Part shown: one piece after another, positions 1 through 64,000 of the stretch | How positions within the stretch are numbered: the stretch's first letter is position 1 | Layout: every line of letters starts with the position of its first letter | Assembly: GCA_043228905.1 (NCBI GenBank) | Contig: JBHGNT010000020.1 | Span: 12,586,001 to 12,650,000 of the forward strand | Origin: Azolla caroliniana | Lineage: Eukaryota > Plantae > Polypodiophyta | DNA: 64,000 bases | Reading direction: 5' to 3' | The notes under the pieces: generated by a model | Told to the model about the DNA's origin: nothing | The model's database searches: none | The model's input: only the letters and a program-made list of their open reading frames with translations | Made by a program: the position numbers and the translations under genes

Positions 1-67
1 ATGTGCATGTGTATGTGTACGTGCATGCGTATGTGTATGTGGATGCGTATGCGTATGTGTATGCGTA

Positions 68-116
<49 letters not shown>

Positions 117-149
117 GGTATGTGGTTTGCGGTTTGTGGTATGTGGTAT

Positions 150-200
<51 letters not shown>
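1..200. repeat. Compound microsatellite (TGTATG)n then (TG)n
   Basis: Directly visible; the ORFs here (MCMCMC, VYVYVY) are repeat artefacts. Confidence 0.95.
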
Positions 201-203
<3 letters not shown>

Positions 204-850
204 GTGTATTGCCCCTAGAACAATGTGAACCCGCCACTCAAATATCTGTTGTAGCCTTAGGGTTGCTTGATTATCAAGGAAACGCTCTTAATCAACTTCG
301 AGTGCCTTAGGTAACGTCCAGATATCGTACCTTGGTACCATCCAAATTGAAGAGATTGAGATCGCGACCCTGTCTTGACAACTTTTTCACCTAAATCCGC
401 CCCTTCCAGCGTTTCGTGGATCGTCTCATACGTCGCACAGAATTCATCTCTTACACTCATAATTACATTTTGCTTTTTCTGGTCCGATTGTAAATTGAAT
501 TCATGTTTTGGATGTACATTCTTTAATCCTTAGGCAAAACAAAAACCTTACACTTGAGAGGAGAATGAAAAAAAATGTAACAATATTGTCATCTTCTCTT
601 GGTGCCTTATCTTACTCCAATATTGAAAAACAACTTCTATGATCAATATGCAAGTACAAATGCATGCCTGAATTTCTATATTGACTATACATTCATACTG
701 ATTATTCATATAACTTTTATTGACGTCAAAACATGTCAAATATTGCAAAGAACTTGCGTGATCCATGTTCATCTCCAAAAGGTATTGAATATGAGAAGTT
801 CTATGTTTTCAATTACACCATTGCATGCTTGAAAAAACCTACAACCTACA

Positions 851-890
<40 letters not shown>

Positions 891-907
891 AACCTACAAC
901 CTACAAG

Positions 908-1984
908 TTCTATGACTCCAAGCCGGTTGGAAATCATATTACCTTTCGGAGAACCAATGCAACCAAAGTGATACTTGTGGATGGGAAGTAAAACTAATGT
1001 TGTTCAATCCATGGTAACTCAAGTATTGCTTTATGGAGTAGAAGTATGGGGTGGCACCATCTCTCTTAATGCATGGAACGAGATTGAGAAAATTCAAAAG
1101 ATGTTTTTAAGGAGGCAATTAGGAGTTAAATGCACTACCTCTTACCAAGTTATGCTCTTGGAAATAGGTGTTTGACCCATAGAACTATTGCCACTCCAAA
1201 GAGTATATAAATACATTACAAAAGTCAAGAATATGTCGAATCATCGATTACCACATCTTGCTTGGAATGTTGGATGTAAGCTACAAAAGAGTCATAAAAG
1301 TAAGATTCTCTCATCTAGTTGGGTTGTTGACATAAGGAAATGGTTTAGAAGATGGGGTGTGGATGATCTTTTAGAGCTTTCGGGCAATGCTATGCGTATG
1401 TAATGATTGAGGAAAGGTTGGTGGAACCGTTAAGGATGAAGTGGGAGGATGCTAAGAGGACATAACTAGAATACTACATTGCAAATGTCAACCCTGAATG
1501 TTGGTCTCAATATAAAGCAAGAATGTCTATTGATCATATCCAACCTTATCTCATTACCAATATGACAAGTAATGCTCGTAGAGCCCTTACACTACTTCGC
1601 ACTCGATCTCACAAGTTAGGTATTGAAGTTGCATCATGGTATCAAAATGTAACGAATTTGAAGACATGTAAAGTATGCAATGAAGGCATGGTAGAGGATG
1701 AATGTTAGTTGCTCTTCACATGCTCTACATATAGTGCAATTCATTCAAGATATGCTGACATACTAAGAGGGAGTGATAACTTAAGTGCCATACTTAAGAC
1801 ACCACCTACAAGGTTGAGCTCATATGTGTATGTTTAACTAACACATAGAGACTTTGTGCTTCAACATATGAATATCCCTTCTTTGGAAGGAGACATATAT
1901 CAAGAACACATGTATACTCTGGTCCCATAGGTCAAAATTGGCCTCTTTATGGACGATTCTAATTCTAATTCTAATTCTAATTCT
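908..1984 (+). mobile_element. 5'-truncated LINE (3' ~1.07 kb), same family as 35477-39329, with (AATTCT)n tail
   Basis: Closely matches 38251-39329 (e.g. VTQVLLYGVEVWG, CKVCNEGMVEDEC); ends in (AATTCT)n; (CT)n lies on both sides; contains stops and frameshifts. Confidence 0.92.
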
Positions 1985-4021
1985 CTCTCTCTGTTTTTTT
2001 TGTTTTTTTCTTCATGTAAGATACAAAACCTACTTCGCATGATTGGATCACTTCCTATTGGGATTGCCATGTGTAGGATTGATGACTATGTAAGATTGAA
2101 AAAACAAAACCTCACATTGGCTTCCTAAAATCAAATGAGACGTAAAAAAGTTTAACGGAGGTACAAAAGAAAAACAATAAGCTCTAGACATACACAAGAT
2201 ATGCAAAAATTGTTTGTAGGATGGGATGCATAAAACTAGCTTCATGATGTCTCAATAGATTCCTTGTTGACTGAGCCTTTTTGGAACCACATGATAGATA
2301 GATAGATATATATATTTAACATCCATGGGAGACCGATTATAATCTATGATATGGACATTCTTCACACATCATATTATGTATGTTGCAATATATAGGCTAG
2401 GGCCAATCAACATGCTTGAAAGATGTAATAGCACTTTCATACGTTATCTCTTCAATGTGAGATGACACATTGGGAACAACAAGGAGACTTATTGAGAGTC
2501 CAATCTTTACCTTGCACAAGTTCAATGGCATGGCATCACACATATTATTATCCTCCAAAATTGATTTAGCCTAGATAGAGCCTATAAATCTAGACAACAT
2601 CATCCCTTTGACAATTTAGTCGAGTGACGAAAGGTGGGCATTATCAACCTTGCTTTATCCCTACATAGAATATTCTCTTGATACCTTCAATATTTGATAA
2701 ACACATGCAATTAATCTATCCATTTATTTTGATATATGTTTTCATCAAGAATTACCTCTAGTGTGTTTCTATTCGAGGCATTTATATTTAAACAAGATAA
2801 TATGATCACCTTTTAAGAATTATACCATGAACATTACAAACAACATCAAAGTTTTCTTTTAGCTCACCTACTAGATCAAGTCTCCCACAAGTGTTGATGG
2901 TTGTGTGAAGAAGGTATTGGATTGGTTGCCTCTCGCATAAAATATGCGACGAGAATGCATGAGACCAATCTAGTAGATGACTGATGATCCGGATGTCTAT
3001 GGCCCTCAATCTAATGATATAATGATTTCATGTAAAAGAAATTAAGTGGATTTTGGTTTTTGTTTTTATCATATAAGGAAATGAGATCATAAATATTCAT
3101 AAGATAAATTGACTTAGATGAAGTAACTTGTCCCAAGACTCCAACATACTTGAGAGCAAGCCAATACATTCTTCTAAAGAATTGACAAATTGACATTATC
3201 CAAACACTTACTCTCATCCATGCAAGTAATGAGGCCGAGTGCTTGGATACCGTTAAGCCCAATGTTTCAAGCTATAGAGTTTAGGGAAAAGGCATACACG
3301 TGTGAAAATGAAACATTAAGAATACTTCATGCATGTATAGTATGTATATTGACAGGTAGCGATCATACTTACTATGTTGCATTAGGCATCAAAGGCAATA
3401 AGTATTGATACAATAAATATCAACAATAAGATCATGTTCTAGAGCTCTACAACCTTTAGATGTTCTCTCCAATGGTATGATGTGTTGCACTATGTTATAA
3501 AGGTCATTTGTACAAAACCACCCACCAGGTCTGATGTAAAATTATGGCAAGTCTCCATTTATTCCTCCAATTGTAGGTAGTTAAGGACTACACTTGCAAA
3601 GATGTTGAGAGAACAATCTCAGCCATTTGCATTGTTTGTGAACACATGTATGGTAGGTACATGTGGACATCAAAAACCACCTCCCTCATGATAAGAATAA
3701 AATCACATTTGTGGTATGTAAAAGAGAATAATTGTTGTGTTCTATGTAAAGGATATCTCACACTCAAGTGATCACTCACCAAGACTAGTGAGAAGGTAGT
3801 TACAAGGTAATGTGAAGGTAGAGCTATGTAATCACCATGTCGTAAGTTCTTACGATTCTAGAATTGAGAATGGATTTATAGAGGACTCGCTAGAAAGACA
3901 AGGTGTTCTACTTTAATCATGAGATTGAGAAAGAAAATCTTCTCTAAATATGCCATGATGCATTTATGGTTATCTTGGAATGCTTCCACCATTAATTACC
4001 ACATTCACCAACCTTAGAAAA

Positions 4022-4240
4022 CTTTTCCAAGTTGGACCACCAAGCCTCGACTCTCCGGTTGGCATATGTGTGGTTTGTACACTAGCGTAGGAGTGAGTTT
4101 AAGAAAAGACATGAGCTACACATGGCAATGCTTTTCCAAGTTGGACCACTGAGCCCCGACTCTTACGTTGGCGTATGTGTGGTTTGTATACTAGCATGGG
4201 TGGGAATGAGTTTAAGAAAATACATGAGCCACACATGGCA
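4022..4240. repeat. Degenerate ~110-bp tandem duplication
   Basis: cttttccaagttggaccac...gagtttaagaaaa...cacatggcaa occurs twice in succession. Confidence 0.8.
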
Positions 4241-6399
4241 AAGGATTCTGTCTTATAATGTTCCTTTTTGCTCAAAATGGTCATTTACTTTTTGGCCTTT
4301 TGAACATATTAAATAATAGCATAATCATTGTCTCTATGTGATGTTAACTTTGGCACAACATTAATGAGACTAGCTTTCCAGAAATTAAGCACCTTACAAG
4401 TTACTACACACTTGGATGAGGGCCTTTGAGTTGTGTAACATAGGCATGGAAAATTCATGTGTAATTCCATTCCAACTCTAAGCTTGTAATAATATAAAGA
4501 TGCAAAAACACACATCCACCTCCTCTTCAATAAATACATCTTTTTCAAAGGTTCTTAGAACTTATGTTCATCCTTCACCTAGATTGATGCAATTAACATG
4601 GATAATACATGTCTCATGTGAAAGGCTGAATACAATTATCAATAATTATTTTAAGATTGCTCTTGAGATTATCATCAAACTCAAGATGCACCACATTGAA
4701 TCTTACATGGGAGGCATGTAACCAATAAAAGAATTTATGCAACTTACAATTATAAACATTTGGCTCCTACTTCATTCCTATTAAAAGAAATTGTTGATAA
4801 TTATGTAGAGGGTCCATTACTCATCCAATAGAGGTTGAGAGTTGGCAATGTCACATATATTTCCAGTAATACATCATTGGCGTGGACGGACATCACAACA
4901 CATTACATAAAAACAATCTCTCTTTATCCTCACATATCTAGCGCTTTATATGTCCCCTTCATATCTCTCGCATACATAGCTATCTAGCAAGCCTTCCTTC
5001 CTCTTTCAAAAAAGTAGTGCATATATTAAAAAATATAACAATACAAAAAACAATGGACAATGTTCCTACAATAGAGAGCATTTTATGGCAAGGTAAACCC
5101 TTTAAGGTGTCATAAGAATAATTGATATGAAGGCAACACCTTTAACGAAAAGTGGTCACAAAGCTCAATAATGAGAACTTCCTTTTAGCCTATGCACATG
5201 TTGGGGTGCTTCCTTTTAGCCTACACACACACAAATTTGAGTTCTATATGGATGTAAGATATGAAGTTATGGCTTGGAAGATGATATGCAATTGGATCAC
5301 GATATCTCAATAGATTCTTCAATGAACGAGTTTTAATTTTGAATGGTAATGTATTATGACTTAGATTAATTTGTGGAGGCTCACACTTCACAATTGATTT
5401 AATATATTCTCCACCGAATAACAAAACCATTTTCTACTTATGAATGTGCAAACCATACTCACCCATACATGCTAGAGTTTGTCCCTTTATGTTCACCATT
5501 TGCACAATTGCTTCCATACAAATTAGTTATATTCTCTTCAATGTGAGATGGGGCATTGGGATGTAAGAGAGGATGTTTTTTAGTATCATCCATATTTGCT
5601 TTCAACAAGTCTTGTGTGTGAGTATCCAAGAATGTTCACAAAAATTCTATTGAATCTCCGCAATCAATCTACTATAAATATACACATTTTAAGCACGAAC
5701 CTATTCCTACACATGTTTCTCTCAAGCACAAAGTGTACTCTTTCTCTCAAGCACAATGTGCACTCTCAATTGCAGCTTTATTAGTAAGATTCTTAAGAAT
5801 GGAGAGTTAGAAATAAACTCTACTCAAACAAAGTACACAATAACGTTTTGCTTTGATTTCCTTGGTAATATTTGACCTCCGAAGATGATAATAAAATATA
5901 TCCACCCATCACTTTCTCATTATGTTACATATTGCATCAAGTTGAATTTAAAACCATCTTTTTTATGGATGAACTAATTACACTAGCCCATTAATCCTTA
6001 AGCCCATCTCATTATCTACCATCAACACCCTCCCTTCCATACAATTTATCTCACATTCTCTTTGATGTGAGATGGGGTGTTGGGTCACCACCAATGAGAC
6101 TTATTGACTATGCATGTTTTCTCAAACAAAGTTGTGGGTATGACTATGATTCTCTATTGCAATGGTCCACTTTTAGATCATTGAAGCATGCTTTCCCAAC
6201 CTTTACAACTCTAACATATCCCTATGTGAATTTTCTTTTCAATTACGACGCACACTTTAAATTTCAAAGTTCATTGGTAAAATCTTGAGCATTGAAACTT
6301 ATTTACCAACTACAAACACACTACATGAAAAATCTCACACTTTGGTTCCATCCATATCTAGAAACATAAACATAACCCCCTCTCTTTGTTATATTGAAT

Positions 6400-6725
6400 G
6401 GTCTTACGGTAATACTAGGCTATCACAACAAAGGGTGAGTTTGAATATTTACTTTCAGCCACATAGAACGAATGATCTCACTATCTCCAAACTATTGATA
6501 CAACAATCTCAATTATGCTTCTGTTGGTGTTTCTCTATCACATACGTAACTTTCTCCGCATCCTAACTACCTCACTCCCTATCTCCCTCTTGTGTACAAT
6601 GTACATAGCCCCCTCTCTTTCATGATGACTGGATAAATACTCTATTGTTGTAAACCAATTGTCTCATGGGCCAAATTTGGCCTTAGAAGACGTTAATACA
6701 CCTTTCTTTCTTTCTTCTTTCTTTC
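6400..6725 (+). mobile_element. Probable decayed 3' end of a related LINE
   Basis: GTCTCATGGGCCAAATTTGGCCTTAGAAGAC (6661-6691) resembles the 3' hairpin of the LINEs at 1921 and 39267 and is followed by a (CTTT)n tract; the left boundary is uncertain. Confidence 0.4.
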
Positions 6726-9361
6726 AACTATATCTGATCAAGTAAAAAAGGTGAAGGTGACTTTATGGGGTAGCTAAGAACAAAAGATGATGCTCAAATT
6801 TCAAATGTGCTTGATGTTCACATTGTATTGTGCAAATTGATGCGGCCTAGTGTAGGAACATTGAAAATTTCAATGAACACTAATATATGGAGCTTGTATC
6901 AATGCGTACATTTAGCATTGCTAATTCTATATGTGGCTTAATTTATATAAACAATTAGGCATTGCCACAAGAGTTTGTCCATAGCAATGAAAAATAAGTT
7001 CAGGTGCATGGATTATGATTGTTTGTTCTGTCAATGTTGTTTATTTCACAAGTCATGTAACCATGAAATTGAAGGAGGCCATTTTGTATTTGTAATATGC
7101 TTAAACGGTCTCACTTAGGTAGTTTAGTTGTCCAAGTGGTATAACTTCAAAAATGAAGAGAACTAGTTTGTATTTTAATGATTATGTTTACTGGACAAAA
7201 AGGAATATTTTGTAACTTAGTACTTAGTTGCATATTTGAGTATGTTTAGTCCTTGGAACGGTTGAGGAAATCCTTTAAATAATTATAATATCATTGAAAT
7301 GTCTAGTCTTTATGCATTCTAAAAGTATCCTAACTTAATTGAAAGATTTATCTACTACTGTTTGTCTAAGCGCGTGACTCATTGTTGTCCATACTTTTCT
7401 TGATACATTGACAAGAACTTGCATTTTGACAAAGACTCTTCAACGATTATAAGAATGTTTCATTCATGCATAGATAAACATGTGTAGATTCTTCTTTTTG
7501 TAAATGGAAGATTATTTTCAGGGTCTTCAGTTATGGTGTACGATCATAGAATATTGTTAGTGCATGTACTATCCCCAAACATTGATAATATAACTAACAA
7601 ACTTTGGCAATGTTTCTAAGCTAGTGTAGACATTGTCAAAACAACTCTTCCATGTAGGTTGAGAATGTTATTGCTAGAATGTATGAATCATTTGGCATGC
7701 ATGGATAGGTTGTGTCATAGGCATCATTAGAATGAAGTATAGGTTATATTTGTATACATTCATGTGTATCTCAATGTGCATGTATATTTGTTTATAAGTA
7801 TAAATAATGGAACTTTTTAGTTAATCTATATGTGAGACAAACTCATGTCCGTGTTAAAGTGATTATGAAAAATGAAAAATGGCTTTCGACTCTTCACTTC
7901 ATTTCATATGTGTACATAACAATTCCTTGCTTTTAAGTATATCATAGTGATTGTATCTTGAATTAGTAGATATTTAGATGAATTGGACCTCATTAACTCT
8001 ATCTTAATCAGTTACTCAAGAGTTAAATATTTTATGAACCAATCTTATAATATAATTTAGTCCAACGTTACAGACCTTTTTATTTGAGGAATGACTTTCT
8101 AAGTTTCTAGCAATAAGCATTAAAATATATATGATAGACAAATTGTTGGAAGTCATTTTTCTACTCAATTATGTTCTCGAATTAATGGTTAAAAAATACA
8201 ACATGACGGGGGCATCGTAATTGCCTTACACGTACAACATAAGTCATCATAATAAATATTATTTATTTTCAAATTATTGCCATCTTCTTCATCCTAGTGG
8301 CCAGGTTCACGCATTCCAGCTCTCTATCATCCATTTTATCCCCCATTGCCATCTCAAAGTGCCAAATGTGACTATTCTCGAGAAGTTGTTTCCATGTACA
8401 TAGTGGCACGCTTCACGGAGTGTATGAAGGCAATATTTTGACCAAGGTAGGTGCTTTTCTAAAGGTTTGCTTTTACCCCCTTCCCATCACCACTATAGAA
8501 TGAAGTGTTTTTCATCAGTTACACATGCATTTTCATTTCTAGTAGAGAAAATTGGGATAGCTCATCCAATCAAAAAACTCTTGATAATTTGCTAAGCAAA
8601 GTGCCAAAAATGGATTGTTTCCTAATTACTAATAAGTGCTACGAATTTAAAGATCACCAACAAAGTTATTGTCTTTGTTCTTTTATTAGAAATGTCACCA
8701 TCTCCATAATATTCTTCCCTTTGTATTAGATTATTACCCTTAAGAGTTTTGGTCCCTAATGTAATGAACCTTTGAGAAAACAAGGAAAACGCGAGAAAAT
8801 AATGTGAAAATACATAAGAAATGTAAAAAAAGATCTACAAGATACTTAGTATATAAAATAATCTAGAACACAAACATGAAGGTAAGAAGGAACATTAAAC
8901 ATGTGCTTAGAAAACTAAAGATTGACATTGAGTTAGAATGATTCTATAACAACGAGGCATTGTTATATACAAGTCTCGACTCTTGAGTTCTAGACAAATG
9001 GTCAAGATCATCCCACCCCAAAGGATGACCATCTTTGTACATACCCATATGGTCATAAAAAACCTTGAATATTGTCCATATGGTTGTCACGCCATCCCCC
9101 TCCAATGATAACGATTTGATGTGTCTAGATTTCTCTAAGTAGTAGTGATGGAAGTTTGTAACTTTATTAGTAGATTTGGCTAACAAGGTCCTAAGTTTGG
9201 TTCCAAGGAGAATAACCTTGTGAATCCACAAATGTATAAAGATGCCATGAAAACTTGGACTTAAAAAGTTCTTGAGCTTCACATTCTACATGATCATCCA
9301 TCTCAATTAGAATTGGAGGTAGGGGTGCTCAATTTGGAAAGGGATTCACAACATACAGTTT

Positions 9362-9363
<2 letters not shown>

Positions 9364-9416
<53 letters not shown>
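9364..9416. repeat. (GA)n microsatellite
   Basis: Directly visible. Confidence 0.95.
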
Positions 9417-9420
<4 letters not shown>

Positions 9421-9894
9421 ATATCGAATGAAGATGAATTGATAGTAGAACTTCCAAATGAAAATCAACATTAATAACTTGCTTAATGATTTCATGTGGT
9501 AAGTACTAAGAAGTATTAACAATCAAGTTTGTTACAAAGATGAATCATCAACAATTCCTGAGGCAAGAGTTAACGAGGTCTTTTGTTTGTAAAAGGTGTC
9601 ACATCTTGACGATGTTAGTTAGCATAATGATGATAACATGTTTGGTCTTTGAAAGGTGTGGTTCAACCTAAGACGAGAGCATGCGACCTTTGTTGGATTG
9701 GGTCTCGACTCTCTACACCAAGATTGCCCCATTTCCTAGGACAATGAAGGCAAATTTGGGGGTGAGTGTTTGAGTAAGTAAAGAATGATATCTGGGACTT
9801 AGAATTGTGGGCATAATCATTGCAAGAAAGTTATTCTAAGGGTAGCCATTCATCCCAATCATTTTGCAGGTAAATGACGAAGCATAATAAATAC

Positions 9895-10069
9895 TAGCAA
9901 TGGGCCCGGTTCGGTTTCTTTGCCTTTATGAACTTTCAAGCCATTAAACCAAACAATTTAAGAAAAGTTAAACCAAACTATTTAAACCAAAACCGTTTAG
10001 GGAAAAGTTGAAACCAAACCGAGCCATTTAATAAAAAGTTTAAACTCAACCACATTTAATAAGCCAAAC

Positions 10070-10120
<51 letters not shown>

Positions 10121-10484
10121 ACAAAGAAAGAAAGAAAGGAAGAAAGAAAAGACTAAATTAAATAATTAAATAAATAAACATTAATTAAGCCATTAGATTA
10201 ATTAAACATTTAAGTTAAGTGAATTAAATCAATAAAAACATTAATTAAACCATTAAATTACATAAACATTTAAGGGATAAAAAAAGCTAGACCAAAAACC
10301 TATAAACCTTTAAATTAAACCACTTAAACCTATAAACCGAAAACCCCCAAATTTAGAACCAAACCGAACCGTTTATTAATAATTAAAACCAAACCAAACC
10401 ATTTAATTATTTTGGAACTTATAAACCTTTAAACCATGGCTTAAAGGTTCGGTTCGGTTTGAGCCGAAACTTGGCCCATTGCTA
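9895..10484. mobile_element. Non-autonomous hAT element / MITE (590 bp)
   Basis: 12-bp TIR TAGCAATGGGCC / GGCCCATTGCTA; 8-bp TSD ATAAATAC (9887-9894 and 10485-10492); many AAACC(G)/CGGTT subterminal motifs; internal (AATA)n. Confidence 0.92.
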
Positions 10485-10889
10485 ATAAATACTTCTCAGG
10501 TATTTTATTTGTATTTTCTAGTTCCCAATTAGTCTATTGACAATGTCTAGAAGATTGTGAACATTCCACATGCATGAGTTGTAGAAGTGGATTTGAGAAA
10601 TTGGTAACAAGTTTTAGACCCTATTCATTGAGAATGGTATATGGTTAGCCATGTAGTTGAACTATTTCTTAAAGAAAAAGATTAGTTGCTGCTTCAATGT
10701 TGGAGATGGAAGTGTTGCAAGGAACGAAATGTGCCATCTTGGAGAAGTGAATAAGAAGAAGAAGAAGGATGACTTCATGGACCCAAGAAGATGGGAGCAT
10801 GTCAATGGAATCCCATGGAATATTCTTTCAAGGACTAGTTGGGTTGGGTCAAGATTGAGGCAAATTACGTAAAGATATTTAGGAGTTTT

Positions 10890-11050
10890 TATAGGGAAAC
10901 AAGTGTCGCACGATTATCAAAAAGTCTTGACAATGTGGTAGAGACTTGGCCCCCAATATTCTTGAGCAATGAGTTCTAGAGTCTTGGCCATTCCAAATTG
11001 TCCAATGAGAGAGAAATTATGATAAGATTGTAGTTCTACTTTGAAGTTAA
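10890..11050 (-). pseudogene. Remnant of a Ty3/gypsy integrase zinc-binding region
   Basis: Minus-strand translation YHNFSLIGQFGMAKTLELIAQEYWGPSL resembles the H...GHFG..KT.ELI...YWWP motif. Confidence 0.5.
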
Positions 11051-12157
11051 GGAGCACCATTAGAAACACACAAGACATCATCCATGTAACCACATAAAAC
11101 ACACAAGACATCATCCATGTAACCACATATAGACTAAATGAATATACCGCAATCACATGATCTTCCATCAAGCTATTTTTCATGAATTTAATTTCTCCGA
11201 GCACTCTCTAAATCAATAATTGTATAATTGCCTCTAGTAGTATCATATTTCTTTTGATGAATTTCGAGTTTTCTTTGGGTGCTTTTGAGCACATCATTGT
11301 ACATTATTAGTATTTTTCATGTGAGTCATGTTAAAGTTTCCCATTACTTATATAAAGCATTGTTGAAGAAAATAAACTTGAAGATCGAAAAACTATAGAG
11401 GGGATCAAAATCTTGAAAAACTCATATCCCAATTTACATGAAATGTTTGTAAGTTTTTGTAGATATATTCATTGCTCGAGTTGCCAATTCCTTAATTTTG
11501 TATTGTCTCAAGAAAACATGCGAGTACTCCTAGCTTGTTTGCTTCTCACCATACTCACCCTATGTCTCCAAACAATTTCTAGAATACCTCTTTGTAGTAG
11601 CGGTAGAGACGGGTATTTTGCCATGAGTTTTCCGTTTTTTCTCTAGATTCTCCGATCTTCACCATATTTAGTGAAATGAGACTCATTAAATCCCCTCAAA
11701 GAGATTGCTCATAGAACACATCAATACAATAGGGAAATTAAGGGCGATGAGTCGCCCTTACAATTGCTCTAACAAAACACCGTATGAAATGGTATCGGAC
11801 ATGGGGTTGAGAAAGGGAAATATTTGTCATGGAAACAACATGGGTATTAAATGATTCTATAAGGTTTGTTTAATGCTTGATCCCCCCCCCCCCTTCTTCT
11901 TTTTTCATCACCTAAAGTCTCAATTAATTTAAAACCTTTCCACACTTTGGCACGTTGGGAAGGAACAATTATGTCTCATTATCTCACTAGTTACAATTAA
12001 TGACTTAACACTAATATTTCCCGACATTAATAAATTTGAAGAGAACCTATAGTAATCATTGATGGTTTGTTGCTTCTTAATGAATCATCCTTATTGAATA
12101 ATGTTATGAGTCTAATGTAGTAACTATTGATCCCGATCAATTCTCTTCAACAATATT

Positions 12158-14029
12158 ATGAGGAAGGGTTCATCTATAGTCGAGTTTTCCCATTGTGCAA
12201 TATCAAGAAAGCCTACTATTGATTCCAAGGAGCTCCTTGTCAATGGATCCACATCTCACTCGATGCGCATCATGGAATACTCTCCTCCGACTTTTGATCC
12301 TAAGGTTCTCGAGTGGAGAGATGACATAATGATCAATAACTCGGAGGAACTAATGCATTTGGTACCATCTTCAAACCAATCAAACCATAATCATACTTCT
12401 TCTTCTACTACTACTACTACTACCACCACCACCACATCGAAGATTCCTAATAATGTAATGAAGCAACCTACTCGAACAGTCTTGGGAAACAAGTCTAGTC
12501 CATTCAAATCCATCCGAGAAAAGATAATAAGATCCTTCTCCTTCAAGGAGAAAAACCCAAAGCAAGTCAATGTTATTCCAAGAAAGGAGAAAGAAAGTAG
12601 TAGTACTACTAGGCAGGTAGTCCATACCTCGCACACGGATTCATTGCCTATCAATGGACCTCTTCAAGTCGGTATAGATTCATTCCGATCGGCCAACACT
12701 TACTCGGACATGAATGTGTTACCTCCTAGTATTGATTCTCCTCCTCGAGACAGTATAGATTCATTCCGATTCGCCGACACTTACGCGGTTCCCGATTCGT
12801 TGCCTACCAATGGGCCTCCTCGAGATGGTATAGATTCATTCCGATTGGCTGGCACTTCCTCGGTCACCAATGTGTTGCCTCCTAGTATCGATCCTCCCCC
12901 TCGAGATGGTATAGATTCATTCCGATGGGCCGACACTTACTCGGTCGCCAATGTGTTGCCTCCTAGGATCCATCCTCCCCCTCGAGATGGTATAGATTCA
13001 TTCCGATCGACCGACACTTACGCAATGGAGCAGCAAATGGCGACCAATCTGGAGGAGCGAGCTAGAGAATTGGAAGAACGAGTGAGCACATTCGAGCACC
13101 AATCCCGAATGATGAGCATCAAGGGTCAAGCTCCTTATAACACGAGCTCGATCCGAGAATGTTTAATGCAATACTCCGAATCCAGTGATGATGTGAGTAC
13201 AATAAGTGAGTTAGAGCTCATTAAGAGGTGTGTTGAGGAGAAGAGAGATCTTGCCCTAGAGTTAGCTTCCGAGATCCGAGCTCGGGCTGCTGAACGGGCC
13301 AGCTCGGATGAGGCCCTTCGCAATATGAAAGCAGATATGGAATTTAAACTCAAGCTCCTTCAAAGAGAGAATGAAGTGAAGGTCCGAGAAACCATAGAGG
13401 AGATGGAGTCAGAGTGGTCTATGAAGCTCGAGGTTGCGATGTCCAAAGGCATGAAAACACGAGAGAGATTGAATAGGATTGCCCAAGAGAAGGTGGAGCT
13501 ACACAAGGAAATCTCTTTGTTAGCATCGAAGAAGAATGAATTGGCGGAGCGAGTGCATGAATGTGAGGAGACAATCAAGGCATTGAGAATGAGCAAGGTG
13601 GGAAGCATGGGATCGAGCTCACAAGAGAAGGAGGAGTTGCCATGGAGTGTTGTTGCCCTAAAAAAAGAGTATAGGGAAAAAGAGGAGGGGCTAGTAGAGA
13701 AGCAAAGTGAGTTGGAGAAGGTTTGCAATGAGAAGGTGAAAGCTTTGCAAAGCCTAAGACTTGTCCTAGGGGAGCAAACCAAGTGTCGAGAATTCGGATC
13801 GTTTAGTGAGGATCTAATGACAATGATTCGGATGGAGATGGCGAGGCTTTCTGGTATTGAGCACGCATTGAGGCAAGAAGTTGAAACCCACAAGAAAGAG
13901 ACACTCGTTGATCGAATGGAGAATAGTGGCCTCATGGCCGAGAGTTTGGGTGGCATGACGAGAAATGATAGCACCGTTGGATCAAGATATCATGTATCCC
14001 TCGACAATTTGGAGGATCATATCAAGATG
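12158..14029 (+). CDS. Exon 1 (624 codons) of a plant coiled-coil protein resembling the Arabidopsis At3g55060/At2g39300 family
   Basis: Long clean ORF. Motifs EEKRDLALEL..EIRARAAERAS, SEWSMKLE and MEMARLSGIEHALRQEVE are recalled from that family. Phase-0 donor ATG|GTATGC at 14029/14030. Confidence 0.85.
12630..13025 (+). repeat. In-frame tandem repeat in exon 1 (5 copies, units of 25-27 aa)
   Basis: Core TATAGATTCATTCCGAT at 12673, 12754, 12829, 12910 and 12991 (spacing 81, 75, 81, 81 nt); peptide PPRDGIDSFRxADTY. Confidence 0.93.
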
Positions 14030-14555
14030 GTATGCTCATTCATAAAATTCACTACCACTACCTTAGCACTTAGAATTTCAATGTAGTTCCTTATGTATAT
14101 AATGAAGTATGTGATCATTGGAAATTTAATCACTGATTTTACTTACACATGAAAACAATGTATATCAATATGAATTTCCTCGATATATTATGAACAAAAT
14201 CAGTACTTAACATCTTGCATGGTTTGTACAATGTGCTTATATAATAATTACCAAAGAGGGATTCAATTGTCATGTTGAAAAGTTATGACCATATCTTGTG
14301 AGTTTAAGATCGGCCCATGCTAACTACACCACTCTATTTACTTATCCCTTACATCATTACCCACCTAAACGATAAATCCCTAATTGACAAAGCTAACAAT
14401 ACCCAAATTGTAGCACCATTCGATCAACACTTTTGACTAGGTTATACATAATAAATTGATTACAATATTTTAAAGCTATGATGCCATAAAAGCTTCCATA
14501 TGTGTGTGTATATATATTGTGTAGCCTCACATTTGTTCTTTATTCAATTTTCTAG

Positions 14556-14705
14556 TTCTGTTGTAGGGAAAGTGAAGAGGTCAAGATGCTTCATCATGAT
14601 ATAAGGGGTCTCGTGCAAGAACGAGACAAACTCCAACAAGAGATGAACAATCTCCATTCTGCACTCACACTTACAAATCAAACAATCAAGGACCTTGAAA
14701 GACGG
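14556..14705 (+). CDS. Exon 2 (50 codons) of the coiled-coil gene
   Basis: Acceptor ttttctag|TTC and donor CGG|GTAAGA, phase 0/0; encodes FCCRESEEVKMLHHDIRGLVQERDKLQQEMNNLHSALTLTNQTIKDLERR (heptad pattern). Confidence 0.8.
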
Positions 14706-14778
14706 GTAAGATTTTGAATGAATAAAAAGCAATATTGGTTCATATAATTGTGTTTCTTTCATAGATGGCTAGAAGGCA

Positions 14779-15195
14779 TATATGATATAGTCACATGTTT
14801 TGATCAATGCTATATAAAATGGGTGTACGAATTGTGGATCTCTACATGGAATTACCATGAATCAATAAAATAGAAGAGTAGATGAGACTAATAATGACCA
14901 CTCAATCTATCCCTTGGAATGTGGCTTACACATTTTGTAGGATCCCTACCCATGCTTAGTTTAATTGAACAAATTGTATGTAATGGTATATATGATATAG
15001 TCACATGTTTGATCAATGCCATATAAAATGGGTGTAAGAATTGTGGATCCCTACAATGAATTACCATGAACCAATAAAAGAGAAGAGTAGATGAGACTAA
15101 TAATGACCACTCAACCTATCCCTTGGAATGTGGCTTACACATTTTGTAGGATCCCTACCCATGCTTAGTTTAATTGAACAACTTGTATGTAATGG
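14779..15195. repeat. ~209-bp tandem duplication in intron 2
   Basis: tatatgatatagtcacatg...gtatgtaatgg repeated with few substitutions. Confidence 0.9.
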
Positions 15196-15541
15196 ACATG
15201 TCACTACCACTACATGGGAGGGGGGGTAAAATGAGAGAACAAGCAAGACTGTAAATAGACCATCTCTAGGACATTATATATTATTTTAAACGAGAGAAAC
15301 AATCCATGTGATAAAGCTATGCACCCAACTAGAGACTTTGCATGTAAGGACTTTAGTGGTGGACTACATGGGCACATGACTATATAACTTATAGGTAGTG
15401 GGCTAGGACAAATACAATCAATAAGATATTAGTAGTTGGTTAAGGCCTTAATATTGTGGAGCCATGTTGAGTATGTTAGCATAGGCTTCATATGGTCCAG
15501 ATTCCACACAAAGATGAAGTAACAAGTAACTAGGTGGAAAA

Positions 15542-18122
15542 TGTTGGGAATTCGGTCCCTCCAGATGGGATCCGGAGGAGCTGGATCGGACGAGCCGAAG
15601 GAAGGAACCGGACCGGACCAGAAGGTATCTGGATGGATCCGGTGTGAACCGGATCCAGGAACATATCTGCAAATATGTTTTTGGTGTGCTTGTAAAGGCT
15701 ATATTTGTAAATAGTCCTAAATTCATATAAGTATAAATATGACTTAGGGCAATCACTGGTTGTTGTGGTTGTTGTTAGTTGTATTATAGTTGTACAGAGA
15801 GAGAGAGAGAGAGAAGAGAAACCGCCGGTTGGCGAAGATATAGAGCACGAGGTCGTTGCCTCTAAGTCTCCTGTTGTACCTCCTTTCTCATATAGTGATA
15901 GTTGGAGTCTGCGGGCTCTCATGGGTTTTCCCTATATTAGGGTTTTCCACGTAAACATCCTGTGTCGTCTCTTCTCCGTAAGTGTACAAACCTCCATTTC
16001 TATTTTGGTTCTCTCATAAAGTGTTTGAGTCTCGGCTGTGGCCGAGCGCTATTCCGTACAAACTCGTATCAGAGCGAACAAGAAAATGGAAGAGTCATTC
16101 GGAAACATGTTCAAGCTCACCGGCACCAACTACCCAGTGTGAAAGTTGAAGATGAGGGACATGCTCGTGGTCAAAGATCTCTGGCTGCCGGTACAGTTCG
16201 GGGACAAGAAACCAGACAAGATTGATGCCATGACATGGGAGGTGATGCACATGAAGCTGGCAACATACATACGGTGCTTCATCGACATGAACCTGTAAAA
16301 CAACTTCAATGAAGAAAATCGGTGCTGGAGAGCAAAAACACCGTAAATCGAGTTTCAGTATTCAGGAAGTTAGTGAGACTCCGGTACCAGGACGGATCCA
16401 ACATGGTGGAACACATGAACGCATTCTAGGGGCTCATAAATAAAACAACTTCGCTTGAAGTACCTCTGGCCGACGAGGTACTTGCATTGCTCCTGCTCAG
16501 TTCCCTCCTAGACAGTTGGGAGACACTAGTTGTCACTTTGGGCAATGCCGGGCCGGAAGGAAAGCAGTTGTCCCTAGCAAGGGTAAAATAAAGCTTGCTA
16601 GATGAAGAAGCTTGCCAGAAAGTTCCGGAATCCGGAACCGACCCGAAGGCTTTGGTTACGAGAGATGACCAAAACTGGGGAAGAGGTGGAAATCAGAGTC
16701 CCCAAAATCGGGACAAATTGGGGACGAGATCAAAGTAAAGGGGGAGGCCTACTTCCTTCTATTGTGGGAAGCCGGGGCACTTCCAGAAGAACTGTCGGCA
16801 TTTCCGGAATGAGAAAGGGGTCGACACCACCGATTTAAAGAAGAGTTCGTACCAAAATGGTTCGGATCGGAGAGGTCAGGATCGGAAAGGAACGTCGACG
16901 ATTGCGACAAGTGAAGAAGAATTGTTGCTCATCATTGAGGAGAATGAGTTAAACCTTGTCGGCGACGAGACAACGTGGGTTGTCGATTCTGGCGCATTGT
17001 TCCACCTAACACCGGACCGGAAATGCTTCTCGTCCTACAGAGTCAGAGATCTCGGCTATGTCCAAATGGGGAATGAAGGGTCATGCCGAATTGTTGGCAT
17101 AGGAGATGTGTGGTTGAATACATCAACCGGGTGCAATTGCTACTGAAGGATGTCCGACACGTTCTGGAGGTTTGGTTGAGCTTGATATCAGCCGGTCGGC
17201 TAGATGATGAAGGCTACACGGGTAGCATCCGGAACAGAGTAATGAAATTTAGCAAATGAACCATGATTGTGGTTCGAGCCCGGAAGATCAACACGCTGTA
17301 CCTGATGCACGCTTGGATATGCCGAGAAGAAGTAAACGTAGTATTCGACAATGCCGGTGAGCTGTGACACAAGAGACTGTGTCATATGAGCCAGAAGGGG
17401 ATGAAAAGACTTGTTGAAGACAACCTCATTCCGGAGGTGAAAGACGTGCATCTTGAGAAGTGCACCGATTGCTTGGCCGACAAGCAAAACCAAACCTCCT
17501 TCCGGTCAAGACCACCGATGAGACGGAATGCACCACTGGAGCTGGTGCATACCGATGTGTGTCAAGTGGACATGAAATCACATGCCGGATCGCAGTACTT
17601 CGTGACGTTCATAGACGACCACAACCGAAAGTTGTAGGTCTCACCGTTGAAGACGAAGGATCATGTGCTGTCCGTCTTCAAGGAGCTCCACGCGAGAGTG
17701 GAAAGGGAAACCAGCTGGAAGCTAAAGGCGGTTTGAGTAGATAACGGCGGTGAATACCGGGAGCAATTCGAGGAGTACTGCCGGTCGAAGGGAATCCGGC
17801 TCGAATTCACCATGCCGAAGATGCCGGAATTGAACAGGCTGGCTAAACGGATGAACCGGACCATAATGGAGAGAGTCTGAAGCATACTAGCACATGCAAA
17901 GTTATCCAAGACGTTTTGGCCTGAGGTGCTGATGACAACGACGTACGTGATTAACATATCACCGTCAACATCCTTGGAAGGAGACTCACCGCATAAAGTA
18001 TGGACCGGTAAAGATGTGTCTTACCAGCATCTGAAGGTGTTTGGTTGTCTCGCTTATGTGCATGTTGCAAAGGACAAGAGAGCAAAGTTGGATCCAAAGT
18101 CCGGGACAAGAGAGCAAAGTTG
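15542..18122 (+). mobile_element. 3'-truncated, degenerate Ty1/copia (Tnt1/Tork-like)
   Basis: 5' LTR TG..CA 15542-16060; mutated tRNA-iMet PBS TCGTATCAGAGC 16064-16075; broken gag, protease (WVVDSGA) and integrase (VHTDVC); stops within integrase at a short duplication (ggacaagagagcaaagttg). Confidence 0.9.
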
Positions 18123-20210
18123 AATCAAAATAATGATCGTACATCTCTTGCATGACTTATAAAAACAATGCCCTTTAGATTTGCAATATCATTTTCAATA
18201 TGTCAAAGATATTGCAACGGTGGATCACAAACAACATTAAGTTTACAATCAACTTTGGTTTTGAATGAAATCATGATTTTCACAAGAAAAATGAAAAAGA
18301 CAATGATCAAAATTCCTTGTGAATAGAGAAAAATCTTGGATAGGCATTCTTGGCCTATAGTAGAATTTCTCCACAAATTTGCCAAGTTGAAGAAATTGTC
18401 AGGCATTTTGAGATTACCAACATTTAATGAATGATAATATTGTACATGGCGATTTTGTCTCAAAATGAAGAAGAAAATGATCATTACATCAAAATGAGAA
18501 ATATTTTTCCATCAAATAGAAGTAGAGTATTCATGATGGAATATTTCCACGTTAATGACGAAATCTTCATAAATCAAGAACGTTCACATCCTAGCTTTGG
18601 GTACCAACACAATTAGACACTCTTAAATGCTCTTGGATTCTCAAAAACATTTTAAGAATGCATACCAATAGCAACCTAGAGGACAAATCCATTGTCCTAA
18701 CCTCTAGGTATGTAAAAATTTCCATGACTTACAATAAGGCAGACAAATCTCGTTTCCTAGAATCTCATAAGTTTTAGATTACCTGATTTATCCCCCAAAT
18801 CAAGTTACAATCTTGAGTGTCAATGTGACTACCTTGCTATTGGTACTTTTAAAAAAGAAAGAAAGATACACATTAGTATATTACTTGAAAACTCTACATA
18901 GAGAAAACAGAAGGAGACATTTCATCTCAAATCTATTATAATATACAAATCTTGTCGTTGCCATAGAACATCATCCGAACCCAATAGATCATCGTATTGA
19001 CCACATAGTGTATGGAAAAATAACATCTAGAATTCAATAAGCATAGTGTTGAGATGTATGTCAACATTGTTAAAAATAGAATCACATCTCGTTTTCCATA
19101 TTCTCGAAAGAGCCAACGACGTAATAGTATGCCAAATAATCAGATTTTTAATTATGAACTGTGGAATATAAGAAGGAAATGAGGTGAGAGAGAGGAAGAG
19201 ACATCCACACATCCGATGTAGAGTATACATGCCATGCAAAGAATCAGTGATGATTCTGTGCAGCGGAAGAACTTTGTGTGTGTGTGTTGTGTGGAGAGAG
19301 GAAGAGAGAGAGAGGAAGATACACTTCTAAACAATAAGATAAATGGGGGATGATTAACAAGATTATAGCTAAAGACCTTTCTCTATATTAATAAGCATCA
19401 AGTTACAAAATATCCACAATGAGGTATATATACAACTCATGTGCAAGGGTGCACATGTGTGAGGAGAATATAGGTACACGGTTGTAAGTCCTATATTAAA
19501 TATACTTGGTAGTGGAGGAACTAAAATGTATCCCTACTTACGTACAAGTACAAGATCCTATTTAAGGGTTTAAAAGGTTAACACACTAACTAGATTCTAT
19601 CTAGGTAACTACTAAGTTACATGGTTAACTAAATGGCTAAACTTAGTTGAGCTTGATATCTCAACATGCCACAACCTACCATCATCATCAACATTAAAGT
19701 ACATAACATCACCCACAACATTAGTTACTTTAGCTCCTAACATAACTTTTAAAAGAGAAAAATAACCACACCATATCTGATTACTTGAGGGGCACCATGA
19801 AGCCATAAATTGTCCCAATGCCACTTGCATATCATTACACATAATAGCACCTCCTCGAACTGAATGCATCGATAAAGATTGTAACGGTCGATTCATAACA
19901 TGACATCCCCATGAAAGAACATTACATGTAACTGATTCATCCAAAGAAGCCCAATTTACCCTAGGACAACTACCAAGCAACTCGCATCAGAGAAGACAAT
20001 TACAGGTCAAAGGCTATCTCAACAAGACATCCATTGTCAAAGGCATATTCCGAACCAAAATATTTTTAACAACAGATTAGCTTGTGAGAATTCCATTAAA
20101 AAATCTATATATTGGTAAGGTTGTTTTAAAGAAATGGAAATTCTAAATAAAGGCCCACGTTAATGAGGGTTGCCACACTCCACCTATTGTCGGACATGTA
20201 GTAGACAGTT

Positions 20211-23200
20211 TGTTGAGAAAAACGCTGAATATTGCTCGGCCACAGCCAAGTCTTGAACACTTTGATGAGAATGGAGAACACAGAAATGAGAACTAAAGAG
20301 TGAACACAAGATGTTTACGTGGAAAACCCTAATAGGGAAAAACCACGGGAGCCCACAGACTCCGAACTATCACTATGAAGAGAAGGGGTACAATCAGAGA
20401 CTCGTAGGCAACAATCTCGAGCTCGGTTTCTTCGCCGACCGGCAGTTACAATAGAGTATCGCTTTGTATCTCTCTCTCCCTCTCTGTCGCTCTCTTCTGT
20501 ACAATAGTTACAACAACAATGACAATGACAATGACAACCTTATAAAGTGATTGCCCTAAGTCATATTTATACTTAAATGATCTTAGGGCTATTTACAAAT
20601 ATTTATACTGGGGCAAAGATCTTGTCGAAATCCACTCCTTTCTTCTGTTGAAAACCCTTCACCAGGATCCGGGCCTTGTACCTCGGTGGATTTCTGGTGT
20701 CTCCCGGTTTCAACTTGTACACCCACTTGTTCCAGAGTGCTCTCTTCCCTTTCGCCAACTCTGTTAGTTCATATGTGTGGTTCTCATGCAGGGAATCCAT
20801 CTCATCCTGCATGGCTCTCAACCACTTGCGGCTGTGGGTGTCTCTCTTTGCTTCTTCAAAGCTTTCCGGCTCCCCCTCATTGGTTAGCAACACATGCTCT
20901 GCATCCGGAAATCTCCGGGGGGCTCTTCTCTCTTGGAGAGGATATCTCTATGCTTGGTTTCTGACTGCCGGTTCCTCCGTTTGTTCCTCATCCTCATCCG
21001 ATTTGGGATCTTGTCCGGTTCCAGTGTCTTCTTCTTCTTCTTCTTCTTCGGTCTGTTCTGTTTCTTGTCCATATTCGGCCGGTTCGTCGAGTGTCATCCG
21101 GTTAGCGGCTAGCATCTGGTTTTCAACGAATGATTTGGAGTTCATCACCTTCTCCGACTCCCAGTCGGCAATGGTTCTGTCTTCCATGAAGACTATGTCC
21201 TGACTCCGGAACACCTTCTTGTCAACCAGATCCCACACTCGGTAACCGAACTCATCATCGCCGTATCCAAGGAATATGCATGGCATGGACTTCGGATCTA
21301 GCGTTGCTCTCTTGTCCTTTGCAACATGCACATATGCGAGACACCCAAACACCTTAAGATGACGGTAAGATACATCTTTACTGGTCCATACTTTTTGAGG
21401 TGAGTCTCCTTCCAAGGGTGTTGAGGCTGATCTATTTATCACATAGGTCGCCGTCGTCAGTGCCTCAGCCCAAAACGTCTTGGGTAACTTTGCATGTGCT
21501 TGCATGCACCAAACCGTCTCCATTATGGTCCAGTTCATCCTTTCGCCCCGTTTAGTTCCGGCGTCTTCGACATAGTAAAATCGAGCCGGATTCCCTTCGA
21601 TTTGACCGACAATACTCCTCGAACTGCCCCCGGTATTCTCCTTCATTATCTGCTTGAACCACCTTCAGCTTCCGGCCAGTTTCTCTTTCCATTCTCGCGT
21701 GGAGCTTCTTGAAGACGGATAACACCTGATCCTTCGTCTTCAATGGTGAGACCCATAGCTTCTGGTTGTGGTCATCTATGAACGTCACAAAGTATTGCAA
21801 TCCGGCATGTGACTTCGTGTCCACTTGACACACATCGGTATGCACTAGCTCAAGTGGTGCATTCCGTCTCATCAGTGGTCTTGACCGGAAGGAGGTTCGG
21901 TTTTGCTTGTTGGCCAAGCAATCGATGCACTTCTCAAGTTGCACCTCCTTCACCGGAATGAGGTTGTCTTTGGCAAGTCTCTTCATCCCCTTCTCACTCA
22001 TGTGACACAGTCTTTTGAGCCACATCTCACCGGCAATGTCGGATGCTACGTTCACTTCCTCCCGGCATATCCGTGCATTCATCAAGTACAGTGTGTTGAT
22101 CTTCCGGGCTCGAGCCACTATCAAGCTTGCCTTGCTGAATTTCATAACACCGTTCCGAATGCTATTTGTGTAGCCTTCATCATCTAGCCGATTGGCTAAT
22201 ATCAGGTTCAATCGAACCTCCGGAATGTGTCAGACATCCTTCAGCAGCAATTTGCATCCGGTTGATGTTGCCAACAACACATCTCCTATGGCAATAATTC
22301 GGCATGTGCCTTCATTCCCCATTCGGACACAACCATGATCACTAGTTGTGTAGGATGAGAAGCATTTATGATCCGGTGTTAGGTGAAACGACGCTCCGGA
22401 ATTGACAACCCATGTTGTCTCGACGTCGACAAGGTTTAACTCATTCTCTTCGGTAATGAGCATCAGTTCTTCTTCACTTGTTGCGATCACTGACGTTCCT
22501 TTCCGATCCGGGCCTCTCCGGTCCGAACTGTTTCGGTCTGAACTCTTCTTCGAATTGGTAGTGCCGGTTTCTTTCTCCGTTTAGAAATGCCTGCAGTTCT
22601 TCTGGAAGTGTCTCGGCTTCCCGCAATAGAAGCACATGGGCCTCCCCCTTGACTTCGACCTCATCCCCGATTTGTCCCGGTTTTGGGGACTCTGATACCG
22701 GCCTCTTCCCCGATTGTGGTCATCTTTCGTGACCAAGGCCTTCGGATTAGTTCTGGACTCTCGGTCCTTCTGGTGAGCTTCTTCATCTAGCAAGCTTGAT
22801 TTTACCCTTGCTAGGGACAACTGTTTTCCTTCCAGCCCGGCGTTGCCCAACGTGACAACTAACGTCTCCCAACTATCCAGGAGGGAACCGAGCAAGAGTA
22901 ATGCTAGTACCTCATCAGAGAGAGGTACTTCCAACAAGGTTGCTTGTTGTATCAGCCCCCGGAAGGCATTCATGTGCTCCGCCATACTGAAGTTGTCCTG
23001 GTACCGGAGCCTCACTAACTTCCGGAATACCGAAACCCGATTAATGACATTCTTGTTTTGGAACATGATGCCGATCTTCTCCCAGAGTTCATGAGCCTTG
23101 CTCTCTTCATTGAAGTTGTTGTACAGGCTCATGTCGATGAAGCACCGGATGTATGTCGTCGTCTTCATGTGCATCACCTCCCACACTATGGCGTCGATCT

Positions 23201-23883
23201 TATCCGGTCTCTTGTCCCCGAACTGAATTGGCAACCAAAGATCTTTGACTACCAACATATCCCTCATCTTCGACCTCCACACTAAGTAGTTGGATCCGGT
23301 GAGCTTGAACATGCCGCCAAACGATTCTTCCATTTCCCGTGTTGTTCGCTCTGATACCAGTTTGTTGAGAAAAACACGGAATATGCTCAGCCACAACCGA
23401 GTCTTGAACACTTTGATGAGAATGGAGAACACAGAAATGAGAACTAAAGAGTGAACACAAGATGTTTATGTGGAGGGGAGCCCACAGACTCCGAACTATC
23501 ACTATGAAGAGAAGGGGTACAATCAGAGACTCGTAGGCAACGACCTCAAGCTCGGTTTCTTCTCCAATCGACAGTTACAATAGAGTATCGCTCTGTATCT
23601 CTCTCTCCCTCTTTGTCGCTCTCTTCTGTACAACAGTTACAACAACAATGACAATGACACTGACAACCTTATAAAGTGATTGCCCTAAGTCATATTTATA
23701 CTTATATGAACTTAGGGCTATTTACAAATATAGCCTCAATAGGCTTACTCAAAACATATTTATAGATATGTCTTCTCTTCCGGTTCTCATCAGGTCTCTT
23801 CTGGTTTCCGAATCTCTTCTGGTTCTCACCGGGTCCTCGTTATTCATCACTGGATCCCATTCAGAGAGACCGATTTCCCAACA
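20211..23883 (-). mobile_element. Internally deleted Ty1/copia (Tnt1/Tork-like)
   Basis: 5' LTR 23363-23883; PBS TGGTATCAGAGC (minus, 23348-23359); gag with CFYCGKPRHFQKNC, protease, integrase and RT start; fused at ~20602 to a partial LTR (20211-20601). No matching TSD found. Confidence 0.9.
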
Positions 23884-24762
23884 GCTTATGCATCATTAGC
23901 TGACTCCAAACACCTTGCATTGGCAATATAGCTCTACATACAAATCTAGAGAGCAAAGCCTTACATTGTGATTCCGGATCCACCAACCCCAACATTTTGT
24001 CGCGGAGCAATCTATACTGCCCAAGCTAGTTTAGGCCTTTTATCCTGACATGTTTTTCCTCCCCAAATGTAATTGCAAATAAGACCTAGCAAACAATTTA
24101 GTAGTTTAATATACCAAATAATTGCAAGAAGAACTTGATTAGCTACAAGTACACGATCTGCGAATGACAGGTCAACCGAATCCCAAAGCAACAATTTTCT
24201 CATTAGCTTTAAAAGTAGAGGAGCAACTAACACATCCGCATTAACGTGAAGTTCCACTTGGTAGCCCAAGTAATGAATAGTGATTCCATTAGGAACCCAT
24301 TTGAATTCCTGCGAAGGCATCGAAGTAGGCAATGGATTTTGCGATATCCAAAACCTAAGAGATTTATGCCAATTTATCTTTGCTCTAGAGGCCAAGAAGA
24401 ATTCCTCCACCATTAATGTCACAGACACACCAACCTTGGACTTAGATGAAGCACGGATGACAAGGCTACGAGGAACTTAAGAAGCTAGGAATGACATTAG
24501 AGCATGAAGACAGAGATGAAGAACGAGACAAGATGGAATTGAACAAGAATACTAGATTGATGTGTCAATGACTGGTGTTGAATCCCTTGAAAGGGACCAA
24601 TGAGGTTACAAGTATTTATACTGTGAGTCGAAGTACATGCATTAAAATATTCTAGAGAATATTCTGGAAACCTCTAGAACCTTCTAGTTCTAGAACTTTC
24701 TAAAAACTCCTAAAACTTGAAAAAGATAACCTACTAAAATATACATAACATGACCATGTATT

Positions 24763-24827
24763 TGGATGTATAAGTTAGAACATAACACTTGACTATAATA
24801 CAAGAGGTCAAGAGTTCAAATCTTGAC
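24763..24827 (+). other. tRNA-like (Pol III A/B-box) module in LTR U3; second copy at 26257-26321
   Basis: A-box-like TGGATGTATTGGTTAG (26257 copy), CTTG..CAAG stem, AGGTC, then hairpin GTCAAGA-GTTCAAA-TCTTGAC with a B-box-like loop. Confidence 0.6.
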
Positions 24828-24934
24828 ATGATTATTGTCATGTCCGTGACGTTATCCTCCCCTTTACAGTTGCCTTTTCGAAAGCATCATTGTGCAAGGG
24901 TGAGTTTAAGTACAAAACCAAAGTGGATTGATGA

Positions 24935-25235
24935 CTCAACGAGTCCTCACTAGAAATAGGAACACGAACGAATGTGAGCGACCATGTGAGGTCCTCAAAT
25001 TGGTGACTGAGCGAGTCCTCACCAGAAATAGGAACACGAATGAATTGAGCGATCATGTGAGGTCCTCAATGGAGACTGGAACATTGATGGGCGTGAGCGA
25101 CCATGTGGTCCTCACCAGGAATTGGAACATCGACAGGCGTGAACAACCATGTGCGGTCCTCACTGGAAATTGAAACACCGATGGGCGTGGGCGACTATGT
25201 GTGGTCCTCACTGGGAACTGGAACACCGATGGGAG
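24935..25235. repeat. Degenerate ~40-60-bp tandem repeats inside the non-coding LTR element
   Basis: Recurring gagcgaccatgtg(a/c)ggtcctcac..gaa....gaacac units. Confidence 0.8.
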
Positions 25236-26141
25236 AAGGAATGCAGGTGAAGCGGCCGACTCGATTTCTTCTATCATGAGAGGGTAAATAGTCGAAGTTG
25301 ACCCAAAACGCGACATAAAAACTAGCACTAGTGAGAAACCGTTATGATCCCCACCAAGAAAGTGAACGATTGTGACCCCCACTGGAAATAGAAGGTGAGT
25401 GATAGAAATCAATCCTTGTCAAAGGGAACTTGAGCAAAATGGGAACCAAAAGGAAAATGGAGTGCATGCGCGCAATGATTCAATCCCCACCGGGAAATTG
25501 AACAGTTGTGACCCCACCTGAAGGTGAGCGATCAAAATCAATCCTCGCCAAAATCGTGATGCAAAATGATATCTATAGATGATGACAATGACAATGAAGA
25601 GGGAGGAACAATGATGATAATGAAAGACCATGCAAAGTAGTGTTGGCAACGATGAAAGGTTGGACGAAGTAGTGTTGATGAAGACATGAAGAGGACTTGT
25701 TGAAAAATGATGATGTCGAAGACGAGGCAGTGAAGAAGAAGAAGATGATGATGATGATGAAGCTTCTCTACAAGGAACGAATGTGGCTATTGTGACAATG
25801 GCGTCTCTAAAACCAAGGATGGTGATGACGATAATTCTGGAAGCAAGGACAATGACGATGGTAACTCTAGAAGCAAGGGCGATGATGAAGACGGGTGATG
25901 CTTCCAATTGGAAGGGATTCAAACTGTCATGGACACACCAACCGCGGACTTAGACGAAACACATATGACAAGGCTACGAGCAACTTAAAAAGCTAGGAAT
26001 GACATTAGAGCTTGAAGAATGAGAGAAGATGGAATTGAACAAGAATACTAGATTGATGTGTCAATGACTGATGTTGATCCTTGAAAGGGATAAAGGAGGT
26101 TACAAGTATTTTTACTGTGAATCGAAGTACATGCATTATAA

Positions 26142-26195
26142 TATTCTAGAGAATATTCTAGAACCCTCTAGAACCTTCTAGTTCTAGAACTTTCT
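26142..26195. promoter_or_regulatory. Heat-shock-element-like nGAAn array in LTR (second copy 24648-24700)
   Basis: GAAtaTTCtaGAA...GAAccTTC...TTCtaGAActTTC lies just upstream of the minus-strand TATA position (intact TATAAAT at 24614-24620 in the other LTR). Confidence 0.65.
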
Positions 26196-28889
26196 AAAAA
26201 CTCCTAGAACTTGAAATAGATAATCTGCTATAATATACATAACATGACCATGTATTTGGATGTATTGGTTAGAACATAACACTTGACTATAATACAAGAG
26301 GTCAAGAGTTGAAATCTTGACATGATTGGTGTCATGTCTGTGACAATTACTTGTAATTTTCTTAAATTATCATCATAACTTCGACATAAATTGTAGTATC
26401 ATCAGCAAACTCGGAATCCAAGAATTGTTGCTGCATTGAGGGCAAAGGCGGACCCTTAAGAGAAACTTGAGAAGACTTTAAATACATTGAAAATGTTTCC
26501 ACTACTAGCAAAAACAAAAATGGGGCCAATGGACAACCTTGACGTATAGAATGTAAAATAGAGAATTTTCTAGTTTGCCCACCAGCTACCAAGACCGAAC
26601 TAAAAGCCTCACGATACAACGAAGCTACAACCCTAATCCATTGGACAAGAAAATCTAACCTAAAAAACGAACCTGCCATGAAGTCCCAATTAACTCCATG
26701 AAGCTACCTTGCTATTGGTACTTGGATGGATGTTGAAGCCATAAATGTTCAATCAATGCTACATTGAATCTAGAATGCAGGTATATCCATCCACATGGTA
26801 CTCACATATTAGGCATTCTTAAACTTGTAATCCTGGCATCCTTAAACTTGTATCTTTGCATGGGAATCACCCACATAAATTATCAACTTGATAAGAAGGG
26901 TAAAGCTAAATGGAATTTTAAGGCATATTACCTTTCAAAAGGACTAACTTATAATACTTAGACAAACTAATAATAAGGATGGAGCTTCCCATAGCCTTCA
27001 TCCATGGAACTAGTAATCCATAAGGTCAATACAAATACCTTTTGTCGGTGTTCATTTCTTGTACCAAAGAAATGATTGGTTAGCATCCATCAATAAAATT
27101 GTATAGGCTATAAAAACCCAAGAAAATGCATTGAAGTTTTGGAGTTGATAGAGTTTCTCAATTGCATTAAGGTAACAAGAAGAATCTCAAAGATTTGAAG
27201 GAAGATGTTGGTTTAATAGAACTTAAGAGATGTTCACTAATATAGGAGAGTGCTTTTTAGTTAATAAGGTGATATATCTAACTTTTGAAATGGTATTGTT
27301 GGTTGGTGGTGTGGAAGGTTGTAAAAGATTATTTTCGCACATGTGATAGAGATAAAGTTAGACCAACATGCCGATCGGCCACATCAATTTTAGCATTCCT
27401 CGCCCATTTCCTGACCTTAATTTGCTTCATCAATGTCCATGGATTTCCTTGATGAACCACCAACATCTTATCAACTTGATAACATTATTTTTGTAGTTGC
27501 ACCATAAACCATGTGGGTCACAACTTGTCTTTATGGTTTTGGTAGACATTATTTTCCGCCACATGCTCTTTTTCTTCTTAAAATCCTTGTAATATCTACA
27601 TACGAGGACAATAGATTGTAAGTATCGACCTCTTTTATCAATACAAAATTTGGACATTTAGCCATTATTATGCATGATCTTTGTCGTTAGGTAATCTTAA
27701 GTCCTATAAGTTGAGATAGACTTTGTTGCATATTCCTTGTGTATGGTCTTCGAAGTAATGTGTGTTTATTACGATGATTCACTATTGTTACAAACCACAT
27801 TTGTCATGCAATTTGTGTTTGGACACATTTGTGGCGTCTTCTTGATTCATCACTTATAATTGTGTTTTTTGTTAATAGATTTTCTATTTCTCGTTATAGT
27901 TGTAGCTTATTGAACCAATAAAAGACAATGCATCAAACAATCCTTCGTTCCTGAACATGATGTAATGCATGAGTTTTGAGTATTGGTTAATGCTTGACAT
28001 GAGTATGAGGATGCCAAAACAGTTTGTACAAATGTTATTTTCTCTCTTGAGTTTTTTAAAAAGTTGCTTGTTAATGCTTAACAAGTATGCTAGGATCTAA
28101 ATGTTGTACTAAAACACAATGTTGAGACCTCCATGAGAGTGTGGAAAATGGCGACCTTTATCTGATGAATAATATCAAGATATCTACATTCCATGAGCAT
28201 GAACAACATCTTAACAAAGATAGAGTTTGGACACATATTTCTCCAAAAGTGGTTGTATATATAAACTTTTTTGCATGTTGGACATCGTCATTGTCATGCC
28301 AAGTGAGCCTCTTGTTGGAGTGGAGGATTTAGAACTGCCTTGTGATTCTTAATCTTAAGGTTTGTTGTTAATCTTGGGTTTCTTAATAGAGAAAAACTAG
28401 TTATAATTGGTGGCATGGGATCTACATAGCATGGTTGGTCAAACATTGAATCACCATTAGTATGTAAGCTAAAGGATTTTGATGACTTTTGGAAAGTACA
28501 TTGATCTATTCATGGCTTGGATGAACACTATCATATCGAGGCGTCCTCTAGAATTGTATATTATGAGAGAGACATCCAATATTTTAGGGAAGTAAAAACT
28601 GAACTCTAATTTTTCTAGACAACTTACTCTCAAAGAACATATCCTTATACACATTGGTGCCTTGTAAACTTTTAGTATTGTAACATTTCATAGTAAACTT
28701 CTTGAACATCAAGAGAGAATCATCAACTATAACATATGGTGGGTATCATGATATGGCAAGACTCAAACCCATGACCTTATGTTATATGGGTCAAGCTCTT
28801 GACCATTATACCATCTATTATAATACGTAGGATATTATTTTCATTTAAGTTTTATTATAGGAAATTAATGTATTTTCCAGATTTCTCTG

Positions 28890-28934
28890 GAACATTCTAG
28901 AAGCTTCAGGATTACTCCTGAGAACACTATAAAA
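28890..28934 (+). promoter_or_regulatory. Perfect 4-unit heat shock element plus TATA box in the chromovirus LTR (HSE copy at 35277-35294)
   Basis: GAAcaTTCtaGAAgcTTC at 28890-28907; TATAAAA at 28928-28934. Confidence 0.75.
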
Positions 28935-29041
28935 GAAGGCATTAGGCATTATTTTGAACCAAATTGGTTCAACGCCAGTCTTAAGACTCATAGCCCTTTT
29001 GTACTTACTCTTCACATAATATATCCTCTGTTATCATCATC

Positions 29042-29090
<49 letters not shown>

Positions 29091-29215
29091 CTCGCTATCT
29101 CTCATCCTCGTTATCTCTCTCTCTCTCCTCTTCTCTCTTCCTCTCTCGGGAGTCTCACGCAGTCCCGTCCTCTTAGTACTAATAGTACTTCCCTTTTTTA
29201 AGTACTAATTCTCTC

Positions 29216-29391
29216 TTGTTCCAAGGCAACAAATTTTTCTTTTAGACATTGTAGCTCGGAGAAAACAGATTGATATGCTTGGGCGCTAACAGTAGCCATA
29301 GTATAGTAAAAAGGGTAGGAGGATGAAGAAAAACGACAAGTAGACTTGAGGGAAAATTGGTTCAAACTATCAGGAATAGTACTAAAACAGA
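29216..29391 (-). other. 176-bp inversion containing the 5' LTR end, PBS and first 28 gag codons
   Basis: The reverse complement restores the LTR end matching 39406-39430, PBS GTTTGAACCAATTT, and ATG MATVSAQAYQSVFSELQCLKEKFVALEQ in frame with ENQRLIGDLQQ at 29392. Confidence 0.93.
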
Positions 29392-32300
29392 GAAAACCAA
29401 CGATTGATAGGGGATCTGCAACAAATCGCTCTCAAAAAACAACAAACACAGCAACAACATGGGGAGTTAGCGTTACGGGTACAACAACTCGAAGTAGGGT
29501 TGCAACAACAAGGATCAAGTCCCCAAGGATTTCATAAAGAGCCCAAGATTGGACTTCTTGTGAAATTTGATGGAACGCGATCACAATTCATGGGATTCCT
29601 TAATCAGGTACGCTTAGTCATCCAAATGCATCCTTCTCGATACCCATTGATGCATCCCGAGTCGGCCTAATAGGCACGTTGTTTAGTGGCTCAGCCTTAG
29701 CATGGTTCGCTCCGCTTCTAGAAAAACAATCGCCCTTGCTTAATAACTTTGAAGACTTTATTAGTGAGTTTAAAGCCTGCTTTGGAGATACCGACAACAT
29801 CCGGACAACGATCAACAAAATCCGACGATTGCGTCAAGGCGATCGTCCAGCCTCTGCCTACGTGGCGGATTTCCCTCTACTCGCCTGAGATATCTCTTGG
29901 GATGATCAAGCACTAATAGAGCAGTTTCGCTATGGCCTGCGAAACGATGTCAAAGATTTACTTTTAACCTTCCCCGAAGAACCAAAGTCTCTTACGGAGG
30001 CAATTAGTCAAGCGGTCCAATGCGACAACCGCCTTTTTGAACGGCATTTGGAACGTCAATTACAAATACCACGCTTTAGGGCGGAGCCCACATACGCCTC
30101 AATTGTGGCTAAACCGTTTGCACGCGACGTACCTCAAGCAAATACTTCGACATCGATGGAGATTGACACCATGCGTCTACGTGACCCATTATTGGAAGAA
30201 GAAAAACAACGATGACGTGCAAATCGATTATGTCTTTATTGCAGTGGACCAGGGCATATTGCAATCAATTGTCCCCATAGGCCAAGAAGACAGGTAAATC
30301 AAATTGTAGCCTGTACTAAACCCGAGTCAATTCTTCCCTTAGGAGTATCTAATAGTATTAATAATACTAATAGAGTGTCTGATAGTATTAATAGTACTAA
30401 TAGCCCAAGTATCTCAAATAAATTTGAAATCCTTAGTCAATTCGATGAAGAGTTAAACGATTGAGTCCAGCCAAAATAGGAGCCGTTCTGTACAACCCAT
30501 TAGTGGTTCCATTCCCTCCAAGCAAGTTAGCAATGTGTTCCTAGCCCAAGTCATGGTTAGTACTAAAAGTACTCCCCAAGTACATGTCCTAGCACCTCAA
30601 GATTGTGGAGCTAATTCCTGTTTCATGGATCGAAATTTTGCCCAAGCTTCTCAGATATCCTTAAGAAAACTTCCGTGCCCCACATCTGTAGTAGTCATTG
30701 ATGGTCGTCCCATTGCTTCCGGGAATATTGTAGAAGAGTCAGAACCCATTCAAGTTGTCCTAGGTAGTTTTGTGTGTGTAGTATCATTTAATATAATTAG
30801 TAGTCCAGAGCATCCCATTATCCTGGGATTACCTTGGTTTGAATTACATAATCCCAACATAGATTAGAGAACAAGAGAAGTCCGATATCGACAACCCCAA
30901 GAATCTACTCATCGAGTTTCGACCATTTCACTCCATCAATTATGCAAAGAAGGACACAAGGAGGCAATGTTCCTATTTGCAATATCAGTACATCCTTCCA
31001 GCACTATTAAGGAGGAATCCCTAGTGCAACGTCCGACAAAATATCATCCTTATGCCGATGTATTGGACAAGGTAAAAGCCGGTACTCTTCCTCATCATCG
31101 TCCCTATGATTGTCCCATCGATTTACAACCAAGAACAGAGCCACCATGGGGACCAATTTACAACTTGTCACCCACCGAGTTAGAAGTCCTTCGAGCCTAC
31201 ATAGAGGAGAACTTGACAAGTGGGTTTATTCGTCATTCGAAATCTCCAATCAGTGCACCCATCTTCTTTGTCAAGAAGAAAGATGGCTCACTTCGTCTCG
31301 TCGTTGATTACCGCAGCTTGAATAAAGTCACCATTCGGAATAGGTATGCACTTCCTCTTATATCAAGTCTTTTAGAGCGAGTTAATGGTGCCAAGGTTTT
31401 TACAAAAATTGATCTACGAGGAGCGTATAACCTCGTGCAGATCCGACCGGGAGATGAATGGAAGACCGCCTTTCGCACGCGGTATGGGCATTTCGAATAT
31501 ACTGTTATGTCGTTTGGTCTAACCAATGCACCTACAGTCTTCCAACACATGGCAAATGATATATTCAAAGAACTCTTGGATATCTGTTTGATCATCTATC
31601 TGGATGATCTATTGATTTATTCGAAGACCTAGGAAGAGCACGATTCTCATGTACTATTAGTACTAAAACGATTCCGCGAGAATGGTCTTTATGCCAAGCT
31701 AGAAAAATGTAGCTTTGACTGCAAGCAAGTGGAATTTCTAGGCTACGTCATCTCCTCAAAGCGCATCTCCATGGATCCAGCTAAAGTCCAAACTGTGCTA
31801 GAGTGGCAAATTCCACGGTCGGTATGAGATGTACAATGTTTTCTAGGTTTTGCTAACTTCTACTGCAAGTTTATACAGGATTACTCGAAGATTATTTTAC
31901 CTCTCACACAACTTACGAAGAAGGGACAAACATTTCTTTGGACCAATGAAGCGGACATGGCTTTTCGGCATCTTAAGAACGCCTTTACATCAACTCCTAT
32001 TCTAGCACAAGTGGATACAAACAAACCATTCATCATGGAGGCCGATGCATCGGATTTCGCCCTAGGTAGCATCCTTTCTCAACAAGGAGATAAAGAAAAG
32101 TTACATCCTGTGGCTTTCCATTCGCGCAAATTCGATGCCGCAGAAATCAACTACGAAATACATGACAATGAGTTATTAGCCATCGTGGATTCCTTTGTGC
32201 AATGGCGGTATTTCTTAGAGGGCTCTCCACATCAGGTCATCGTCTTTAGTGATCACAAAAATCTTGCTTATTTCCAGAACGCTCAGGTGCTAAATTGACA

Positions 32301-33371
32301 GCAAGCTCAGTGGGCTCAATTCCTCACGTGTTTTGACTTCAAAATCACATATCGACCGGGGAAGCAGCAAAGAAAAGTAGATGAGCTATCACGACGTTCA
32401 TATCTTGCACCTTGTCCTGGTGATCCAGCGTTTGATAATCAAAAGCAAGTAATCTTGGGACCAAGACGATTGCACACAACACAGATTTTTCACACCCCAA
32501 TGGATTCCCGGATTACCGATGCCATACGTGCGAACTTGAAGATAGACAGTTTTGCTCAAGACATTCTGGCGCACATTGATACCTCTTGGGCATCCTGTTC
32601 CCAATCTCAACAACCAAGTATGGACTACCGAAAATTCGAACATCATGATGGTTTGTTATTCTTTAAAAAGCTTGTATATGTCCCCGATTGCTCCTATCGC
32701 CTTCAAATCGTCCAAAATTGTCACAACACCCATATGGCAGGACATTTCGGTAGTACTAAGACGTTGGACCTCGTTCAACGATCTTTTTGGTGGCCCCATA
32801 TGTGACGTTTTGTCAACGACTACGTTCGGACTTGTGATGCTTGCTGCCGAGTAAAGATGCCCCGACACCATCCATATGGCTTGTTGGAACCCTTACCGAT
32901 TCCAAGTAAGCCGTGGCAGTCTATTTGTCTTGATTTTATCACAGATCTACAGGTGTCGAAGGGGTTCGATGCTATCTTAACCGTCGTCGATCGATATACT
33001 AAGATCACACATTTTGTGCCGTGTACTAAGGCCATCACTAGTGAGGAAACCGCCGCCCTTGTCATGCATGAGGTATTTCGGCATCACAACCTCCTAGACA
33101 GTATCATCAGTGACCGAGGACCTCAATTCGTCTCCAAATTTTGGCAGCATCTCTTCGAGATGCTTAAGGTCTCTTACAACTTGTCCTCCGGCTACCATCC
33201 CCAGACCAATGGGCAGGCGGAACGAACAAACCAAACGCTGGAACAATATCTCCGGTGTTTTCTGAGTTATCAACAGGATGATTGGACCGAGATTCTCCAC
33301 TTTGCGGAGTTTGCATATAATAATGTTGTTCCCTCCTTGACTCGGGTCTCCCCATTTTACGCTTATACCAG

Positions 33372-34333
33372 TGTTGCGGTATTCCGCGGGTATGTGTAGG
33401 ATCTTAGGCGGGACCGCGGGGGTCTTGAACTAGGGAGACAGATGGTAGAGTCCTTATGCTTTGCAGGCTTCGGTCCAGAACCGGCTTCCGGCTCCAACGA
33501 AGGTAGGGTTTCACAAAAGGACGGCTCACCGCGAATATGGACCCGACTCAAATATGTTACAAGGAAGATAGATATACACTAACATGAATATATATAACAA
33601 GAGTTTACAACAAGACGGTTACATGCCCCGAATCTAGTGGCTATTACAAACAATCGGCTAATACATCAAGATAAGAATGGGAACTGGCGAAGGGGAGTCA
33701 AGTGGGCCGCCGGGACCGCGATGTCCACCGTTGGTCACACCCCGAAGACGATGGAGTGTTCCCGTCTCGAACCGGCCGCCACACAAAACGCTCTCCATCG
33801 AGGAGAGGAAGCCGAATCACCAAGTGCCGCCACCGGAATGCCTAAAGCTGTCGTTGTAGGAACCCCCAAACCAAACCAAACTCTCACACGAAGAAGAGAG
33901 AGTAACACCCGGAGACCCCAAGTACATAAACCCTAACTCGCACGAACTCTCTCAAGAAGAAGAACCTAAAGAGAATACTAACTTCCACCCAAAAGAGGGA
34001 ACCAAACCTATCAGAAAATGAAGAAGAAGACTCAAATGAAACCCTAAACGAAATAGAGTGAAAAGACCAAAATGGAAACCCTAAGAGAACAAGAATAAGA
34101 TGTAGAGGAAGAACACTACCAAACCCTAGACCTAAGTGGTATACCCTCCTAACTCCAAAATGGGCAACCCTTTAACAAAGGGTGCTCCTTTCCTTTTATA
34201 GAACAAGGAGAGGGATGCGTTACAATGTGGGATAAATACTCCCCCTTATTCTATACACCGTTTCCTACTATACATGTGCAACATGTGCCCATTCCACCCC
34301 TGTTTCACACTATAGCCGGAAATCTTCACGACA
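33372..34333 (-). mobile_element. Solo LTR (962 bp) of the 4-bp-TSD gypsy group, inserted in the chromovirus integrase
   Basis: TG..CA termini similar to the LTRs at 52586 and 55352; 34140-34240 is the reverse complement of ~55490-55590; TSD CCAG/CCGG; removing it restores YAYTGSHP. Confidence 0.88.
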
Positions 34334-34544
34334 CCGGTTCTCATCCTCCTTGGTTGGTTAGTGATCGACACCCCGGAGCTACCTACCAATCCTCATGCCG
34401 AGGCGTTTCCTACTATACATGTGCAACATGTGCCCATTCCACCCTTGTTTCACACTATAGCCGGAAATCTTCACGACACCGGTTCTCATCCTCGTTGGTT
34501 AGTGATCGACACCCCAGAGCTACCTACCAATCCTCGTGCCGAGG
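34259..34544. repeat. ~143-bp tandem duplication spanning the solo-LTR/integrase junction
   Basis: cgtttcctactatacatg...gccgagg at 34259-34403 and 34404-34544. Confidence 0.92.
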
Positions 34545-35135
34545 ATCATTTGGAGAGGCTACACAAGATCCAGATAGATATCTCTACTCATCTTCGTCAT
34601 GCTCAACACAACACACAGAAGACTTATGCGGATCGTCATCGGCTTCCCTCCTCTTTTGCCATCGGAGATCGACTATGGCTCTTACGTCGTCACATCAAGA
34701 CTACTCGACCGTGCGACAAGTTGGATTATCGACGACTCGGTCCTTTCCGTATTACTAGTAAGGTTAATGATGTGACGTTCCGCCTTGATCTCCCTCCGCA
34801 TCTTCAGATACATCCGGTTTTCCATAGCTCTCTTCTTGAACCTTATAAAACAAACACTATTCCCGATCGTGTTACACCACCACTACCCCCGCTTGAGTTG
34901 GAAGCCGGCCCGGAGTATGAAGTTACTGCCGTCCTCGATTCCAAACTTGTTCGCAACAAACTTTATTATTTGGTCGATTGGCTCGGCTATAGTCCGAGCG
35001 AACGTACTTGGGAACTTGTCGAGCATGTCGCCAATGCTCAGGATCTTCTTGCTGAGTTCCACCGAAAGTATCCGGACAAACCCGGTTCGCAATTAGCGCC
35101 GACTCGTTCCACTCGTCGTCTTAAGGGGAAGATAG

Positions 35136-35205
35136 TGTCATGGCAAGACTCGAACCCATGACCTTATGTTATATGGGTCGAGCTCTTGACCATTACACCA
35201 TCTAT
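35136..35205 (-). other. tRNA-like (Pol III A/B-box) module at the start of the chromovirus LTR; copy at 28744-28817
   Basis: Minus strand reads AGA-TGGTGTAATGG-TCAAGAGCTCGACCCATATAACATA-AGGTC-ATG-GGTTCGAGTC-TTGCCATGACA, with tRNA-like A-to-B box spacing. Confidence 0.65.
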
Positions 35206-35428
35206 TGTAATACATAAGATATTATTTTCATTTAAGTTTTATTATAGGAAATTAATGTATATTCCAGATTTCTCTGGAACATTCTAGAAGCTTCAGGATT
35301 ACTCCTGAGAACACTATAAAAGAAGGCACTATGCGTTATTTTGAACCAAATTGGTTCAACGCCAGTCTTAAGCCTCATAGCCCTTTTGTACTTACTCTTC
35401 ACATAATATATCCTTTGTTATCATCATC

Positions 35429-35476
<48 letters not shown>

Positions 35477-35479
<3 letters not shown>

Positions 35480-38400
35480 ATTTTCTTTCTTTCTGTGCGT
35501 CTGTTTCTCTCCCTCCATCATTATCTACGTTCTATAGCTCCCTGGAAAGCTCTTTCAGAGAGATTTCTAACGAATGTTTATTTGCTAAATTCCGTTGCCG
35601 GAGTGAGGAGTTATGAGCATTTTCGTCCGCGGCCCTCTCGTGACCCCTCAAACTCAAGGTAGATTTTGAAACCCTAAATCGATTGAAAGGTACATTCTAC
35701 TTCTTCTATCATTTTATTAATAGTAAATATGCCAAGAGGAGTAAAAGACAATGATGATGTGATTGAAAGCCCAAACAATCAAATGCATACATTGTCAATG
35801 GAGAAGATCGCAACTATGTATATCTCATTTCAAGAGACAATGATGCATATGCAAAGTGAATTGTATGCTTGTAAGGAGAGGGAATTAACTCTTCAACATA
35901 CATTGGAAATGCAAAAGTTAGAGATGAAAGCTACTACATGCAATGAAGAACATGACTATTCAAATGCAAGATAATAGGATGCCTAAAATCGAAAGAAATT
36001 TTTTGAGTCTTGAAGCAGAAAAATCAGAGATTTTAGTGAAGGCAAATGCCGAAATAAAATCTACAATTGAAGGGAAGGAAGATGTGATCATGACAAGGTG
36101 GAAAGATGTTCTCTTGAAAGAAACACCAAAAATCACGCAAAAACATCCAAATACCATGGATGTGTTAGATGTAAAGGAGCAATATGAAATCGAAATCGAA
36201 AGAATAATATTGTCATTAGAGGTATGCAAGAGAATGAAATAGAGAATGCATTATCTCTTGGACAAAATATTACGAAATTCTTTGAGGATCACTTTGCTAT
36301 GCGAGATGTTATTGTATATGCCTCACATCGGGTTGGCAAAAAGCAACAAGAGGGAAAGACATCTCGAGCTATTGTTTGTACAATCCTCGATGAACGTAAA
36401 AGGGCAATGATTCTAGATAGTAGTAAGGTGTACTTAAAAGGGCAACAAAGGATAAAACTCCACAAGAGCAAGATTCGATATGGCCTGACTCCAAAGGGGA
36501 TATTGGGCGTGCTGGGATAACATGTATCTACCATGAGAGCTTAGATAGTTCTATCAAAGTATGCAAATATGATGGCTATAAGAGATACATATGGATAGAG
36601 GTTAATTTGGGGAAAGAGAAGTTGTATATAGTTGCATGTTATATTCCTCACAAAGACTCAAACTACTATAGTAGGTTTGGGTTAGATTGTGATGATCCTT
36701 TTACAGAGTTATGCTATGATATACTTTCATTTGAGAAGCTTGGTAAAGTTTTAATTATGGGAGGCTTCAATGCAAGAGTTGGAAATTTCCAAAATGTGGA
36801 GACATTTGAAGAAAATGTAGTAAAACATTGTCTATTGCGTGACTCAGAGGATTATGTCATGTCAGATTATGGAAAACTTTTGATACATATGCTAAATTGC
36901 ACAAAATTGATTATCCTAAATGGAGTAAAGGCATTCACATTGACAAACGTGCTCACATGTTTACCATCCTCAGGTGGAGGAAGTGTGGTTGATTATGTAT
37001 TAATGTTGGCATGTGATCTATCATTGGTGAATGTGTTTAAAGTTGGTTCGCTATCTCCGGACTCAGACCACACGCCATTGTACTTAGAGCTTGCAATTAC
37101 ACATTCCACTAGATGTCGTGAAGGGAAAGACGAAAAGAGATGTATCATCTGACCTTGCTACGAAGAGATGCTAGACTATGTACAAAGGTTATATATGCAT
37201 GAAGGTGTGGCTCCTATGGTTGAGAAAATTGAAACTCCATGCACTACATGTATCGATATTGAAGATATCAATAAGGGAATAAAGAAGATGGGAAGTGGGA
37301 AAGCAGCAGATTCAACCTAGGTCTCAAGTGAGCTTTTAAAATGGACAATGGCACACCCTCGTCATTGGATAATGACAATTTTAGAGCAAGCTATAAAACA
37401 AGGATTTCCAAATGATTGGCTTATGAATTGGATTAAACCAATATTTAAAGGTGGAGATAAGAATCAAGGAGCAAATTATCGTACAATAATGGTGAGCTCA
37501 ACTATTGCTAAATTATATAGTACTATTATGGAGCAAAAGATAAGCACATGGGCTAAGAGTACAAGCAAAAGAGCACTTGGGCAAGCCGGATTTAGACCAA
37601 AACACTCCACCATGGATCATTTGGTCACATTAAAAGTGATCATGGAAGAGAGTCGACTACAAGGAAGAACACTTTATTGTTGTTTTGTTGATTTCAAGAA
37701 AGATTTTGATATCGTACCACGAAGTGAGCTTTGGAATAGAATGGTAGACATTGACATGCCATTAGAGTACCGAGTTGCGGTTGCACGCCTATATGAACAA
37801 GTTAAATGCCAACTAAAAATGGATAGTGGATTCTCAAAGAGCTTTTTAAGTAACATGGGGGTCAAGCAAGGATGTCCACTATCACCCACACTCTTTGGCT
37901 TATGTATTGATAAATTAGAAGAAGTGGTGAATAAGGTTTCAAGAGAAGAAGGATTGAATGACCCAATTTGATGCAACATGTTATCTTATTGCTTCTATAT
38001 GTAGATGATGTGGTACTCTTCTCATATGATGTTGATAGTATGCAACATTTACTTGGGGTATTAGAAGAATTTTGCCATAGTAGTGGACTAGCAGTGAATG
38101 TGGAGAAAACAAAAATGATGGTAGTGCAAACCATCCAACCTCATCATTACCCTATGATCACATATAAAGGTGAACATATAAAATTTGTTCAAAGCTTTAA
38201 ATATCTTGGTATTGATGTACCTGCCACAAATAAATGGAGTGCATGCTTTGATTCTAGACTCCAAGCCGGTTGGAAATCATATTACCTTTTGGAGAACCAA
38301 TGCAACCAAAGTGATACTTGTGGATGGGAAGTAAAATTAATGTTGTTCAATGCCATGGTAACTCAAGTATTGCTTTATGGAGTAGAAGTATGGGGTGACG

Positions 38401-39329
38401 CCATCTCTCTTAATGCATGGAACGAGATTGAGAAAATTCAAAAGATGTTTTTAAGGAGGCAATTAGGAGTTAAATGCACTACCTCTTACCAGGTTATGCT
38501 CTTGGAAACGGGTGTTCGACCCATAGAACTATTGGCACTCCAAAGAGTATATAAATACATTACAAAAGTCAAGAATATGCCGAATCATCAATTACCACAT
38601 CTTTCTTGGAATGTTGGATGTAAGCTACAAAAGAATCATAAAAGTAAGATTCTCTCATCTGGTTGGGTTGTTGACATAAAGAAATGGTTTAGACGATGGG
38701 GTGTGGATGATCTTTTAGAGATTTCAGGCAATGCTATGCAATATGTAATGATTGAGGAAAGGTCGGTGGAATCATTAAGGATGAAGTGGGAGGATGCTAA
38801 GAGGACAAAGCTAGAATACTACATTGCAAATGTCAACCCTGAATGTTGGTCTCAATATAAAGCAAGAATGTCTATTGATCGTATCCAACCTTATCTCATT
38901 ACCAATATGAGTAGGAATGCTCGTAGAGCCCTTACACTACTTCGCACTCGATCTCACAAGTTAGGTATTGAAGTTGCATCATGGTATCAAAATGTAACGA
39001 ATTTGAAGACATGTAAAGTATGCAATGAAGGCATGGTAGAGGATGAATGTCACTTGCTCTTCACATGCTCGACATATAGTGCAATTTGTTCAAGATATGT
39101 TGACATACTAAGAGGGAGTGATAATTGAAGATCCATACTTAAGACACCACCTAGAAGGTTGAGCTCATATGTGTATGCTTTATTAACACATAGAGACTTT
39201 GTGGTTCAACATATGAATACCCCTTCTTAGGAAGGAGACATATATCAAGAACACATGTATACTCTGGTCCCATAGGTCAAAATTGGCCTCTTTATGGACG
39301 ATTCTAATTCTAATTCTAATTCTAATTCT
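35477..39329 (+). mobile_element. Near full-length two-ORF LINE (RTE-X/L2-like) inserted in the (CT)n tract of the chromovirus 3' LTR
   Basis: Coiled-coil ORF1 fragments 35729-36520; AP endonuclease (MGGFNARVG, SVVDYVL, SDHTP); RT (KQGCPLSP, LLYVDD); CX2C..EDE.H.LF.C motif; (AATTCT)n tail; LTR resumes at tcctctctcgggagtc. Confidence 0.93.
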
Positions 39330-39666
39330 TCCTCTCTCGGGAGTCTTACGCAGTCCCGTCCTCTTAGTACTAATAGTACTTCCCTTTTTTTAGTACTAAT
39401 TCTCTCCCTGTTTTAGTACTATTCCTGACAGTGGGAAGGTATTCTAGTTTGGTTTTCGTCAATCATATCTGATCCCCAATAACGATAGAAACATATATCT
39501 ATGATGTGATTTAAACAACTCCAACTTTCTTAAAAATGTTACGTTGTGAGATAATATTCACACCTTATTTCCATAGGTTATAAATATTACTATTATTAAA
39601 TTGTTGGCATGGTCAATGATCTTGGATTCTCCTAGATGTCTTCCATGTGTGTCTATACTATATCTA

Positions 39667-40364
39667 TGTTACGGGCATGACCATATAATATCCCATGGTA
39701 AGTTGTATCATAGTATTCTACACACAAGGATAACTTGTGAGGGTTAACCGCGAGTTTAGAGAAGGGCGGATTACTTTTAATCCTAGGGATTGTTCAACAA
39801 CCCATTAAGGCCAAGTGTGAACTTGCTTGGGGGCCTTAGGTTCGTTTATAAATAGGAGGTCTAGCTACCCTCATTTGAGACATTATTGACTACGTCGAGA
39901 CTCTGATCTTGTGGTGATAAACTCTTGTAGCGAGCGTGCTAGCACCAGGTACGAGCCGTTGCCACAACGGTGGTGTGGGACGCCGATTGAGGTTTGAGTC
40001 CATCTCGACCCCTTCACTTGGGGGTGGTCGGGTGGATCAACACCCTTCTTTCTCTCTCTTCTCTATTTTCCTATCTATTATTTCCTTATATTTTGCTTAC
40101 ATTAGGATAAAGTTCTAACCATTGGTATCAGAGCCTCGACGTAGTCGATAATATATCAAATGAGGGTAGTTAGGCCTCATATTTATAGCCAGACCTAAGG
40201 CCCCTAGGCAAGTTTACACTTGGCCTTAATGGTTGTCTCAATCCCTAGTATCAAAAGTAATCCTCCCTACATTAAACCCTCGGTTAACCCTCACAGGTTA
40301 TCCTCGTGTGTAGAATACTACGATACAACTTACCACGAGATATTATATGGTCATGCCTGTAACA
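39667..40364. mobile_element. LTR-derived fold-back element: LTR + tRNA-iMet PBS + inverted copy of the LTR's first ~240 bp
   Basis: TGTTAC..GTAACA ends; TSD ATCTA (39662-39666 and 40365-40369); arms 39667-39907 and 40127-40364; TGGTATCAGAGC at 40123-40134. Confidence 0.9.
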
Positions 40365-40490
40365 ATCTATCTATACATTTAGACATGTATAAATGATATA
40401 TGTGTATATGCCTATTCAATATCTATTTTTATATGGTTTTTTGTTCATAAATAAGTCAATCTAATGTTTCATGACGGTTTTGGATTGTAG

Positions 40491-40721
40491 CTTACAGATA
40501 AGGAGAGAGAAACCCAAAATATATATGAAGAGCTAGGAAGAACTAGAGATCAAAGAGATGCTATGAAGAAGGATGCTGACTTCATGTGTCAAGAGGCCAT
40601 TCGACTCATGACCCAACTTGAAAAACTAAACAAAAGAGTAGAAAAATTGGATGATGAAGTAATGCTAAAGGATGGACAATTATCAATTCTTTTGGGAGTT
40701 CTTCAGAGTTCTAGTGATTAG
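40491..40721 (+). CDS. Terminal exon 3 (76 codons + stop) of the coiled-coil gene
   Basis: Acceptor ttttggattgtag|CTT, phase 0; encodes LTDKERETQNIYEELGRTRDQRDAMKK...KRVEKLDDEVMLKDGQLSILLGVLQSSSD*, resembling the family C-terminus KKIE.LDEDILLKEGQITIL as recalled. Confidence 0.8.
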   Translation, partial: LTDKERETQNIYEELGRTRDQRDAMKKDADFMCQEAIRLMTQLEKLNKRVEKLDDEVMLKDGQLSILLGVLQSSSD

Positions 40722-41229
40722 CCCTTTGGATAATGATGATTATTGAGGTTCACAAAACCTTCAAAATCCCTTCATCTTCATTCTTGAGATTAAGCTTCCC
40801 TAGAGTGGTTCTTTTCACTACCAAGTTCATTCAAGAAACAAACTCATGTCCCTAATTTCACTTTAAAGCCTATTTCGTGGCATGTACTATGTGTACAACA
40901 ATTGACTTCCATTAGCACTTGAAGGAACTCAAAGCCAATTGTTACCCTAGAACCACTTCTAGCCACACACATGTTTTCACTAAAAATGTACACAACATTT
41001 GTCATGAAGATGTAGCAGTATATGTAACATATATCTATGATTGTATGACGTCATATTTTATAAATTTCTTCATAATGTAAGAACTTTTGATTTACCTTAG
41101 GATTTCTACAAAAAATCTTGAACTAGGGATAATCTAACAAAGACGTAATTATTCATATGATGTGTACATCATATTAATTCAACCATTCTACCTTTAATTA
41201 CTACTTGAATGAGTTGGTCCATGTAGAAG

Positions 41230-41620
41230 AACCAGATGCCCATCTATGTGACCGTAGATACGAGTCCATTTGGGATTGGACTAGTCATCAATCAAGACGG
41301 TGAAGATGGTGGTTGATATGCCATAAAGTTTGGGGCAAAGGTGCTTAGCAAATGACAAAGAGGATATGCACAAGTTAATAGAGAGCTATTGGGCATAATG
41401 TCTACGGTGAAGGAAAATAAGGACTATCTTATCAACACAAAGGTCGTGATTGAAAGATATTGTATTCCAATACTAGGGATGATATCAAGGTGTGCAATGA
41501 GGGACCTAGCCATGCTAAAGTGGATTGCATATCAAGTCTATGAATAGAGACTCTGTCCATCACATATCTTGCAAGACAATGCCATGACATATATACTATT
41601 AAGGGCAAGGTAGCAAGGCA
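41230..41620 (+). pseudogene. Old remnant of a gypsy RNase H from the same group as 55954-63260
   Basis: PIYVTVDTSP.GIG..INQ...FGAKVLS..QRGYAQV.REL...KDYLI...DLAML.WIAYIKS, with stops and frameshifts. Confidence 0.75.
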
Positions 41621-44598
41621 AATGTTGATCTTGATTTATTTAAGATGGCTCGAGCAATTGTTGAAGAATGGAATGGTTGCATATCGACAAAGTCTTGAGC
41701 TTAATGGAAACGGACACATTGTGGTCCGTTACTCTTGATTTATTTAAGATGGCTCGAGCAATTGCTAAAGAATGGAATGGTTGCATATCAACAAAGGCTT
41801 CAGCTCAATGACAACGAACATTTTGTGGTCCAAGGAGCAAACATAGAGAATACTGAAGAACATATACAAGTACCTCTTACAAGGTGGATATATTTGGAAG
41901 CACCTGAAGGAGAGAACATGAACACCATTGAGAGTGGTTTGCAAGGAGGAGCAACCGACTCTAATGCCGAGAAGCCAAACAAGAAACATTGATAACCAAG
42001 GATGGACAAGAACGTTGTCGTGAGGAATTCTGGCAACAAGGAGAAAAAGGGGTCAAATGCGCGGGAACGAGGGCTTGCGTTGATGCACTCAAACTATGTC
42101 TTTATGTACAAACGTGTGTAAATAGCATGGTGTTAGTTAAGTGTTGTGGAATACTAGGTAGGTGTTATTGATTGGTACTTTAAGGGCCACAAACATAGAG
42201 AATAATAGATATATTTGATGGAGGGAATCAGGGGAAATCTCAGTCCAAAGCAGCTGTCTTAACAACCTAAGGTAACGTCTCTCTCTCTGTGACATATACT
42301 CTCAACATGTTCAGGCCCATCTTGATAGGAATGCACACTCCGTTTGCACAACACTCGGCCACAACCGAGTCTAAAATCAAACACAAAAAACGGGTAATGA
42401 ACGCACGACACAATGAAGAGAAGAGTACACAGGATGTTAATGTGGAAAAACCCAAACTAGGGAAAAAACCACGGCAGCCCACAGACTGCAAACTATCACT
42501 ATCTCAGAATGTACAATAGTAAAGCACCGAGGCAATGACCTCGAGCTTGCTATCTTCGCCACAGGCGGCGGTTACAACAGAGGCAACAACCTCTTCCTCT
42601 CTCTCTCTCTCTCTGTCTATGTACTCTATTATGCGCTCTATAGTCTTACGCCAACAAGAAGACAACACATATACTGAGTTTGCCCTAAGTCATATTTATG
42701 ACTTTTTGGCTATTTACAAATATAGCCCCGATGGACTCTTAGAAAAAATATTTACGAATATGTCCCTTCATCCGGTGAGCACTTCTCACCGGGCCTTCAC
42801 CATCCTGCTCTTGCCGGGTACTCCTCATCCGGTTCTCACCGGGTCTTCCGTAGCCGGGTACTCCGCATGCGCTAGCATACTCCAGACCCTCTCCATTATG
42901 GTCCGGTTCATCCTCTCGGCCAACCCGTTTAGTTCGGGCGTCTTCGGCACGGTAAATTCGAGCCGGATTCCCTTCGAGCGACAGTACTCCTCGAACTGCC
43001 CCTGGTATTCACCTCCGTTATTTGCTCGAACCGCCTTCAGCTTCCGGCCGGTTTCTCTTTCCACTCTCGCGTGAAGCTCTTTGAAGACGGATAACACCTG
43101 ATCCTTCGTCTTCAACGGTGTGGCCCACAGCTTCCGGTTGTGGTCATCTATGAACGTCACGAAGTACTTCGATTCTGCATGTGACTTCGTGTCCACTTGA
43201 CACACATCAGCATGCACCAACTCCAGTGGTGCATTATGTCTCATCGGTGGCCTTGGTCGGAAGGAGGTCCGGTTTTGCTTACCGGTCAGACAATCAGTGC
43301 ACTTCTCCAAGTGCACGTTCTTCATTGGAATGAGGTCATGTGACACAGCCTTTTGTGCCACAGCTCACCAGCAGTGTCGGATGCCACGTTCACTTCCTCC
43401 GGACATAACCAGGCATTCATCAGGTACAATGTGTTTACCTTCCGGGCCCGAGCCACAATTAGGCTCCCTTTTGCTGAACTTTATAACACCGTTCTGGATG
43501 CTACCCGTGTAGCCTTCATCATCTAGCCGACCGACTGATATCAGGTTTAGACGAACCTCCGGAACATGTCAGACATCCTTCAACAACAGCTTGCATCCGG
43601 TTGGTGTTGTTAGCCACACGTCTCCTATACCGACAATTCGGCATGTTCCTTCATTCCCCATCTGGACACTGTCGTGATCACCGACTGAGTAGGATGAGAA
43701 GCATTTCCGGTCCGGGGTAAGGTGGAACGACGCTCCGGAGTCGACCACCCAGGTCATCTCATCGCCAACAAGGTTTATCTCACTCTCCTCAGTGATGAGC
43801 ATCAACTCTTCTTCACTTGCCGTTATTGCCGTCGTTCCCTTCCGATCTTTACCATTCCGGTCCGGTGTCCGCTTCGAATCGATACCGTCGGTTTCCTTGT
43901 CTTTTCGGAAATGCTGATAGTTCTTCTGGAAGTGTCCTGGCTTGCCGCAATAGAAGCAAGTAGGCCTCCCCCTTGACTTTGACCGTGTCCCCAACTTTTC
44001 CCGGTTCTGGGGACTACGGTTCCTTTGTCTTCCGTGTTCCAATTCGGTAAGGAGCGCTTTGGAGTTAGAGCTCGTATCCTTATCTTTCCGACGCGCCTCC
44101 TCATCTAGCAAGCTCAACTTCACTCTTGCTAGGGATAACCGTTTCCCTTCCGGCCCGACGTTGCCCAAGGTGACAACCAACGTCTCCCAGCTATCTGGGA
44201 GGGAACCGAGCAGGAGTAGTGCTAGTACCTCATCGGCAAGAGGTACTTCCAATGATGTTGCCTGGTGGATCAGCCCCTGGAAGGCATTCATGTGCTCCGC
44301 CATGCTGGAGCCATCTTGGTACCGGAGTCTTACTAGCTTCCGAAATACCGAAACTTGATTGACAACATTTTTGTTCTGAAACATAATGCCGATCTTCTCC
44401 CAGAGCTCATGAGCCTTGCTCTCTTCATTGAAGTTGTTATATAGACTCATGTCGATGAAGCACCGTATGTAAGCCGTTGTCTTCATGTGCATCACCTCCC
44501 ATATCGCGGCGTCGATTTTGTCCGGTCTCTTGTCCCCGAACTGAACCGGCAACCTGTTGGGATTACGGTCCCTCCGGATGGGATGGTTAGATGTCCGT

Positions 44599-44825
44599 GA
44601 ACCGGATGATGAAGACCCGGTATCGGAACCGGATGATGAAGACCCGGTTACGGAACCGGATGATGAAGACCCGGTTTCGGATCCGGATGATGAAGACCCG
44701 GTATCGGAACCGGATGATGAAGACCCGGTATCGGAACCGGATGATGAAGACCCGGTGTCGGAACCGGATGATGAAGACCCGGTTTCGGATCCGGATGATG
44801 AAGACCCTGGCTACGGAGCCGGATG
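44599..44825. repeat. 27-bp tandem repeat (~8 copies) in copia LTR U3
   Basis: Head-to-tail GAACCGGATGATGAAGACCCGGTATCG units with no spacers. Confidence 0.95.
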
Positions 44826-45011
44826 ACGAATGTACCCGGAGAGAGATCCGGATGCGGGGACATATTTGTGAATATGTTTGCCAAGGGCCCTCGAGGCTAT
44901 ATTTGTAAATAGCCCGAAAGTCATATGTGTATAAATATGACTTAGGGCAAACAGTTTGTCGTTGTTGCTCATTTTTCTGTTTTCCACTTAGAGGGAGTGA
45001 AGTGAGAGCAG

Positions 45012-45056
<45 letters not shown>

Positions 45057-45351
45057 GAAGAGGTCGTTGCCTCTGTGTATTACCGCCGCCTGTGGCGAAG
45101 ACAGTGAGCTCAAGGTTGTTGCCTCGTAGCTTCACCATTGTACATCTCTGCTTGTAGTGATAGTTGGAGTTTGAGGACTCCCGTGGTTTTTTCCCATTTA
45201 GGGTTTTCCACGTAAAACATACTGTGTACTCTTCTCTCTATTGTCTTTGTGCATTTTGTATTTCCTGTTTTCTGTGAGTTGATCCTATTCCTCGGTTGTG
45301 GCCGAGCACCGTTTGCAACAAAGTGGTATCAGAGCAAGGTTAACATAGAAA

Positions 45352-48300
45352 ATGGAAGGCGGCGGTAGTGGGCCTCCGGGCATGATGGTGTTGAACTCAC
45401 AGAACTACGCCGACTGGAAGATAAAGATGGAAGACCTTCTCATCGTCCGAGACCTGTACGAACCGATCGACAATGCCGAGATACCCAAGGGGGTAATAGA
45501 GTCGGAGTGGAAGCTCCTGAACCGGAAAGCCGTAGCGACGATCCGGCAATACGTCGATGTAAGTGTTCTGCAACATGTGGCGAATGATACAAACGCCTAT
45601 GAGATGTGGCAGAAGCTGTCCGGACTTTATGAGAGGAAGAATGCTCTGACCCGGACCTCCCTGATGAGGAAGATAGTGAATCTTAAGTACCGGGACGGCG
45701 AGAGCATGGTCGAACACGTCAGCACGTTCATGGGATTCGTAAACCAGCTTGCGGCGATCAAGTTCCCGTTGGATGACGCAATGCAAGCCATCATGCTGAT
45801 GTGTACCCTTCCGGAGAGCTGGGAGAACTTGGTAGTTACTCTCAGCACCTCTTGTAAGGAAGAGAACTTGTCTTTACTAACGGTAAAGACAAGTATTCTA
45901 AATGAAGAAGCGCGTCGGAGAGATAAAGAACCGGCCTCCGACTCGAAGGCGCTGCTTACCGAATCGGAACGGGGAAGACAACGGAACCGGAGTCCGCAAA
46001 GACGGGAGAAGTCGGGGACACGGTCGCAGTCGAGGGGAAGACCTACATGCTTCTACTGTGGGAAGCCGGGGCACTTCCAGAAGAACTGTCGGCATTTTCC
46101 GGAAAGACAACGGAACCGACGGTACCGATTCGAAGAAGTCACCGGAGCGAAACGGTGCATACCGGGGAGCCACGGACCGGAGAGGTCCGGATCGGCGAGG
46201 GCAGGACCGGAAAGGAACGACGGCAGTCGCGGCAAGTGAAGAAGAGATAATGCTCATTACCGAAGAGAGGGAGCTGAACCTTGCTGATGAAGAGATGACC
46301 TGGGTGGTCGATTCCGGAGCGTCGTTCCACCTGACCCCGGAGAAGAAATACTTCTCATCCTACACAGCCGGTGAGCACGGCTGTGTCCGGATGGGAAATG
46401 AAGGTACATGCCGGATTGCCGGCATAGGAGACGTGTGGCTGATGACATCAACCGGATGCAAAATGCTGCTGAAGGATGTTCGACACGTTCCGGAGGTTCG
46501 ATTGAACCTGATTTCGGCCGGGAGGCTAGACGATGAAGGCTACACGGGTAGCATCCGGAACGGCGTCATGAAGTTCAGCAAAGGGAGCCTGATAGTGGCT
46601 CGGGCCCGGAAGGTCAACACACTGTACCTGATGAATTCCCGGCTATGTCCGGAGGAGCTGAACGTGGCAGCTGACACTACCGGTGAGTTGTGGCACAAGA
46701 GACTGTGCCACATGAGCGAGAAGGGGATGAAGAGGCTTGCCGAAGACAACCGGATACCGGTAAAGCACGTGCACCTGGAGAAGTGCACCGATTGCCTGGC
46801 CGGTAAGCAGAACCGAACCTCCTTCCACTCAAGGCCACCGACGAGACGTAGCGCACCATTGGAGTTGGTGCACACTGACGTGTGTCAAGTAGAAACGAAG
46901 TCACATGGCGGAGCCCAGTACTTCGTGACATTCATTGATGATCACAGCCGGAAGCTGTGGACGGCACCGTTGAAGAAAAAGGACCAAGTGTTGTGCGTTT
47001 TCAAAGAACTCCACGCGAGAGTGGAAAGGGAATCCGGCAAGAAGCTGAAAGCGATACGAGCGGATAACGGAGGGGAATACCGAGGGCAATTTGAGGAGTA
47101 TTGTCGCTCGAAGGGAATCTGGCTCGAGTTTACTGTGCCAAAGACGCCGGAACTGAACGGGCTGGCCGAGAGGATGAACCGGACCATAATGGAGAGGGTC
47201 CGGAGTATGCTGGCGCATGCGAAATTACCCAAGGGGTTTTGGGCTGAGGCAATGTCGACGGCGACATATGTGATAAATAGATCACCCTCAGTACCCCTGG
47301 ATGGAGACACGCCACAGAGAGTGTGGACCGGTAAGGAAGTATCCTACCGGCATCTGAAGGTGTTCGGGTGTCTCGCATACGTGCATGTGGCGAAGGACCG
47401 GAGAGGAAAGTTAGATCCAAAGACCCGGCCATGCATATTCCTCGGTTACGGCGACGACGAGTTCGGCTACCGAGTATGGGACCCGGTCGACAAAAAGATA
47501 TTCCGGAGTCGTGATATCATCTTCATGGAGGACAAGACACTCGCCGACTGGGAGTCGGAGAAGAAGATGAAGAGCTCCAAGTCGACCGGTGAGGATCAAC
47601 TCTACGAGGAGCAGTCCCGACCGGCAAGGGACCGGTTAGCACTCGAGGATCCGGCCGAAGACGGTGAAGAAACAGAACCGGCTGAGGAAGATGAAACAGA
47701 TACCGGAACCGGCCCCGATCCCGAAATGGATTCGGATGAAGAGGAAACGGAGGAGCCGGTTACCGAAGCTCCGGAACGGAGATATCCTCTAAGAGAGAGA
47801 AGGGCCCCCCGGAGATTTCCGGAACCAGAGCACGTGCTGCTAACCGACGAGGGGGAGCTGGAGAGTTTTGAAGAAGCAAAGCTTGACACCCATAGCCGTA
47901 GGTGGTTAAGTGCCATGCAGGAGGAGATGGATTCCCTGCATGAGAACCACACATATGAACTTGTGGAGTTGCCGAAAGGAAAGCGGGCACTTCGAAACAA
48001 GTGGGTGTTCAAGCTGAAACCGGGAGATGCCGGAAACCCCCCGAGATACAAAGCCAGGATCGTGGTGAAGGGGTTCCAGCAGAAGAAGGGCGTCGACTTC
48101 GACGAGATATTTGCCCCGGTAGTGAAGATGGCCTCCATCCGGACGGTGCTGAGCATAGCGGCAAGCATGGACCTCGAGGTAGAACAGATGGACGTGAAGA
48201 CGACATTCCTTCACGGTGACCTCGAAGAAGAAATCTACATGCAGCAACCGGAAGGATTCGAGAAGAAAGGGAAGGAGCACCTGGTATGCCGGTTGAAGAA

Positions 48301-49375
48301 GAGCCTTTACGGACTGAAGCAGGCTCCCCGGCAATGGTACCGGAAGTTCGACTCTTTCATGACCGACGAAGGGTACCACAAAACGCAGTCCGATCACTGC
48401 GTGTTTGTGAAGAAGTTCGAAGGAGGAGACTTTTTAATACTCCTCCTGTACGTGGACGACATGTTGATCGTCGGACGGGACCAGGTCAAGATACGGATGC
48501 TGAAGAAAGCGCTTCACCGAACCTTCTCAATGAAGGACCTGGGTCCGGCGAGGCAAATACTAGGGATGCACATCATCCGGGACCGGAAGAAGAAGTAGTT
48601 GTGGCTGTCACAGGAGAAGTACGTGACAAAGGTGCTTCACCGGTTCAACATGTCGGAAGCAAGACCGGTCGGGTCAACCCTCCCGGCAAACTGCAAGCTG
48701 TCCAGCAAGCAAATCCCCAAGACAAAGGCTGAGAAGGAGGACATGATGAAAGTACCATATGCCTCTGCCGTCGGAAGCTTGATGTACGCAATGGTGTGTA
48801 CAAGACCGGACATAGGATATGCAGTCGGAGTGGTGAGCCGGTACATGAGCAATCCCGGCAAAGAGCACTGGAACGCGGTCAAGTGGATACTCCGATACCT
48901 GAAGGGCACGACAAACGTGTGCCTCCGATTCGGCTCCGGCAAGCCCGAACTCGACGGCTTTACCGATTCGGATATGTCGGCTGATGCAGATACCAGCCGG
49001 TCCACATCAGGGTATGTGATGACGTATGCAGGGGGAGCTGTTTCGTGGCAGTCGAGGCTGCAGAAGACGGTTGCGTTGTCAACCACGGAGGCGGAGTACA
49101 TGGCGGCTGTTGAAGCCGGCAAGGAAATAATATGGATGAAGGACTTCGTTAGAGAGCTCGGTATCCGGCAGGAGGAGTACCGACTCTACTGCGACAGTCA
49201 GAGTGCCATCCACCTTGCGAAGAACGCAGCCTATCACTCCCGGACGAAGCACATCCAACGAAGATATCACTGGATCCGGGAAAGGATAGAAGACCAGGAG
49301 TTCGTGCTGACGAAGATCCACACGGACGAGAACGGGTCAGATATGCTGACCAAAGTGCTCACACCCGACAAGAAC
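45352..49375 (+). pseudogene. Copia gag-pol polyprotein with one frameshift (~46095-46098) and one in-frame stop (48596-48598)
   Basis: CFYCGKPGHFQKNC, WVVDSGAS, VHTDVC..DNGGEY..NGLAERMNRT, LLYVDDML and FTDSD/YCDSQSAI. Confidence 0.93.
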
Positions 49376-50852
49376 GGGTCAGATAGTTGGAGCCGGTGAG
49401 CTTGAACATGCCTCCCAACGAATCGTCCATTTTTTTGTGTCACCTTGCTCTAATACCACTTTGACAGGAATGCACGCTCCGTTTGCACAACACTCGGCCA
49501 CAACCGAGTCTAAAATCAAACACAGAAAACGGGTAATGAACGCACGACACAATGAAGAGAAGAGTACACAGGATGTTAATGTGGAAAAACCCAAACTAGG
49601 GAAAAAACCACGGCAGCCCACAGACTGCAAACTATCACTATCTCAGAATGTACAATAGTAAAGCACCGAGGCAATGACCTTGAGCTTGCTATCTTCGCCA
49701 TAGGCGGCGGTTACAACACAGGCAACAACCTCTTCCTCTCTCTCTCTCTCTCTCTATGTACACTATTACGCGCTCTACAGTCTTACGCCAACAAGAAGAC
49801 AACACATATACTGAGTTTGCCCTAAGTCATATTTATGACTTTTTGGCTATTTACAAATATAGCCCCGATGGACTCTTAGAAAACATATTTACGAATATGT
49901 CCCTTCATCCGGTGAGCACTTCTCACCGGGCCTTCACCATCCGGTTCTTGCCGGGTACTCCTCATCCGGTTCTCACCGGGTCTTCCGTAGCCGGGTACTC
50001 CTCATCCGGTTCTCACCGGGTCTTTCATAGCCGGGTACTCATCCCGTTCTCACCGGGTCTTCCATAGTCGGGTACTCCTCATCCGGTTTCGGCCTCGGCC
50101 GAGTTTCTCATTAACACTGTTCTTCTCACTTCCCATCCGGAGTGACCTGTTTCCTAACAAACCCCCCCTTCACTCCGGCATGGGATGTCTTACTAGTTTG
50201 ATCTGCTTTTGACATGCATCTAGCTTGTCGGGTATCAGTACTTTGGTCAACATATCTGACCCGTTCTTGGCCGTGTGGATCTTCGTCAACGCGAACTCTC
50301 GATCTTCTACTCGCTCCCGGATCCATTGATACCTACGTTGGATGTGCTTCGTCCTGGAGTGGTACGCTGCGTTCTTAGCAAGGTGGATGGTACTTTGACT
50401 GTCGCAATAGAGCCGGTATTCCTCTTGCCGGATTCCGAGCTCTCTGATGAAGTCCTTCATCCATAATATTTCCTTGCCGGCTTCCACAACCGCCATGTAC
50501 TCCGCTTCCGTGGTTGACAACGCAACCGTTTTTTGCAGCCTCGACTGCCACGAAACAGCTCCCCCTGCATATGTCATTACATACCCGGATGTAGACCGAT
50601 TGGTATCCACATCAGCCGACATGTCCGAATCGGTAAAACCATCAAGTTGAGGTTTATCGGAGCCGAATCGGACACATGTTCGAAGTTCCCTTCAAGTACC
50701 GGAGTATCCATTTGACCATGTTCTCCTCATCCGGTTCTCACCGGGTCTTCCGTAGCCGGGTACTCCTCATCCGGTTTCGGCCTCGGCCGAGTTTCTCATC
50801 AGCACTGTTCTTCTCACTTCCTATTTGGAGGGACCTGTTTCCTAACACATCT

Positions 50853-52585
50853 CTCCTCCCTTGATCCCTCCCTACCTTTAAAAAGCCTTAGTACGAAACT
50901 CACACACATCCTTCACTCCGCAGCAACTAGTAGTTTCCCATATACAAAACTCTCAAATCAAGGTAGATCAAGATCTATGCCACAAAATAAATGCTATGAT
51001 GAGGATTGTAGGGACTTACATAGACAACTTACAGTATCACAACTCAATGGTAGTATTACCTCAATACAAGCTCACAAAGAAATGCGCAAGATGACACGTC
51101 GTAAGAGACGGGTGTGGGAGGCATCCCAATATTGGGAACTCTACCATATGCTCATGACTAGCGATTGTGCCACAACATGGAAGAGACTACGGGAGCCAAG
51201 ACCACAAACACCCATCGAAGATCCCGAAACCTGGCACACATATACAGAGAGACTTTACCAAATCCCAAACCAACCACCCATTCCAATGCCTTCCACACCC
51301 CGACCTACCATGGGGAGACTTTTCATGACCTCTATGGTCGCAAAGGTCATAAAGAAATTACAACATAGGAAGTCCATGGACCACACAGGATTGCGAGCAG
51401 AACACAATATATATGCGAGAGAGTGCCTAGCTCCCTTGCTAACTCTAATCTTCAATCGTGCCCTTGCGGAGGGTTTTCCACCATAGTGGACTATGAACAC
51501 AGTGGGCCCCATACATAAAGGGGGGAACCCCATGGACCCAAATACATATAAGACCATTATGATAGGTCATACCCTTGCTAAATTATATGGTGCAGTAATG
51601 GAAGCAGATCTTAGCGATTATATGGAGACCCTAAATCTTCGTGCACCTGAACAAGCTGGCTTTAGATGAGCCTTCTCCACCATTGATCATATCTTCACAC
51701 TTAGATGCTTAATTGACCAAACTAAGGCTCGCAAGAAGAAATTATATTGTTGTTTTGTGGACTTCCGCAAGGCCTTTGACACAATCCCTAGAGAGCGGTT
51801 GTTTGATAGGCTTAAAAGCTTGAGGATACCAGATGACATGGTCTGGGCCATCTACACACTATATGAACAAGTGTCCGGGTGTGTCCGATGCCCAGGTGGC
51901 CTATCCAATTGTTTCACTAGCACTATAGGTGTAAAACAAGGTTGCCCCCTATCACCGACACTTTTTGGGATCTACATTGATGAGATCACAGATTTTATTG
52001 CTTGTAAGGGAGGCAACAGAGTAGTCCTTGGGGATACGCAGATTCGTATCTTGCTCTATGTGGATGACATAGTTTTGCTCTCTGAATCCGAACACGACCT
52101 ACAAAGGCACCTTAATGCCTTAGATGGCTTCTGTGCACAATGAGGATTGGTAGTGAATCTAGGGAAAACTAAAGTCCTTATCTTCCACACATCGGCCGAA
52201 GTTAGAGCTAAGTGTCACCTAACTATCTCCCATAGCCCAATTGAGGTGGTTGGATCATACATCTATCTTGGAGTCACTTTCAGTGCTCGCTCAGGTAAAT
52301 TTTCGATTACACAGGCAACGAAGGATAGACTTACGAGAGGACATGCATCCCTCTCACTCCTAGAGAGACAATGCCACCAAGCATACTTTCAAGAGCCACA
52401 GACTAAAGGGTGGCTCTTTGACTCATTAGTGACCCCCTCCCTCATGTATGCATAAGCGGTTTGGGCTCCAGGATTACCATCTTTCATGTGGACGCAATTA
52501 GAGAGACCATTGGTGATGATGTTATCACGCCAACTCCGAAGCAAATCGACAGTACCACATGACATTATTAGGGCTAAGTTCACGT
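50853..52585 (+). mobile_element. Degenerate LINE RT fragment of a different family in the same clade as 35477
   Basis: QAGFR..FSTIDHIFTL, VDFRKAFDTIPR, KQGCPLSPTLFG, LLYVDDIVL; cut at 52586 by an LTR. Confidence 0.88.
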
Positions 52586-52816
52586 TGTCGCGGTATTCCG
52601 CGAGTACGTGAAGAAGAGAACAAGGCGGGACCACAGGGGGTCTCGGACCGAGGAATAACCGAGTGAGGAGAGGGGAAGGAACTACCGATGTAATTCACAC
52701 GCACACAGACACACACACACACAGACAGAACGCGAGATGGAGATATAACGAACGTTTACGTATATATAAATCAAGGTGTTACAATCGGCAAGCCGGCGAG
52801 TGGTAGGCTCCGACGC

Positions 52817-52852
<36 letters not shown>

Positions 52853-55800
52853 TGCGAGATGGATACTCTGCCGGAAGCACTCGGGCGTTTCGCGGAGTAG
52901 AGTCAGCCTCCCGAAACCCGCACAGAACGACTATGGAGACGACAGAGGAGAGGAGAAGCGCTCGGTTCCAGTTCGGCAGCACTTCGTCCTCCACAAAACG
53001 CGATCCCTTTTACAATCCCTCTCCCTCTCTTTTATAGCCCAAGGAGGGAGGCCGTTACCACCCGTTACATCATGTTTATTCCTTGTCCTTTCGGACATGG
53101 ATACGCCTCCATTTTCTCCATAATGAATGCGTGCTACCTAGGATTTCACCTCAGCCGACTTGTAGCGCTACCTACGTACTATACAACAAAACTTGTGCCC
53201 ATGTGTAAGGGCCGGTTTACGCACGTTATACCCGGTTTCCGCCTAGGGACGGTTTTCTCCACGACATCCGCCCCCACCTAATCGCGCATCCACCGATATG
53301 CGCCAAATTTAGACTCTTGCTGGAGAAGACCAGCCCACGCTCATCCTTCGTCTTCCAGATCGGCATCCGTTCTGAGCCGGTCGTTGTCGCTATCTAGGTC
53401 GTCTGGGTCCGGTTCAGCCTCATGCCGCTTTTTGAATGCTTTGATCCTCTTCCCCACCACCGGTACCGCCATCCTTGTCCCGTTGAGCTCCGTGAGATGG
53501 TTGGTCCTATTGTTGTTGGCGCTTGTCACCACATAAGGCCTGAACCACCTTCTTGCAAACTTCCGCATTGCCCGGTGTTGGTTGTCGAGGCTGCTGTCAT
53601 ACACTAGAACCCAATCGCCTTCCTCGATCTTCTTCGGTCTCAGTCGGTGAGTCCGGTCGAACCGTCCTTTGTTCTTTACCCTTGCTGCCCGTAGCTTCTC
53701 GGCGGCTTGGTTCACGTCCTCCAGTCTTCGCTCTAGCTGCCGAATCCGTGTCGCTAACAGCTCCTCCTGGCTCATCTCGTCTTTCCAGTCCACCGTGGCC
53801 CATGAGGAGATTGTCTACTCCGTTGGCATGATCGGCTTCTGCCCGTACATTAGCTTTGCCGGCGTGAACCCGGTTACCGAACCGTGCGTAGTTCGGTCCG
53901 CCCACAACGCATAGGGTAAGAGTCGCGGCCAGTTCCTGACTTGGCCTCCACATGCCCGTACTAATGCTTTGATGATCGGCCTGTGTCCGCGCTCCACCTT
54001 CCCGTTAGCCTCCGGATTGTATGCCATGGTGAGCAAGAGTTTAATTCCTAGCCGGTCAAACAACTCTTCCGCCTCTTGCGTGTCCAGTTCCCCGCGGTCG
54101 GCCACGATCTTACCTACGCACCCGTACCGGCATACCACTTCTTCGATCAGAAATTGGCACACGGCCGCGGTCGTTTTGTTCTGCAACGCTCGGCCTTCCA
54201 CCTGGTTCGTCAGGTCCTCCTGAGCCAGCACCAGATACCGCATCTGCCCTACCCCCATCGGCATCGTCACCAGATCCACCATCCACTTGAAGTGGAGGGT
54301 CGGAGGGTAGGTCGGGTGGAGGTCGTCCCAATGTCGGACAATGGAGTGCGCCTGACAACTTTCGCAAGTCGTCACGAACCAATGCACATCCCAGTATAGT
54401 CCCGACCACCAGTACTTCCCCTTTAGCTTCTCAAATGTGGCCCACGTCCCGCGGTGTCCGACCCAGGGATTCTCGAGGTACGCTGTCAGCAATTCTTCTT
54501 GTTCCCCTTTCTTTGCCACCATATGCTCCCGTCTCGTAGGAAGAATCGGTACGCTTTCTTCCGAATCCGGTTGGTCTCTCCCTTCGTCCATGCCATGTCC
54601 GGTGTCATTGTCTTTAGGAACCCGCCGATCTGGAGCCACTCCCCGATGTACTTGCTCTCGTCGAATTCGTTAAGTGCCGGAGTGCTCCCCTTTCTTGTCG
54701 TTACGTTAGTTGACCCGAAGAAGTCCTCACCGACTTCTTCGTTATCCGAAACAATGTCATCCTCGTCGCTGAACCGTGCCCTTGAAAGCATATCGGCCAT
54801 GGCGTTATCCTTTCCAGAGATGTGTCGTATCTCCGGGTTCAGGGACTTGATGTACGCGATCCACCTGAGCATTGCCAGGTCCGGAGTCACGCATCTAGAA
54901 ACCATGTTGAGAATCGGCAGGCAGTCCGTCTCGATTATCACCTCTCTCCCGATCAGGTAGTCTTTATCGGCCTTGACCGCTGAAATGATACCCCAGAGTT
55001 TGCGTTTAACCTGGGCGTATCCTCGCTGCAGCTCGCTCAATATCTTTGCCCAGAACTGGATCGAGAACCGTACGTCGTCTTCATCTTCCTGATTGATCAC
55101 CCACCTGATCCCGATGGGGCTCGTGTCCACCGTCACGTAAATGGGGTCTTCCTTGCCGTAATTTGCTTTTCGGAGAGCCGGTGCCGCGGCGAGCGCCTCC
55201 TTCAGTCTCCGGATCGACTCCGCGTGCTCCGTCCTCCAATCGAACCGGCGCCCTTTCTTTAATAACCCGTAAAGTGGCTCCGCGACATGCGCGTAGTGCG
55301 GAATCCAGATGTGATAGAACGTGCACGCCCAAGGATCCTTCGGACCTCCGTTGTCGTGAAGAATTTCGGCCAGAGGCGGAAACCGGGAAATATTGGCTAC
55401 ATCGGCGGGGTGCACCATGTGCACCCACCCTCGTGTAATTGTGTGAATAATAGGAGTTAAGTCGGGACGAAGAATCCCATGTAAATCGGGATTTATCCCA
55501 CATTGTAACGCATCCCTCTCCTTGTTCTATAAAAGGAAGGGATGATCCCTTATAGAAGGGTTGCCCATTTTTTAGTCTTAAGGGTATACCGTTTTGTGTT
55601 TCTTTCTAGGGTTAGCGACATCCTTTCTCTTCTTCGTTGCTTTCTGCTTCGTCTCGAGGAGTCGTGCAGTAGCCATGGTAGGAAAGCTATTAGGTTAACT
55701 CTTCTTCTCCTGTGTGTACCCGGCTCGCGGCCGGGGTTGTATCTCTCCTTGTTGTAGGTTGCTTCAGCTCGGCCTCCTGTGCAAGACCCCGCTCGGCGCG

Positions 55801-56790
55801 ACGAGCCTGAGAGCTCCCTGACGGCGGCTTGGCTGCAGACTACCGTTGCGACCTAGCCTACCTCACTCCGACGCAGAGTCGGAGTTGTAACTCACTCTTG
55901 TAATCATAAATATATACAGGGTTGTGCATATTTGTGTCTCTGTTGGTGTGCGTTGTCGTGAAGAAAACCGTCCATAAGCGGAATCGGCGCACCAAGGCGT
56001 GGGAACCGGTTCTTCACGCACGCACGCTCCAAGTTGTACATAGAAGCGAATTAGGAGGATAATCGGCAGGAACGGGCCCTAACACAAGTGGAGACAAAGA
56101 CCGCGCGAACAGTCTTTTCGGTCGGGCGCGCGAGCTAAGGAACTGTACGAGTCGGCGGCGTAACTACACGGATGCGTGAAGAACGGAGCAGATCCCTGTT
56201 CAAAAGGGACAGGGAATAAAGCTGACAGGACGGCCTGCTCGTCGGCCTATATAAGGAGCAGGAAAGAGCTGTTGCAGGGATCTCGCGCGGAGAGGACGAA
56301 GTGCTGTCGGACCGTTTCTGGACGCTTCTCTCTCTGTTTCCTTCCTTCTTGAGCTCCATAGCTTTTCTGTGCAGGGTTCCGAGGAGGCTCGCGCTGTTTC
56401 GAGGAACGCCCGAGTGCTTCCGGCAGCATCTCCGACCTGCTACCCCTTTGTGCGTCAAAGCGAACAAGCGCCGGCTTCTGTTCGCCGGCCTGTTCGGCTG
56501 TAACCAACCTGTGCCCCATCGAGGGTTGTAGTCGTGTTAGCCATTTTTGTTAATATACATAGTTAGTCATTCGCATCTGTCTGTGTCGGTGTCTGTTCGC
56601 GTTCTCCGTGCTGAAGGGCCGTGTCCCTGTGTATTCCCGGTCCTGCGTAGCCGGTTCTCTCTCCTTCTCCTCCCTCGCTTGCTCTTTGGTTCGAGACCCC
56701 CGCGGTCCCGCCTCGTTTCCACACGCACTTGCAAAACATCTCGACATCTTTGGTGAACCCGACGTGAAGGAGGCGGCAGAAGAGCAGAAG

Positions 56791-58917
56791 ATGAGGGGGT
56801 CGGATCTTGCAGAGGCCATGGCTTCGGCCGTGGATCGGATTGTAAACGCGCGCGAGGGCACCAGTGCCCTCGACAGAGCTATTGAGGCGGTCGTCGGCAC
56901 GATCGGCCGGTTCGATGGGAAGGATGCCACGAAGTATTTGGCGTCCTACGGTGCAGAGATGCTGATGCGGGACATTCCGGAAGAAAGGCGTCTTGCCGGA
57001 TTTTCCCGAGTGGCGATGCCGAGCATCCATGCGGAGGTGCTCGAGGTGCGGGCGGAGAGCCGTACCTGGGAGGAGTTCGAAGGTCGGCTCCTAGAGAAAT
57101 ACGGGCTGGACGACGCGCTCCGGCTTTCAAAGCGAAGGTTCATGGAATGGGTGGAGTCCCCGGGGAAGGGAAGAAACGCGTCGGCACTCCTCCGGGAGTT
57201 CGAGGAAACCTTTGCGCGCCTTTCGGCGCTCGACCGAACCATCCTGGACACGAGCCGGGTCTTGCTGTTTGTCAAGTCGGTCGACGAGCGGGATCGGGAG
57301 CAAGTGGGCCTCTTGCTGGAAACCGAAGACGGGCTCACTACCGACTGGGCGGCTGTCAAGAAAGTCTGTGACCGTTTCGACAAACGGCGAGAATGGGTGG
57401 ATAACGGGGCAACCGGGTCGGGCTCGGTCGCAGCAAGGAAGCTCGAACCAGCGCCACAGGAGCGAAAGGAAGAGGCCCGAGAGTGGTTGGAAACCGGTTC
57501 GGCTTCGACCGGCGTAGTCAGAGGCTCAACCGGAGGAGCGGCGCTGGAGGAATTGACGAGGGCGATAAAGGACCTCCAAATCGCGCAAGCCCGAAGGGAA
57601 GGTGGCGAACCGGCTCGTGACCGACGGCCGGCGGCAGGAAACAGGTGCATGTGGTGCGATGAAGTCGGCCACATTCGGAAGGACTGCGGCGACTTCGCGG
57701 AGGCGCTGAGGAACAAGGTGGTGTACCTGTGGGAAGGACGGGTGCATGCCAGCGACACCCGAAGGGCCCTGAGCCGAAACGACGGGCGAGGTGGTATGAA
57801 AAGGTTGATGGAAGAGGCGGCGGCCCGACACGCGGAAACCGTCCACTACTCGGCGTCGGCCGGCATTCGAGTCGGGGGCGGCGAGGCCCGAAGGGAAAGC
57901 AAAGCCGGATTCTGGCCGACGATGCTGGAAGGCCTTGCCAGTGCAAGGCTTATAAGGGAGGAATCGGACCGTGCGGAGAAACGGGTACGGGAGATGACCG
58001 GGTGGAGCGACCCGGTCGAGGAAAAGACGGGCTTCGTGGAAGCCGCTTGCCAGAACTACGAGGCTCTGGTGGAAGAGAAGCGGGTGGGGAAACCCGGGAC
58101 GACCGGGCCCTCACAACGATACGAGACCCGGTCCGGGCCACGACGGGACGAAGCCGGCGGGGCCGGTACGCAAGATAAACCCCAGAAGGGCGGGTACCGT
58201 CTGGGGACGGAGATAGAAAGGACCACGGACTTACGAAAGGTCCTGGAGGAACGGATCCTCGACAGCAAGGTGGAGCTATCGCTACGAGAGGTGCTGGGAA
58301 TCGCCAAGAAGGAGTTCCACGACTCCATCGTGGACTTGGTAAAAAGGAAGAGGCTGTCAACGGAGACAGAACCGGAAAGACCGGTGGAAGTGCGGACGAC
58401 GCACCTAGACGACATGGCGCTGGGAGACGAGTGGGCGGAAAGCCATTATTCGAGACCACACTGGGCCCGAGCGACCACGGAAACCCCGGTGAAGATCGGC
58501 GAAGTCCAGGAACCGGTGGTAGCTTTGGTGGACCACGGATCGGAGATCAATATGATGTCCATGGACTTCTATAAGAAGGGCAAATGGCCGATCAACACCA
58601 AACACGGGTGGAAAATAAGGGCAGCAACGCGCGCCACCGAGGAACTGCACGAGGCCTGTCCGAATGTGCGAGTCAAGATCGGCGACGTCGAGATTGACCA
58701 GCACTTCTTCGTGCAGGAGACGTCTTCGCATCCGGTCATACTGGGAGAGCCGTACATCACGGCGGCATGAATGGAGACCAAGGTGCTGGACAATGGTTCG
58801 GCCTACGCGAGGGTCAAAAGCCAAGACGGGCGCCATTCGGTCCAGTTTCTGACGGTACGGCCGAACCACGAACGTAACTGCGACTCCCTCGGTTCCGAAA
58901 ACCGAGAGGATTTTTAG
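56791..58917 (+). CDS. gag: Gag-protease ORF with one internal TGA (58768-58770)
   Basis: ATG at 56791; zinc knuckle CMWCDEVGHIRKDC; protease VVALVDHGSEIN..ILGEP; the frame stays open after the TGA until GAT TTT TAG. Confidence 0.85.
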
Positions 58918-61900
58918 AGAGGACTGCCAAGGCGTGGGGCCGCGACAGTCCGGATGCTCCGGGAAAACCCCACATCTGTACGATAAAGCCGTGTACAATA
59001 GGTAGGAAATTTTGCTTCTCCGACAGCGGAGCATGTACGATGGTCGGCATTGCCGGCCGAGAGAAAACAAAGACGGAGGGGAGACTTCGGGCGTGCGGAG
59101 TTCTCGGCCCTGACGAAGAAATCGACGGAGCCGTGGAGGCAGTCTCCTTCGATGACACCTTGGGAATGCTGGGGAAGGTGGTCGAGGAAGACCTTAACGA
59201 AGACCGGACGATACCGGTATGTTCAGAAGAAATGTACGAAGTCATCGCGGACTTCGGTCGAGGGCTTGAGTCGGAACGGACGGCCCGAGTTAGCACCAAG
59301 TACAAGACTGTGGACCGGAAGGTGAGACCAGTTGCGGCGCCCTTACCGGAGGGCAGCGAATCCCGAATAAAAATGGTTGCATCGGACCCCAACTTACGAG
59401 ATCCGGCCTGCATAGGACACACCTTCACCAACGAGACGCTCCGCGAGCTGAAGATCGGTGGGGGCGGGTTCCTACTGCCGGTGGAGGAAGACCGGTTTCG
59501 GAGAATGCTCGGAAGCCACGGGAAAGCCTTTGCGTTCTCACTGGAGGAAATCGGGTGCGTAGACCCGACGGTCGTAGAGACAATGGTGATATTCACGGTA
59601 CCGCATGTACCGTGGAATCTCAAGCCAATTCCGGTTCCGAGAGCTCACATCCCGAAGTTGATGGAGCTGTTGAAGCAGAAAGTTGATATGGGCATTCTCG
59701 AGCCGTCGAGCGCCCCATATTCAAACCGATGGTTTACCGTACCAAAGAAAAACGGATCGTTGCGCTTCATTCAAGACCTGCAGCCGGTCAACAGAGTGAC
59801 CATTCGGAACGCAGGGATCGGACCGACCATAGACGAGTTCGCGGAGGCCTTCGCCGGAAGGTCGATTTACTCGGTCGGTGATCTATACTCAGGGTACGAC
59901 CAGTTCCAGCTAGCCGTGGAGAGCAGAGACATTACGACGATGCGAACTCCCCTCGGTCTAGTGCGGATGTGTACGTTGCCGCAAGGAGGAACCAACTCGG
60001 TGGCCCACATGGTGAATGCAATGAACAAGGTGCTGAGGGACTGCATCCCGGACATCACCATGCCGTTTCTAGACGACATCCCGATCAAGGGATGCCCGGT
60101 AGAAGAGAAGGACGAGACGATCGGGCCGGACGGATGCCGGCGATTCGTGATGACGCACATCGACGACTGCGAGAAGGTGCTGCAAAGGCTAGAGGATGCG
60201 AGGCTCACCTTCTCGGGGGAGAAGTCAGCCTTCGGGCAGTCGGAAATCATGGTGGTCGGACATTTATGTGGACCATATGGCCGGAAACCGTCTCCGGCAA
60301 AGGTAGAAGCCATCTCTGCGATGAAGCCTGATTGCAGTTCGGTCATGGAAGTACGACGATTCTTGGGAGCATGCGCCTTCTACCACATATGGATCCCGCA
60401 TTATGCGCACGTCGCTGAGCCGCTGTACGGGTTATTGAAGAAAGGGCGAAGATTCCAATGGCTAGACAAGCACACGGAGTCGGTCCGGAAGCTGAAGGCG
60501 GCTCTTTCGGCAGCACCGGCGCTCCGAAAGGCCGTCTACAGGAAGGGCACCCCAGTGTACATAACGGTTGACACGAGTCCGACCGGGATCGGGTGGGTCG
60601 TCAACCAAGAAGACGAGGACGACAATCGGTTTCCGATCCGATTCGGCGCAAAGGTCCTCAGTGAGCGGCAGCGAGGATACGCCCATGTTAAACGCGAACT
60701 CTGGGGTATCGTTTCGGCGGTGAAGGCCGACAAGGACTATCTGATCGGGACAGAGGTAATCATAGAGACGGATTGCATGCCGATTCTCGGCATGGTTTCC
60801 GGATGCGCGACGCCGGACCTGGCAATGCTCAGGTGGATAGCGTACATCAAGTCCCTGGACCCGGAAATACAACACATTTCCGGGAAAGACAACGACATGG
60901 CCGACATGCTTTCGAGGGCGAGGTTCGATGACGAGGGCGGCATGGTTTCGGAGGACGAAGAGGTCGGCGTGGACTTCTTCGAGGCAGCATACGTAACAAC
61001 CGACAGGACGAGCACTCCGGCGCTTAACGACTTCGACGCGAGCAAGTACGACGGGGAGTGGCTGCAGATCGGCGGGTTCTTGAGGACAATGGCGCCGGAT
61101 GCGTCATGGACGAAAGACGAGGCCAACCGGATCCGGAAGAAAGCGTACCGGTTCTTCCTCCGGGATGGCTATCTATGGAAGCACCCGAAGAAGAGGGACG
61201 GCGCTCCGCTCCGGGTGGTGGCGATGAAGGAAGAACAGGAGGAGCTGCTGACGGCCTACCATGACAGCCCTTGGGCCGGACACCGTGGAACTTGGGCCAC
61301 GTTCGAGAAGATAAAGGAGAAGTACTGGTGGCCGGGACTGTACCGGGACGTGCATCGATTCGTGATAACTTGCGAGAGCTGTCAGATGCACTCCGTGGTC
61401 CGACACCGGGACGAGCTTCACCCAACGTACCCTCCGACCATCCACTTCAAATGGATGGTAGATCTGGTGACGATGCCAATGGGGGTAGGACATATGCGGT
61501 ACCTGGTCCTAGCGCGGGAGGATCTGACGAACCAGGTGGAAGGCCGGGCCCTTCCGAACAAAACGACCGCGGCCGTATGTCGGTTCCTAATCGAGGACGT
61601 GATATGCCGGTACGGGTGCGTCGGGAAGATCGTGGCTGACCGAGGGGAGTTGGACGCCGAAGAAGCCGCGGAGCTGTTCGACCGGCTTGGAGTCAAGCTC
61701 TCGCTCACCACTGCGTACAATCCGGAGGCGAATGGAAAGGTGGAGCGCGGACACGGGCCGATCGTCAAGGCGTTGGTTCGGGCATGCGGAGGCCGAGTCG
61801 GTAACTGGCCGCGGCTGCTACCTTATGCTTTGTGGGCAGACCGGACCACGCACAGTTCGGTAACCGGGTACATGCCGACGGAGCTCATGTTCGGCCAGAA

Positions 61901-62396
61901 GCCGATCATGCCGATGGAACAGACGATCTCCACGTGGGCAACGGTCGACTGGAGGGACGAGATGACCCGGGAGGAGTTGTTGGGCGCGCGTATACGACAG
62001 CTCGAGCGGAGACCGGAGGACGTGGAACTGGCTGCGGAGAAGCTCCGGGTGGCGAGGACAAAGAACAAAGCCAGGTTCGACCGAACGCACCGGCTCCGAC
62101 CGAAGAAAATCGAAGAAGGTGACTGGGTGCTCGTCTACGACAGCAGCCTCGACAACCAGCACCGAGCTACACGGAAGTTCGCACGAAGGTGGTTCGGGCC
62201 TTACGTGGTACGGAGCGCCAATGACAACGGGACATATCACCTGGCGGAACTCGACGGCACGAGAATGGCGATACCGGTTGCAGGGAAGCGGATCAAAGCG
62301 TTCAAGAAGCGACACGACGACGAGCCGGACCCGGCTCTCCTAGTCAGCAGTGACGAACGATCCGAAAACGAGGAAGAACCGACGGGCGAGGAATGA
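58908..62396 (+). CDS. pol: Pol (RT-RNase H-integrase), intact, in the -1 frame
   Basis: Open from 58908; PFLDD, VDTSPTGIG, H..PWAGH..CESC, WMVDL..ADRGE..GKVE and GPY motifs; no chromodomain. Confidence 0.95.
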   Translation, partial: GFLERTAKAWGRDSPDAPGKPHICTIKPCTIGRKFCFSDSGACTMVGIAGREKTKTEGRLRACGVLGPDEEIDGAVEAVSFDDTLGMLGKVVEEDLNEDRTIPVCSEEMYEVIADFGRGLESERTARVSTKYKTVDRKVRPVAAPLPEGSESRIKMVASDPNLRDPACIGHTFTNETLRELKIGGGGFLLPVEEDRFRRMLGSHGKAFAFSLEEIGCVDPTVVETMVIFTVPHVPWNLKPIPVPRAHIPKLMELLKQKVDMGILEPSSAPYSNRWFTVPKKNGSLRFIQDLQPVNRVTIRNAGIGPTIDEFAEAFAGRSIYSVGDLYSGYDQFQLAVESRDITTMRTPLGLVRMCTLPQGGTNSVAHMVNAMNKVLRDCIPDITMPFLDDIPIKGCPVEEKDETIGPDGCRRFVMTHIDDCEKVLQRLEDARLTFSGEKSAFGQSEIMVVGHLCGPYGRKPSPAKVEAISAMKPDCSSVMEVRRFLGACAFYHIWIPHYAHVAEPLYGLLKKGRRFQWLDKHTESVRKLKAALSAAPALRKAVYRKGTPVYITVDTSPTGIGWVVNQEDEDDNRFPIRFGAKVLSERQRGYAHVKRELWGIVSAVKADKDYLIGTEVIIETDCMPILGMVSGCATPDLAMLRWIAYIKSLDPEIQHISGKDNDMADMLSRARFDDEGGMVSEDEEVGVDFFEAAYVTTDRTSTPALNDFDASKYDGEWLQIGGFLRTMAPDASWTKDEANRIRKKAYRFFLRDGYLWKHPKKRDGAPLRVVAMKEEQEELLTAYHDSPWAGHRGTWATFEKIKEKYWWPGLYRDVHRFVITCESCQMHSVVRHRDELHPTYPPTIHFKWMVDLVTMPMGVGHMRYLVLAREDLTNQVEGRALPNKTTAAVCRFLIEDVICRYGCVGKIVADRGELDAEEAAELFDRLGVKLSLTTAYNPEANGKVERGHGPIVKALVRACGGRVGNWPRLLPYALWADRTTHSSVTGYMPTELMFGQKPIMPMEQTISTWATVDWRDEMTREELLGARIRQLERRPEDVELAAEKLRVARTKNKARFDRTHRLRPKKIEEGDWVLVYDSSLDNQHRATRKFARRWFGPYVVRSANDNGTYHLAELDGTRMAIPVAGKRIKAFKKRHDDEPDPALLVSSDERSENEEEPTGEE

Positions 62397-64000
62397 AGAC
62401 GGGCCGGTTTTCTCCGTCCCAACTCTCTTGGCGCATACCGGAGGATGCGCCGTTAGGTGGGGGCGGATGTCGTGAAGAAAACCGTCCATAAGCGGAATCG
62501 GCGCACCAAGGCGTGGGAACCGGTTCTTCACGCACGCACGCTCCAAGTTGTACATAGAAGCGAATTAGGAGGATAATCGGCAGGAACGGGCCCTAACACA
62601 AGTGGAGACAAAGACCGCGCGAACAGTCTTTTCGGTCGCGCGCGCGAGCTAAGGAACTGTACGAGTCGGCGGCGTAACTACACGGATGCGTGAAGAACGG
62701 AGCGGATCCCTGTTCAAAAGGGACAGGGAATAAAGCTGACAGGACGGCCTGCTCGTCGGCCTATATAAGGAGCAGGAAAGAGCTGTTGCAGGGATCTCGC
62801 GCGGAGAGGACGAAGTGCTGTCGGACCGTTTCTGGACGCTTCTCTCTCTGTTTCCTTCCTTCTTGAGCTCCATAGCTTTTCTGTGCAGGGTTCCGAGGAG
62901 GCTCGCGCTGTTTCGAGGAACGCCCGAGTGCTTCCGGCAGCATCTCCGACCTGCTACCCCTTTGTGCGTCAAAGCGAACAAGCGCCGGCTTCTGTTCGCC
63001 GGCCTGTTCGGCTGTAACCAACCTGTGCCCCATCGAGGGTTGTAGTCGTGTTAGCCATTTTTGTTAATATACATAGTTAGTCATTCGCATCTGTCTGTGT
63101 CGGTGTCTGTTCGCGTTCTCCGTGCTGAAGGGCCGTGTCCCTGTGTATTCCCGGTCCTGCGTAGCCGGTTCTCTCTCCTTCTCCTCCCTCGCTTGCTCTT
63201 TGGTTCGAGACCCCCGCGGTCCCGCCTCGTTTCCACACGCACTTGCAAAACATCTCGACAGCGTGTGTGTGTGTCTTAGTGTTTCTTTCTTGCTTATGTA
63301 CATATGTGTGTGAGAGTCAATATTGCGTGCCCGCTCTCTCTCTCTCTCTCCCTTCGGTTGCTTCCGGTGTGCTTCTGGGATGCCCCGGAAATGGTGAAGC
63401 ACGACTTCCTACGTTCCGTCACTCCCTAGTCCAAGACCCCCGTGGTCCCGCCTTTCTCCAACACGTACTCGCAAAACTTCGCGACACCGTGACTGACCCA
63501 CAATCATCCTTCATCGCGGAGATGGCTTCTACCTTTGTCGGGGACGGCTTCCGGCCGTAAGGCCTGCACCAGTGTTCGACTACCAAGATCTCCGGTTGTC
63601 CGAAGGCTGATTTTTCTCATGAGAAGGTGAGTCGCGCGCTCTCGAGTCTTTGTAGCACCTTCTCGCAGTCGCGGATGTGATCCATCACGAACCTCCGGCA
63701 ACCGTCGAGCCCGACCGACTCGTCCTTGTCCTCCATTGGACATCCTTTGATCGGGATGTCGTCCAGAAATGGCATGGTGATGTCCGGGATGCAGTCCCTC
63801 AACACCTTGTTCATCGCATTCACCATGTGCGCCATTGAGTTCGTTCCTCCTTGCGGCAGGGTACAAATCCGAACTAGGCCGAGAGGAGTCCGCATCGTCG
63901 TGACATCCCTGCTCTCTACGGCTAGTTGGAACTAATCGTACCCTGAGTACAGATCCCCGAACGAGTAGATCGACCTCCCTGCAAAGGCCTCCACGAACTC

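What the first reader, a model, noticed from the sequence alone, without database searches (positions are those of the whole stretch)
12158..40721. Hidden three-exon gene with a 25.8-kb intron made of nested retrotransposons
Seen: the ORF track shows only exon 1. Two further phase-0 exons with canonical GT/AG sites (14556-14705 and 40491-40721) extend it to 750 aa, ending in a motif recalled from the At3g55060/At2g39300 family. Intron 2 (14706-40490, 25,785 bp) holds two copia copies, an L1, a non-coding LTR element, a chromovirus with two nested insertions and a fold-back element. Known: in Arabidopsis, heterochromatic introns need IBM2/ASI1-EDM2 to avoid premature polyadenylation. Inference: this gene has the same problem, with heat-shock LTR promoters in both orientations inside it.
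Basis: partly seen in the sequence, partly recalled or inferred. Interest (0 to 1): 0.7.

Follow-up and report, generated by a model that had tools for sequence, protein, structure and literature searches.

The report
Fern gene with transposon-stuffed giant intron
A conserved coiled-coil plant gene, likely from a fern, has its last coding exon 25.8 kb away behind an intron filled by nine partly nested jumping-gene insertions that a relative largely lacks; it is likely still spliced across them, which is a well-known situation in ferns.

Summary
The three exons join with GT/AG sites into a 750-aa frame. A profile of 58 homologues hits only these three frames, in order, and fern homologues run unbroken across the exon 2/3 joint. 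The protein is a fern branch of the DUF7653-containing coiled-coil family and lacks the DUF7653 domain itself.

About 85% of intron 2 is nine retroelement insertions. An antisense L1 hosts three of them and a chromovirus hosts two. A relative's contig lacks 21.3 kb of this stretch. Exon 3 is under purifying selection, so full-length splicing is likely, but no spliced read was seen.

Corrections: the 'fold-back element' is a rearranged LTR. The heat-shock motifs are real but are a trait of two abundant LTR families. ASI1-like and EDM2-like genes exist in the genome, but this gene's dependence on them is untested, and in rice only a minority of such genes respond. Transposon-filled introns over 10 kb are common in Ceratopteris (17,745). 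The scan noted a similar 21-kb nested block elsewhere in this genome.

Verdict: real, a clean example, ordinary in kind.

The parts
12158..14029 (+). Coding exon 1 (624 codons; start codon uncertain). Low-complexity N-terminal part with a ~27-aa repeat, then family coiled-coil
   Evidence: P0001 is 83% identical over residues 290-624 and reads into the intron at the same donor
14030..14555 (+). Intron 1, 526 bp, GT-AG, phase 0
14556..14705 (+). Coding exon 2 (50 codons)
   Evidence: 47% to Ceratopteris residues 595-641; family HMM E 1e-8
14706..40490 (+). Intron 2, 25,785 bp, GT-AG, phase 0; in-frame stop 4 codons in and an AATAAA at 14721 just behind the donor
   Evidence: same position and phase as a ~650-bp intron in the paralogue in L004
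14775..15195 (.). Tandem duplication of a 211-bp unit, 95% alike
15542..18108 (+). Copia A: 5' LTR 15542-16060, primer-binding site, broken gag-protease-integrase; cut off at the 3' side, no RT, no 3' LTR
18849..26703 (-). 5'-truncated L1-type LINE block with a 20-bp target duplication (18829-18848 / 26704-26723); L1 pieces 26699-26348, 24411-23881, 20207-19664, 19234-18951
   Evidence: pieces are contiguous in uninterrupted family copies; duplication; RVT_1 hit; absent from L142
19235..19666 (.).
20211..23883 (-). Copia B inside the L1: 5' LTR 23883-23363, primer-binding site, broken gag-pol, internal deletion of most of RT/RH, partial second LTR 20602-20211; target duplication not clean; LTR K2P 0.057
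24417..26345 (-). Non-coding LTR element inside the L1 (LTRs 24417-24850 and 25926-26345, K2P 0.086, near-perfect 5-bp target duplication); both LTRs carry heat-shock-element arrays upstream of a TATA-like box
26887..28743 (.). Single-copy unannotated DNA; with 39431-39598 it forms the block that received the chromovirus; absent from L142
28744..39430 (+). Chromovirus (Ty3/gypsy: protease, RT, RNase H, integrase, chromodomain; frames broken by stops), 5-bp target duplication, LTR K2P 0.04; both LTRs carry a perfect four-unit heat-shock element ~20 bp before the TATA box
33372..34332 (-). Solo LTR of another family inside the chromovirus integrase; its right junction is tandemly duplicated (145 bp)
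35475..39326 (+). Two-ORF LINE with RT and a 6-bp tandem-repeat tail, inserted at the (CT)n tract of the chromovirus 3' LTR
39667..40364 (.). 'Fold-back': one 454-bp LTR + primer-binding site + inverted copy of the first ~240 bp of the LTR; TG..CA ends, 5-bp target duplication
   Evidence: empty site in L142
40491..40721 (+). Coding exon 3 (76 codons + stop) with the conserved C-terminal family motif
   Evidence: 52% to Ceratopteris residues 644-710; HMM E 3e-20; purifying selection against L139 and L140

Best explanation
This is a likely functional host gene for a long coiled-coil protein of the DUF7653-containing plant family, whose last intron swelled to 25.8 kb through nine retroelement insertions and is likely still spliced out as one ordinary GT-AG intron. 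Shown: exon structure, homology, nesting order (L1 before copia B, the non-coding LTR element and a solo LTR; chromovirus before a solo LTR and a LINE), empty sites in a relative, constraint on exon 3. Inferred: the inserts were methylated and silenced (CG decay is clear, CHG decay weaker), which keeps their promoters and poly(A) sites mostly quiet, so polymerase reads through and exon 2 joins exon 3. Inferred with lower odds (about 0.3): read-through at this locus measurably needs the ASI1/IBM2-EDM2 complex, whose genes are present. The protein likely acts as a coiled-coil scaffold or adaptor; its partner is unknown.
For: 750-aa open frame with canonical sites. The Ceratopteris protein aligns 595-641 to exon 2 and 644-710 to exon 3. 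Family HMM hits only the three exons. Exon 3 has one copy and two distant paralogues in the genome (3 of 5 candidates), so there is no nearer exon 3. A paralogue has a same-phase ~650-bp intron at this joint. L142 joins 18121-18848, 26699-26886, 39599-39667 and 40365-exon 3, lacking 21,260 bp. Exon 3 versus L139: 1 of 183 non-synonymous sites differ against 36 of 390 flank sites (Fisher p 7e-6); versus L140: 4 of 183 against 44 of 390 (p 6e-5). C-to-T changes in the two LTR pairs backed by target duplications: CG 11 of 33 against CHH 15 of 225, p 6e-5. In Ceratopteris, 17,745 introns exceed 10 kb, large introns are CHG-methylated and gene length does not correlate with expression (PMC9477723 passages).
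Against: No spliced read or contig confirms either joint. Constraint on the window's own branch, the one that matters for the swollen intron, is only borderline: 1 of 183 against 11 of 390, Fisher p 0.064, Poisson p 0.035. CHG decay is not significant in the two best-backed LTR pairs (3 of 28 against 15 of 225, p 0.32) and only becomes so when copia B and the fold-back arms are added (15 of 68 against 24 of 397, p 1e-4). A stop and an AATAAA lie directly behind the exon 2 donor, and sense-strand LTRs lie further in. The relative's contig does not reach exon 2, so the ancestral intron length is only bounded (over 3.0 kb), and L139, L140 and L142 are low-coverage metagenome contigs.
Confidence: 0.8

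Rival explanations
1. The insertions have effectively cut the gene. Most transcripts stop at a poly(A) site just behind exon 2 or in the sense copia A LTR, giving a ~678-aa protein without the conserved C-terminus, and exon 3 is a recent relic.
For: In-frame stop and AATAAA within 21 bp of the donor; 13 sense AATAAA in the intron. The youngest dated LTR pair differs by only 4%, a short time for a 231-bp exon to decay. Window-branch constraint is borderline.
Against: Exon 3 changed at only 1 non-synonymous site (conservative V to L) on the window's branch against about 5 expected at the flank rate. Acceptor and donor are intact. AATAAA is common in this AT-rich DNA. Ferns tolerate such introns.
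Confidence: 0.12
2. The intron acts as a heat-responsive switch. Heat-shock factor binds the four LTR arrays and starts sense and antisense transcription inside the intron, which lowers full-length mRNA or yields exon-3-only or truncated isoforms under heat.
For: A perfect four-unit element sits ~20 bp before the TATA box in both chromovirus LTRs (sense), and arrays sit in both LTRs of the non-coding element (antisense). New ONSEN insertions in Arabidopsis sometimes supply alternative start or end sites (PMC12112155 abstract).
Against: The motifs are family-wide: 27 of the 30 best chromovirus LTR copies keep four units (these were picked by likeness to the query, so the share is biased up), and 17 of 18 copies of the other family keep three. 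The families have about 4000 and 1800 candidate places. CG decay points to silencing. The nearest sense LTR promoter is 5 kb from exon 3, behind a LINE. The same abstract says most full-length ONSEN insertions are simply spliced out.
Confidence: 0.1
3. The long intron is an assembly artefact that stitched repeats between two exons.
For: The intron is mostly repeats, and no raw long reads were available to check it.
Against: Target duplications close around the L1, the chromovirus, the non-coding element, a solo LTR and the fold-back. Removing the blocks gives the relative's sequence in the same order.
Confidence: 0.03

Closest known systems
Transposon-expanded long introns of Ceratopteris richardii (PMC9477723; abstract and passages read)
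   Same: Fern host gene with a >10-kb intron built from retroelement insertions; signs of methylation in the intron
   Different: Here the genome is only 523 Mb, so such an intron is probably rarer; I could not count long introns in this genome. An empty-site relative is at hand.
Heterochromatic introns served by ASI1/IBM2-AIPP1-EDM2 in Arabidopsis and rice (PMC7145194 and PMC9910501 passages; PMC9292364 and PMC4417168 abstracts)
   Same: Transposon-bearing intron in front of a conserved last exon, with candidate proximal poly(A) sites; ASI1-like and EDM2-like genes in the genome
   Different: No H3K9me2, methylome, poly(A) or mutant data here. My searches listed no paper on this complex in ferns (listings and abstract starts only).
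DUF7653 (Pfam PF24670) coiled-coil proteins of seed plants; the At3g55060/At2g39300 label is recalled
   Same: Homologous N-terminal coiled-coil and C-terminal segment with the terminal motif
   Different: The region of the DUF7653 domain (profile ~600-750) is missing here, and Pfam does not score this protein or the Ceratopteris and Adiantum homologues tested.
Heat-responsive LTR retrotransposons such as ONSEN (PMC13602373 abstract start; PMC12112155 abstract)
   Same: Heat-shock-element arrays next to the TATA box in the LTR
   Different: ONSEN is a copia with shown heat activation; here they sit in a broken chromovirus and a non-coding LTR element, and induction is untested.

Membership tests
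Spliceosomal GT-AG intron in a host gene | Canonical donor and acceptor, frame kept across the joint | tested here: met
Spliceosomal GT-AG intron in a host gene | Homologues continuous across the joint; intron position conserved | tested here: met
Spliceosomal GT-AG intron in a host gene | Spliced RNA across the joint | tested here: inconclusive
   only two thin contig sets, RNA status a guess; exons 2 and 3 not covered
DUF7653-containing coiled-coil family | Homology over the N- and C-terminal coiled coils | tested here: met
   19 of 24 scanned profile hits carry DUF7653; HMM of 58 hits matches all three exons; Atlas top 6 hits for the Ceratopteris homologue are DUF7653 clusters at 0.97
DUF7653-containing coiled-coil family | PF24670 domain in the protein itself | tested here: not met
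   no hit in the exons, P0001 or P0002, nor at this locus in the genome search; so filed as a relative lacking the domain
DUF7653-containing coiled-coil family | Orthology to At3g55060/At2g39300 | not tested
   no Arabidopsis protein was named among the hits looked up (10 of 150); the paper search gave only table labels
ASI1/IBM2-EDM2-dependent heterochromatic-intron genes | Intron carries heterochromatin (CHG methylation, H3K9me2) | tested here: inconclusive
   mutation footprint only: CG significant, CHG significant only in the wider set
ASI1/IBM2-EDM2-dependent heterochromatic-intron genes | Genome encodes ASI1 and EDM2 | tested here: met
   two consecutive BAH exons at C4:3113.7-3114.9k match only rice ASI1 BAH 7XPJ/7XPK significantly (E 4e-15, 1e-9); RRM not confirmed by Pfam. 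PHD genes on C1 and C21; 6 of 7 homologues of the C1 exon carry PF26055 + PF22908 (reading this as the EDM2 make-up is recalled). AIPP1 not searched
ASI1/IBM2-EDM2-dependent heterochromatic-intron genes | Premature polyadenylation when the complex is lost | not testable with these tools
   needs mutants and 3'-end sequencing
Chromovirus (Ty3/gypsy) | PR-RT-RH-IN order with C-terminal chromodomain, LTRs, polypurine tract, target duplication | tested here: met
   clade (for example Tcn1) not tested
Fold-back (FB) or MITE transposon | Multi-copy family with long terminal inverted repeats | tested here: not met
   relatives match as single LTRs; LTR + inverted arm with a (near) target duplication in 2 of 30 loci, the window included
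Heat-activated LTR promoter | Three or more alternating nGAAn units near the TATA box | tested here: met
Heat-activated LTR promoter | Heat-induced transcription | not testable with these tools
   no heat-stress RNA run was offered

The most novel reading that the evidence does not exclude
Transposon insertions have made this conserved fern gene heat-switchable: four heat-shock-element LTRs in both orientations and proximal poly(A) sites compete with ASI1/EDM2-guarded read-through, so heat shifts output between full-length and C-terminally cut protein. Close relatives with the empty (L142) or secondarily shrunken (L139) intron would give a natural experiment and a first fern test case of the ASI1-EDM2 pathway.
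Probability: 0.1. Interest if true: 0.6.

Novelty: new member of a known kind. Interest (0 to 1): 0.27.

Why it matters
As it stands it is a gene-annotation gain (an ORF caller would cut this gene at exon 1, as happened to P0001) and a clean record of how one intron grew several-fold by nested insertions in a small fern genome. It would matter more as a test locus. The ASI1/IBM2-EDM2 pathway is described in Arabidopsis and rice in the papers I saw, its genes are present here, and orthologues with much less inserted DNA exist for comparison.

Tried and rejected
RNA: no RNA holder was listed on record. Laying the two offered contig sets gave two short exon-1 contigs in X1 (157 nt with 0 differences, 184 nt with 3; only 8 pieces shown, 8 more cut), no joint, and nothing on exon 2 or exon 3. 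This says nothing for or against splicing.

The first metagenome scan, with P0001, confirmed 0 of 598 stretches, so no relative covering exons 1-2 was obtained. An upstream first exon like the paralogues' was not found within 22 kb (best E above 0.4 outside exon 1); a weak candidate near 9265-9471 (E 1.3) was not accepted. Extra exons inside intron 2: rejected. An alternative acceptor 11 nt further into exon 2 was considered by eye; it would need a different donor, and homologues align with the residues it would remove.

A fold-back transposon family: rejected. PF12047 rang nowhere, controls included, so it was uninformative. The ASI1 RRM was not confirmed, and the Atlas gave only generic BAH clusters. 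No absolute ages are given, because no call supplied a substitution rate for this lineage. No structure or complex job was run, as no binding claim is made.
Full report
Setting. The window lies on contig C20 of a 523-Mb, 1503-contig genome. The closest named homologues of the gene are from Ceratopteris and Adiantum, so the host is likely a fern with a small genome (inference).

The gene. The three stated exons give 2253 nt, 750 aa and one terminal stop, with GT-AG, phase-0 joints. The joined protein matches Ceratopteris KP509_03G062200 at E 8e-70. That protein maps to exon 1 (170-507), exon 2 (595-641) and exon 3 (644-710), so exons 2 and 3 are neighbours in an annotated homologue. A profile search found 154 relatives, 150 listed. 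I scanned 24 of them and 19 carry DUF7653; named ones among the 10 looked up include avocado, cotton and Welwitschia proteins. An HMM from the 58 hits over 600 aa among the first 70 (P0001 left out) hits only the three exons in the window, in order; the next score is E 1.4. The seed alignment held the window's exon 1 but not exons 2 or 3. The DUF7653 segment itself is absent from this protein. The At3g55060/At2g39300 label is recalled; the one paper found used it only as a table label (passages). Exon 3 has no second copy in the genome, only two paralogues on C2 at 44% and 35%. One has an intron at the same codon and phase, about 650 bp long (length read off the printed sequence). Both paralogues have an extra upstream frame that resembles the N-terminus of longer family members; I found none here, so 'three exons' means three coding exons found.

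The intron. From sequence reading, self-comparison and Pfam, nine insertions fill about 85% of it (21.8 of 25.8 kb, summed from the coordinates in parts). Copia A (sense) keeps its 5' LTR and broken gag-integrase and is cut off at 18108. An antisense L1 spans 18849-26703 with a 20-bp target duplication. In 14 of 14 other family copies examined its two central pieces are adjacent; the piece towards the RT also follows directly in 13 of 14. It was split by a solo LTR, copia B and the non-coding LTR element. A chromovirus (28744-39430, 5-bp duplication) holds a solo LTR in its integrase and a two-ORF LINE in the (CT)n tract of its 3' LTR. The LINE has a 6-bp repeat tail, unlike a typical L1 (recalled; clade untested). 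LTR divergences are 0.086 (non-coding), 0.057 (copia B, pair not backed by a clean duplication) and 0.04 (chromovirus). Every coding element in the intron has broken frames. The 'fold-back' is an LTR of an abundant family (3768 candidate places, 40 scored), followed by its primer-binding site and an inverted part of the same LTR. One other of 30 loci shows a shorter version with a near duplication.

Relatives. A scan with exon 3 confirmed 4 of 506 stretches. L142 carries 3.0 kb upstream of exon 3 and matches the window at 80-93% in the order 18121-18848, 26699-26886, 39599-39667, 40365-exon 3. It lacks the L1 block, the block around the chromovirus and the fold-back, 21,260 bp in all. Its first 1.7 kb match neither the window nor other fetched loci, and exon 2 is not reached, so that intron is over 3.0 kb. 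L142 has a tandem copy of the L1 target word; both its copies share a base that differs from both window copies, which fits an independent duplication better than loss of the L1 (inference). The 2-kb single-copy part of the middle block may be a loss in L142 rather than a gain here. L139, closer in exon 3, shows 300 bp of the same L1 family, antisense, joined to the last ~23 bp of the fold-back. The simplest reading is that this lineage shared both insertions and later lost what lay between, but it is one contig at low coverage.

Is exon 3 still used? Against L139 it differs at 3 synonymous and 1 non-synonymous position, against L140 at 5 and 4, while the 3' flank differs at 36 and 44 of 390; both contrasts are significant. 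On the window's own branch it is 1 of 183 non-synonymous sites against 11 of 390 flank sites, p 0.04-0.06. That favours continued use, modestly. No RNA evidence bears on the joints (see Tried and rejected).

Silencing and the ASI1/EDM2 idea. In the two LTR pairs backed by duplications, C-to-T changes hit 11 of 33 CG, 3 of 28 CHG and 15 of 225 CHH sites: CG is significant, CHG is not. With copia B and the fold-back arms added, CHG is 15 of 68 against 24 of 397. Past methylation is therefore likely, and heterochromatin is plausible. Among 13 BAH matches, one gene on C4 has two consecutive exons whose only significant PDB matches are 7XPJ/7XPK, the structures deposited by the rice ASI1-SUVH6 paper (PMC9910501 passages). 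Its RRM was not confirmed. Two PHD genes look like EDM2. So the machinery is probably there. In rice, however, about 11% of genes have heterochromatic introns and only 93 such genes were among the 454 affected in partial osibm2 mutants, a count the authors call an underestimate (PMC7145194 passages). I put dependence of this gene at about 0.3. Searches listed no paper on this pathway in ferns; I saw only listings and abstract starts, and the library lacks most subscription journals.

Heat-shock motifs. All 9 perfect three-unit matches in the window fall in intron 2 (0.6 expected), 8 in four LTRs, two sense and two antisense. They are inherited family traits: 27 of 30 and 17 of 18 examined copies keep them, against 0 of 29 in the fold-back's LTR family. 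Any gene that hosts these abundant families has the same motifs. One search listed no fern heat-responsive LTR study among its 20 of 83 papers.

Comparison and verdict. In Ceratopteris, transposon insertion into introns made exceptionally long genes, 17,745 introns exceed 10 kb, large introns are CHG-methylated, and length does not predict expression (PMC9477723, abstract and passages). Azolla introns average twice those of Salvinia (PMC6786969 passage); the length distributions are in figures and supplements that I did not open and could bear on how rare 25.8 kb is in a small fern genome. Other papers: PMC4417168, PMC9292364 and PMC12112155 abstract and outline only; PMC2864245 passages, not used for a clade call. 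The finding is real and well resolved, a new example of a known kind. Its upside is as a test locus.

Noticed in passing
window 39667-40364; L018 (G000:C10:1662370-1662874); possibly L122 and L117: LTR followed by an inverted copy of its own 5' end, the whole flanked by a target duplication, so both ends are U3 ends. Seen in 2 of 30 loci of one family; two looser cases without a clear duplication in a second family. Could be a recurrent aberrant reverse-transcription product that integrase still inserts (inference).
   Followed up: partly
window 28744-29030 and 24417-24850; loci L059-L088, L104-L121: Two abundant LTR families (about 4000 and 1800 candidate places) carry conserved heat-shock-element arrays next to the TATA box; their LTR starts resemble each other. 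Candidate genome-wide heat-responsive chromovirus lineage in a fern.
   Followed up: partly
window 35475-39326 and 908-1992: A LINE family with a 6-bp tandem-repeat tail; both copies (95% alike) sit at (CT)n tracts, suggesting a liking for microsatellites. RTE-X/L2-like by recall, clade untested.
   Followed up: no
L139:1-390: A closer relative has L1-family DNA joined to the last ~23 bp of the fold-back just before exon 3, suggesting a large deletion that shrank the intron again.
   Followed up: partly
G000:C4:3113.7-3116.1k (L056, L089); G000:C1:1105k and C21:1236k (L096, L098): ASI1/IBM2-like BAH gene and two EDM2-like PHD genes in this genome.
   Followed up: partly
window 12638-13030: Exon 1 holds an in-frame ~81-bp (27-aa) repeat in several copies; the relative's protein P0001 has fewer, so it expanded or contracted recently.
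   Followed up: no
window 42324-64000: Downstream of the gene lies another nest: a copia with 97%-alike LTRs holding an inverted copia piece, an inverted duplication around its 3' LTR (48871-49372 / 50224-50723), and a very young gypsy (55954-63260, LTR K2P 0.003) amid related opposite-strand pieces.
   Followed up: no
window 9265-9500: Short frame through a (GA)n tract followed by a strong donor-like site; weak likeness (E 1.3) to the family's N-terminus; might be a 5' exon of the gene.
   Followed up: partly
window 26887-28743: About 2 kb of single-copy DNA with no Pfam-tested frame, bounded with 39431-39598 by a 7-bp near-repeat; origin unexplained.
   Followed up: partly

What the first reader, a model, noticed from the sequence alone, without database searches (positions are those of the whole stretch)
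24417..39430. Shared LTR design in two dissimilar families: outward tRNA-like module, HSE, TATA, self-priming 5' end
Seen: the chromovirus LTRs and the LTRs of the non-coding element have little obvious sequence similarity but the same order of parts from the U3 end: an antisense tRNA-like A/B-box cassette, nGAAn heat-shock arrays, TATA, and ~32 nt later a palindromic site ending TTCAAC that is complementary to a GTTTGAA-type PBS. Their PPTs are also alike (AAGGGGAAGATAG and AAGGGGAGGATAA). Inference: a heat-inducible, tRNA-independent retroelement system with an autonomous helper lineage and a non-coding dependent, both retaining a Pol III/TFIIIC cassette. I do not know of this combination being described.
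Basis: partly seen in the sequence, partly recalled or inferred. Interest (0 to 1): 0.85.

Follow-up and report, generated by a model that had tools for sequence, protein, structure and literature searches.

The report
Backward tRNA promoter inside chromovirus LTRs
A family of self-priming plant jumping genes and a non-coding relative carry, at the outer edge of their terminal repeats, a backward-facing piece of a tRNA gene whose promoter boxes are kept while its tRNA fold is lost; it likely acts as a protein-binding boundary that would shield the element's own, in some families predicted heat-responsive, promoter.

Summary
The coding element is a Tcn1-clade chromovirus, so self-priming is already published for the clade (PMC6317226). 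The published SM-Tcn1 has the same R-site and PBS signature. Primer and PBS co-vary across families.

The new part is an outward-facing tRNA-type A/B-box cassette at the start of U3. It scores 12-14 of 14, with tRNA-like spacing (33-34 nt), in 5 of 7 autonomous families whose U3 start is visible, spanning 66-91% RT-RNase H identity. None of 28 distant LTR starts reach that score. The cloverleaf is not kept.

The non-coding element's LTR is closest to another Tcn1 lineage (L005), not to the neighbouring chromovirus. Its boxes are decayed. HSE arrays are real but occur in only 5 of 9 families. Heat response, TSS and Pol III or TFIIIC binding are untested.

Best reading: a TFIIIC-bound boundary shielding the Pol II promoter. 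Ten literature searches found tRNA-like LTRs only in Helenus TRIMs (non-autonomous; sense-oriented in the entries I saw).

The parts
24417..26345 (-). Element A: non-coding LTR element, 1929 bp, TSD ATTAA (24412-24416) / ATTAC (26346-26350)
   Evidence: internal 1073 bp has no tblastn hit to 10 related elements and no Pfam hit in the two internal ORFs scanned; internal region repeated in 4 of 4 runs
24417..24851 (-). A 3' LTR
24852..24864 (-). A polypurine tract AAGGGGAGGATAA
24763..24822 (+). A 3' LTR outward tRNA-like cassette: decayed A box 24763-24774, AGGTC 24805, B box 24814-24822
   Evidence: 11/14, not significant alone; homologous to L005
24657..24700 (.). A 3' LTR nGAAn (HSE) array
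   Evidence: 2 perfect three-unit elements, 0 of 1000 shuffles
24613..24620 (-). A 3' LTR TATA box
24577..24588 (-). A predicted 5' end of R (self-primer), 11 nt complementary to A's PBS
25912..25924 (-). A primer-binding site GTTTGAATCCCTT
25925..26345 (-). A 5' LTR (cassette 26257-26316 on +, HSE array 26151-26194, damaged primer site about 26073-26082)
28744..39430 (+). Element B: Tcn1-clade chromovirus with nested insertions, TSD GTGGG (28739-28743 / 39431-39435)
28744..29215 (+). B 5' LTR up to the inversion (cassette on - at 28760-28813, HSE 28890-28907, TATA 28928, primer site 28961-28973)
29216..29395 (-). Inverted block holding the U5 end, the PBS GTTTGAACCAATTT (29367-29354) and the gag start; edges approximate
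29396..35122 (+). Broken gag and pol (PR, RT, RNase H, integrase, SH3, chromodomain about 34916-35068 with Y/W/Y cage)
   Evidence: Pfam; translation
33372..34478 (.). Unrelated solo-LTR-like insertion in the integrase (TG...CA, 4-bp flanks CCAG/CCGG)
   Evidence: contigs skip 1111 bp here; similar to 55491-55590
35123..35135 (+). B polypurine tract AAGGGGAAGATAG
35147..35200 (-). B 3' LTR outward tRNA-like cassette: A box 35200-35190, AGGTC 35164-35160, B box 35155-35147; 86% AT in the 50 nt upstream
   Evidence: (14/14, 0 of 500 shuffles)
35277..35294 (.). B 3' LTR four-unit HSE
35315..35321 (+). B 3' LTR TATA box
35348..35360 (+). B predicted 5' end of R (self-primer), 12 nt complementary to the PBS; 3' arm of a U3/R palindrome
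35477..39326 (+). LINE inserted in the (CT)n tract of B's 3' LTR (RT hit, tandem-repeat tail; 'RTE-like' is recalled)
39327..39430 (+). Remainder (U5) of B 3' LTR
   Evidence: 97.5% to 29136-29215

Best explanation
These are a Tcn1-clade chromovirus and a non-coding relative whose terminal repeats carry a backward-facing tRNA-type promoter cassette, which likely binds TFIIIC and would act as a chromatin boundary shielding the element's own promoter.

Shown in sequence: the order att - outward B box - A box - AT-rich stretch - optional HSE array - TATA - self-primer - U5 - PBS; conservation of both boxes and their spacing across divergent autonomous families; loss of the cloverleaf; primer/PBS covariation.

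From established knowledge: Pol II starts about 32 nt after TATA, the first 11-12 nt fold back on the PBS, and RNase H cuts them off as the primer, as in Tf1. A group I chromodomain steers integration to heterochromatin.

Inferred, untested: a tRNA gene or SINE head entered U3 in reverse in an ancestor of the clade and was kept as a DNA-level TFIIIC/TFIIIB site, back to back with the Pol II promoter. It would keep U3 open against silencing spreading from the flank, so HSF (in HSE-bearing families) or other factors can activate the element. Element A likely arose from an L005-like lineage and is likely copied in trans by Tcn1 proteins.
For: Textbook (recalled) A+B score 12-14/14 with a 33-34 nt gap in B, L002/L028, L003, L004 and L005; 0-10 of 500 shuffles reach these scores; antisense score at most 11 in 28 of 28 distant LTR starts. 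These families differ by up to 34% in RT-RNase H and lie on both sides of the deepest sampled split of the clade, while the spacer between the boxes is unalignable. The AGGTC-N4-GTTNRA core occurs 9 times in 681 kb, all antisense at a U3 start (motif derived from these sequences). Loose-end variants in B's sister subfamilies change mainly the degenerate A-box positions and keep AATGG. The 50 nt where TFIIIB would sit are 74-86% AT against 60-68% for whole LTRs. The canonical T-stem is no better than shuffled (62.5% paired, 350/500), which points to DNA boxes rather than a tRNA fold. tDNA barriers work in fission yeast regardless of orientation (PMC2040200 abstract). A chromodomain steers integration to H3K9me (PMC4600332 passage).
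Against: No binding, chromatin or RNA data. The cassette is dispensable: absent from L007 (sister of L005), L008/L011 and SM-Tcn1. In A it is decayed (11/14, gap 39). Only 7 autonomous families were seen, mostly single collapsed metagenome contigs. Within-family variation does not single out the boxes: the B box has no variant at 12% or more, but neither does the AT-rich 35204-35234, and two A-box consensus positions vary by 9-23%. A shifted 7-bp stem around the B box is 77% paired and could explain AGGTC at RNA level, though its covariation is not significant (54/500), and B's U3 start folds strongly (z -5.8). I saw no paper showing tDNA barriers in plants.
Confidence: 0.4

Rival explanations
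1. The cassette is a true Pol III promoter whose product matters. From the 3' LTR it would make an antisense RNA across U3, the PPT and the integrase end; from the 5' LTR it would read into the host flank. This would tune silencing or copy number.
For: Both boxes, tRNA spacing and an AT-rich upstream stretch are present. Read-through to the first T4 would be 314 nt in B and 1045 nt in L002.
Against: Predicted length is not conserved: 30, 37, 70 and 88 nt in L004, L003, A and L005. No conserved fold.
Confidence: 0.2
2. It works on the genomic RNA, either as a hairpin just behind the PPT or as a site that pairs with the D and T loops of a cellular tRNA (like the Ty3 3' PBS or the HIV-1 U3 tRNA-like motif; both recalled, papers not obtained).
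For: Antisense orientation at the start of U3 is what tRNA pairing needs. The shifted stem is 77% paired. B's U3 start folds at z -5.8.
Against: These elements self-prime, so no tRNA is anchored at the PBS. Conserved runs are only 4-6 nt, separated by variable bases. Genome-sense folding ranges from z -4.9 to +1.2. Stem covariation is not significant.
Confidence: 0.15
3. Neutral relic: an old SINE or tRNA insertion in an ancestral LTR, simply inherited.
For: Lost in at least two lineages and absent from SM-Tcn1; decayed in A; weak or no Rfam tRNA scores.
Against: Near-perfect boxes and fixed spacing persist while the spacer and the rest of U3 are unalignable across families 66-91% identical in RT-RNase H.
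Confidence: 0.15
4. Integration bait: the integrase recognises Pol III factors (as Tj1 and Ty3 do), so the cassette draws new copies onto existing LTRs as safe sites.
For: Self-priming Tj1 integrates just upstream of tRNA genes (PMC4600332 passages).
Against: No tRNA gene in the window near A or B. The listed joints and loose ends at B's cassette showed no insertion hotspot (table cut). An intact chromodomain cage suggests heterochromatin targeting.
Confidence: 0.1

Closest known systems
Tcn1 clade of chromoviruses (REXdb chromovirus|Tcn1; SM-Tcn1; Tf1/sushi group)
   Same: Group I chromodomain, overlapping gag/pol, 5-bp TSD, self-priming PBS. SM-Tcn1 has the same TCAACACCAGTC R signature and TGACAGTTTGA LTR/PBS junction; RT stretch about 122 of 157 residues identical to B, counted by eye.
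   Different: SM-Tcn1's U3 has tandem repeats and no A/B cassette (read by eye). The passages read in PMC6317226, PMC2864245 and PMC3350952 describe no tRNA-like U3 module or HSE for Tcn1.
Helenus / Ajax / Cassandra (TRIMp3; PMC10886601, parts 1-4 of 6 and supplement hits read)
   Same: tRNA-derived A and B boxes inside LTRs, conserved boxes without a functional tRNA, a non-autonomous member.
   Different: Helenus are TRIMs of 311-1263 bp with tRNA-primed PBSs, and the boxes read in the sense direction in the entries I saw, thought to be the element's own promoter. The paper argues that autonomous partners should not share such LTRs. Here the boxes face outward, occur in autonomous elements, and sit upstream of a TATA Pol II promoter and a self-primer.
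Tf1 (S. pombe) and Tj1 (S. japonicus)
   Same: First 11 nt pair with the PBS and are cut by RNase H; Tf1 transcription rises on heat (PMC7175516 passages).
   Different: No tRNA-like module in their LTRs in the passages read; Tj1 targets host tRNA genes rather than carrying one.
Heat-responsive LTRs such as ONSEN (recalled; seen only in the search listing) and P. patens RLG2
   Same: HSE arrays in the LTR (ONSEN, recalled); heat-induced Gypsy expression in a moss (RLG2).
   Different: ONSEN is a tRNA-primed Copia (recalled). RLG2's clade and LTR were not examined.
tDNA / TFIIIC chromatin barriers (PMC2040200 abstract)
   Same: A/B-box DNA acting as a boundary independent of orientation.
   Different: Host loci in yeast, not carried inside a retrotransposon LTR; not shown here.

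Membership tests
Tcn1 chromovirus (element B) | Gypsy order PR-RT-RH-IN with a C-terminal chromodomain | tested here: met
   Pfam
Tcn1 chromovirus (element B) | Group I chromodomain with aromatic cage | tested here: met
   Y, W and Y present, read by eye (cage positions recalled)
Tcn1 chromovirus (element B) | Self-priming PBS, no tRNA PBS | tested here: met
   12-nt complementarity; family-specific covariation; biochemistry not tested
Tcn1 chromovirus (element B) | 5-bp TSD, TG...CA ends, gag overlapping pol | tested here: met
   clade values; the 5' LTR starts TA in this copy
Tcn1 chromovirus (element B) | RT phylogeny with named Tcn1 references | tested here: inconclusive
   The tree held no named reference; similarity to SM-Tcn1 judged by eye only (about 78% over 157 residues)
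Helenus / TRIMp3 (element A) | Non-autonomous, two LTRs, PBS and PPT | tested here: met
Helenus / TRIMp3 (element A) | TRIM size (screen under 1000 bp; longest Helenus 1263 bp) | tested here: not met
   A is 1929 bp
Helenus / TRIMp3 (element A) | tRNA-derived Pol III promoter oriented to transcribe the element | tested here: not met
   Cassette is antisense; sense-strand score 9-10/14; a TATA promoter is present
Helenus / TRIMp3 (element A) | tRNA-primed PBS | tested here: not met
   PBS is complementary to its own R
Functional tRNA gene | Cloverleaf detectable by ARAGORN or Rfam | tested here: not met
   ARAGORN calls appear only at relaxed thresholds, with many spurious ones
Pol III type-2 promoter / TFIIIC site | A box and B box at tRNA spacing | tested here: met
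   for B, L002, L003, L004, L005; inconclusive for A
Pol III type-2 promoter / TFIIIC site | TFIIIC binding or Pol III transcription | not testable with these tools
   no raw RNA or ChIP data
Heat-responsive retrotransposon | Three or more inverted nGAAn units upstream of TATA | tested here: met
   A, B, L002, L005, L021 (consensus recalled)
Heat-responsive retrotransposon | Heat-induced transcript or extrachromosomal DNA | not testable with these tools
   only contigs were available

The most novel reading that the evidence does not exclude
A clade of heterochromatin-targeting chromoviruses carries its own tDNA-type insulator. A captured, reversed tRNA promoter at the LTR edge recruits TFIIIC/Pol III and keeps a stress-inducible Pol II promoter open inside heterochromatin, so each of the many LTR copies is a portable chromatin boundary with an outward Pol III promoter.
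Probability: 0.3. Interest if true: 0.8.

Novelty: new variant of a known kind. Interest (0 to 1): 0.55.

Why it matters
How chromoviruses that insert into heterochromatin are ever transcribed is an open question, and a built-in TFIIIC cassette gives a concrete, mutable answer. Sister families with and without the cassette (L005 versus L007), and with and without HSEs (L002 versus L003/L004), are natural controls. It would extend tRNA-derived LTR modules from non-autonomous TRIMs to autonomous elements in the opposite orientation, against the expectation stated in PMC10886601. It would also imply many TFIIIC sites scattered through these genomes. Self-priming and HSEs by themselves are not news.

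Tried and rejected
No whole genome was held, so no genome-wide family mining.

No RNA holder listed; all laid runs were contigs, so no TSS, strand or expression could be read.

The TATA...TCAACRCCAGT pattern scan of viral contigs returned 120 stretches, taken as chance matches without inspection; L081-L200 were left out of all counts. The viral protein scan gave one distant locus. The genome-contig scan gave 11 loci: none had the cassette core; L201, L202 and L203 showed self-priming PBSs; L201's U3 start is missing.

Whole-window Rfam search: no tRNA. A functional or cloverleaf tRNA was rejected. One search had a misregistered structure string and is superseded. The 'GGT to AGGTC spacer' column picked the wrong GGT for L002 and L004 and was not used.

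Convergent design was rejected because of LTR homology. B as A's direct parent was rejected. No coding remnant was found in A. The host gene search did not name the organism; 'non-seed plant, likely moss' is inferred from Tcn1 distribution.

Papers on the Ty3 bipartite PBS and the HIV-1 U3 tRNA-like motif were not held, and the search returned none. Earlier scan findings: nothing shown.
Full report
Setting. The window is a nest of transposons (Copia, Gypsy, LINE). A non-seed plant, likely a moss, is inferred from the published range of Tcn1 (PMC6317226 passages).

Anatomy. Element A (24417-26345, minus strand) has 421 and 435 bp LTRs that are 89% identical, a near-perfect 5-bp TSD, a PBS, a PPT and 1073 bp of interior with tandem repeats and no coding hit. 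Its interior and LTRs are covered at depths far above the single-copy flank in 4 of 4 runs (summed contig depth, not a copy number), so it is likely a family. Element B (28744-39430) is a broken chromovirus with a perfect TSD. Its U5 end, PBS and gag start are inverted, a solo-LTR-like piece sits in the integrase, and a LINE splits the 3' LTR.

Related elements. A metagenome scan with an alignment of 19 Pol proteins kept the best 80 of 586 confirmed matches (79 loci). Nine loci group with B in an RT-RNase H tree (FastTree support 0.955) and form 7 autonomous families: L002/L028, L003, L004, L021 (81-86% to P0005, B 91%) and L005, L007, L008/L011 (65-68%). The tree held no named reference.

Self-priming. 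In each family the sequence starting about 30-33 nt after TATA pairs best with its own PBS: 11-12 nt for A (3' LTR copy), B, L002 and L004 against 3-8 nt across families; 8 nt for L021 and 5 nt for L008. Folding the predicted 5' RNA of L002, L004 and L007 gives the same 11-12 bp primer/PBS duplex with one bulge. SM-Tcn1, for which its authors found no PBS, shows the same signature with about 14 complementary bases (by eye). Self-priming is published for 83% of 1500 Tcn1 elements and the Tf1 mechanism is described in PMC7175516 (passages). This part is known.

The cassette. Using a recalled textbook consensus (A box TRGYNNAnnGG, B box GTTCRANNC), the antisense first 130 nt score 14 (B3, L004), 13 (B5, L002) and 12 (L003, L005) of 14, with gaps of 33-34 nt; 0-10 of 500 shuffles reach these scores. 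L007, L008 and L011 score 8-10, and A scores 11 with a 39-nt gap (63-95 of 500). Controls were 28 LTR starts from distant loci. One search examined 53 loci and found a start in 33; I removed 4 clade members and 2 doubtful starts and added L006 by hand. All 28 score at most 11 antisense; one scores 12 sense. So 5 of 7 autonomous families with a visible U3 start (B included; L021's is missing) have it, on both sides of the clade's deepest sampled split. That means ancestry with at least two losses, or LTR exchange. The spacer is unalignable and the canonical stems are not kept. The upstream 50 nt are AT-rich, as for plant tRNA genes (PMC13578239 and PMC13437025 passages), though those papers say this is weaker outside angiosperms. 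Against: within-family variation is uninformative or slightly adverse, and a shifted stem may explain part of the conservation.

HSEs. Perfect three-unit elements: A 2, B 2, L002 5, L005 3 (0 of 1000 shuffles each) and L021 1 (7 of 1000). None in L003, L004 or L008, and none seen in L007 (by eye). That is 5 of 9 families. None occurs in the five other LTR-like stretches of the window that were tested. L003, L004 and L007 carry other repeats instead. U3 is therefore modular, with cassette and enhancer varying independently. Heat response is predicted, not shown. In P. patens RLG1 is heat-repressed and RLG2 heat-induced.

Who helps A. A's LTR is colinear with that of L005 (z about 17, against about 4 for B). 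L005 comes from another sample, and its presence in this genome is not shown. PBS class and PPT are shared across the clade, so any member could mobilise A in trans (inference).

Mechanism. The geometry is a back-to-back pair: Pol III factors over LTR positions of about 10-110 facing out, HSE at about 140-160 and TATA at about 180 facing in (B). Because boxes and spacing are kept and neither fold nor predicted transcript length is (30-1045 nt to the first T4), a DNA-level role is likeliest. A barrier fits a chromodomain-guided element. This is inference: 0.4, against 0.2 for a functional antisense RNA, 0.15 RNA-level, 0.15 relic and 0.1 bait.

Novelty. Searches found no report of an antisense tRNA-type cassette in autonomous chromovirus LTRs. 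The library lacks most subscription papers and Repbase. PMC10886601 notes that 'not a few' Repbase LTRs resemble tRNA parts but followed up only TRIMs.

Papers seen: PMC10886601 parts 1-4 of 6 and supplement hits; PMC6317226 passages and supplement rows; PMC2864245 passages, section 6 and supplement 3; PMC7466625, PMC4600332, PMC3350952, PMC7175516, PMC13437025, PMC13578239 and 10.64898/2026.03.01.708851 passages; PMC2040200 abstract and outline.

Verdict: real feature, new variant of a known kind, function untested; interest 0.55.

Noticed in passing
window 35342-35360; L003, L004, L005, L007 U3/R junctions: The self-primer is the 3' arm of a palindrome whose 5' arm lies in U3 and changes with it (z -2.5 to -5.8 in 5 of 7 tested; weak in A and L002). 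Only the 3' copy of R has both arms, so the hairpin would mask the second primer copy from competing for the PBS (inference).
   Followed up: partly
PMC2864245 supplement (SM-Tcn1, about 385-405 and 497-511): SM-Tcn1, reported as having no PBS, has a clear self-priming match of about 14 nt (read by eye).
   Followed up: partly
window 35136-35200: B's cassette is itself a long inverted repeat, with an inverted near-copy of the B-box arm after the A box (z -5.8); not shared by the other families.
   Followed up: partly
L003:3500-3620, L004:4190-4260, L007:1852-1950: HSE-free families carry repeated GCCAAATGGC and CATGCA motifs upstream of TATA (the latter resembles the RY element, recalled), suggesting different inducing signals.
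   Followed up: no
window 39667-40364: A 240-bp inverted repeat (86%) flanks an LTR end and a TGGTATCAGAGC PBS: a rearranged LTR or foldback.
   Followed up: no
window 55954-63260: Young GC-rich non-chromovirus Gypsy (LTRs 99.7% identical, long ORFs, TGGTGAACCCGACGTG PBS), nested among related copies.
   Followed up: no
window 15648-23788 and 42322-50008: Several related, internally deleted or nested Copia elements in both orientations.
   Followed up: no
window 12131-14086: A 651-codon open frame with internal repeats and a coiled-coil-like half; no Pfam hit, one 66% unnamed homologue and a weak plant hit. Likely a host exon.
   Followed up: partly
L201, L202, L203: Self-priming Tcn1-like retrotransposons sit in contigs of prokaryote MAGs, likely eukaryotic contamination; L201 has nGAAn-like repeats.
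   Followed up: partly

What the first reader, a model, noticed from the sequence alone, without database searches (positions are those of the whole stretch)
33368..63490. The 4-bp-TSD gypsy group always inserts at a central CpG (NCGN)
Seen: target sites are CCGG (solo LTR at 33372; left copy decayed to CCAG), CCGT (55352), GCGT (55954) and ACGT (flank of 52586, one end only). All four have CG at the centre and all lie inside other TEs. Most plant LTR elements make 5-bp TSDs with weak preference. Inference: a CpG- or methyl-CpG-directed integrase would steer insertions into CpG-rich young TEs and away from CpG-poor host DNA without needing a chromodomain, which would explain the nesting.
Basis: partly seen in the sequence, partly recalled or inferred. 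Interest (0 to 1): 0.75.

Follow-up and report, generated by a model that had tools for sequence, protein, structure and literature searches.

The report
Phygy-type retrotransposons inserting at CG
These jumping genes land almost only on CG in a four-base target, a habit already published for the moss Phygy lineage to which they likely belong, so the pattern is real but ordinary, and the idea that the enzyme reads methylated CG remains untested.

Summary
A fifth, missed site at 42016 also follows ACGT. Related contigs agree: 10 of 11 strict, flank-blind junctions have central CG, and majority flanks of 12, 21, 32 and 11 dissimilar contigs end in NCGN. Neumann et al. 2019 (PMC6317226) report exactly this for the Phygy lineage of Physcomitrella: 186 elements, 4-bp TSD, NCGN. 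Phygy nesting in Tcn1, between integrase and chromodomain as at 33372, is also published. Element C fits Phygy in TSD and domain layout; phylogenetic membership could not be tested. The likely mechanism is a 4-bp-stagger intasome that bends its target at a flexible YR step, as in foamy virus, narrowed to CG. Steering into TEs is only weakly supported: TEs hold 79% of CpGs on 58% of bases, yet two of five hosts and most outside flanks are CpG-poor. Methyl-CpG reading is untested.

The parts
33368..33371 (+). Left TSD of solo LTR D, CCAG (CCGG with the CpG decayed, inferred)
33372..34333 (-). Solo LTR D (962 bp), inserted in a chromovirus integrase between the core and the SH3/chromodomain part
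34334..34337 (+). Right TSD of D, CCGG; repeated at 34479-34482 by a 145-bp tandem duplication (34259-34544)
28748..35480 (+). Host of D: decayed Tcn1-like chromovirus (RT, rve, SH3_Tf2-1, Chromo); ends approximate
42012..42015 (+).
42016..42322 (+). Start of LTR F, cut off by a copia cluster; similar to an LTR start in L018
41227..42015 (+). Host of F: decayed, CpG-poor pol (RNase H to integrase zinc finger) of the same lineage
51448..52585 (+). Host of A: LINE reverse transcriptase remnant; last four bases ACGT are the one visible TSD of A
52586..53266 (-). 3' LTR of element A (681 bp), polypurine tract next to it
53267..64000 (-). pol of element A, interrupted by B and C, runs off the window
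55348..55351 (+). Left TSD of solo LTR B, CCGT (right copy 63487-63490)
55352..63486 (+). Solo LTR B (824 bp without C), split by element C
55950..55953 (+). Left TSD of element C, GCGT (right copy 63261-63264)
55954..63260 (+). Full-length element C, 7307 bp; LTRs 55954-56746 and 62468-63260, 99.7% identical
56751..56767 (+). Primer-binding site, shared with many related contigs; assignment to tRNA-Trp is recalled, not shown by a call
56791..58770 (+). gag-protease frame of C (DUF4100), 659 aa
58878..62396 (+). pol frame of C: RT, RNase H, integrase; no chromodomain, no second RNase H

Best explanation
These are non-chromovirus Ty3/gypsy retrotransposons, likely of the Phygy lineage, that duplicate four bases centred on CG at almost every insertion, likely because their integrase bends the target sharply at the central step and selects CG by sequence. 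Shown: 4-bp duplication, central CG, edge bias (A/C first, G/T last), no chromodomain, integrase fold like foamy-virus and Ty3 intasome subunits. Inferred: a 4-bp stagger needs an unstacked pyrimidine-purine step at the centre (established for PFV and other 4-bp retroviruses, consensus TSD VYRB); extra selection narrows YR to CG, with the conserved acidic residue at the PFV Ala188 position (E150 in the DRGEL motif) and the conserved QH..RKF loop of the C-terminal domain as candidate readers. Nesting follows mostly from TE-dense surroundings plus a mild CpG weighting; TG/CA centres are later deamination.
For: Window: 5 of 5 sites CG or its decay product. Outside: 10 of 11 strict flank-blind junctions, 13 of 17 at a looser cut-off, from 70 LTR ends tested; 15 of 20 curated junctions against a flank CG frequency of 0.03, p about 2e-19, or 9e-12 with 0.10. 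Majority flanks of 12, 21, 32 and 11 contigs in four runs (three organism codes, three studies; agreement only 0.40-0.50 overall) end CCGG, ACGC, ACGT, ACGT; 42, 19 and 19 contigs give ACGT, ACGT, ACGG after an LTR end. CG is 15 of 19 YR-centred sites though only 12.5% of YR steps in the flanks, and TA is 0 of 20, so flexibility alone is not enough. Phygy: 4 bp 100%, NCGN, no extra domain. PFV consensus and bending (PMC4422553; PMC6784120). Model pLDDT 83.9; best folds PFV intasome (E 3.6e-20) and Ty3 intasome (TM 0.76). E89%/D11% at the Ala188 position and Q93 H90 K100 F100 in the loop across 89 homologues.
Against: No REXdb or Physcomitrium reference sequence could be obtained, so placement in Phygy is by features only. 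C is 7307 bp, below the 7656-9968 bp range of P. patens Phygy. One well-aligned outside junction has TCCA. The 20-junction set was curated after the flanks had been seen. In PFV the two base-reading residues contact bases flanking the central step, not the step itself, so no residue is shown to read CG. Nothing here separates plain CG from methyl-CG.
Confidence: 0.8

Rival explanations
1. The integrase (or a partner) prefers methylated CpG, which would send copies into silenced TE DNA and away from unmethylated genes without a chromodomain.
For: 5 of 5 window hosts are TEs, and two are rare surviving CpGs in CpG-poor old TEs (0.015, 0.025), the kind of DNA expected to be methylated. At least 8 of 20 outside flanks are TE and none of 38 flank ORFs hit Pfam as a gene. 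5 decayed TSD centres (D left plus 4 outside) fit methylation at some time. Phygy nested in Tcn1 is the commonest repeated pair in P. patens.
Against: No methyl-binding domain in pol. TSD decay can happen after insertion. Nesting is expected from TE density alone (92% TE from 28748 on). Outside flanks are biased by assembly and 12 of 20 are unclassified. No methylation data were available.
Confidence: 0.12
2. The integrase only wants a bendable YR step; CG dominates because a host tether brings it to CpG-rich young TEs.
For: YR preference and the VYRB edge pattern are general for 4-bp integrases. Two of five window hosts are young CpG-rich elements.
Against: CG is chosen even in CpG-poor flanks (mean 0.03); 15 of 19 YR-centred sites are CG, p 7e-11 against the flank share and 1e-4 against a generous share of 0.35; no TA centre in 20.
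Confidence: 0.05
3. Chance or misdrawn boundaries (four sites, one decayed, one single-ended).
For: Small number in the window; related families are not independent draws of biology.
Against: 4-bp register is exact for B and C and frame-consistent for D; independent contigs and runs repeat the motif; the same motif is published for 186 elements.
Confidence: 0.01

Closest known systems
Phygy clade, non-chromovirus Ty3/gypsy of Physcomitrella patens (Neumann et al. 2019, PMC6317226; passages and Additional file 5 read)
   Same: 4-bp TSD, NCGN preference, no chromodomain or extra domain, coding region fills the interior; PBS looks like tRNA-Trp (recalled). Nesting into Tcn1 between integrase and chromodomain also reported (Jedlicka et al. 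2019, PMC6911290, passages and section 6 read).
   Different: C is 7.3 kb against 7.7-10.0 kb; described there as specific to P. patens, whereas named relatives here are from Riccia and Adiantum; the data here refine NCGN to mostly (A/C)CG(G/T). Tree placement untested.
Prototype foamy virus and other 4-bp-TSD retroviral intasomes (PMC4422553, PMC6784120; passages read)
   Same: 4-bp stagger, central YR, T disfavoured first and A last; closest solved folds to this integrase together with Ty3.
   Different: PFV preference is weak and accepts any YR; here CG is near-obligate; acidic residue in place of Ala188 and a longer C-terminal-domain loop.
Drosophila ZAM subgroup errantiviruses (review PMC5408687; passages read)
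   Same: Ty3/gypsy elements with sequence-specific, CG-containing 4-base target (CGCG), showing that such specificity has precedent.
   Different: Different lineage, different LTR ends, motif CGCG not NCGN. That Drosophila has little CpG methylation is recalled.
Selgy and TatI (other 4-bp non-chromoviruses)
   Same: 4-bp TSD; TatI also lists tRNA-Trp.
   Different: Selgy: tRNA-Ala, 4.4-6.7 kb, no NCGN listed. TatI carries an archaeal-type RNase H, not found here.

Membership tests
Phygy | Clusters with Phygy in RT-RH-INT trees (the basis of the REXdb classification) | not testable with these tools
   REXdb FASTA and element table too large to read; no Physcomitrium-named protein among listed homologues; tree without a reference is uninformative
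Phygy | 4-bp TSD | tested here: met
   B and C exact, D 1 mismatch and frame-consistent; 5 and 6 bp do not fit
Phygy | NCGN target | tested here: met
   5 of 5 in window counting D; 10 of 11 strict outside junctions
Phygy | No chromodomain, no aRH, no extra ORF; GAG-PROT-RT-RH-INT fills the interior | tested here: met
   Pfam on C; no chromodomain among precomputed domains of the 120 listed homologues; ORFs span 56791-62396 of interior 56747-62467
Phygy | PBS complementary to tRNA-Trp (81% of Phygy) | tested here: inconclusive
   A conserved PBS is present in C and many contigs; the tRNA-Trp label is recalled; searches for a matching tRNA gene found none and the paper search gave only unrelated hits
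Phygy | Descriptive, not defining per the paper: length 7656-9968 bp | tested here: not met
   C is 7307 bp; Neumann et al. call size relatively insignificant for classification
Tat (TatI) | Archaeal-type RNase H domain in the polyprotein | tested here: not met
   Only RT_RNaseH families hit, on one stretch
Chromoviruses (Galadriel, Tekay, Tcn1) | Chromodomain after integrase | tested here: not met
   No Chromo hit in C while the host element at 34316-35158 has one
Selgy | tRNA-Ala PBS, 4.4-6.7 kb, variable TSD sequence | tested here: not met
   7.3 kb and NCGN; PBS isotype itself not shown by a call

The most novel reading that the evidence does not exclude
Phygy-type integrases read methylated CpG directly at the bent centre of the target, using the conserved C-terminal-domain loop, and so home into silenced TE DNA without a chromodomain or host tether: a methylation-guided retrotransposon lineage spread through mosses, liverworts and ferns.
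Probability: 0.12. Interest if true: 0.7.

Novelty: already known. Interest (0 to 1): 0.15.

Why it matters
As it stands it is a clean local example of a published lineage trait. What it adds is small: the trait holds in related families outside P. patens-type data, it is CG-specific beyond general YR flexibility, it is refined to mostly (A/C)CG(G/T), and candidate residues are named. The cause of the NCGN preference was not found explained in the papers searched, and element C is young with an open pol, so the question 'CG or methyl-CG' is testable. A methyl-CpG-reading integrase would be a new targeting route and would matter for TE-host conflict and for integrase engineering.

Tried and rejected
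No whole genome is held, so no genome-wide logo. Viral contigs: no integrase relative; 5 pattern hits were chance matches in unrelated coding DNA. Genome contigs: 0 hits twice. No tRNA gene matching the PBS found; paper search on the PBS motif gave unrelated mouse-metabolism papers. Junction harvests with loose rules were rejected: one search seeded false starts, at 5 mismatches in 20 returned mostly coding-region chance hits. Rows dropped before the 20-junction count: L005 (inside integrase), L030/L031/L033 internal LTR repeats, L057 (looks like a worn PBS), L012:1346 (true start is 511), L020:2557 (weak match), PPT- or PBS-adjacent ends. RT tree had no Phygy reference, and its row winA_partial was a wrong frame and was ignored. 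Cluster look-up gave no organism names. Atlas search on the homologue P0121 gave DUF4100 gag clusters in Streptophyta and Basidiomycota, a lead only. Kitamura et al. 1992 on CpG methylation and retroviral integration is not held (seen only as a reference title). GingerRoot paper not relevant. P. patens RLG2/RLG3 paper has no target-site passage. Earlier scan findings: none on this element. 5- and 6-bp TSDs rejected.
Full report
Observation. D is a 962-bp solo LTR at 33372-34333 on the minus strand, flanked by CCAG and CCGG; a 145-bp tandem duplication repeats its right junction. The 4-mer has the same codon phase in the host integrase frame on both sides. B (55352-63486) has CCGT twice, and both flanks map to the same 4-mer of the intact homologous pol, with small indels nearby. 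C (55954-63260) has GCGT twice and LTRs differing at 2 of 793 positions. A shows one end, ACGT at 52582-52585. Five- and six-base duplications do not fit B, C or D. I found a fifth LTR start at 42016 after ACGT, inside a decayed pol of the same lineage. All five hosts are TEs. With present-day host CG densities the joint chance is 1.3e-7, or 2.1e-6 allowing any dinucleotide.

Outside evidence. No genome is held. I took 80 metagenome contigs encoding relatives of the integrase, the best 80 of 224. Termini were defined from the internal side only (polypurine tract or primer-binding site) and the opposite end was sought at LTR distance: 70 of 91 ends could be tested, 21 were truncated. At up to 3 mismatches in 20, 11 had a genomic flank: 10 CG, 1 TG. 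At up to 5 mismatches, 13 of 17 were CG. A hand-curated union of 20 junctions, chosen after flanks were visible, gave 15 CG, 4 TG/CA, 0 TA, 1 CC; L029 is doubtful and L067 (TCCA) is a real-looking exception. In public DNA runs, contigs leaving the LTR start gave majority flanks ending CCGG (12 contigs), ACGC (21), ACGT (32) and ACGT (11), with overall agreement of only 0.40-0.50, so the flanks are unrelated apart from the motif. After an LTR end, 42, 19 and 19 contigs gave ACGT, ACGT and ACGG. One of these runs may be the source of the window, and only majority letters are shown. Over 28 half-sites the first base is A or C in 26 and the last G or T in 22.

What the elements are. C encodes gag-protease (DUF4100) and a pol with RT, RNase H and integrase, with no chromodomain and no second RNase H. 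Named relatives are Riccia proteins (61-62% over pol for the best ones) and Adiantum RT fragments, and the host of D carries a Tcn1-like chromodomain, so the window is likely from a non-seed plant (inference). Neumann et al. 2019 (PMC6317226; passages and Additional file 5 read) state that 93.4% of plant elements have 5-bp TSDs and that Phygy is the exception with an insertion preference for NCGN: 186 elements, 4 bp in 100%, tRNA-Trp PBS in 81%, no extra domain. Jedlicka et al. 2019 (PMC6911290; passages and section 6) report GC-rich centres in 4-bp TSDs and Phygy-in-Tcn1 as the commonest repeated nested pair in P. patens, six between INT and the chromodomain, which is where D sits. Phygy domains are also reported from the liverwort Apopellia (PMC12885004; passages). 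Additional files 1 and 3 of Neumann et al. (per-element TSDs and reference proteins) were too large to read; they bear directly on membership and on the refined motif. I therefore call the elements Phygy-like, likely Phygy.

Mechanism. Shown: the integrase model (pLDDT 83.9) matches foamy-virus and Ty3 intasome subunits best. Established (PMC4422553 and PMC6784120; passages): 4-bp-stagger intasomes unstack a central YR step, PFV's TSD consensus is VYRB, and Ala188 and Arg329 read bases around it. The edge bias here matches that. Shown: CG is selected beyond YR, 15 of 19 YR-centred sites where CG is 12.5% of YR steps. Inferred: direct or shape readout by the integrase narrows YR to CG. Candidates are the acidic residue at the Ala188 position (E 89%, D 11% of 89 homologues) and the QH..RKF loop in the C-terminal domain (Q93, H90, K100, F100); their role is untested, and in PFV the equivalent contacts flank the central step. 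Sequence-specific CG-containing targets have precedent in Drosophila ZAM (review PMC5408687; passages).

The steering claim. In the window, leaving out the inserted CG-family DNA, recognisable TE spans are 58% of bases and hold 79% of CpGs (spans drawn by me, and the remainder may be older TEs). A plain CG rule raises the chance of 5 of 5 nested sites from about 0.07 to 0.31, a weak gain. Host CG densities are 0.058, 0.015, 0.025, 0.103 and 0.058, which fit both unweighted and weighted sampling. The 20 outside flanks average 0.031, like the window's unweighted background (0.030) and below its CpG-weighted expectation (0.051, simulated p 5e-5), but they come from other genomes, assemblers favour unique flanks, and CpGs decay after insertion, so this leans against strong steering without settling it. 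At least 8 of 20 flanks are TE; 38 of 59 ORFs from the other flanks were scanned and none hit Pfam. Nothing here distinguishes CG from methyl-CG. I saw only the abstract of a paper on moss methyltransferases (PMC6453930) and a search listing for met1 work.

Novelty. The headline is in print. Searches for an explanation of the NCGN preference or a methyl-CpG test found none in the held library, which lacks most subscription papers. Verdict: real, already known, interest 0.15; the methyl-reading reading keeps about 12% probability.

Noticed in passing
   Followed up: yes
window 34259-34544: 145-bp tandem duplication (95% identical) spanning the right junction of solo LTR D, so the junction and TSD appear twice.
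   Followed up: partly
window 56791-58770: The gag-protease frame of young element C is 659 aa, about 58 aa shorter than a 95% identical relative (P0121, 717 aa), so it likely carries a premature stop although pol is open.
   Followed up: no
window 12131-14086: 651-codon open frame with internal 156/81-nt repeats and no Pfam hit; unexplained.
   Followed up: partly
window 39667-40364: About 700-bp unit bounded by 240-bp inverted repeats (86% alike), with an end similar to one in L035; possibly a non-autonomous DNA transposon.
   Followed up: no
window 908-1992 and 38252-39337: Two 95% identical copies of a LINE 3' part, 37 kb apart.
   Followed up: no
window 42322-50848: Nested copia cluster in both orientations; related copia copies at 15646-18108 and 20206-23788.
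   Followed up: no
window 35136-35165: The LTR of the Tcn1-like host begins with a stretch that resembles a tRNA T-arm read backwards (recalled resemblance, not tested).
   Followed up: no
L067:1502: Well-aligned LTR end (84% to C's LTR) followed by TCCA, the one clear non-CG junction of 20.
   Followed up: partly
P0121 (gag homologue): DUF4100 gag look-alike clusters are mostly Streptophyta and Basidiomycota, hinting at fungal relatives of this lineage whose target sites could be compared.
   Followed up: no

Follow-up and report, generated by a model that had tools for sequence, protein, structure and literature searches.

Pol III promoters in LTRs have been described for short non-autonomous elements, where they make element RNA. 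The Helenus / TRIMp3 elements (Kojima 2024, PMC10886601) are short non-autonomous TRIMs of 311-1263 bp with tRNA primer sites; the same article states that 'not a few' Repbase LTRs hold tRNA-like pieces, and the analyses in its available text concern TRIMs only. The Tcn1 clade is known for a self-priming layout (Neumann 2019, PMC6317226) and, among plants, is reported in the accessible sections of that paper from mosses and club-mosses only, which makes a non-seed plant the probable host of the elements described here. Sites with a B box only, referred to as ETC/COC, bind TFIIIC and act as boundaries, and mutation of a B-box cytosine abolishes TFIIIC binding in tRNA genes (accessible text of PMC3395662).

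The stretch of 64 kb analysed here (the window) encodes a decayed copy of a Tcn1-type chromovirus (Ty3/gypsy) at 28744..35477 on the plus strand. This element of ~6.7 kb has its pol in pieces, with recognisable portions of RT, RNase H, integrase, SH3 and a chromodomain at the end of pol (34916..35068, plus; PF00385, E=2e-12). The gypsy domain order with a C-terminal chromodomain is found, and the aromatic Y/W/Y residues are visible in family copies. The Tcn1-type label is assigned from domain order, chromodomain and self-priming, the trees described below containing no reference Tcn1 sequences. The two LTRs of the copy are ~4% diverged (13 substitutions in about 302 aligned bp). The element had been called autonomous in the initial annotation. 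This part of the description applies to the family, which has open pol frames of about 1200 aa, and fails for the window copy, which is dead, with a broken pol, a 3' LTR interrupted at a CT tract and a 5' LTR without a primer site. The family, referred to as family A, is large, with 3138 exact matches to a U3 22-mer. Contigs of four sequencing runs also contain it, which shows presence and not transcription, and a scan of viral contigs has revealed no relatives.

A predicted transcript start and self-primer at 35350..35360 (plus) is complementary to the family primer site just after the 5' LTR. Primer site and predicted transcript start are concordant in 29 of 29 pairs, from loci some of which overlap (23 T/A and 6 C/G, including a compensatory change). 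By these complementarities the family is self-priming and has no tRNA primer site, and the cassette described below is therefore not a primer site.

The 3' LTR (35136..35477, plus) begins with TGTCA directly after the polypurine tract (PPT; 35123..35135, plus; position same in relatives) and breaks off in a CT microsatellite. On the minus strand, its first 65 bp contain A and B boxes at tRNA-like spacing with AGGTC between them. The order from 35200 to 35136 is the A box TGGTGTAATGG (35190..35200), a spacer of about 26 nt, AGGTC (35160..35164), about four bases, the B box GGTTCGAGTC (35147..35156) and TGACA (35136..35140), which is the end of the minus-strand cassette and the tip of the LTR. 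The B box is of TFIIIC type by sequence match to the published consensus. AGGTC is a variable-loop signature of tRNAs and completes the extended B-box consensus GTCnnnnGTTCRAnYC, as given in the accessible text of PMC3159450. This arrangement at the start of U3 had been recognised in the initial annotation and is confirmed by coordinates. The cassette had also been placed at the very end of the LTR; it does lie within the first 65 bp, but the B box stops 11 nt from the tip in the window copy and 16 nt from it in the commonest form. Since the box-to-tip distance varies from 6 to 40 nt across the chromodomain-sampled LTRs, the cassette is not part of the integrase end. The 5-nt shorter leader and the A-box letter of the window copy recur in other copies.

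The distance from G19 to G53 is 35 nt in the window cassette, and it is 33-35 nt in 69 of 72 measured host tRNA sequences. The A...B pair is found once in the window, at the tip of the 3' LTR, and 200 dinucleotide-shuffled versions of the 8 kb element contain no A box with an extended B box at tRNA spacing. The 5' LTR has a second cassette (28760..28813, minus) with the A box intact and a CpG transition, C56T, in the B box, which hits the cytosine that is critical in tRNA genes. A TATA box at 35315..35321 (plus), conserved family-wide, marks by its sequence the putative Pol II promoter of the LTR. The cassette is antisense and is therefore not the promoter of the genomic RNA. The nearest T4 run outward from the 3' LTR is ~350 nt away, antisense to the chromodomain. 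Elsewhere in the window, a young gypsy element (55954-63260; LTRs 99.7% identical, 1172-aa pol frame) has an LTR start without the cassette, and an open frame of 651 aa at 12131-14086 (+) has internal 81/156-bp repeats and no Pfam match.

The cassette was compared with 96 host tRNA sequences of 13 classes, which form an incomplete set. Local alignment scores are highest with Arg-TCT (52), followed by Ile (49), Lys (47) and Met (44); shuffled sequences reach at most 39. The likeness to tRNA-Met noticed initially is thus not specific, and an origin from tRNA-Met as the specific donor is rejected, Met being fourth among the 13 classes. ARAGORN calls no tRNA on the window cassette, and the window segment has no match in Rfam at E<=10, even with 111 bp. 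Similarity to a tRNA covariance model, raised in the initial annotation, is found in part: the sister family G aligns to the whole tRNA model (RF00005, 25.2 bits, E=0.0014; below the cut-off of 29), and neither the window segment nor family F has an RF00005 match. The T stem has 1-3 Watson-Crick pairs in the 11 listed cassettes versus 4-5 in 78 of 82 host tRNAs. With the stem lost and no match by ARAGORN or Rfam, a functional tRNA is rejected, as the initial annotation had already held. In the same 11 listed cassettes the fixed letters of the B box and GTC are mostly kept and the variation falls at consensus-free positions. Letters kept with the T stem lost are what would be expected of a DNA motif and not of an RNA fold.

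The likeness to tRNA could also be read as complementarity, the cassette acting as RNA. The genomic RNA would then anneal by its 3' end to a host tRNA, in the T arm and variable loop, aiding packaging, dimerisation or strand transfer. The U3 position right after the PPT and the orientation agree with Ty3 (accessible text of PMC5371799), runs of 13-20 nt that could anneal to host tRNAs are found with G:U allowed, and a precedent is provided by HIV-1, in which extra sequences complementary to tRNA-Lys3 promote reverse transcription (accessible text of PMC6468702). We consider such annealing improbable, as these elements self-prime without a tRNA primer site, no one tRNA is the best partner across families, A58 is retained in all 11 listed cassettes and the match ends at C61. 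The modified m1A58 of tRNA would not pair.

Conservation was followed in a box-blind sample of 70 of 150 chromodomain matches (30 taken by locus and 40 hand-picked), 68 of which have a callable LTR start. Of these 68 Tcn1-type LTRs, 52 have an exact antisense match to the extended B box in the 80 nt next to the tip, and 64 have one when a single mismatch is allowed; the copies are not independent, ~41 belonging to family E, and the independent units are the families. The sense orientation is found in 2 of the 68. The extended B box is seen in 0/68 in each of three intervals further downstream and in 0/26 LTRs of another chromovirus lineage. Families A, A2, E, F, G, I and J are cassette-positive in the box-blind sample, B and C come from a search anchored on the PPT and B box, and family H has a degenerate box only, yet exists in several copies. 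Integrase-chromodomain identity between the families is 44-81%. Genome-wide, 5306 matches linked to LTR ends have been counted versus 17 for a reversed-pattern control.

On comparison with nine other LTR types, including one without coding flank (type D, L152), the 16-mer of B box and GGTC is the top conserved stretch of the window LTR (12.8/16; null maximum 11.3). In the same sliding 16-mer comparison the A-box region is at background, and the sequence between the boxes has no conservation across the nine types. Families B, C, E and I have a degenerate A box, and two classes of A box can be distinguished, TGG...ATGG versus TAGCTCA...TGG. The spacing measured from the D-loop GG is 33-35 nt in six families (A, A2, J, I, F and G) and 39-41 nt in three others (B, C and E); family E combines this spacing and a degenerate A box with many open pol frames.

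Two non-autonomous derivatives, which make up family B here (L141 and L149, with an LTR spacing of ~1.7 kb in L149), have kept the antisense cassette and the self-priming pair. At L149:6075-6165 the 3' LTR has given way to a near-perfect inverted repeat made of its first ~45 nt, which probably arose by fold-back.

Variation within family A was studied in 90 box-blind LTRs, the first 90 of the 3138 in genome order. The B box is intact in 78, the A box in 53 and both in 44. No column of the 17 in the block of B box and GGTC is polymorphic, versus 26 of 148 in the rest of U3 (p=0.046). Three A-box columns are variable, and two of these correspond to the degenerate positions R9 and N12. The expectation that the boxes are more conserved than neighbouring U3 is hence borne out for B box and GGTC, both across families and within the family, and not for the A box, which is at background across families.

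These counts bear on a reading in which the selected function is a Pol III transcript, an outward or antisense RNA regulating the element or feeding small-RNA pathways. Such a transcript would fit the family-A copies with both boxes intact, the tRNA-like spacing of A, A2, J, I, F and G and the strong fold of A, F and G. The degenerate A box and longer spacing of B, C and E, including the family rich in open pol frames, and the lack of conservation between the boxes make it an unlikely explanation. The lesser conservation of the A box, as judged from these alignments, favours TFIIIC docking over outward Pol III transcription.

The window segment folds as a single long imperfect hairpin across the cassette (35136..35197, plus; z -3 to -5), a feature missing from the initial annotation. 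The fold is not lineage-wide: it is strong for the whole cassette in families A, F and G only, and no significant whole-cassette fold is found in families C, B, E, I, J, H and D (z -0.7 to 2.2). Short palindromes occur at the LTR tips of C, E and I. In family A the hairpin has z -4 to -5 and its arms are also well conserved, with variation mostly in the loop, which offers a second possible cause of the within-family signal. An RNA or DNA hairpin serving plus-strand initiation or end processing, with the boxes as passengers, would account for the pattern in family A, the tip palindromes and the fold-back end in L149. Most of the seven families without significant fold still have the B box, and we regard this explanation as quite unlikely.

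The CpG of the B box has decayed in 9 of the 90 family-A LTRs, and the one in the opposite hairpin arm in 12. Lost about as often as the other, the B-box CpG shows no protection against methylation decay; most genomic copies accordingly bear no sign of methylation protection, and this counts against the docking reading. The dead copies, which lose this CpG like other CpGs, would suit a neutral passenger, namely a piece of a tRNA or SINE that entered a single time and has since been copied along with the LTR. The persistence of the motif where the remaining U3 cannot be aligned, the two distinct A-box classes and the probable distribution of carriers over more than one clade (AU p=0.045, see below) speak against such a passenger, which we hold to be very improbable.

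A use of the cassette as landing pad for other elements is rejected, no cluster of break-offs at a fixed distance being found in this small sample of family-A LTRs. Among 68 LTRs picked for intact boxes, 58 run on for at least 300 nt; six break-offs represent one tandem-repeat derivative and the rest lie at 103, 103, 123 and 229 nt. In this tandem repeat (L101, L105, L106, L317, L332, L339) the first ~101 nt of the LTR, which contain the whole cassette and AT-rich sequence upstream of it, are joined to an unrelated A-rich segment.

A box-blind scan of metagenomes has identified 80 loci. An LTR start could be called in 52 of them (some of the calls being doubtful), and 4 of these 52 have the cassette. 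All 4 carriers are from one accession series, which also contains families A, F, H and I, and closer inspection has added two more of the same series (L394 and L434). The cassette is found in 0/45 records outside that series; as a feature of all Tcn1-like elements it is therefore rejected, and it looks restricted to a host lineage. With close relatives lacking it, the cassette is dispensable for the clade, which counts against the docking reading as well.

In a tree of 56 rows (L270 dropped) the carriers fall into two clades, one of which has cassette-less elements as its sister group (UFBoot 97). With 36 of the 56 rows, monophyly of the carriers is marginally rejected by an AU test (p=0.045; KH 0.050). 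The cassette has thus possibly been gained twice. The two carrier clades, the marginal AU result and the two A-box classes together suggest either repeated capture or an exchange of LTRs between families sharing a host, with losses in the sister groups as the alternative.

Similar motifs have been observed outside these families. A non-chromovirus LTR family with a tRNA-type primer site and about 2570 first-look candidates (L291, L294, L296, L343-L362; e.g. L343:1575-1890) has two cassettes that point apart, an antisense one upstream of the TATA box and a sense one downstream of it. A repeat in L082 and L083 (~1500-1553, minus), SINE-like or other, has the window's A and B boxes with an unrelated spacer and a terminal stem, with no LTR end adjoining. 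Tandem arrays of a tRNA-iMet-like motif with a period of ~1540 bp are found in G000:C49 and C118, and a cluster of the tRNA-iMet-like motif at C5:24.67-24.72 Mb. Other tRNA isotypes are clustered too.

A promoter that faces backwards cannot make element RNA and so needs another job. We propose that the cassette at the LTR tip is a tRNA-derived promoter facing outward whose B box is a docking site for TFIIIC, with a predicted role as chromatin barrier, and we give this proposal about an even chance. On the sequence patterns described above, the selected feature is likely to be a tRNA-derived TFIIIC docking site that probably serves as an insulator. TFIIIC is suggested as the reader because the conservation fits a DNA motif, and the barrier role is suggested by analogy with the B-box-only boundary sites. 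The cassette would descend from a tRNA gene or a tRNA-derived SINE; it may have been inserted antisense into U3, or a tRNA may have been copied early in plus-strand synthesis. Selection would act in the replicating master copies. TFIIIC would bind the B box at the LTR tip, and the site would form a barrier that bounds the Pol II promoter of the element on its outer side, shielding it from silencing. Subfamilies with an intact A box may also produce short Pol III transcripts.

If TFIIIC docks, a lineage that probably targets heterochromatin via its chromodomain would carry its own boundary element, and about 5,000 candidate TFIIIC sites would have been seeded through the genome of 523 Mb. Such sites would bear on chromatin organisation and on the annotation of tRNA genes. 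More tentatively, autonomous LTR retrotransposons from at least two clades in this host lineage may have repeatedly captured tRNA-gene promoters, with TFIIIC as a portable insulator by which their Pol II promoters stay open in heterochromatin. We think this wider idea doubtful; if true, it would describe a convergent anti-silencing device, which takes the form of a single outward cassette in two Tcn1 subclades and of two divergent cassettes on either side of the TATA box in the non-chromovirus family.

Among the systems compared, the Helenus elements share with the present families an LTR that contains A and B boxes within tRNA-derived sequence, conserved boxes without a working tRNA and a SINE insertion proposed as origin (accessible text of PMC10886601). 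The unit is antisense at the U3 tip here, whereas it is sense and internal in the Helenus LTRs of the supplement, and the present carriers are autonomous self-priming chromoviruses with an element of ~6.7 kb. The non-autonomous family B also has its cassette antisense, unlike the sense Helenus unit. Cassandra and Ajax (accessible text of PMC10886601) likewise have a Pol III promoter sequence within the LTR; theirs, however, is derived from 5S rRNA, neither element is autonomous, and the promoter of Cassandra produces the transcript of the element itself.

The SM-Tcn1 element of Selaginella (Novikova 2010, PMC2864245) is similar in its chromodomain, self-priming and layout of primer site and R start, as far as the accessible text describes them. 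Its LTR has no such cassette on a by-eye reading of the supplement, and the term 'B box' is absent from the searched text of that paper. The bipartite primer-binding site of Ty3 (accessible text of PMC5371799) likewise places complements of the T arm and D arm in U3; Ty3, however, is primed by tRNA-iMet, whereas the present elements self-prime and have no tRNA-complementary 5' PBS.

The ETC/COC sites agree with the present cassette in matching the B-box consensus while the A box is weak or absent. They lie at fixed host loci, and their consensus is extended on the 3' side (accessible text of PMC3395662), whereas the candidate site here lies on a mobile element and has a 5' GTC signature. Our search of mostly open-access literature found no paper on such a cassette in the LTRs of autonomous Tcn1 elements. 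A captured Pol III promoter in an LTR is of a known kind, and its antisense, terminal form in autonomous self-priming chromoviruses, as described here, appears to be new.

What the first reader, a model, noticed from the sequence alone, without database searches (positions are those of the whole stretch)
39662..40369. Fold-back element built from an LTR: two U3 ends, one PBS, perfect 5-bp TSD
Seen: a ~455-bp LTR and a tRNA-iMet PBS are followed directly by an inverted copy of the LTR's first ~240 bp. The switch point is where an internal LTR sequence (CGAGACTCTGAT) is complementary to the PBS (ATCAGAGCCTCG). Both ends read TGTTAC and the TSD ATCTA is perfect, which indicates a single integrase event, yet the arms differ at roughly one base in six or seven by eye. 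Inference: either an aberrant strand-transfer product of two co-packaged templates or a self-propagating family with inverted ends. It lies 126 bp before the exon 3 acceptor and would form a long pre-mRNA hairpin that could yield siRNAs.
Basis: partly seen in the sequence, partly recalled or inferred. Interest (0 to 1): 0.8.

Follow-up and report, generated by a model that had tools for sequence, protein, structure and literature searches.

The report
Fern retrotransposon misfire with mirrored ends
A 698-base insertion in an intron of a gene, likely from a fern, carries the start of a common retrotransposon's end-repeat at both ends; it is likely a half-finished DNA copy that folded back on itself and was pasted in anyway, an error this family likely made again and again, rather than a new self-copying element.

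Summary
Real. 39667-40364 is a 454-bp LTR, a 2-nt spacer, a 12-nt PBS and an inverted copy of LTR bases 1-241, between perfect ATCTA repeats, 126 bp before exon 3 of a gene with a fern homolog. The parent is a high-copy Ty3/gypsy chromovirus. The long arm matches the dead-end plus-strand strong-stop DNA described for Ty1/Ty3 (12 nt of tRNA copied, then displaced); its 3' end pairs 7 of 8 with one site of its own LTR. The arms are same-subtype sisters that decayed about equally (16 vs 14 private changes, K2P 0.14), so age explains the difference. This junction looks single-copy in three runs. But 10 of 80 related loci are other two-U3 fold-backs (77-311 bp, different junctions, 5 perfect 5-bp TSDs), one a four-segment zigzag. 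Best reading: recurrent self-priming during reverse transcription, then integration by two U3 ends; not a self-propagating family. Same-molecule priming is not proven; siRNA and splicing effects are untested. The scan noted the same kind of insert in other genomes (unreviewed notes); ten literature searches found no description.

The parts
39662..39666 (.). Left target-site duplication ATCTA
39667..40120 (+). Long arm: complete 454-bp LTR (U3-R-U5 inferred) of a Ty3/gypsy chromovirus family; last base differs from the CA/TA end of other copies
   Evidence: 79-84% identity to full LTR copies L016, L017, L031, L032, L034, L061; family end at 40119/40120; parent integrase-chromodomain ORF runs into the LTR in L016
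39847..39853 (+). TATA-like box of the long arm (function not tested)
39896..39907 (+). Internal LTR site complementary to the PBS end; inferred snap-back priming site
   Evidence: best match in the LTR, 7 of 8 and 8 of 9
40121..40122 (+). 2-nt spacer between LTR end and PBS
   Evidence: 2-nt spacer also in L016
40123..40134 (+). 12-nt PBS (tRNA-iMet type; the tRNA assignment is recalled). Base 40134 is the PBS base, not the U3-templated base, so the switch lies at 40134/40135
   Evidence: same 12 nt in L016, then divergent; column 234
40127..40364 (-). Short arm: inverted copy of LTR bases 1-241 (first 8 bases overlap the PBS), ending exactly at the LTR's first base
40181..40187 (-). TATA-like box of the short arm, facing the long arm's (convergent layout; function not tested)
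40365..40369 (.). Right target-site duplication ATCTA
40461..40490 (+). Branch-point-like CTAAT and acceptor AG of the host intron, outside the element and intact
40491..40718 (+). Host exon 3 (last coding exon of a coiled-coil-like protein of unknown function)
   Evidence: 56% identity to the C-terminus of an Adiantum capillus-veneris hypothetical protein P0001
14706..40490 (+). Host intron (25.8 kb, packed with retrotransposons) that contains the element; splicing inferred from homology and phase
   Evidence: exon matches at 13220-13987, 14562-14699, 40491-40715; donor and acceptor phase 0; Pfam retrotransposon domains

Best explanation
This insertion is likely a dead-end plus-strand strong-stop DNA of a fern Ty3/gypsy chromovirus that primed on its own U3, was made double-stranded and was then inserted by the element's integrase using two U3 ends. 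Steps: (1) plus-strand synthesis from the polypurine tract copies the LTR and 12 nt of the primer tRNA, stops, and is displaced as a free single strand (shown for Ty1/Ty3, inferred here); (2) its 3' end pairs with LTR bases 234-241 and reverse transcriptase copies back to base 1 (junction shown, enzyme inferred); (3) a re-used polypurine-tract primer opens the hairpin by strand displacement, giving a linear duplex with U3 at both ends (inferred, no direct trace); (4) integrase inserts it with a 5-bp duplication (TSD shown, enzyme inferred); (5) the arms then decay neutrally. Earlier stalls that fold at other short complementary sites give the smaller fold-backs. Each copy is made anew; none has what it needs to copy itself through RNA.
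For: Long arm is exactly LTR + 2 nt + 12-nt PBS, the product described in PMC5371799 section 2.2 (read whole); the 12th PBS base is kept and U3-templated sequence follows. Parent has PPT, 2-nt spacers and a 12-nt PBS. 10 of 80 loci have facing U3 starts; 5 of 10 have a perfect and 2 of 10 a 4-of-5 direct TSD, against 2 perfect of 8528 cross-locus pairs and 1.6% for 4 of 5 or better; flanks are unrelated to each other and never mirrored (1-5 of 15 matches in 11 loci). 5 of 8 distinct junction types have a complementary run of 4-6 nt in the last 10 nt, against about 4% of random junctions (hand-placed). The same junction recurs in different subtypes (about 68/21 in L064, L079 and L004; about 98/50 in L041 and L050). 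Arms carry the same subtype in the window, L004, L039, L076, L080, and both arms of L022 carry a 5-bp deletion seen in only 1 other of 91 starts. L004 is four alternating U3 segments inside one TSD, as repeated self-priming would give. Arms: 14 shared rare states, 16 vs 14 private; several of the private states are also rare in the window's own species (other base in 91-99% of depth at the sites listed).
Against: The arms are no closer to each other (87.4%) than to the nearest other copy, L032 (88.3% and 87.8%), so priming on a sibling molecule cannot be excluded; in yeast 16% of ssDNA fold-back insertions were same-molecule and the rest not (PMC11724301 section 20, read whole). L041's arms lean to different subtypes. 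Arm divergence (0.14) exceeds all five LTR-like pairs in the window (0.003-0.086). An automated junction search found no exact microhomology in 7 of 8 elements (it counts from the terminal base, which is often mismatched), and 3 of 8 junction types stay weak by hand. The ssDNA minimum-energy fold of the long arm does not contain the PBS:U3 pairing. 3 of 10 fold-backs lack a TSD. Step 3 leaves no trace. The 80 loci come from low-coverage metagenome contigs of a related but unidentified plant; short fold-backs assemble more easily than full LTRs, so 10 of 80 overstates their frequency.
Confidence: 0.65

Rival explanations
1. Two separate cDNA molecules each gave a U3 end: either one strong-stop strand primed on a sibling strand, or integrase inserted two half-molecules whose free inner ends were then joined by microhomology repair.
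For: Arms are as far from each other as from L032; highest divergence of the pairs in the window; L041 arms lean to different subtypes; most yeast ssDNA inversions were not same-molecule. Gives the same TSD and microhomology.
Against: Subtype concordance in 5 of 6 clearly typed fold-backs, including subtype B (1 of 62 ordinary starts) in both arms of L039 and L076; symmetric private decay; the four-segment L004 would need four pieces. Siblings from one active locus would however look the same.
Confidence: 0.2
2. An ordinary inserted element was rearranged later on the chromosome: a host polymerase switched at the PBS microhomology, copied U3 backwards and switched back at the 5-bp inverted repeat shared by the two LTR termini, deleting the rest and keeping the old TSD.
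For: LTR termini are TGTTA and TAACA, so the return switch has microhomology; host fold-back synthesis at microhomologies is known (PMC11724301, abstract and section 20).
Against: Needs two switches per event (more for L004); none of 11 fold-backs nor the window runs into mirrored flank, which points to a free DNA end at U3 base 1; the long arm stops exactly at the 12-nt strong-stop position; mismatched primer ends are kept.
Confidence: 0.08
3. A self-propagating non-autonomous family with inverted ends (MITE-like, or copied through RNA).
For: Three junction types recur at unrelated sites; L018 and L076 share junction and rare subtype B.
Against: The window's junction has one spanning contig per run at single-copy depth and none listed in X7; absent from 80 loci; junctions and lengths differ; two of the recurring junctions occur in different subtypes; no PPT or second direct LTR in the element; arms decayed independently.
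Confidence: 0.05
4. Two independent insertions (or an assembly error) with a chance TSD match.
For: ATCTA is locally common; no contig spans the whole element; junction cover is borderline by the 31-letter rule.
Against: The inner joint is mid-LTR at a microhomology, with no LTR end or inner TSD; identical junction contigs in runs of three studies; 13% arm divergence rules out an amplification chimera; the same architecture with TSDs recurs.
Confidence: 0.02

Closest known systems
Dead-end plus-strand strong-stop DNA of Ty1/Ty3 (PPT recycling model; PMC5371799 section 2.2, read whole)
   Same: Long arm = LTR plus 12 nt copied from the primer; the product is described as displaced and accumulating in particles; PPT primes repeatedly.
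   Different: That section describes it as a dead end; self-priming, conversion to a two-ended duplex and integration are not described there. The model is from yeast, not tested in plants here.
Ty3/gypsy chromovirus solo LTRs and full insertions (REXdb, PMC6317226, passages)
   Same: Parent has integrase, SH3 and chromodomain; TG...CA ends; 5-bp TSD (93.4% of plant elements in that survey; L017 solo LTR has TATAT/TATAT).
   Different: Both ends are U3, repeats are inverted, a PBS is kept with no internal region or PPT. Clade not determined; Galadriel is a lead by elimination only.
Autointegration inversion circles in Arabidopsis virus-like particles (PMC7197481, passages)
   Same: Aberrant cDNA products with inverted LTR-adjacent segments.
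   Different: Those are circles made by integrase attacking its own cDNA and are described as non-productive; here the inner joint is a microhomology without an LTR end and the product is in the chromosome with a TSD.
Template-switch complex insertions in Triticeae (PMC1950507, abstract only)
   Same: An aberrant reverse-transcription product integrated as one unit.
   Different: There two parent elements are fused into a large complex element sharing an LTR; here one LTR is folded back on itself.
MITEs / fold-back DNA transposons (PMC10004981, passages)
   Same: Short, non-coding, long inverted ends, TSD, hairpin-forming, often in introns.
   Different: Ends are LTR U3 sequence with an integrase-type 5-bp TSD; copies do not form one family; no transposase link found.
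Microhomology fold-back inversions of ssDNA captured at breaks in yeast (PMC11724301, abstract, passages, section 20)
   Same: Fold-back at short inverted microhomologies on free single strands.
   Different: Captured by end joining at breaks; here both ends are exact LTR starts with a 5-bp TSD.
PBS-targeting microRNAs miR845 and miR1511 (PMC8824631, PMC9780303, passages)
   Same: An antisense transcript across 40115-40138 would be complementary to the tRNA-Met PBS that these microRNAs target.
   Different: No small RNA or transcript is shown for this locus; no Rfam match.

Membership tests
Ty3/gypsy chromovirus (parent family) | Integrase followed by a chromodomain; gag-PR-RT-RH-IN order | tested here: met
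   L016 ORF: rve (E 1e-7, just under the curated cut-off), Integrase_H2C2, SH3_Tf2-1, Chromo; 80-81% identical full-length relatives P0002/P0003 show the gypsy order. The link to the window is LTR homology (79%); L016 is a collapsed high-coverage contig.
Ty3/gypsy chromovirus (parent family) | Clade placement (Galadriel, Tcn1, Reina, Tekay, CRM) by RT/RH/IN phylogeny | not tested
   No reference set at hand.
Ordinary LTR insertion or solo LTR | TG...CA ends and 4-6 bp TSD | tested here: met
Ordinary LTR insertion or solo LTR | Direct LTRs, left end U3 and right end U5 | tested here: not met
   Right end is an inverted U3 start.
TRIM / non-autonomous LTR retrotransposon | Two direct LTRs with PBS and PPT between them | tested here: not met
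   One LTR, one PBS, inverted partial LTR; the parent's PPT is not in the element.
TRIM / non-autonomous LTR retrotransposon | Multiple copies of the same structure | tested here: not met
   One spanning contig per run; none in 80 loci. Table 8 shows only the longest pieces, so a few fragmented copies are not excluded.
MITE / fold-back DNA transposon | Terminal inverted repeats and TSD, no coding capacity | tested here: met
MITE / fold-back DNA transposon | Homogeneous multi-copy family | tested here: not met
   Eight junction types, 77-698 bp; only L018/L076 could be kin.
MITE / fold-back DNA transposon | Ends recognised by a DNA transposase; excision | not testable with these tools
   No genome held; no clean empty site seen.
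Ty1/Ty3-type dead-end plus-strand strong-stop DNA | Starts at U3 base 1 and ends after 12 nt of primer complement | tested here: met
   39667-40134; switch at 40134/40135.
Ty1/Ty3-type dead-end plus-strand strong-stop DNA | PBS copied from the tRNA rather than from the genomic RNA | tested here: inconclusive
   The 12 nt equal the parent's genomic PBS, so the two sources cannot be told apart.
Autointegration inversion product | A processed LTR end at the inner junction | tested here: not met
   Inner joints are mid-LTR or at the PBS.
Hairpin siRNA / MIRNA locus | Long stable RNA stem | tested here: met
   -444 kcal/mol, z -29.6 on 20 shuffles; longest run 19 bp Watson-Crick, 41 with G.U.
Hairpin siRNA / MIRNA locus | Small RNAs produced from the stem | not testable with these tools
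   No small-RNA data available to these tools for this locus.

The most novel reading that the evidence does not exclude
LTR retrotransposons routinely turn their dead-end strong-stop DNA into integrase-competent palindromes, so an active family seeds the genome with MITE-like hairpins of its own promoter. Copies like this one, with two facing promoters around R-U5-PBS inside a transcribed intron, would yield small RNAs against the family's LTR and against the shared tRNA-Met PBS: a one-step origin of self-silencing loci and of miR845/miR1511-like genes; some small versions (L018/L076 type) may even be re-mobilised as a family.
Probability: 0.15. Interest if true: 0.8.

Novelty: new variant of a known kind. 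Interest (0 to 1): 0.5.

Why it matters
If right, intermediates thought to be dead ends are integrated often enough to leave a fossil record of reverse transcription: the junctions map where plus-strand synthesis stalls, and this copy suggests that a plant chromovirus stops after 12 nt of primer as yeast Ty1/Ty3 do. It also means integrase accepts two U3 ends in vivo, that some 'MITEs' with TG...CA ends and 5-bp TSDs are retrotransposon by-products, and that retrotransposons have a one-step way to make long hairpins of their own promoter. This particular copy is old and shows no sign of function.

Tried and rejected
No whole genome is held, so no genome census. IMG/VR scans for the junction and for the LTR start: 0 hits each. 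No second copy of this LTR in the window. The look-up of sequencing runs: no RNA holder listed; not evidence on expression. Rfam on 39400-40750: no match at E<=1. Empty site: X3 and X7 hold a diverged contig over 40348-40550 that continues into sequence unlike the arm, and X7 has no cover of the left flank, so no clean empty allele could be read; X7 lists no piece across the inner junction, which does not prove absence. Automated microhomology calling failed to score most junctions and was replaced by hand-anchored junctions, which are open to bias. L022's 5-bp deletion, first taken as private, also occurs in L045. Ordinary LTRs as TSD control: 1 perfect TSD (L017) of the 6 copies not preceded by a PPT; two of these are collapsed high-coverage contigs. 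L050 (cut by contig end) and L010 (34 bp, no TSD) were found by eye and are not among the 10. Rejected: amplification chimera (flanks not mirrored, arms 13% apart); selection on the sense hairpin (11 G.U vs 10 A.C). Literature: ten searches gave no paper whose listing or read passages describe integrated U3-U3 fold-backs; most hits were seen as listings only. PMC6911290, PMC13570524, PMC10275265 and PMC12789967 were read as passages and added nothing. Garfinkel 2006, Borges 2018 and Lauermann & Boeke 1997 are not held, nor most subscription journals; no supplements were read, so prior description cannot be excluded.

Full report
Observation. The element runs 39667-40364, begins TGTTAC, ends GTAACA and sits between two ATCTA. 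Only a 5-bp duplication fits. The first 241 bases recur inverted at 40127-40364 with 208 identities, 21 transitions, 9 transversions and 3 gap columns. Between them lie the rest of a 454-bp LTR, a 2-nt spacer and a 12-nt PBS (40123-40134). Contigs identical or nearly identical to the window cross the left end in three runs, the right end in two and the inner junction in three, from three studies, though with 25-31 letters on the short side, at or below the tool's bridging rule, and with no piece spanning everything.

Setting. The 74-aa frame after the element has one homolog among 57 candidates, an Adiantum capillus-veneris hypothetical protein, which also matches 13220-13987 and 14562-14699. 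Donor after 14705 and acceptor at 40490 are both phase 0. So the element lies in a 25.8-kb, retrotransposon-filled intron of a gene, likely of a fern, 126 bp from the acceptor; the branch-like site and AG are outside it.

Parent family. Summed contig depth over the LTR is mostly thousands to hundreds of thousands against 10-46 on the flanks (not a copy number, but clearly a large family). A scan of metagenome contigs for the LTR start returned 80 loci (possibly a cap). L016 shows an integrase-SH3-chromodomain frame running through a polypurine tract into the LTR, followed by a 2-nt spacer and the same 12-nt PBS; full-length relatives at 80-81% have the gypsy domain order. The parent is a Ty3/gypsy chromovirus; the clade was not determined. 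U3/R/U5 limits are inferred from the TATA-like box at LTR base 181.

Why the arms differ. Against 57 ordinary copies (12-21 copies in the distal half), the arms share 14 rare states, differ at 16 left-private and 14 right-private columns, 2 columns rare in both, and 1 common polymorphism. At the arm sites listed the window's own species mostly has the other base (91-99% of depth at most of them). This is the pattern of two sisters decaying after insertion; K2P is 0.14, and a 5-bp TSD survives that with probability 0.51. Against: the arms are not closer to each other (87.4%) than to L032 (88.3%, 87.8%), and 0.14 is above the five LTR-like pairs in the window (0.003-0.086), so a sibling template is not excluded.

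One copy or a family. In one search each of X1, X2, X3 has a single contig across the junction, 100% identical, at flank-like depth; all other listed pieces start at 40126 or later. None of the 80 loci has this junction. But 10 of the 80 loci (35 had at least 130 nt of room) carry two facing U3 starts, 77-311 bp apart. Five have a perfect direct 5-bp TSD (L004, L018, L039, L064, L079), two match 4 of 5 (L022, L080), three do not (L027, L076, and L041, whose one end abuts the polypurine tract). Cross-locus pairs match perfectly in 2 of 8528 and at 4 of 5 or better in 1.6%. Flanks are unrelated and never mirrored, which excludes amplification chimeras. These are low-coverage contigs of an unidentified related plant, and short fold-backs are favoured by assembly and by the search, so the rate is overstated.

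Junctions. Placed by hand on real copies, 5 of 8 junction types (8 of 12 junctions) have a complementary run of 4-6 nt in the last 10 nt, against about 4% at random; an automated version scored 7 of 8 as zero because it counts from a terminal base that is often mismatched. Junctions recur across subtypes (L064, L079 type A and L004 type C; L041 and L050), which fits hot spots better than descent; L018 and L076 share junction and rare subtype B and could be kin. Arms agree in subtype in the window, L004, L039, L076 and L080, lean apart in L041 and are unclear in L018; L022's arms share a 5-bp deletion seen in 1 other of 91 starts. L004 holds four alternating U3 segments within one TSD, one turn lying at U3 base 1 itself.

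Mechanism. PMC5371799 section 2.2 (read whole) describes for Ty1/Ty3 a first plus strand that stops after 12 nt of the primer tRNA, is displaced by re-priming from the polypurine tract and accumulates as a dead end. The long arm is that molecule to the base: base 40134 is the PBS base and U3-templated sequence follows. Its last 8 nt pair 7 of 8 with LTR bases 234-241, the best site in the LTR; other copies in X1 and X3 have this favourable state too (loose ends), while none of the 11 copies does. I infer snap-back priming, copying to base 1, opening of the hairpin by another round of polypurine-tract priming, and concerted integration of two U3 ends. The last two steps are inferred from the TSD; the ssDNA fold does not show the priming pair in its minimum-energy structure. 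Priming on a sibling strand, or joining of two inserted halves, remains the main rival (0.2); yeast data show both routes for free single strands. A later chromosomal rearrangement using the TGTTA/TAACA terminal repeat would keep the TSD but should sometimes run into flanks, which 0 of 12 do.

Function. The sense RNA would form a very stable stem, and 139 of 218 24-nt windows have at most two unpaired positions. The two TATA-like boxes face each other across R-U5-PBS. But transitions split 11 G.U to 10 A.C, so there is no sign of selection on the hairpin, there is no Rfam match, and small RNAs and splicing were not testable. The host exons matched here keep open frames.

Novelty. Ten searches of the held library showed no description of integrated U3-U3 fold-backs, within the limits listed under Tried and rejected. 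Unreviewed notes of this scan report the same kind of insert in several other genomes; one pointed me to PMC5371799. I rate it a new variant of a known kind: a recurrent by-product of LTR reverse transcription, not a new mobile family. Interest 0.5.

Noticed in passing
L004:960-1137: Four alternating U3 segments (36, 65, 57 and 20 bp) inside one perfect TSD AAGTC; looks like repeated self-priming, with one turn at the LTR's first base.
   Followed up: partly
L041:1037-1235: Fold-back at a 3' LTR: polypurine tract, about 100 bp of U3 with internal duplications, then an inverted 60-bp U3 start against host flank; arms lean to different subtypes. May be an element whose right end is an inverted U3.
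   Followed up: partly
L011:1139-1287 and L023:2-149: Head-to-tail tandem U3 starts (125 bp and 106 bp units followed by a second start); no TSD looked for systematically.
   Followed up: no
L010:612-645: 34-bp fold-back (6-bp short arm), no TSD.
   Followed up: partly
L032:1669-2118: Solo LTR of the window's subtype flanked by CCCAA plus two extra bases on the left and CCCAA on the right; possibly an untrimmed end.
   Followed up: no
window 28745-39430: A second, unrelated gypsy chromovirus with TSD GTGGG; a LINE (about 35475-39326, ATTCTA-repeat tail) sits in its 3' LTR, and an inverted LTR-like insert lies at about 33374-34300. The LINE's last 1.1 kb has a 95% twin at 908-1992.
   Followed up: partly
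window 12131-40718: Gene for a coiled-coil-like protein with no Pfam family above cut-off and a single homolog found (Adiantum); its intron of 25.8 kb holds several nested copia and gypsy elements; the exon 1-2 junction phase was not resolved.
   Followed up: partly
window 40348-40550 (runs X3, X7): A diverged version of the right flank (11-12 substitutions, 16 gap letters) shared by X3 and X7 lacks the arm; X3 also holds the window's own left and inner junctions, so it may carry two divergent alleles or paralogs.
   Followed up: no
L018, L039, L076, L041: LTR subtype B is 1 of 62 ordinary starts but appears in 4 of 10 fold-backs; either an error-prone subfamily or kinship among small fold-backs.
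   Followed up: partly
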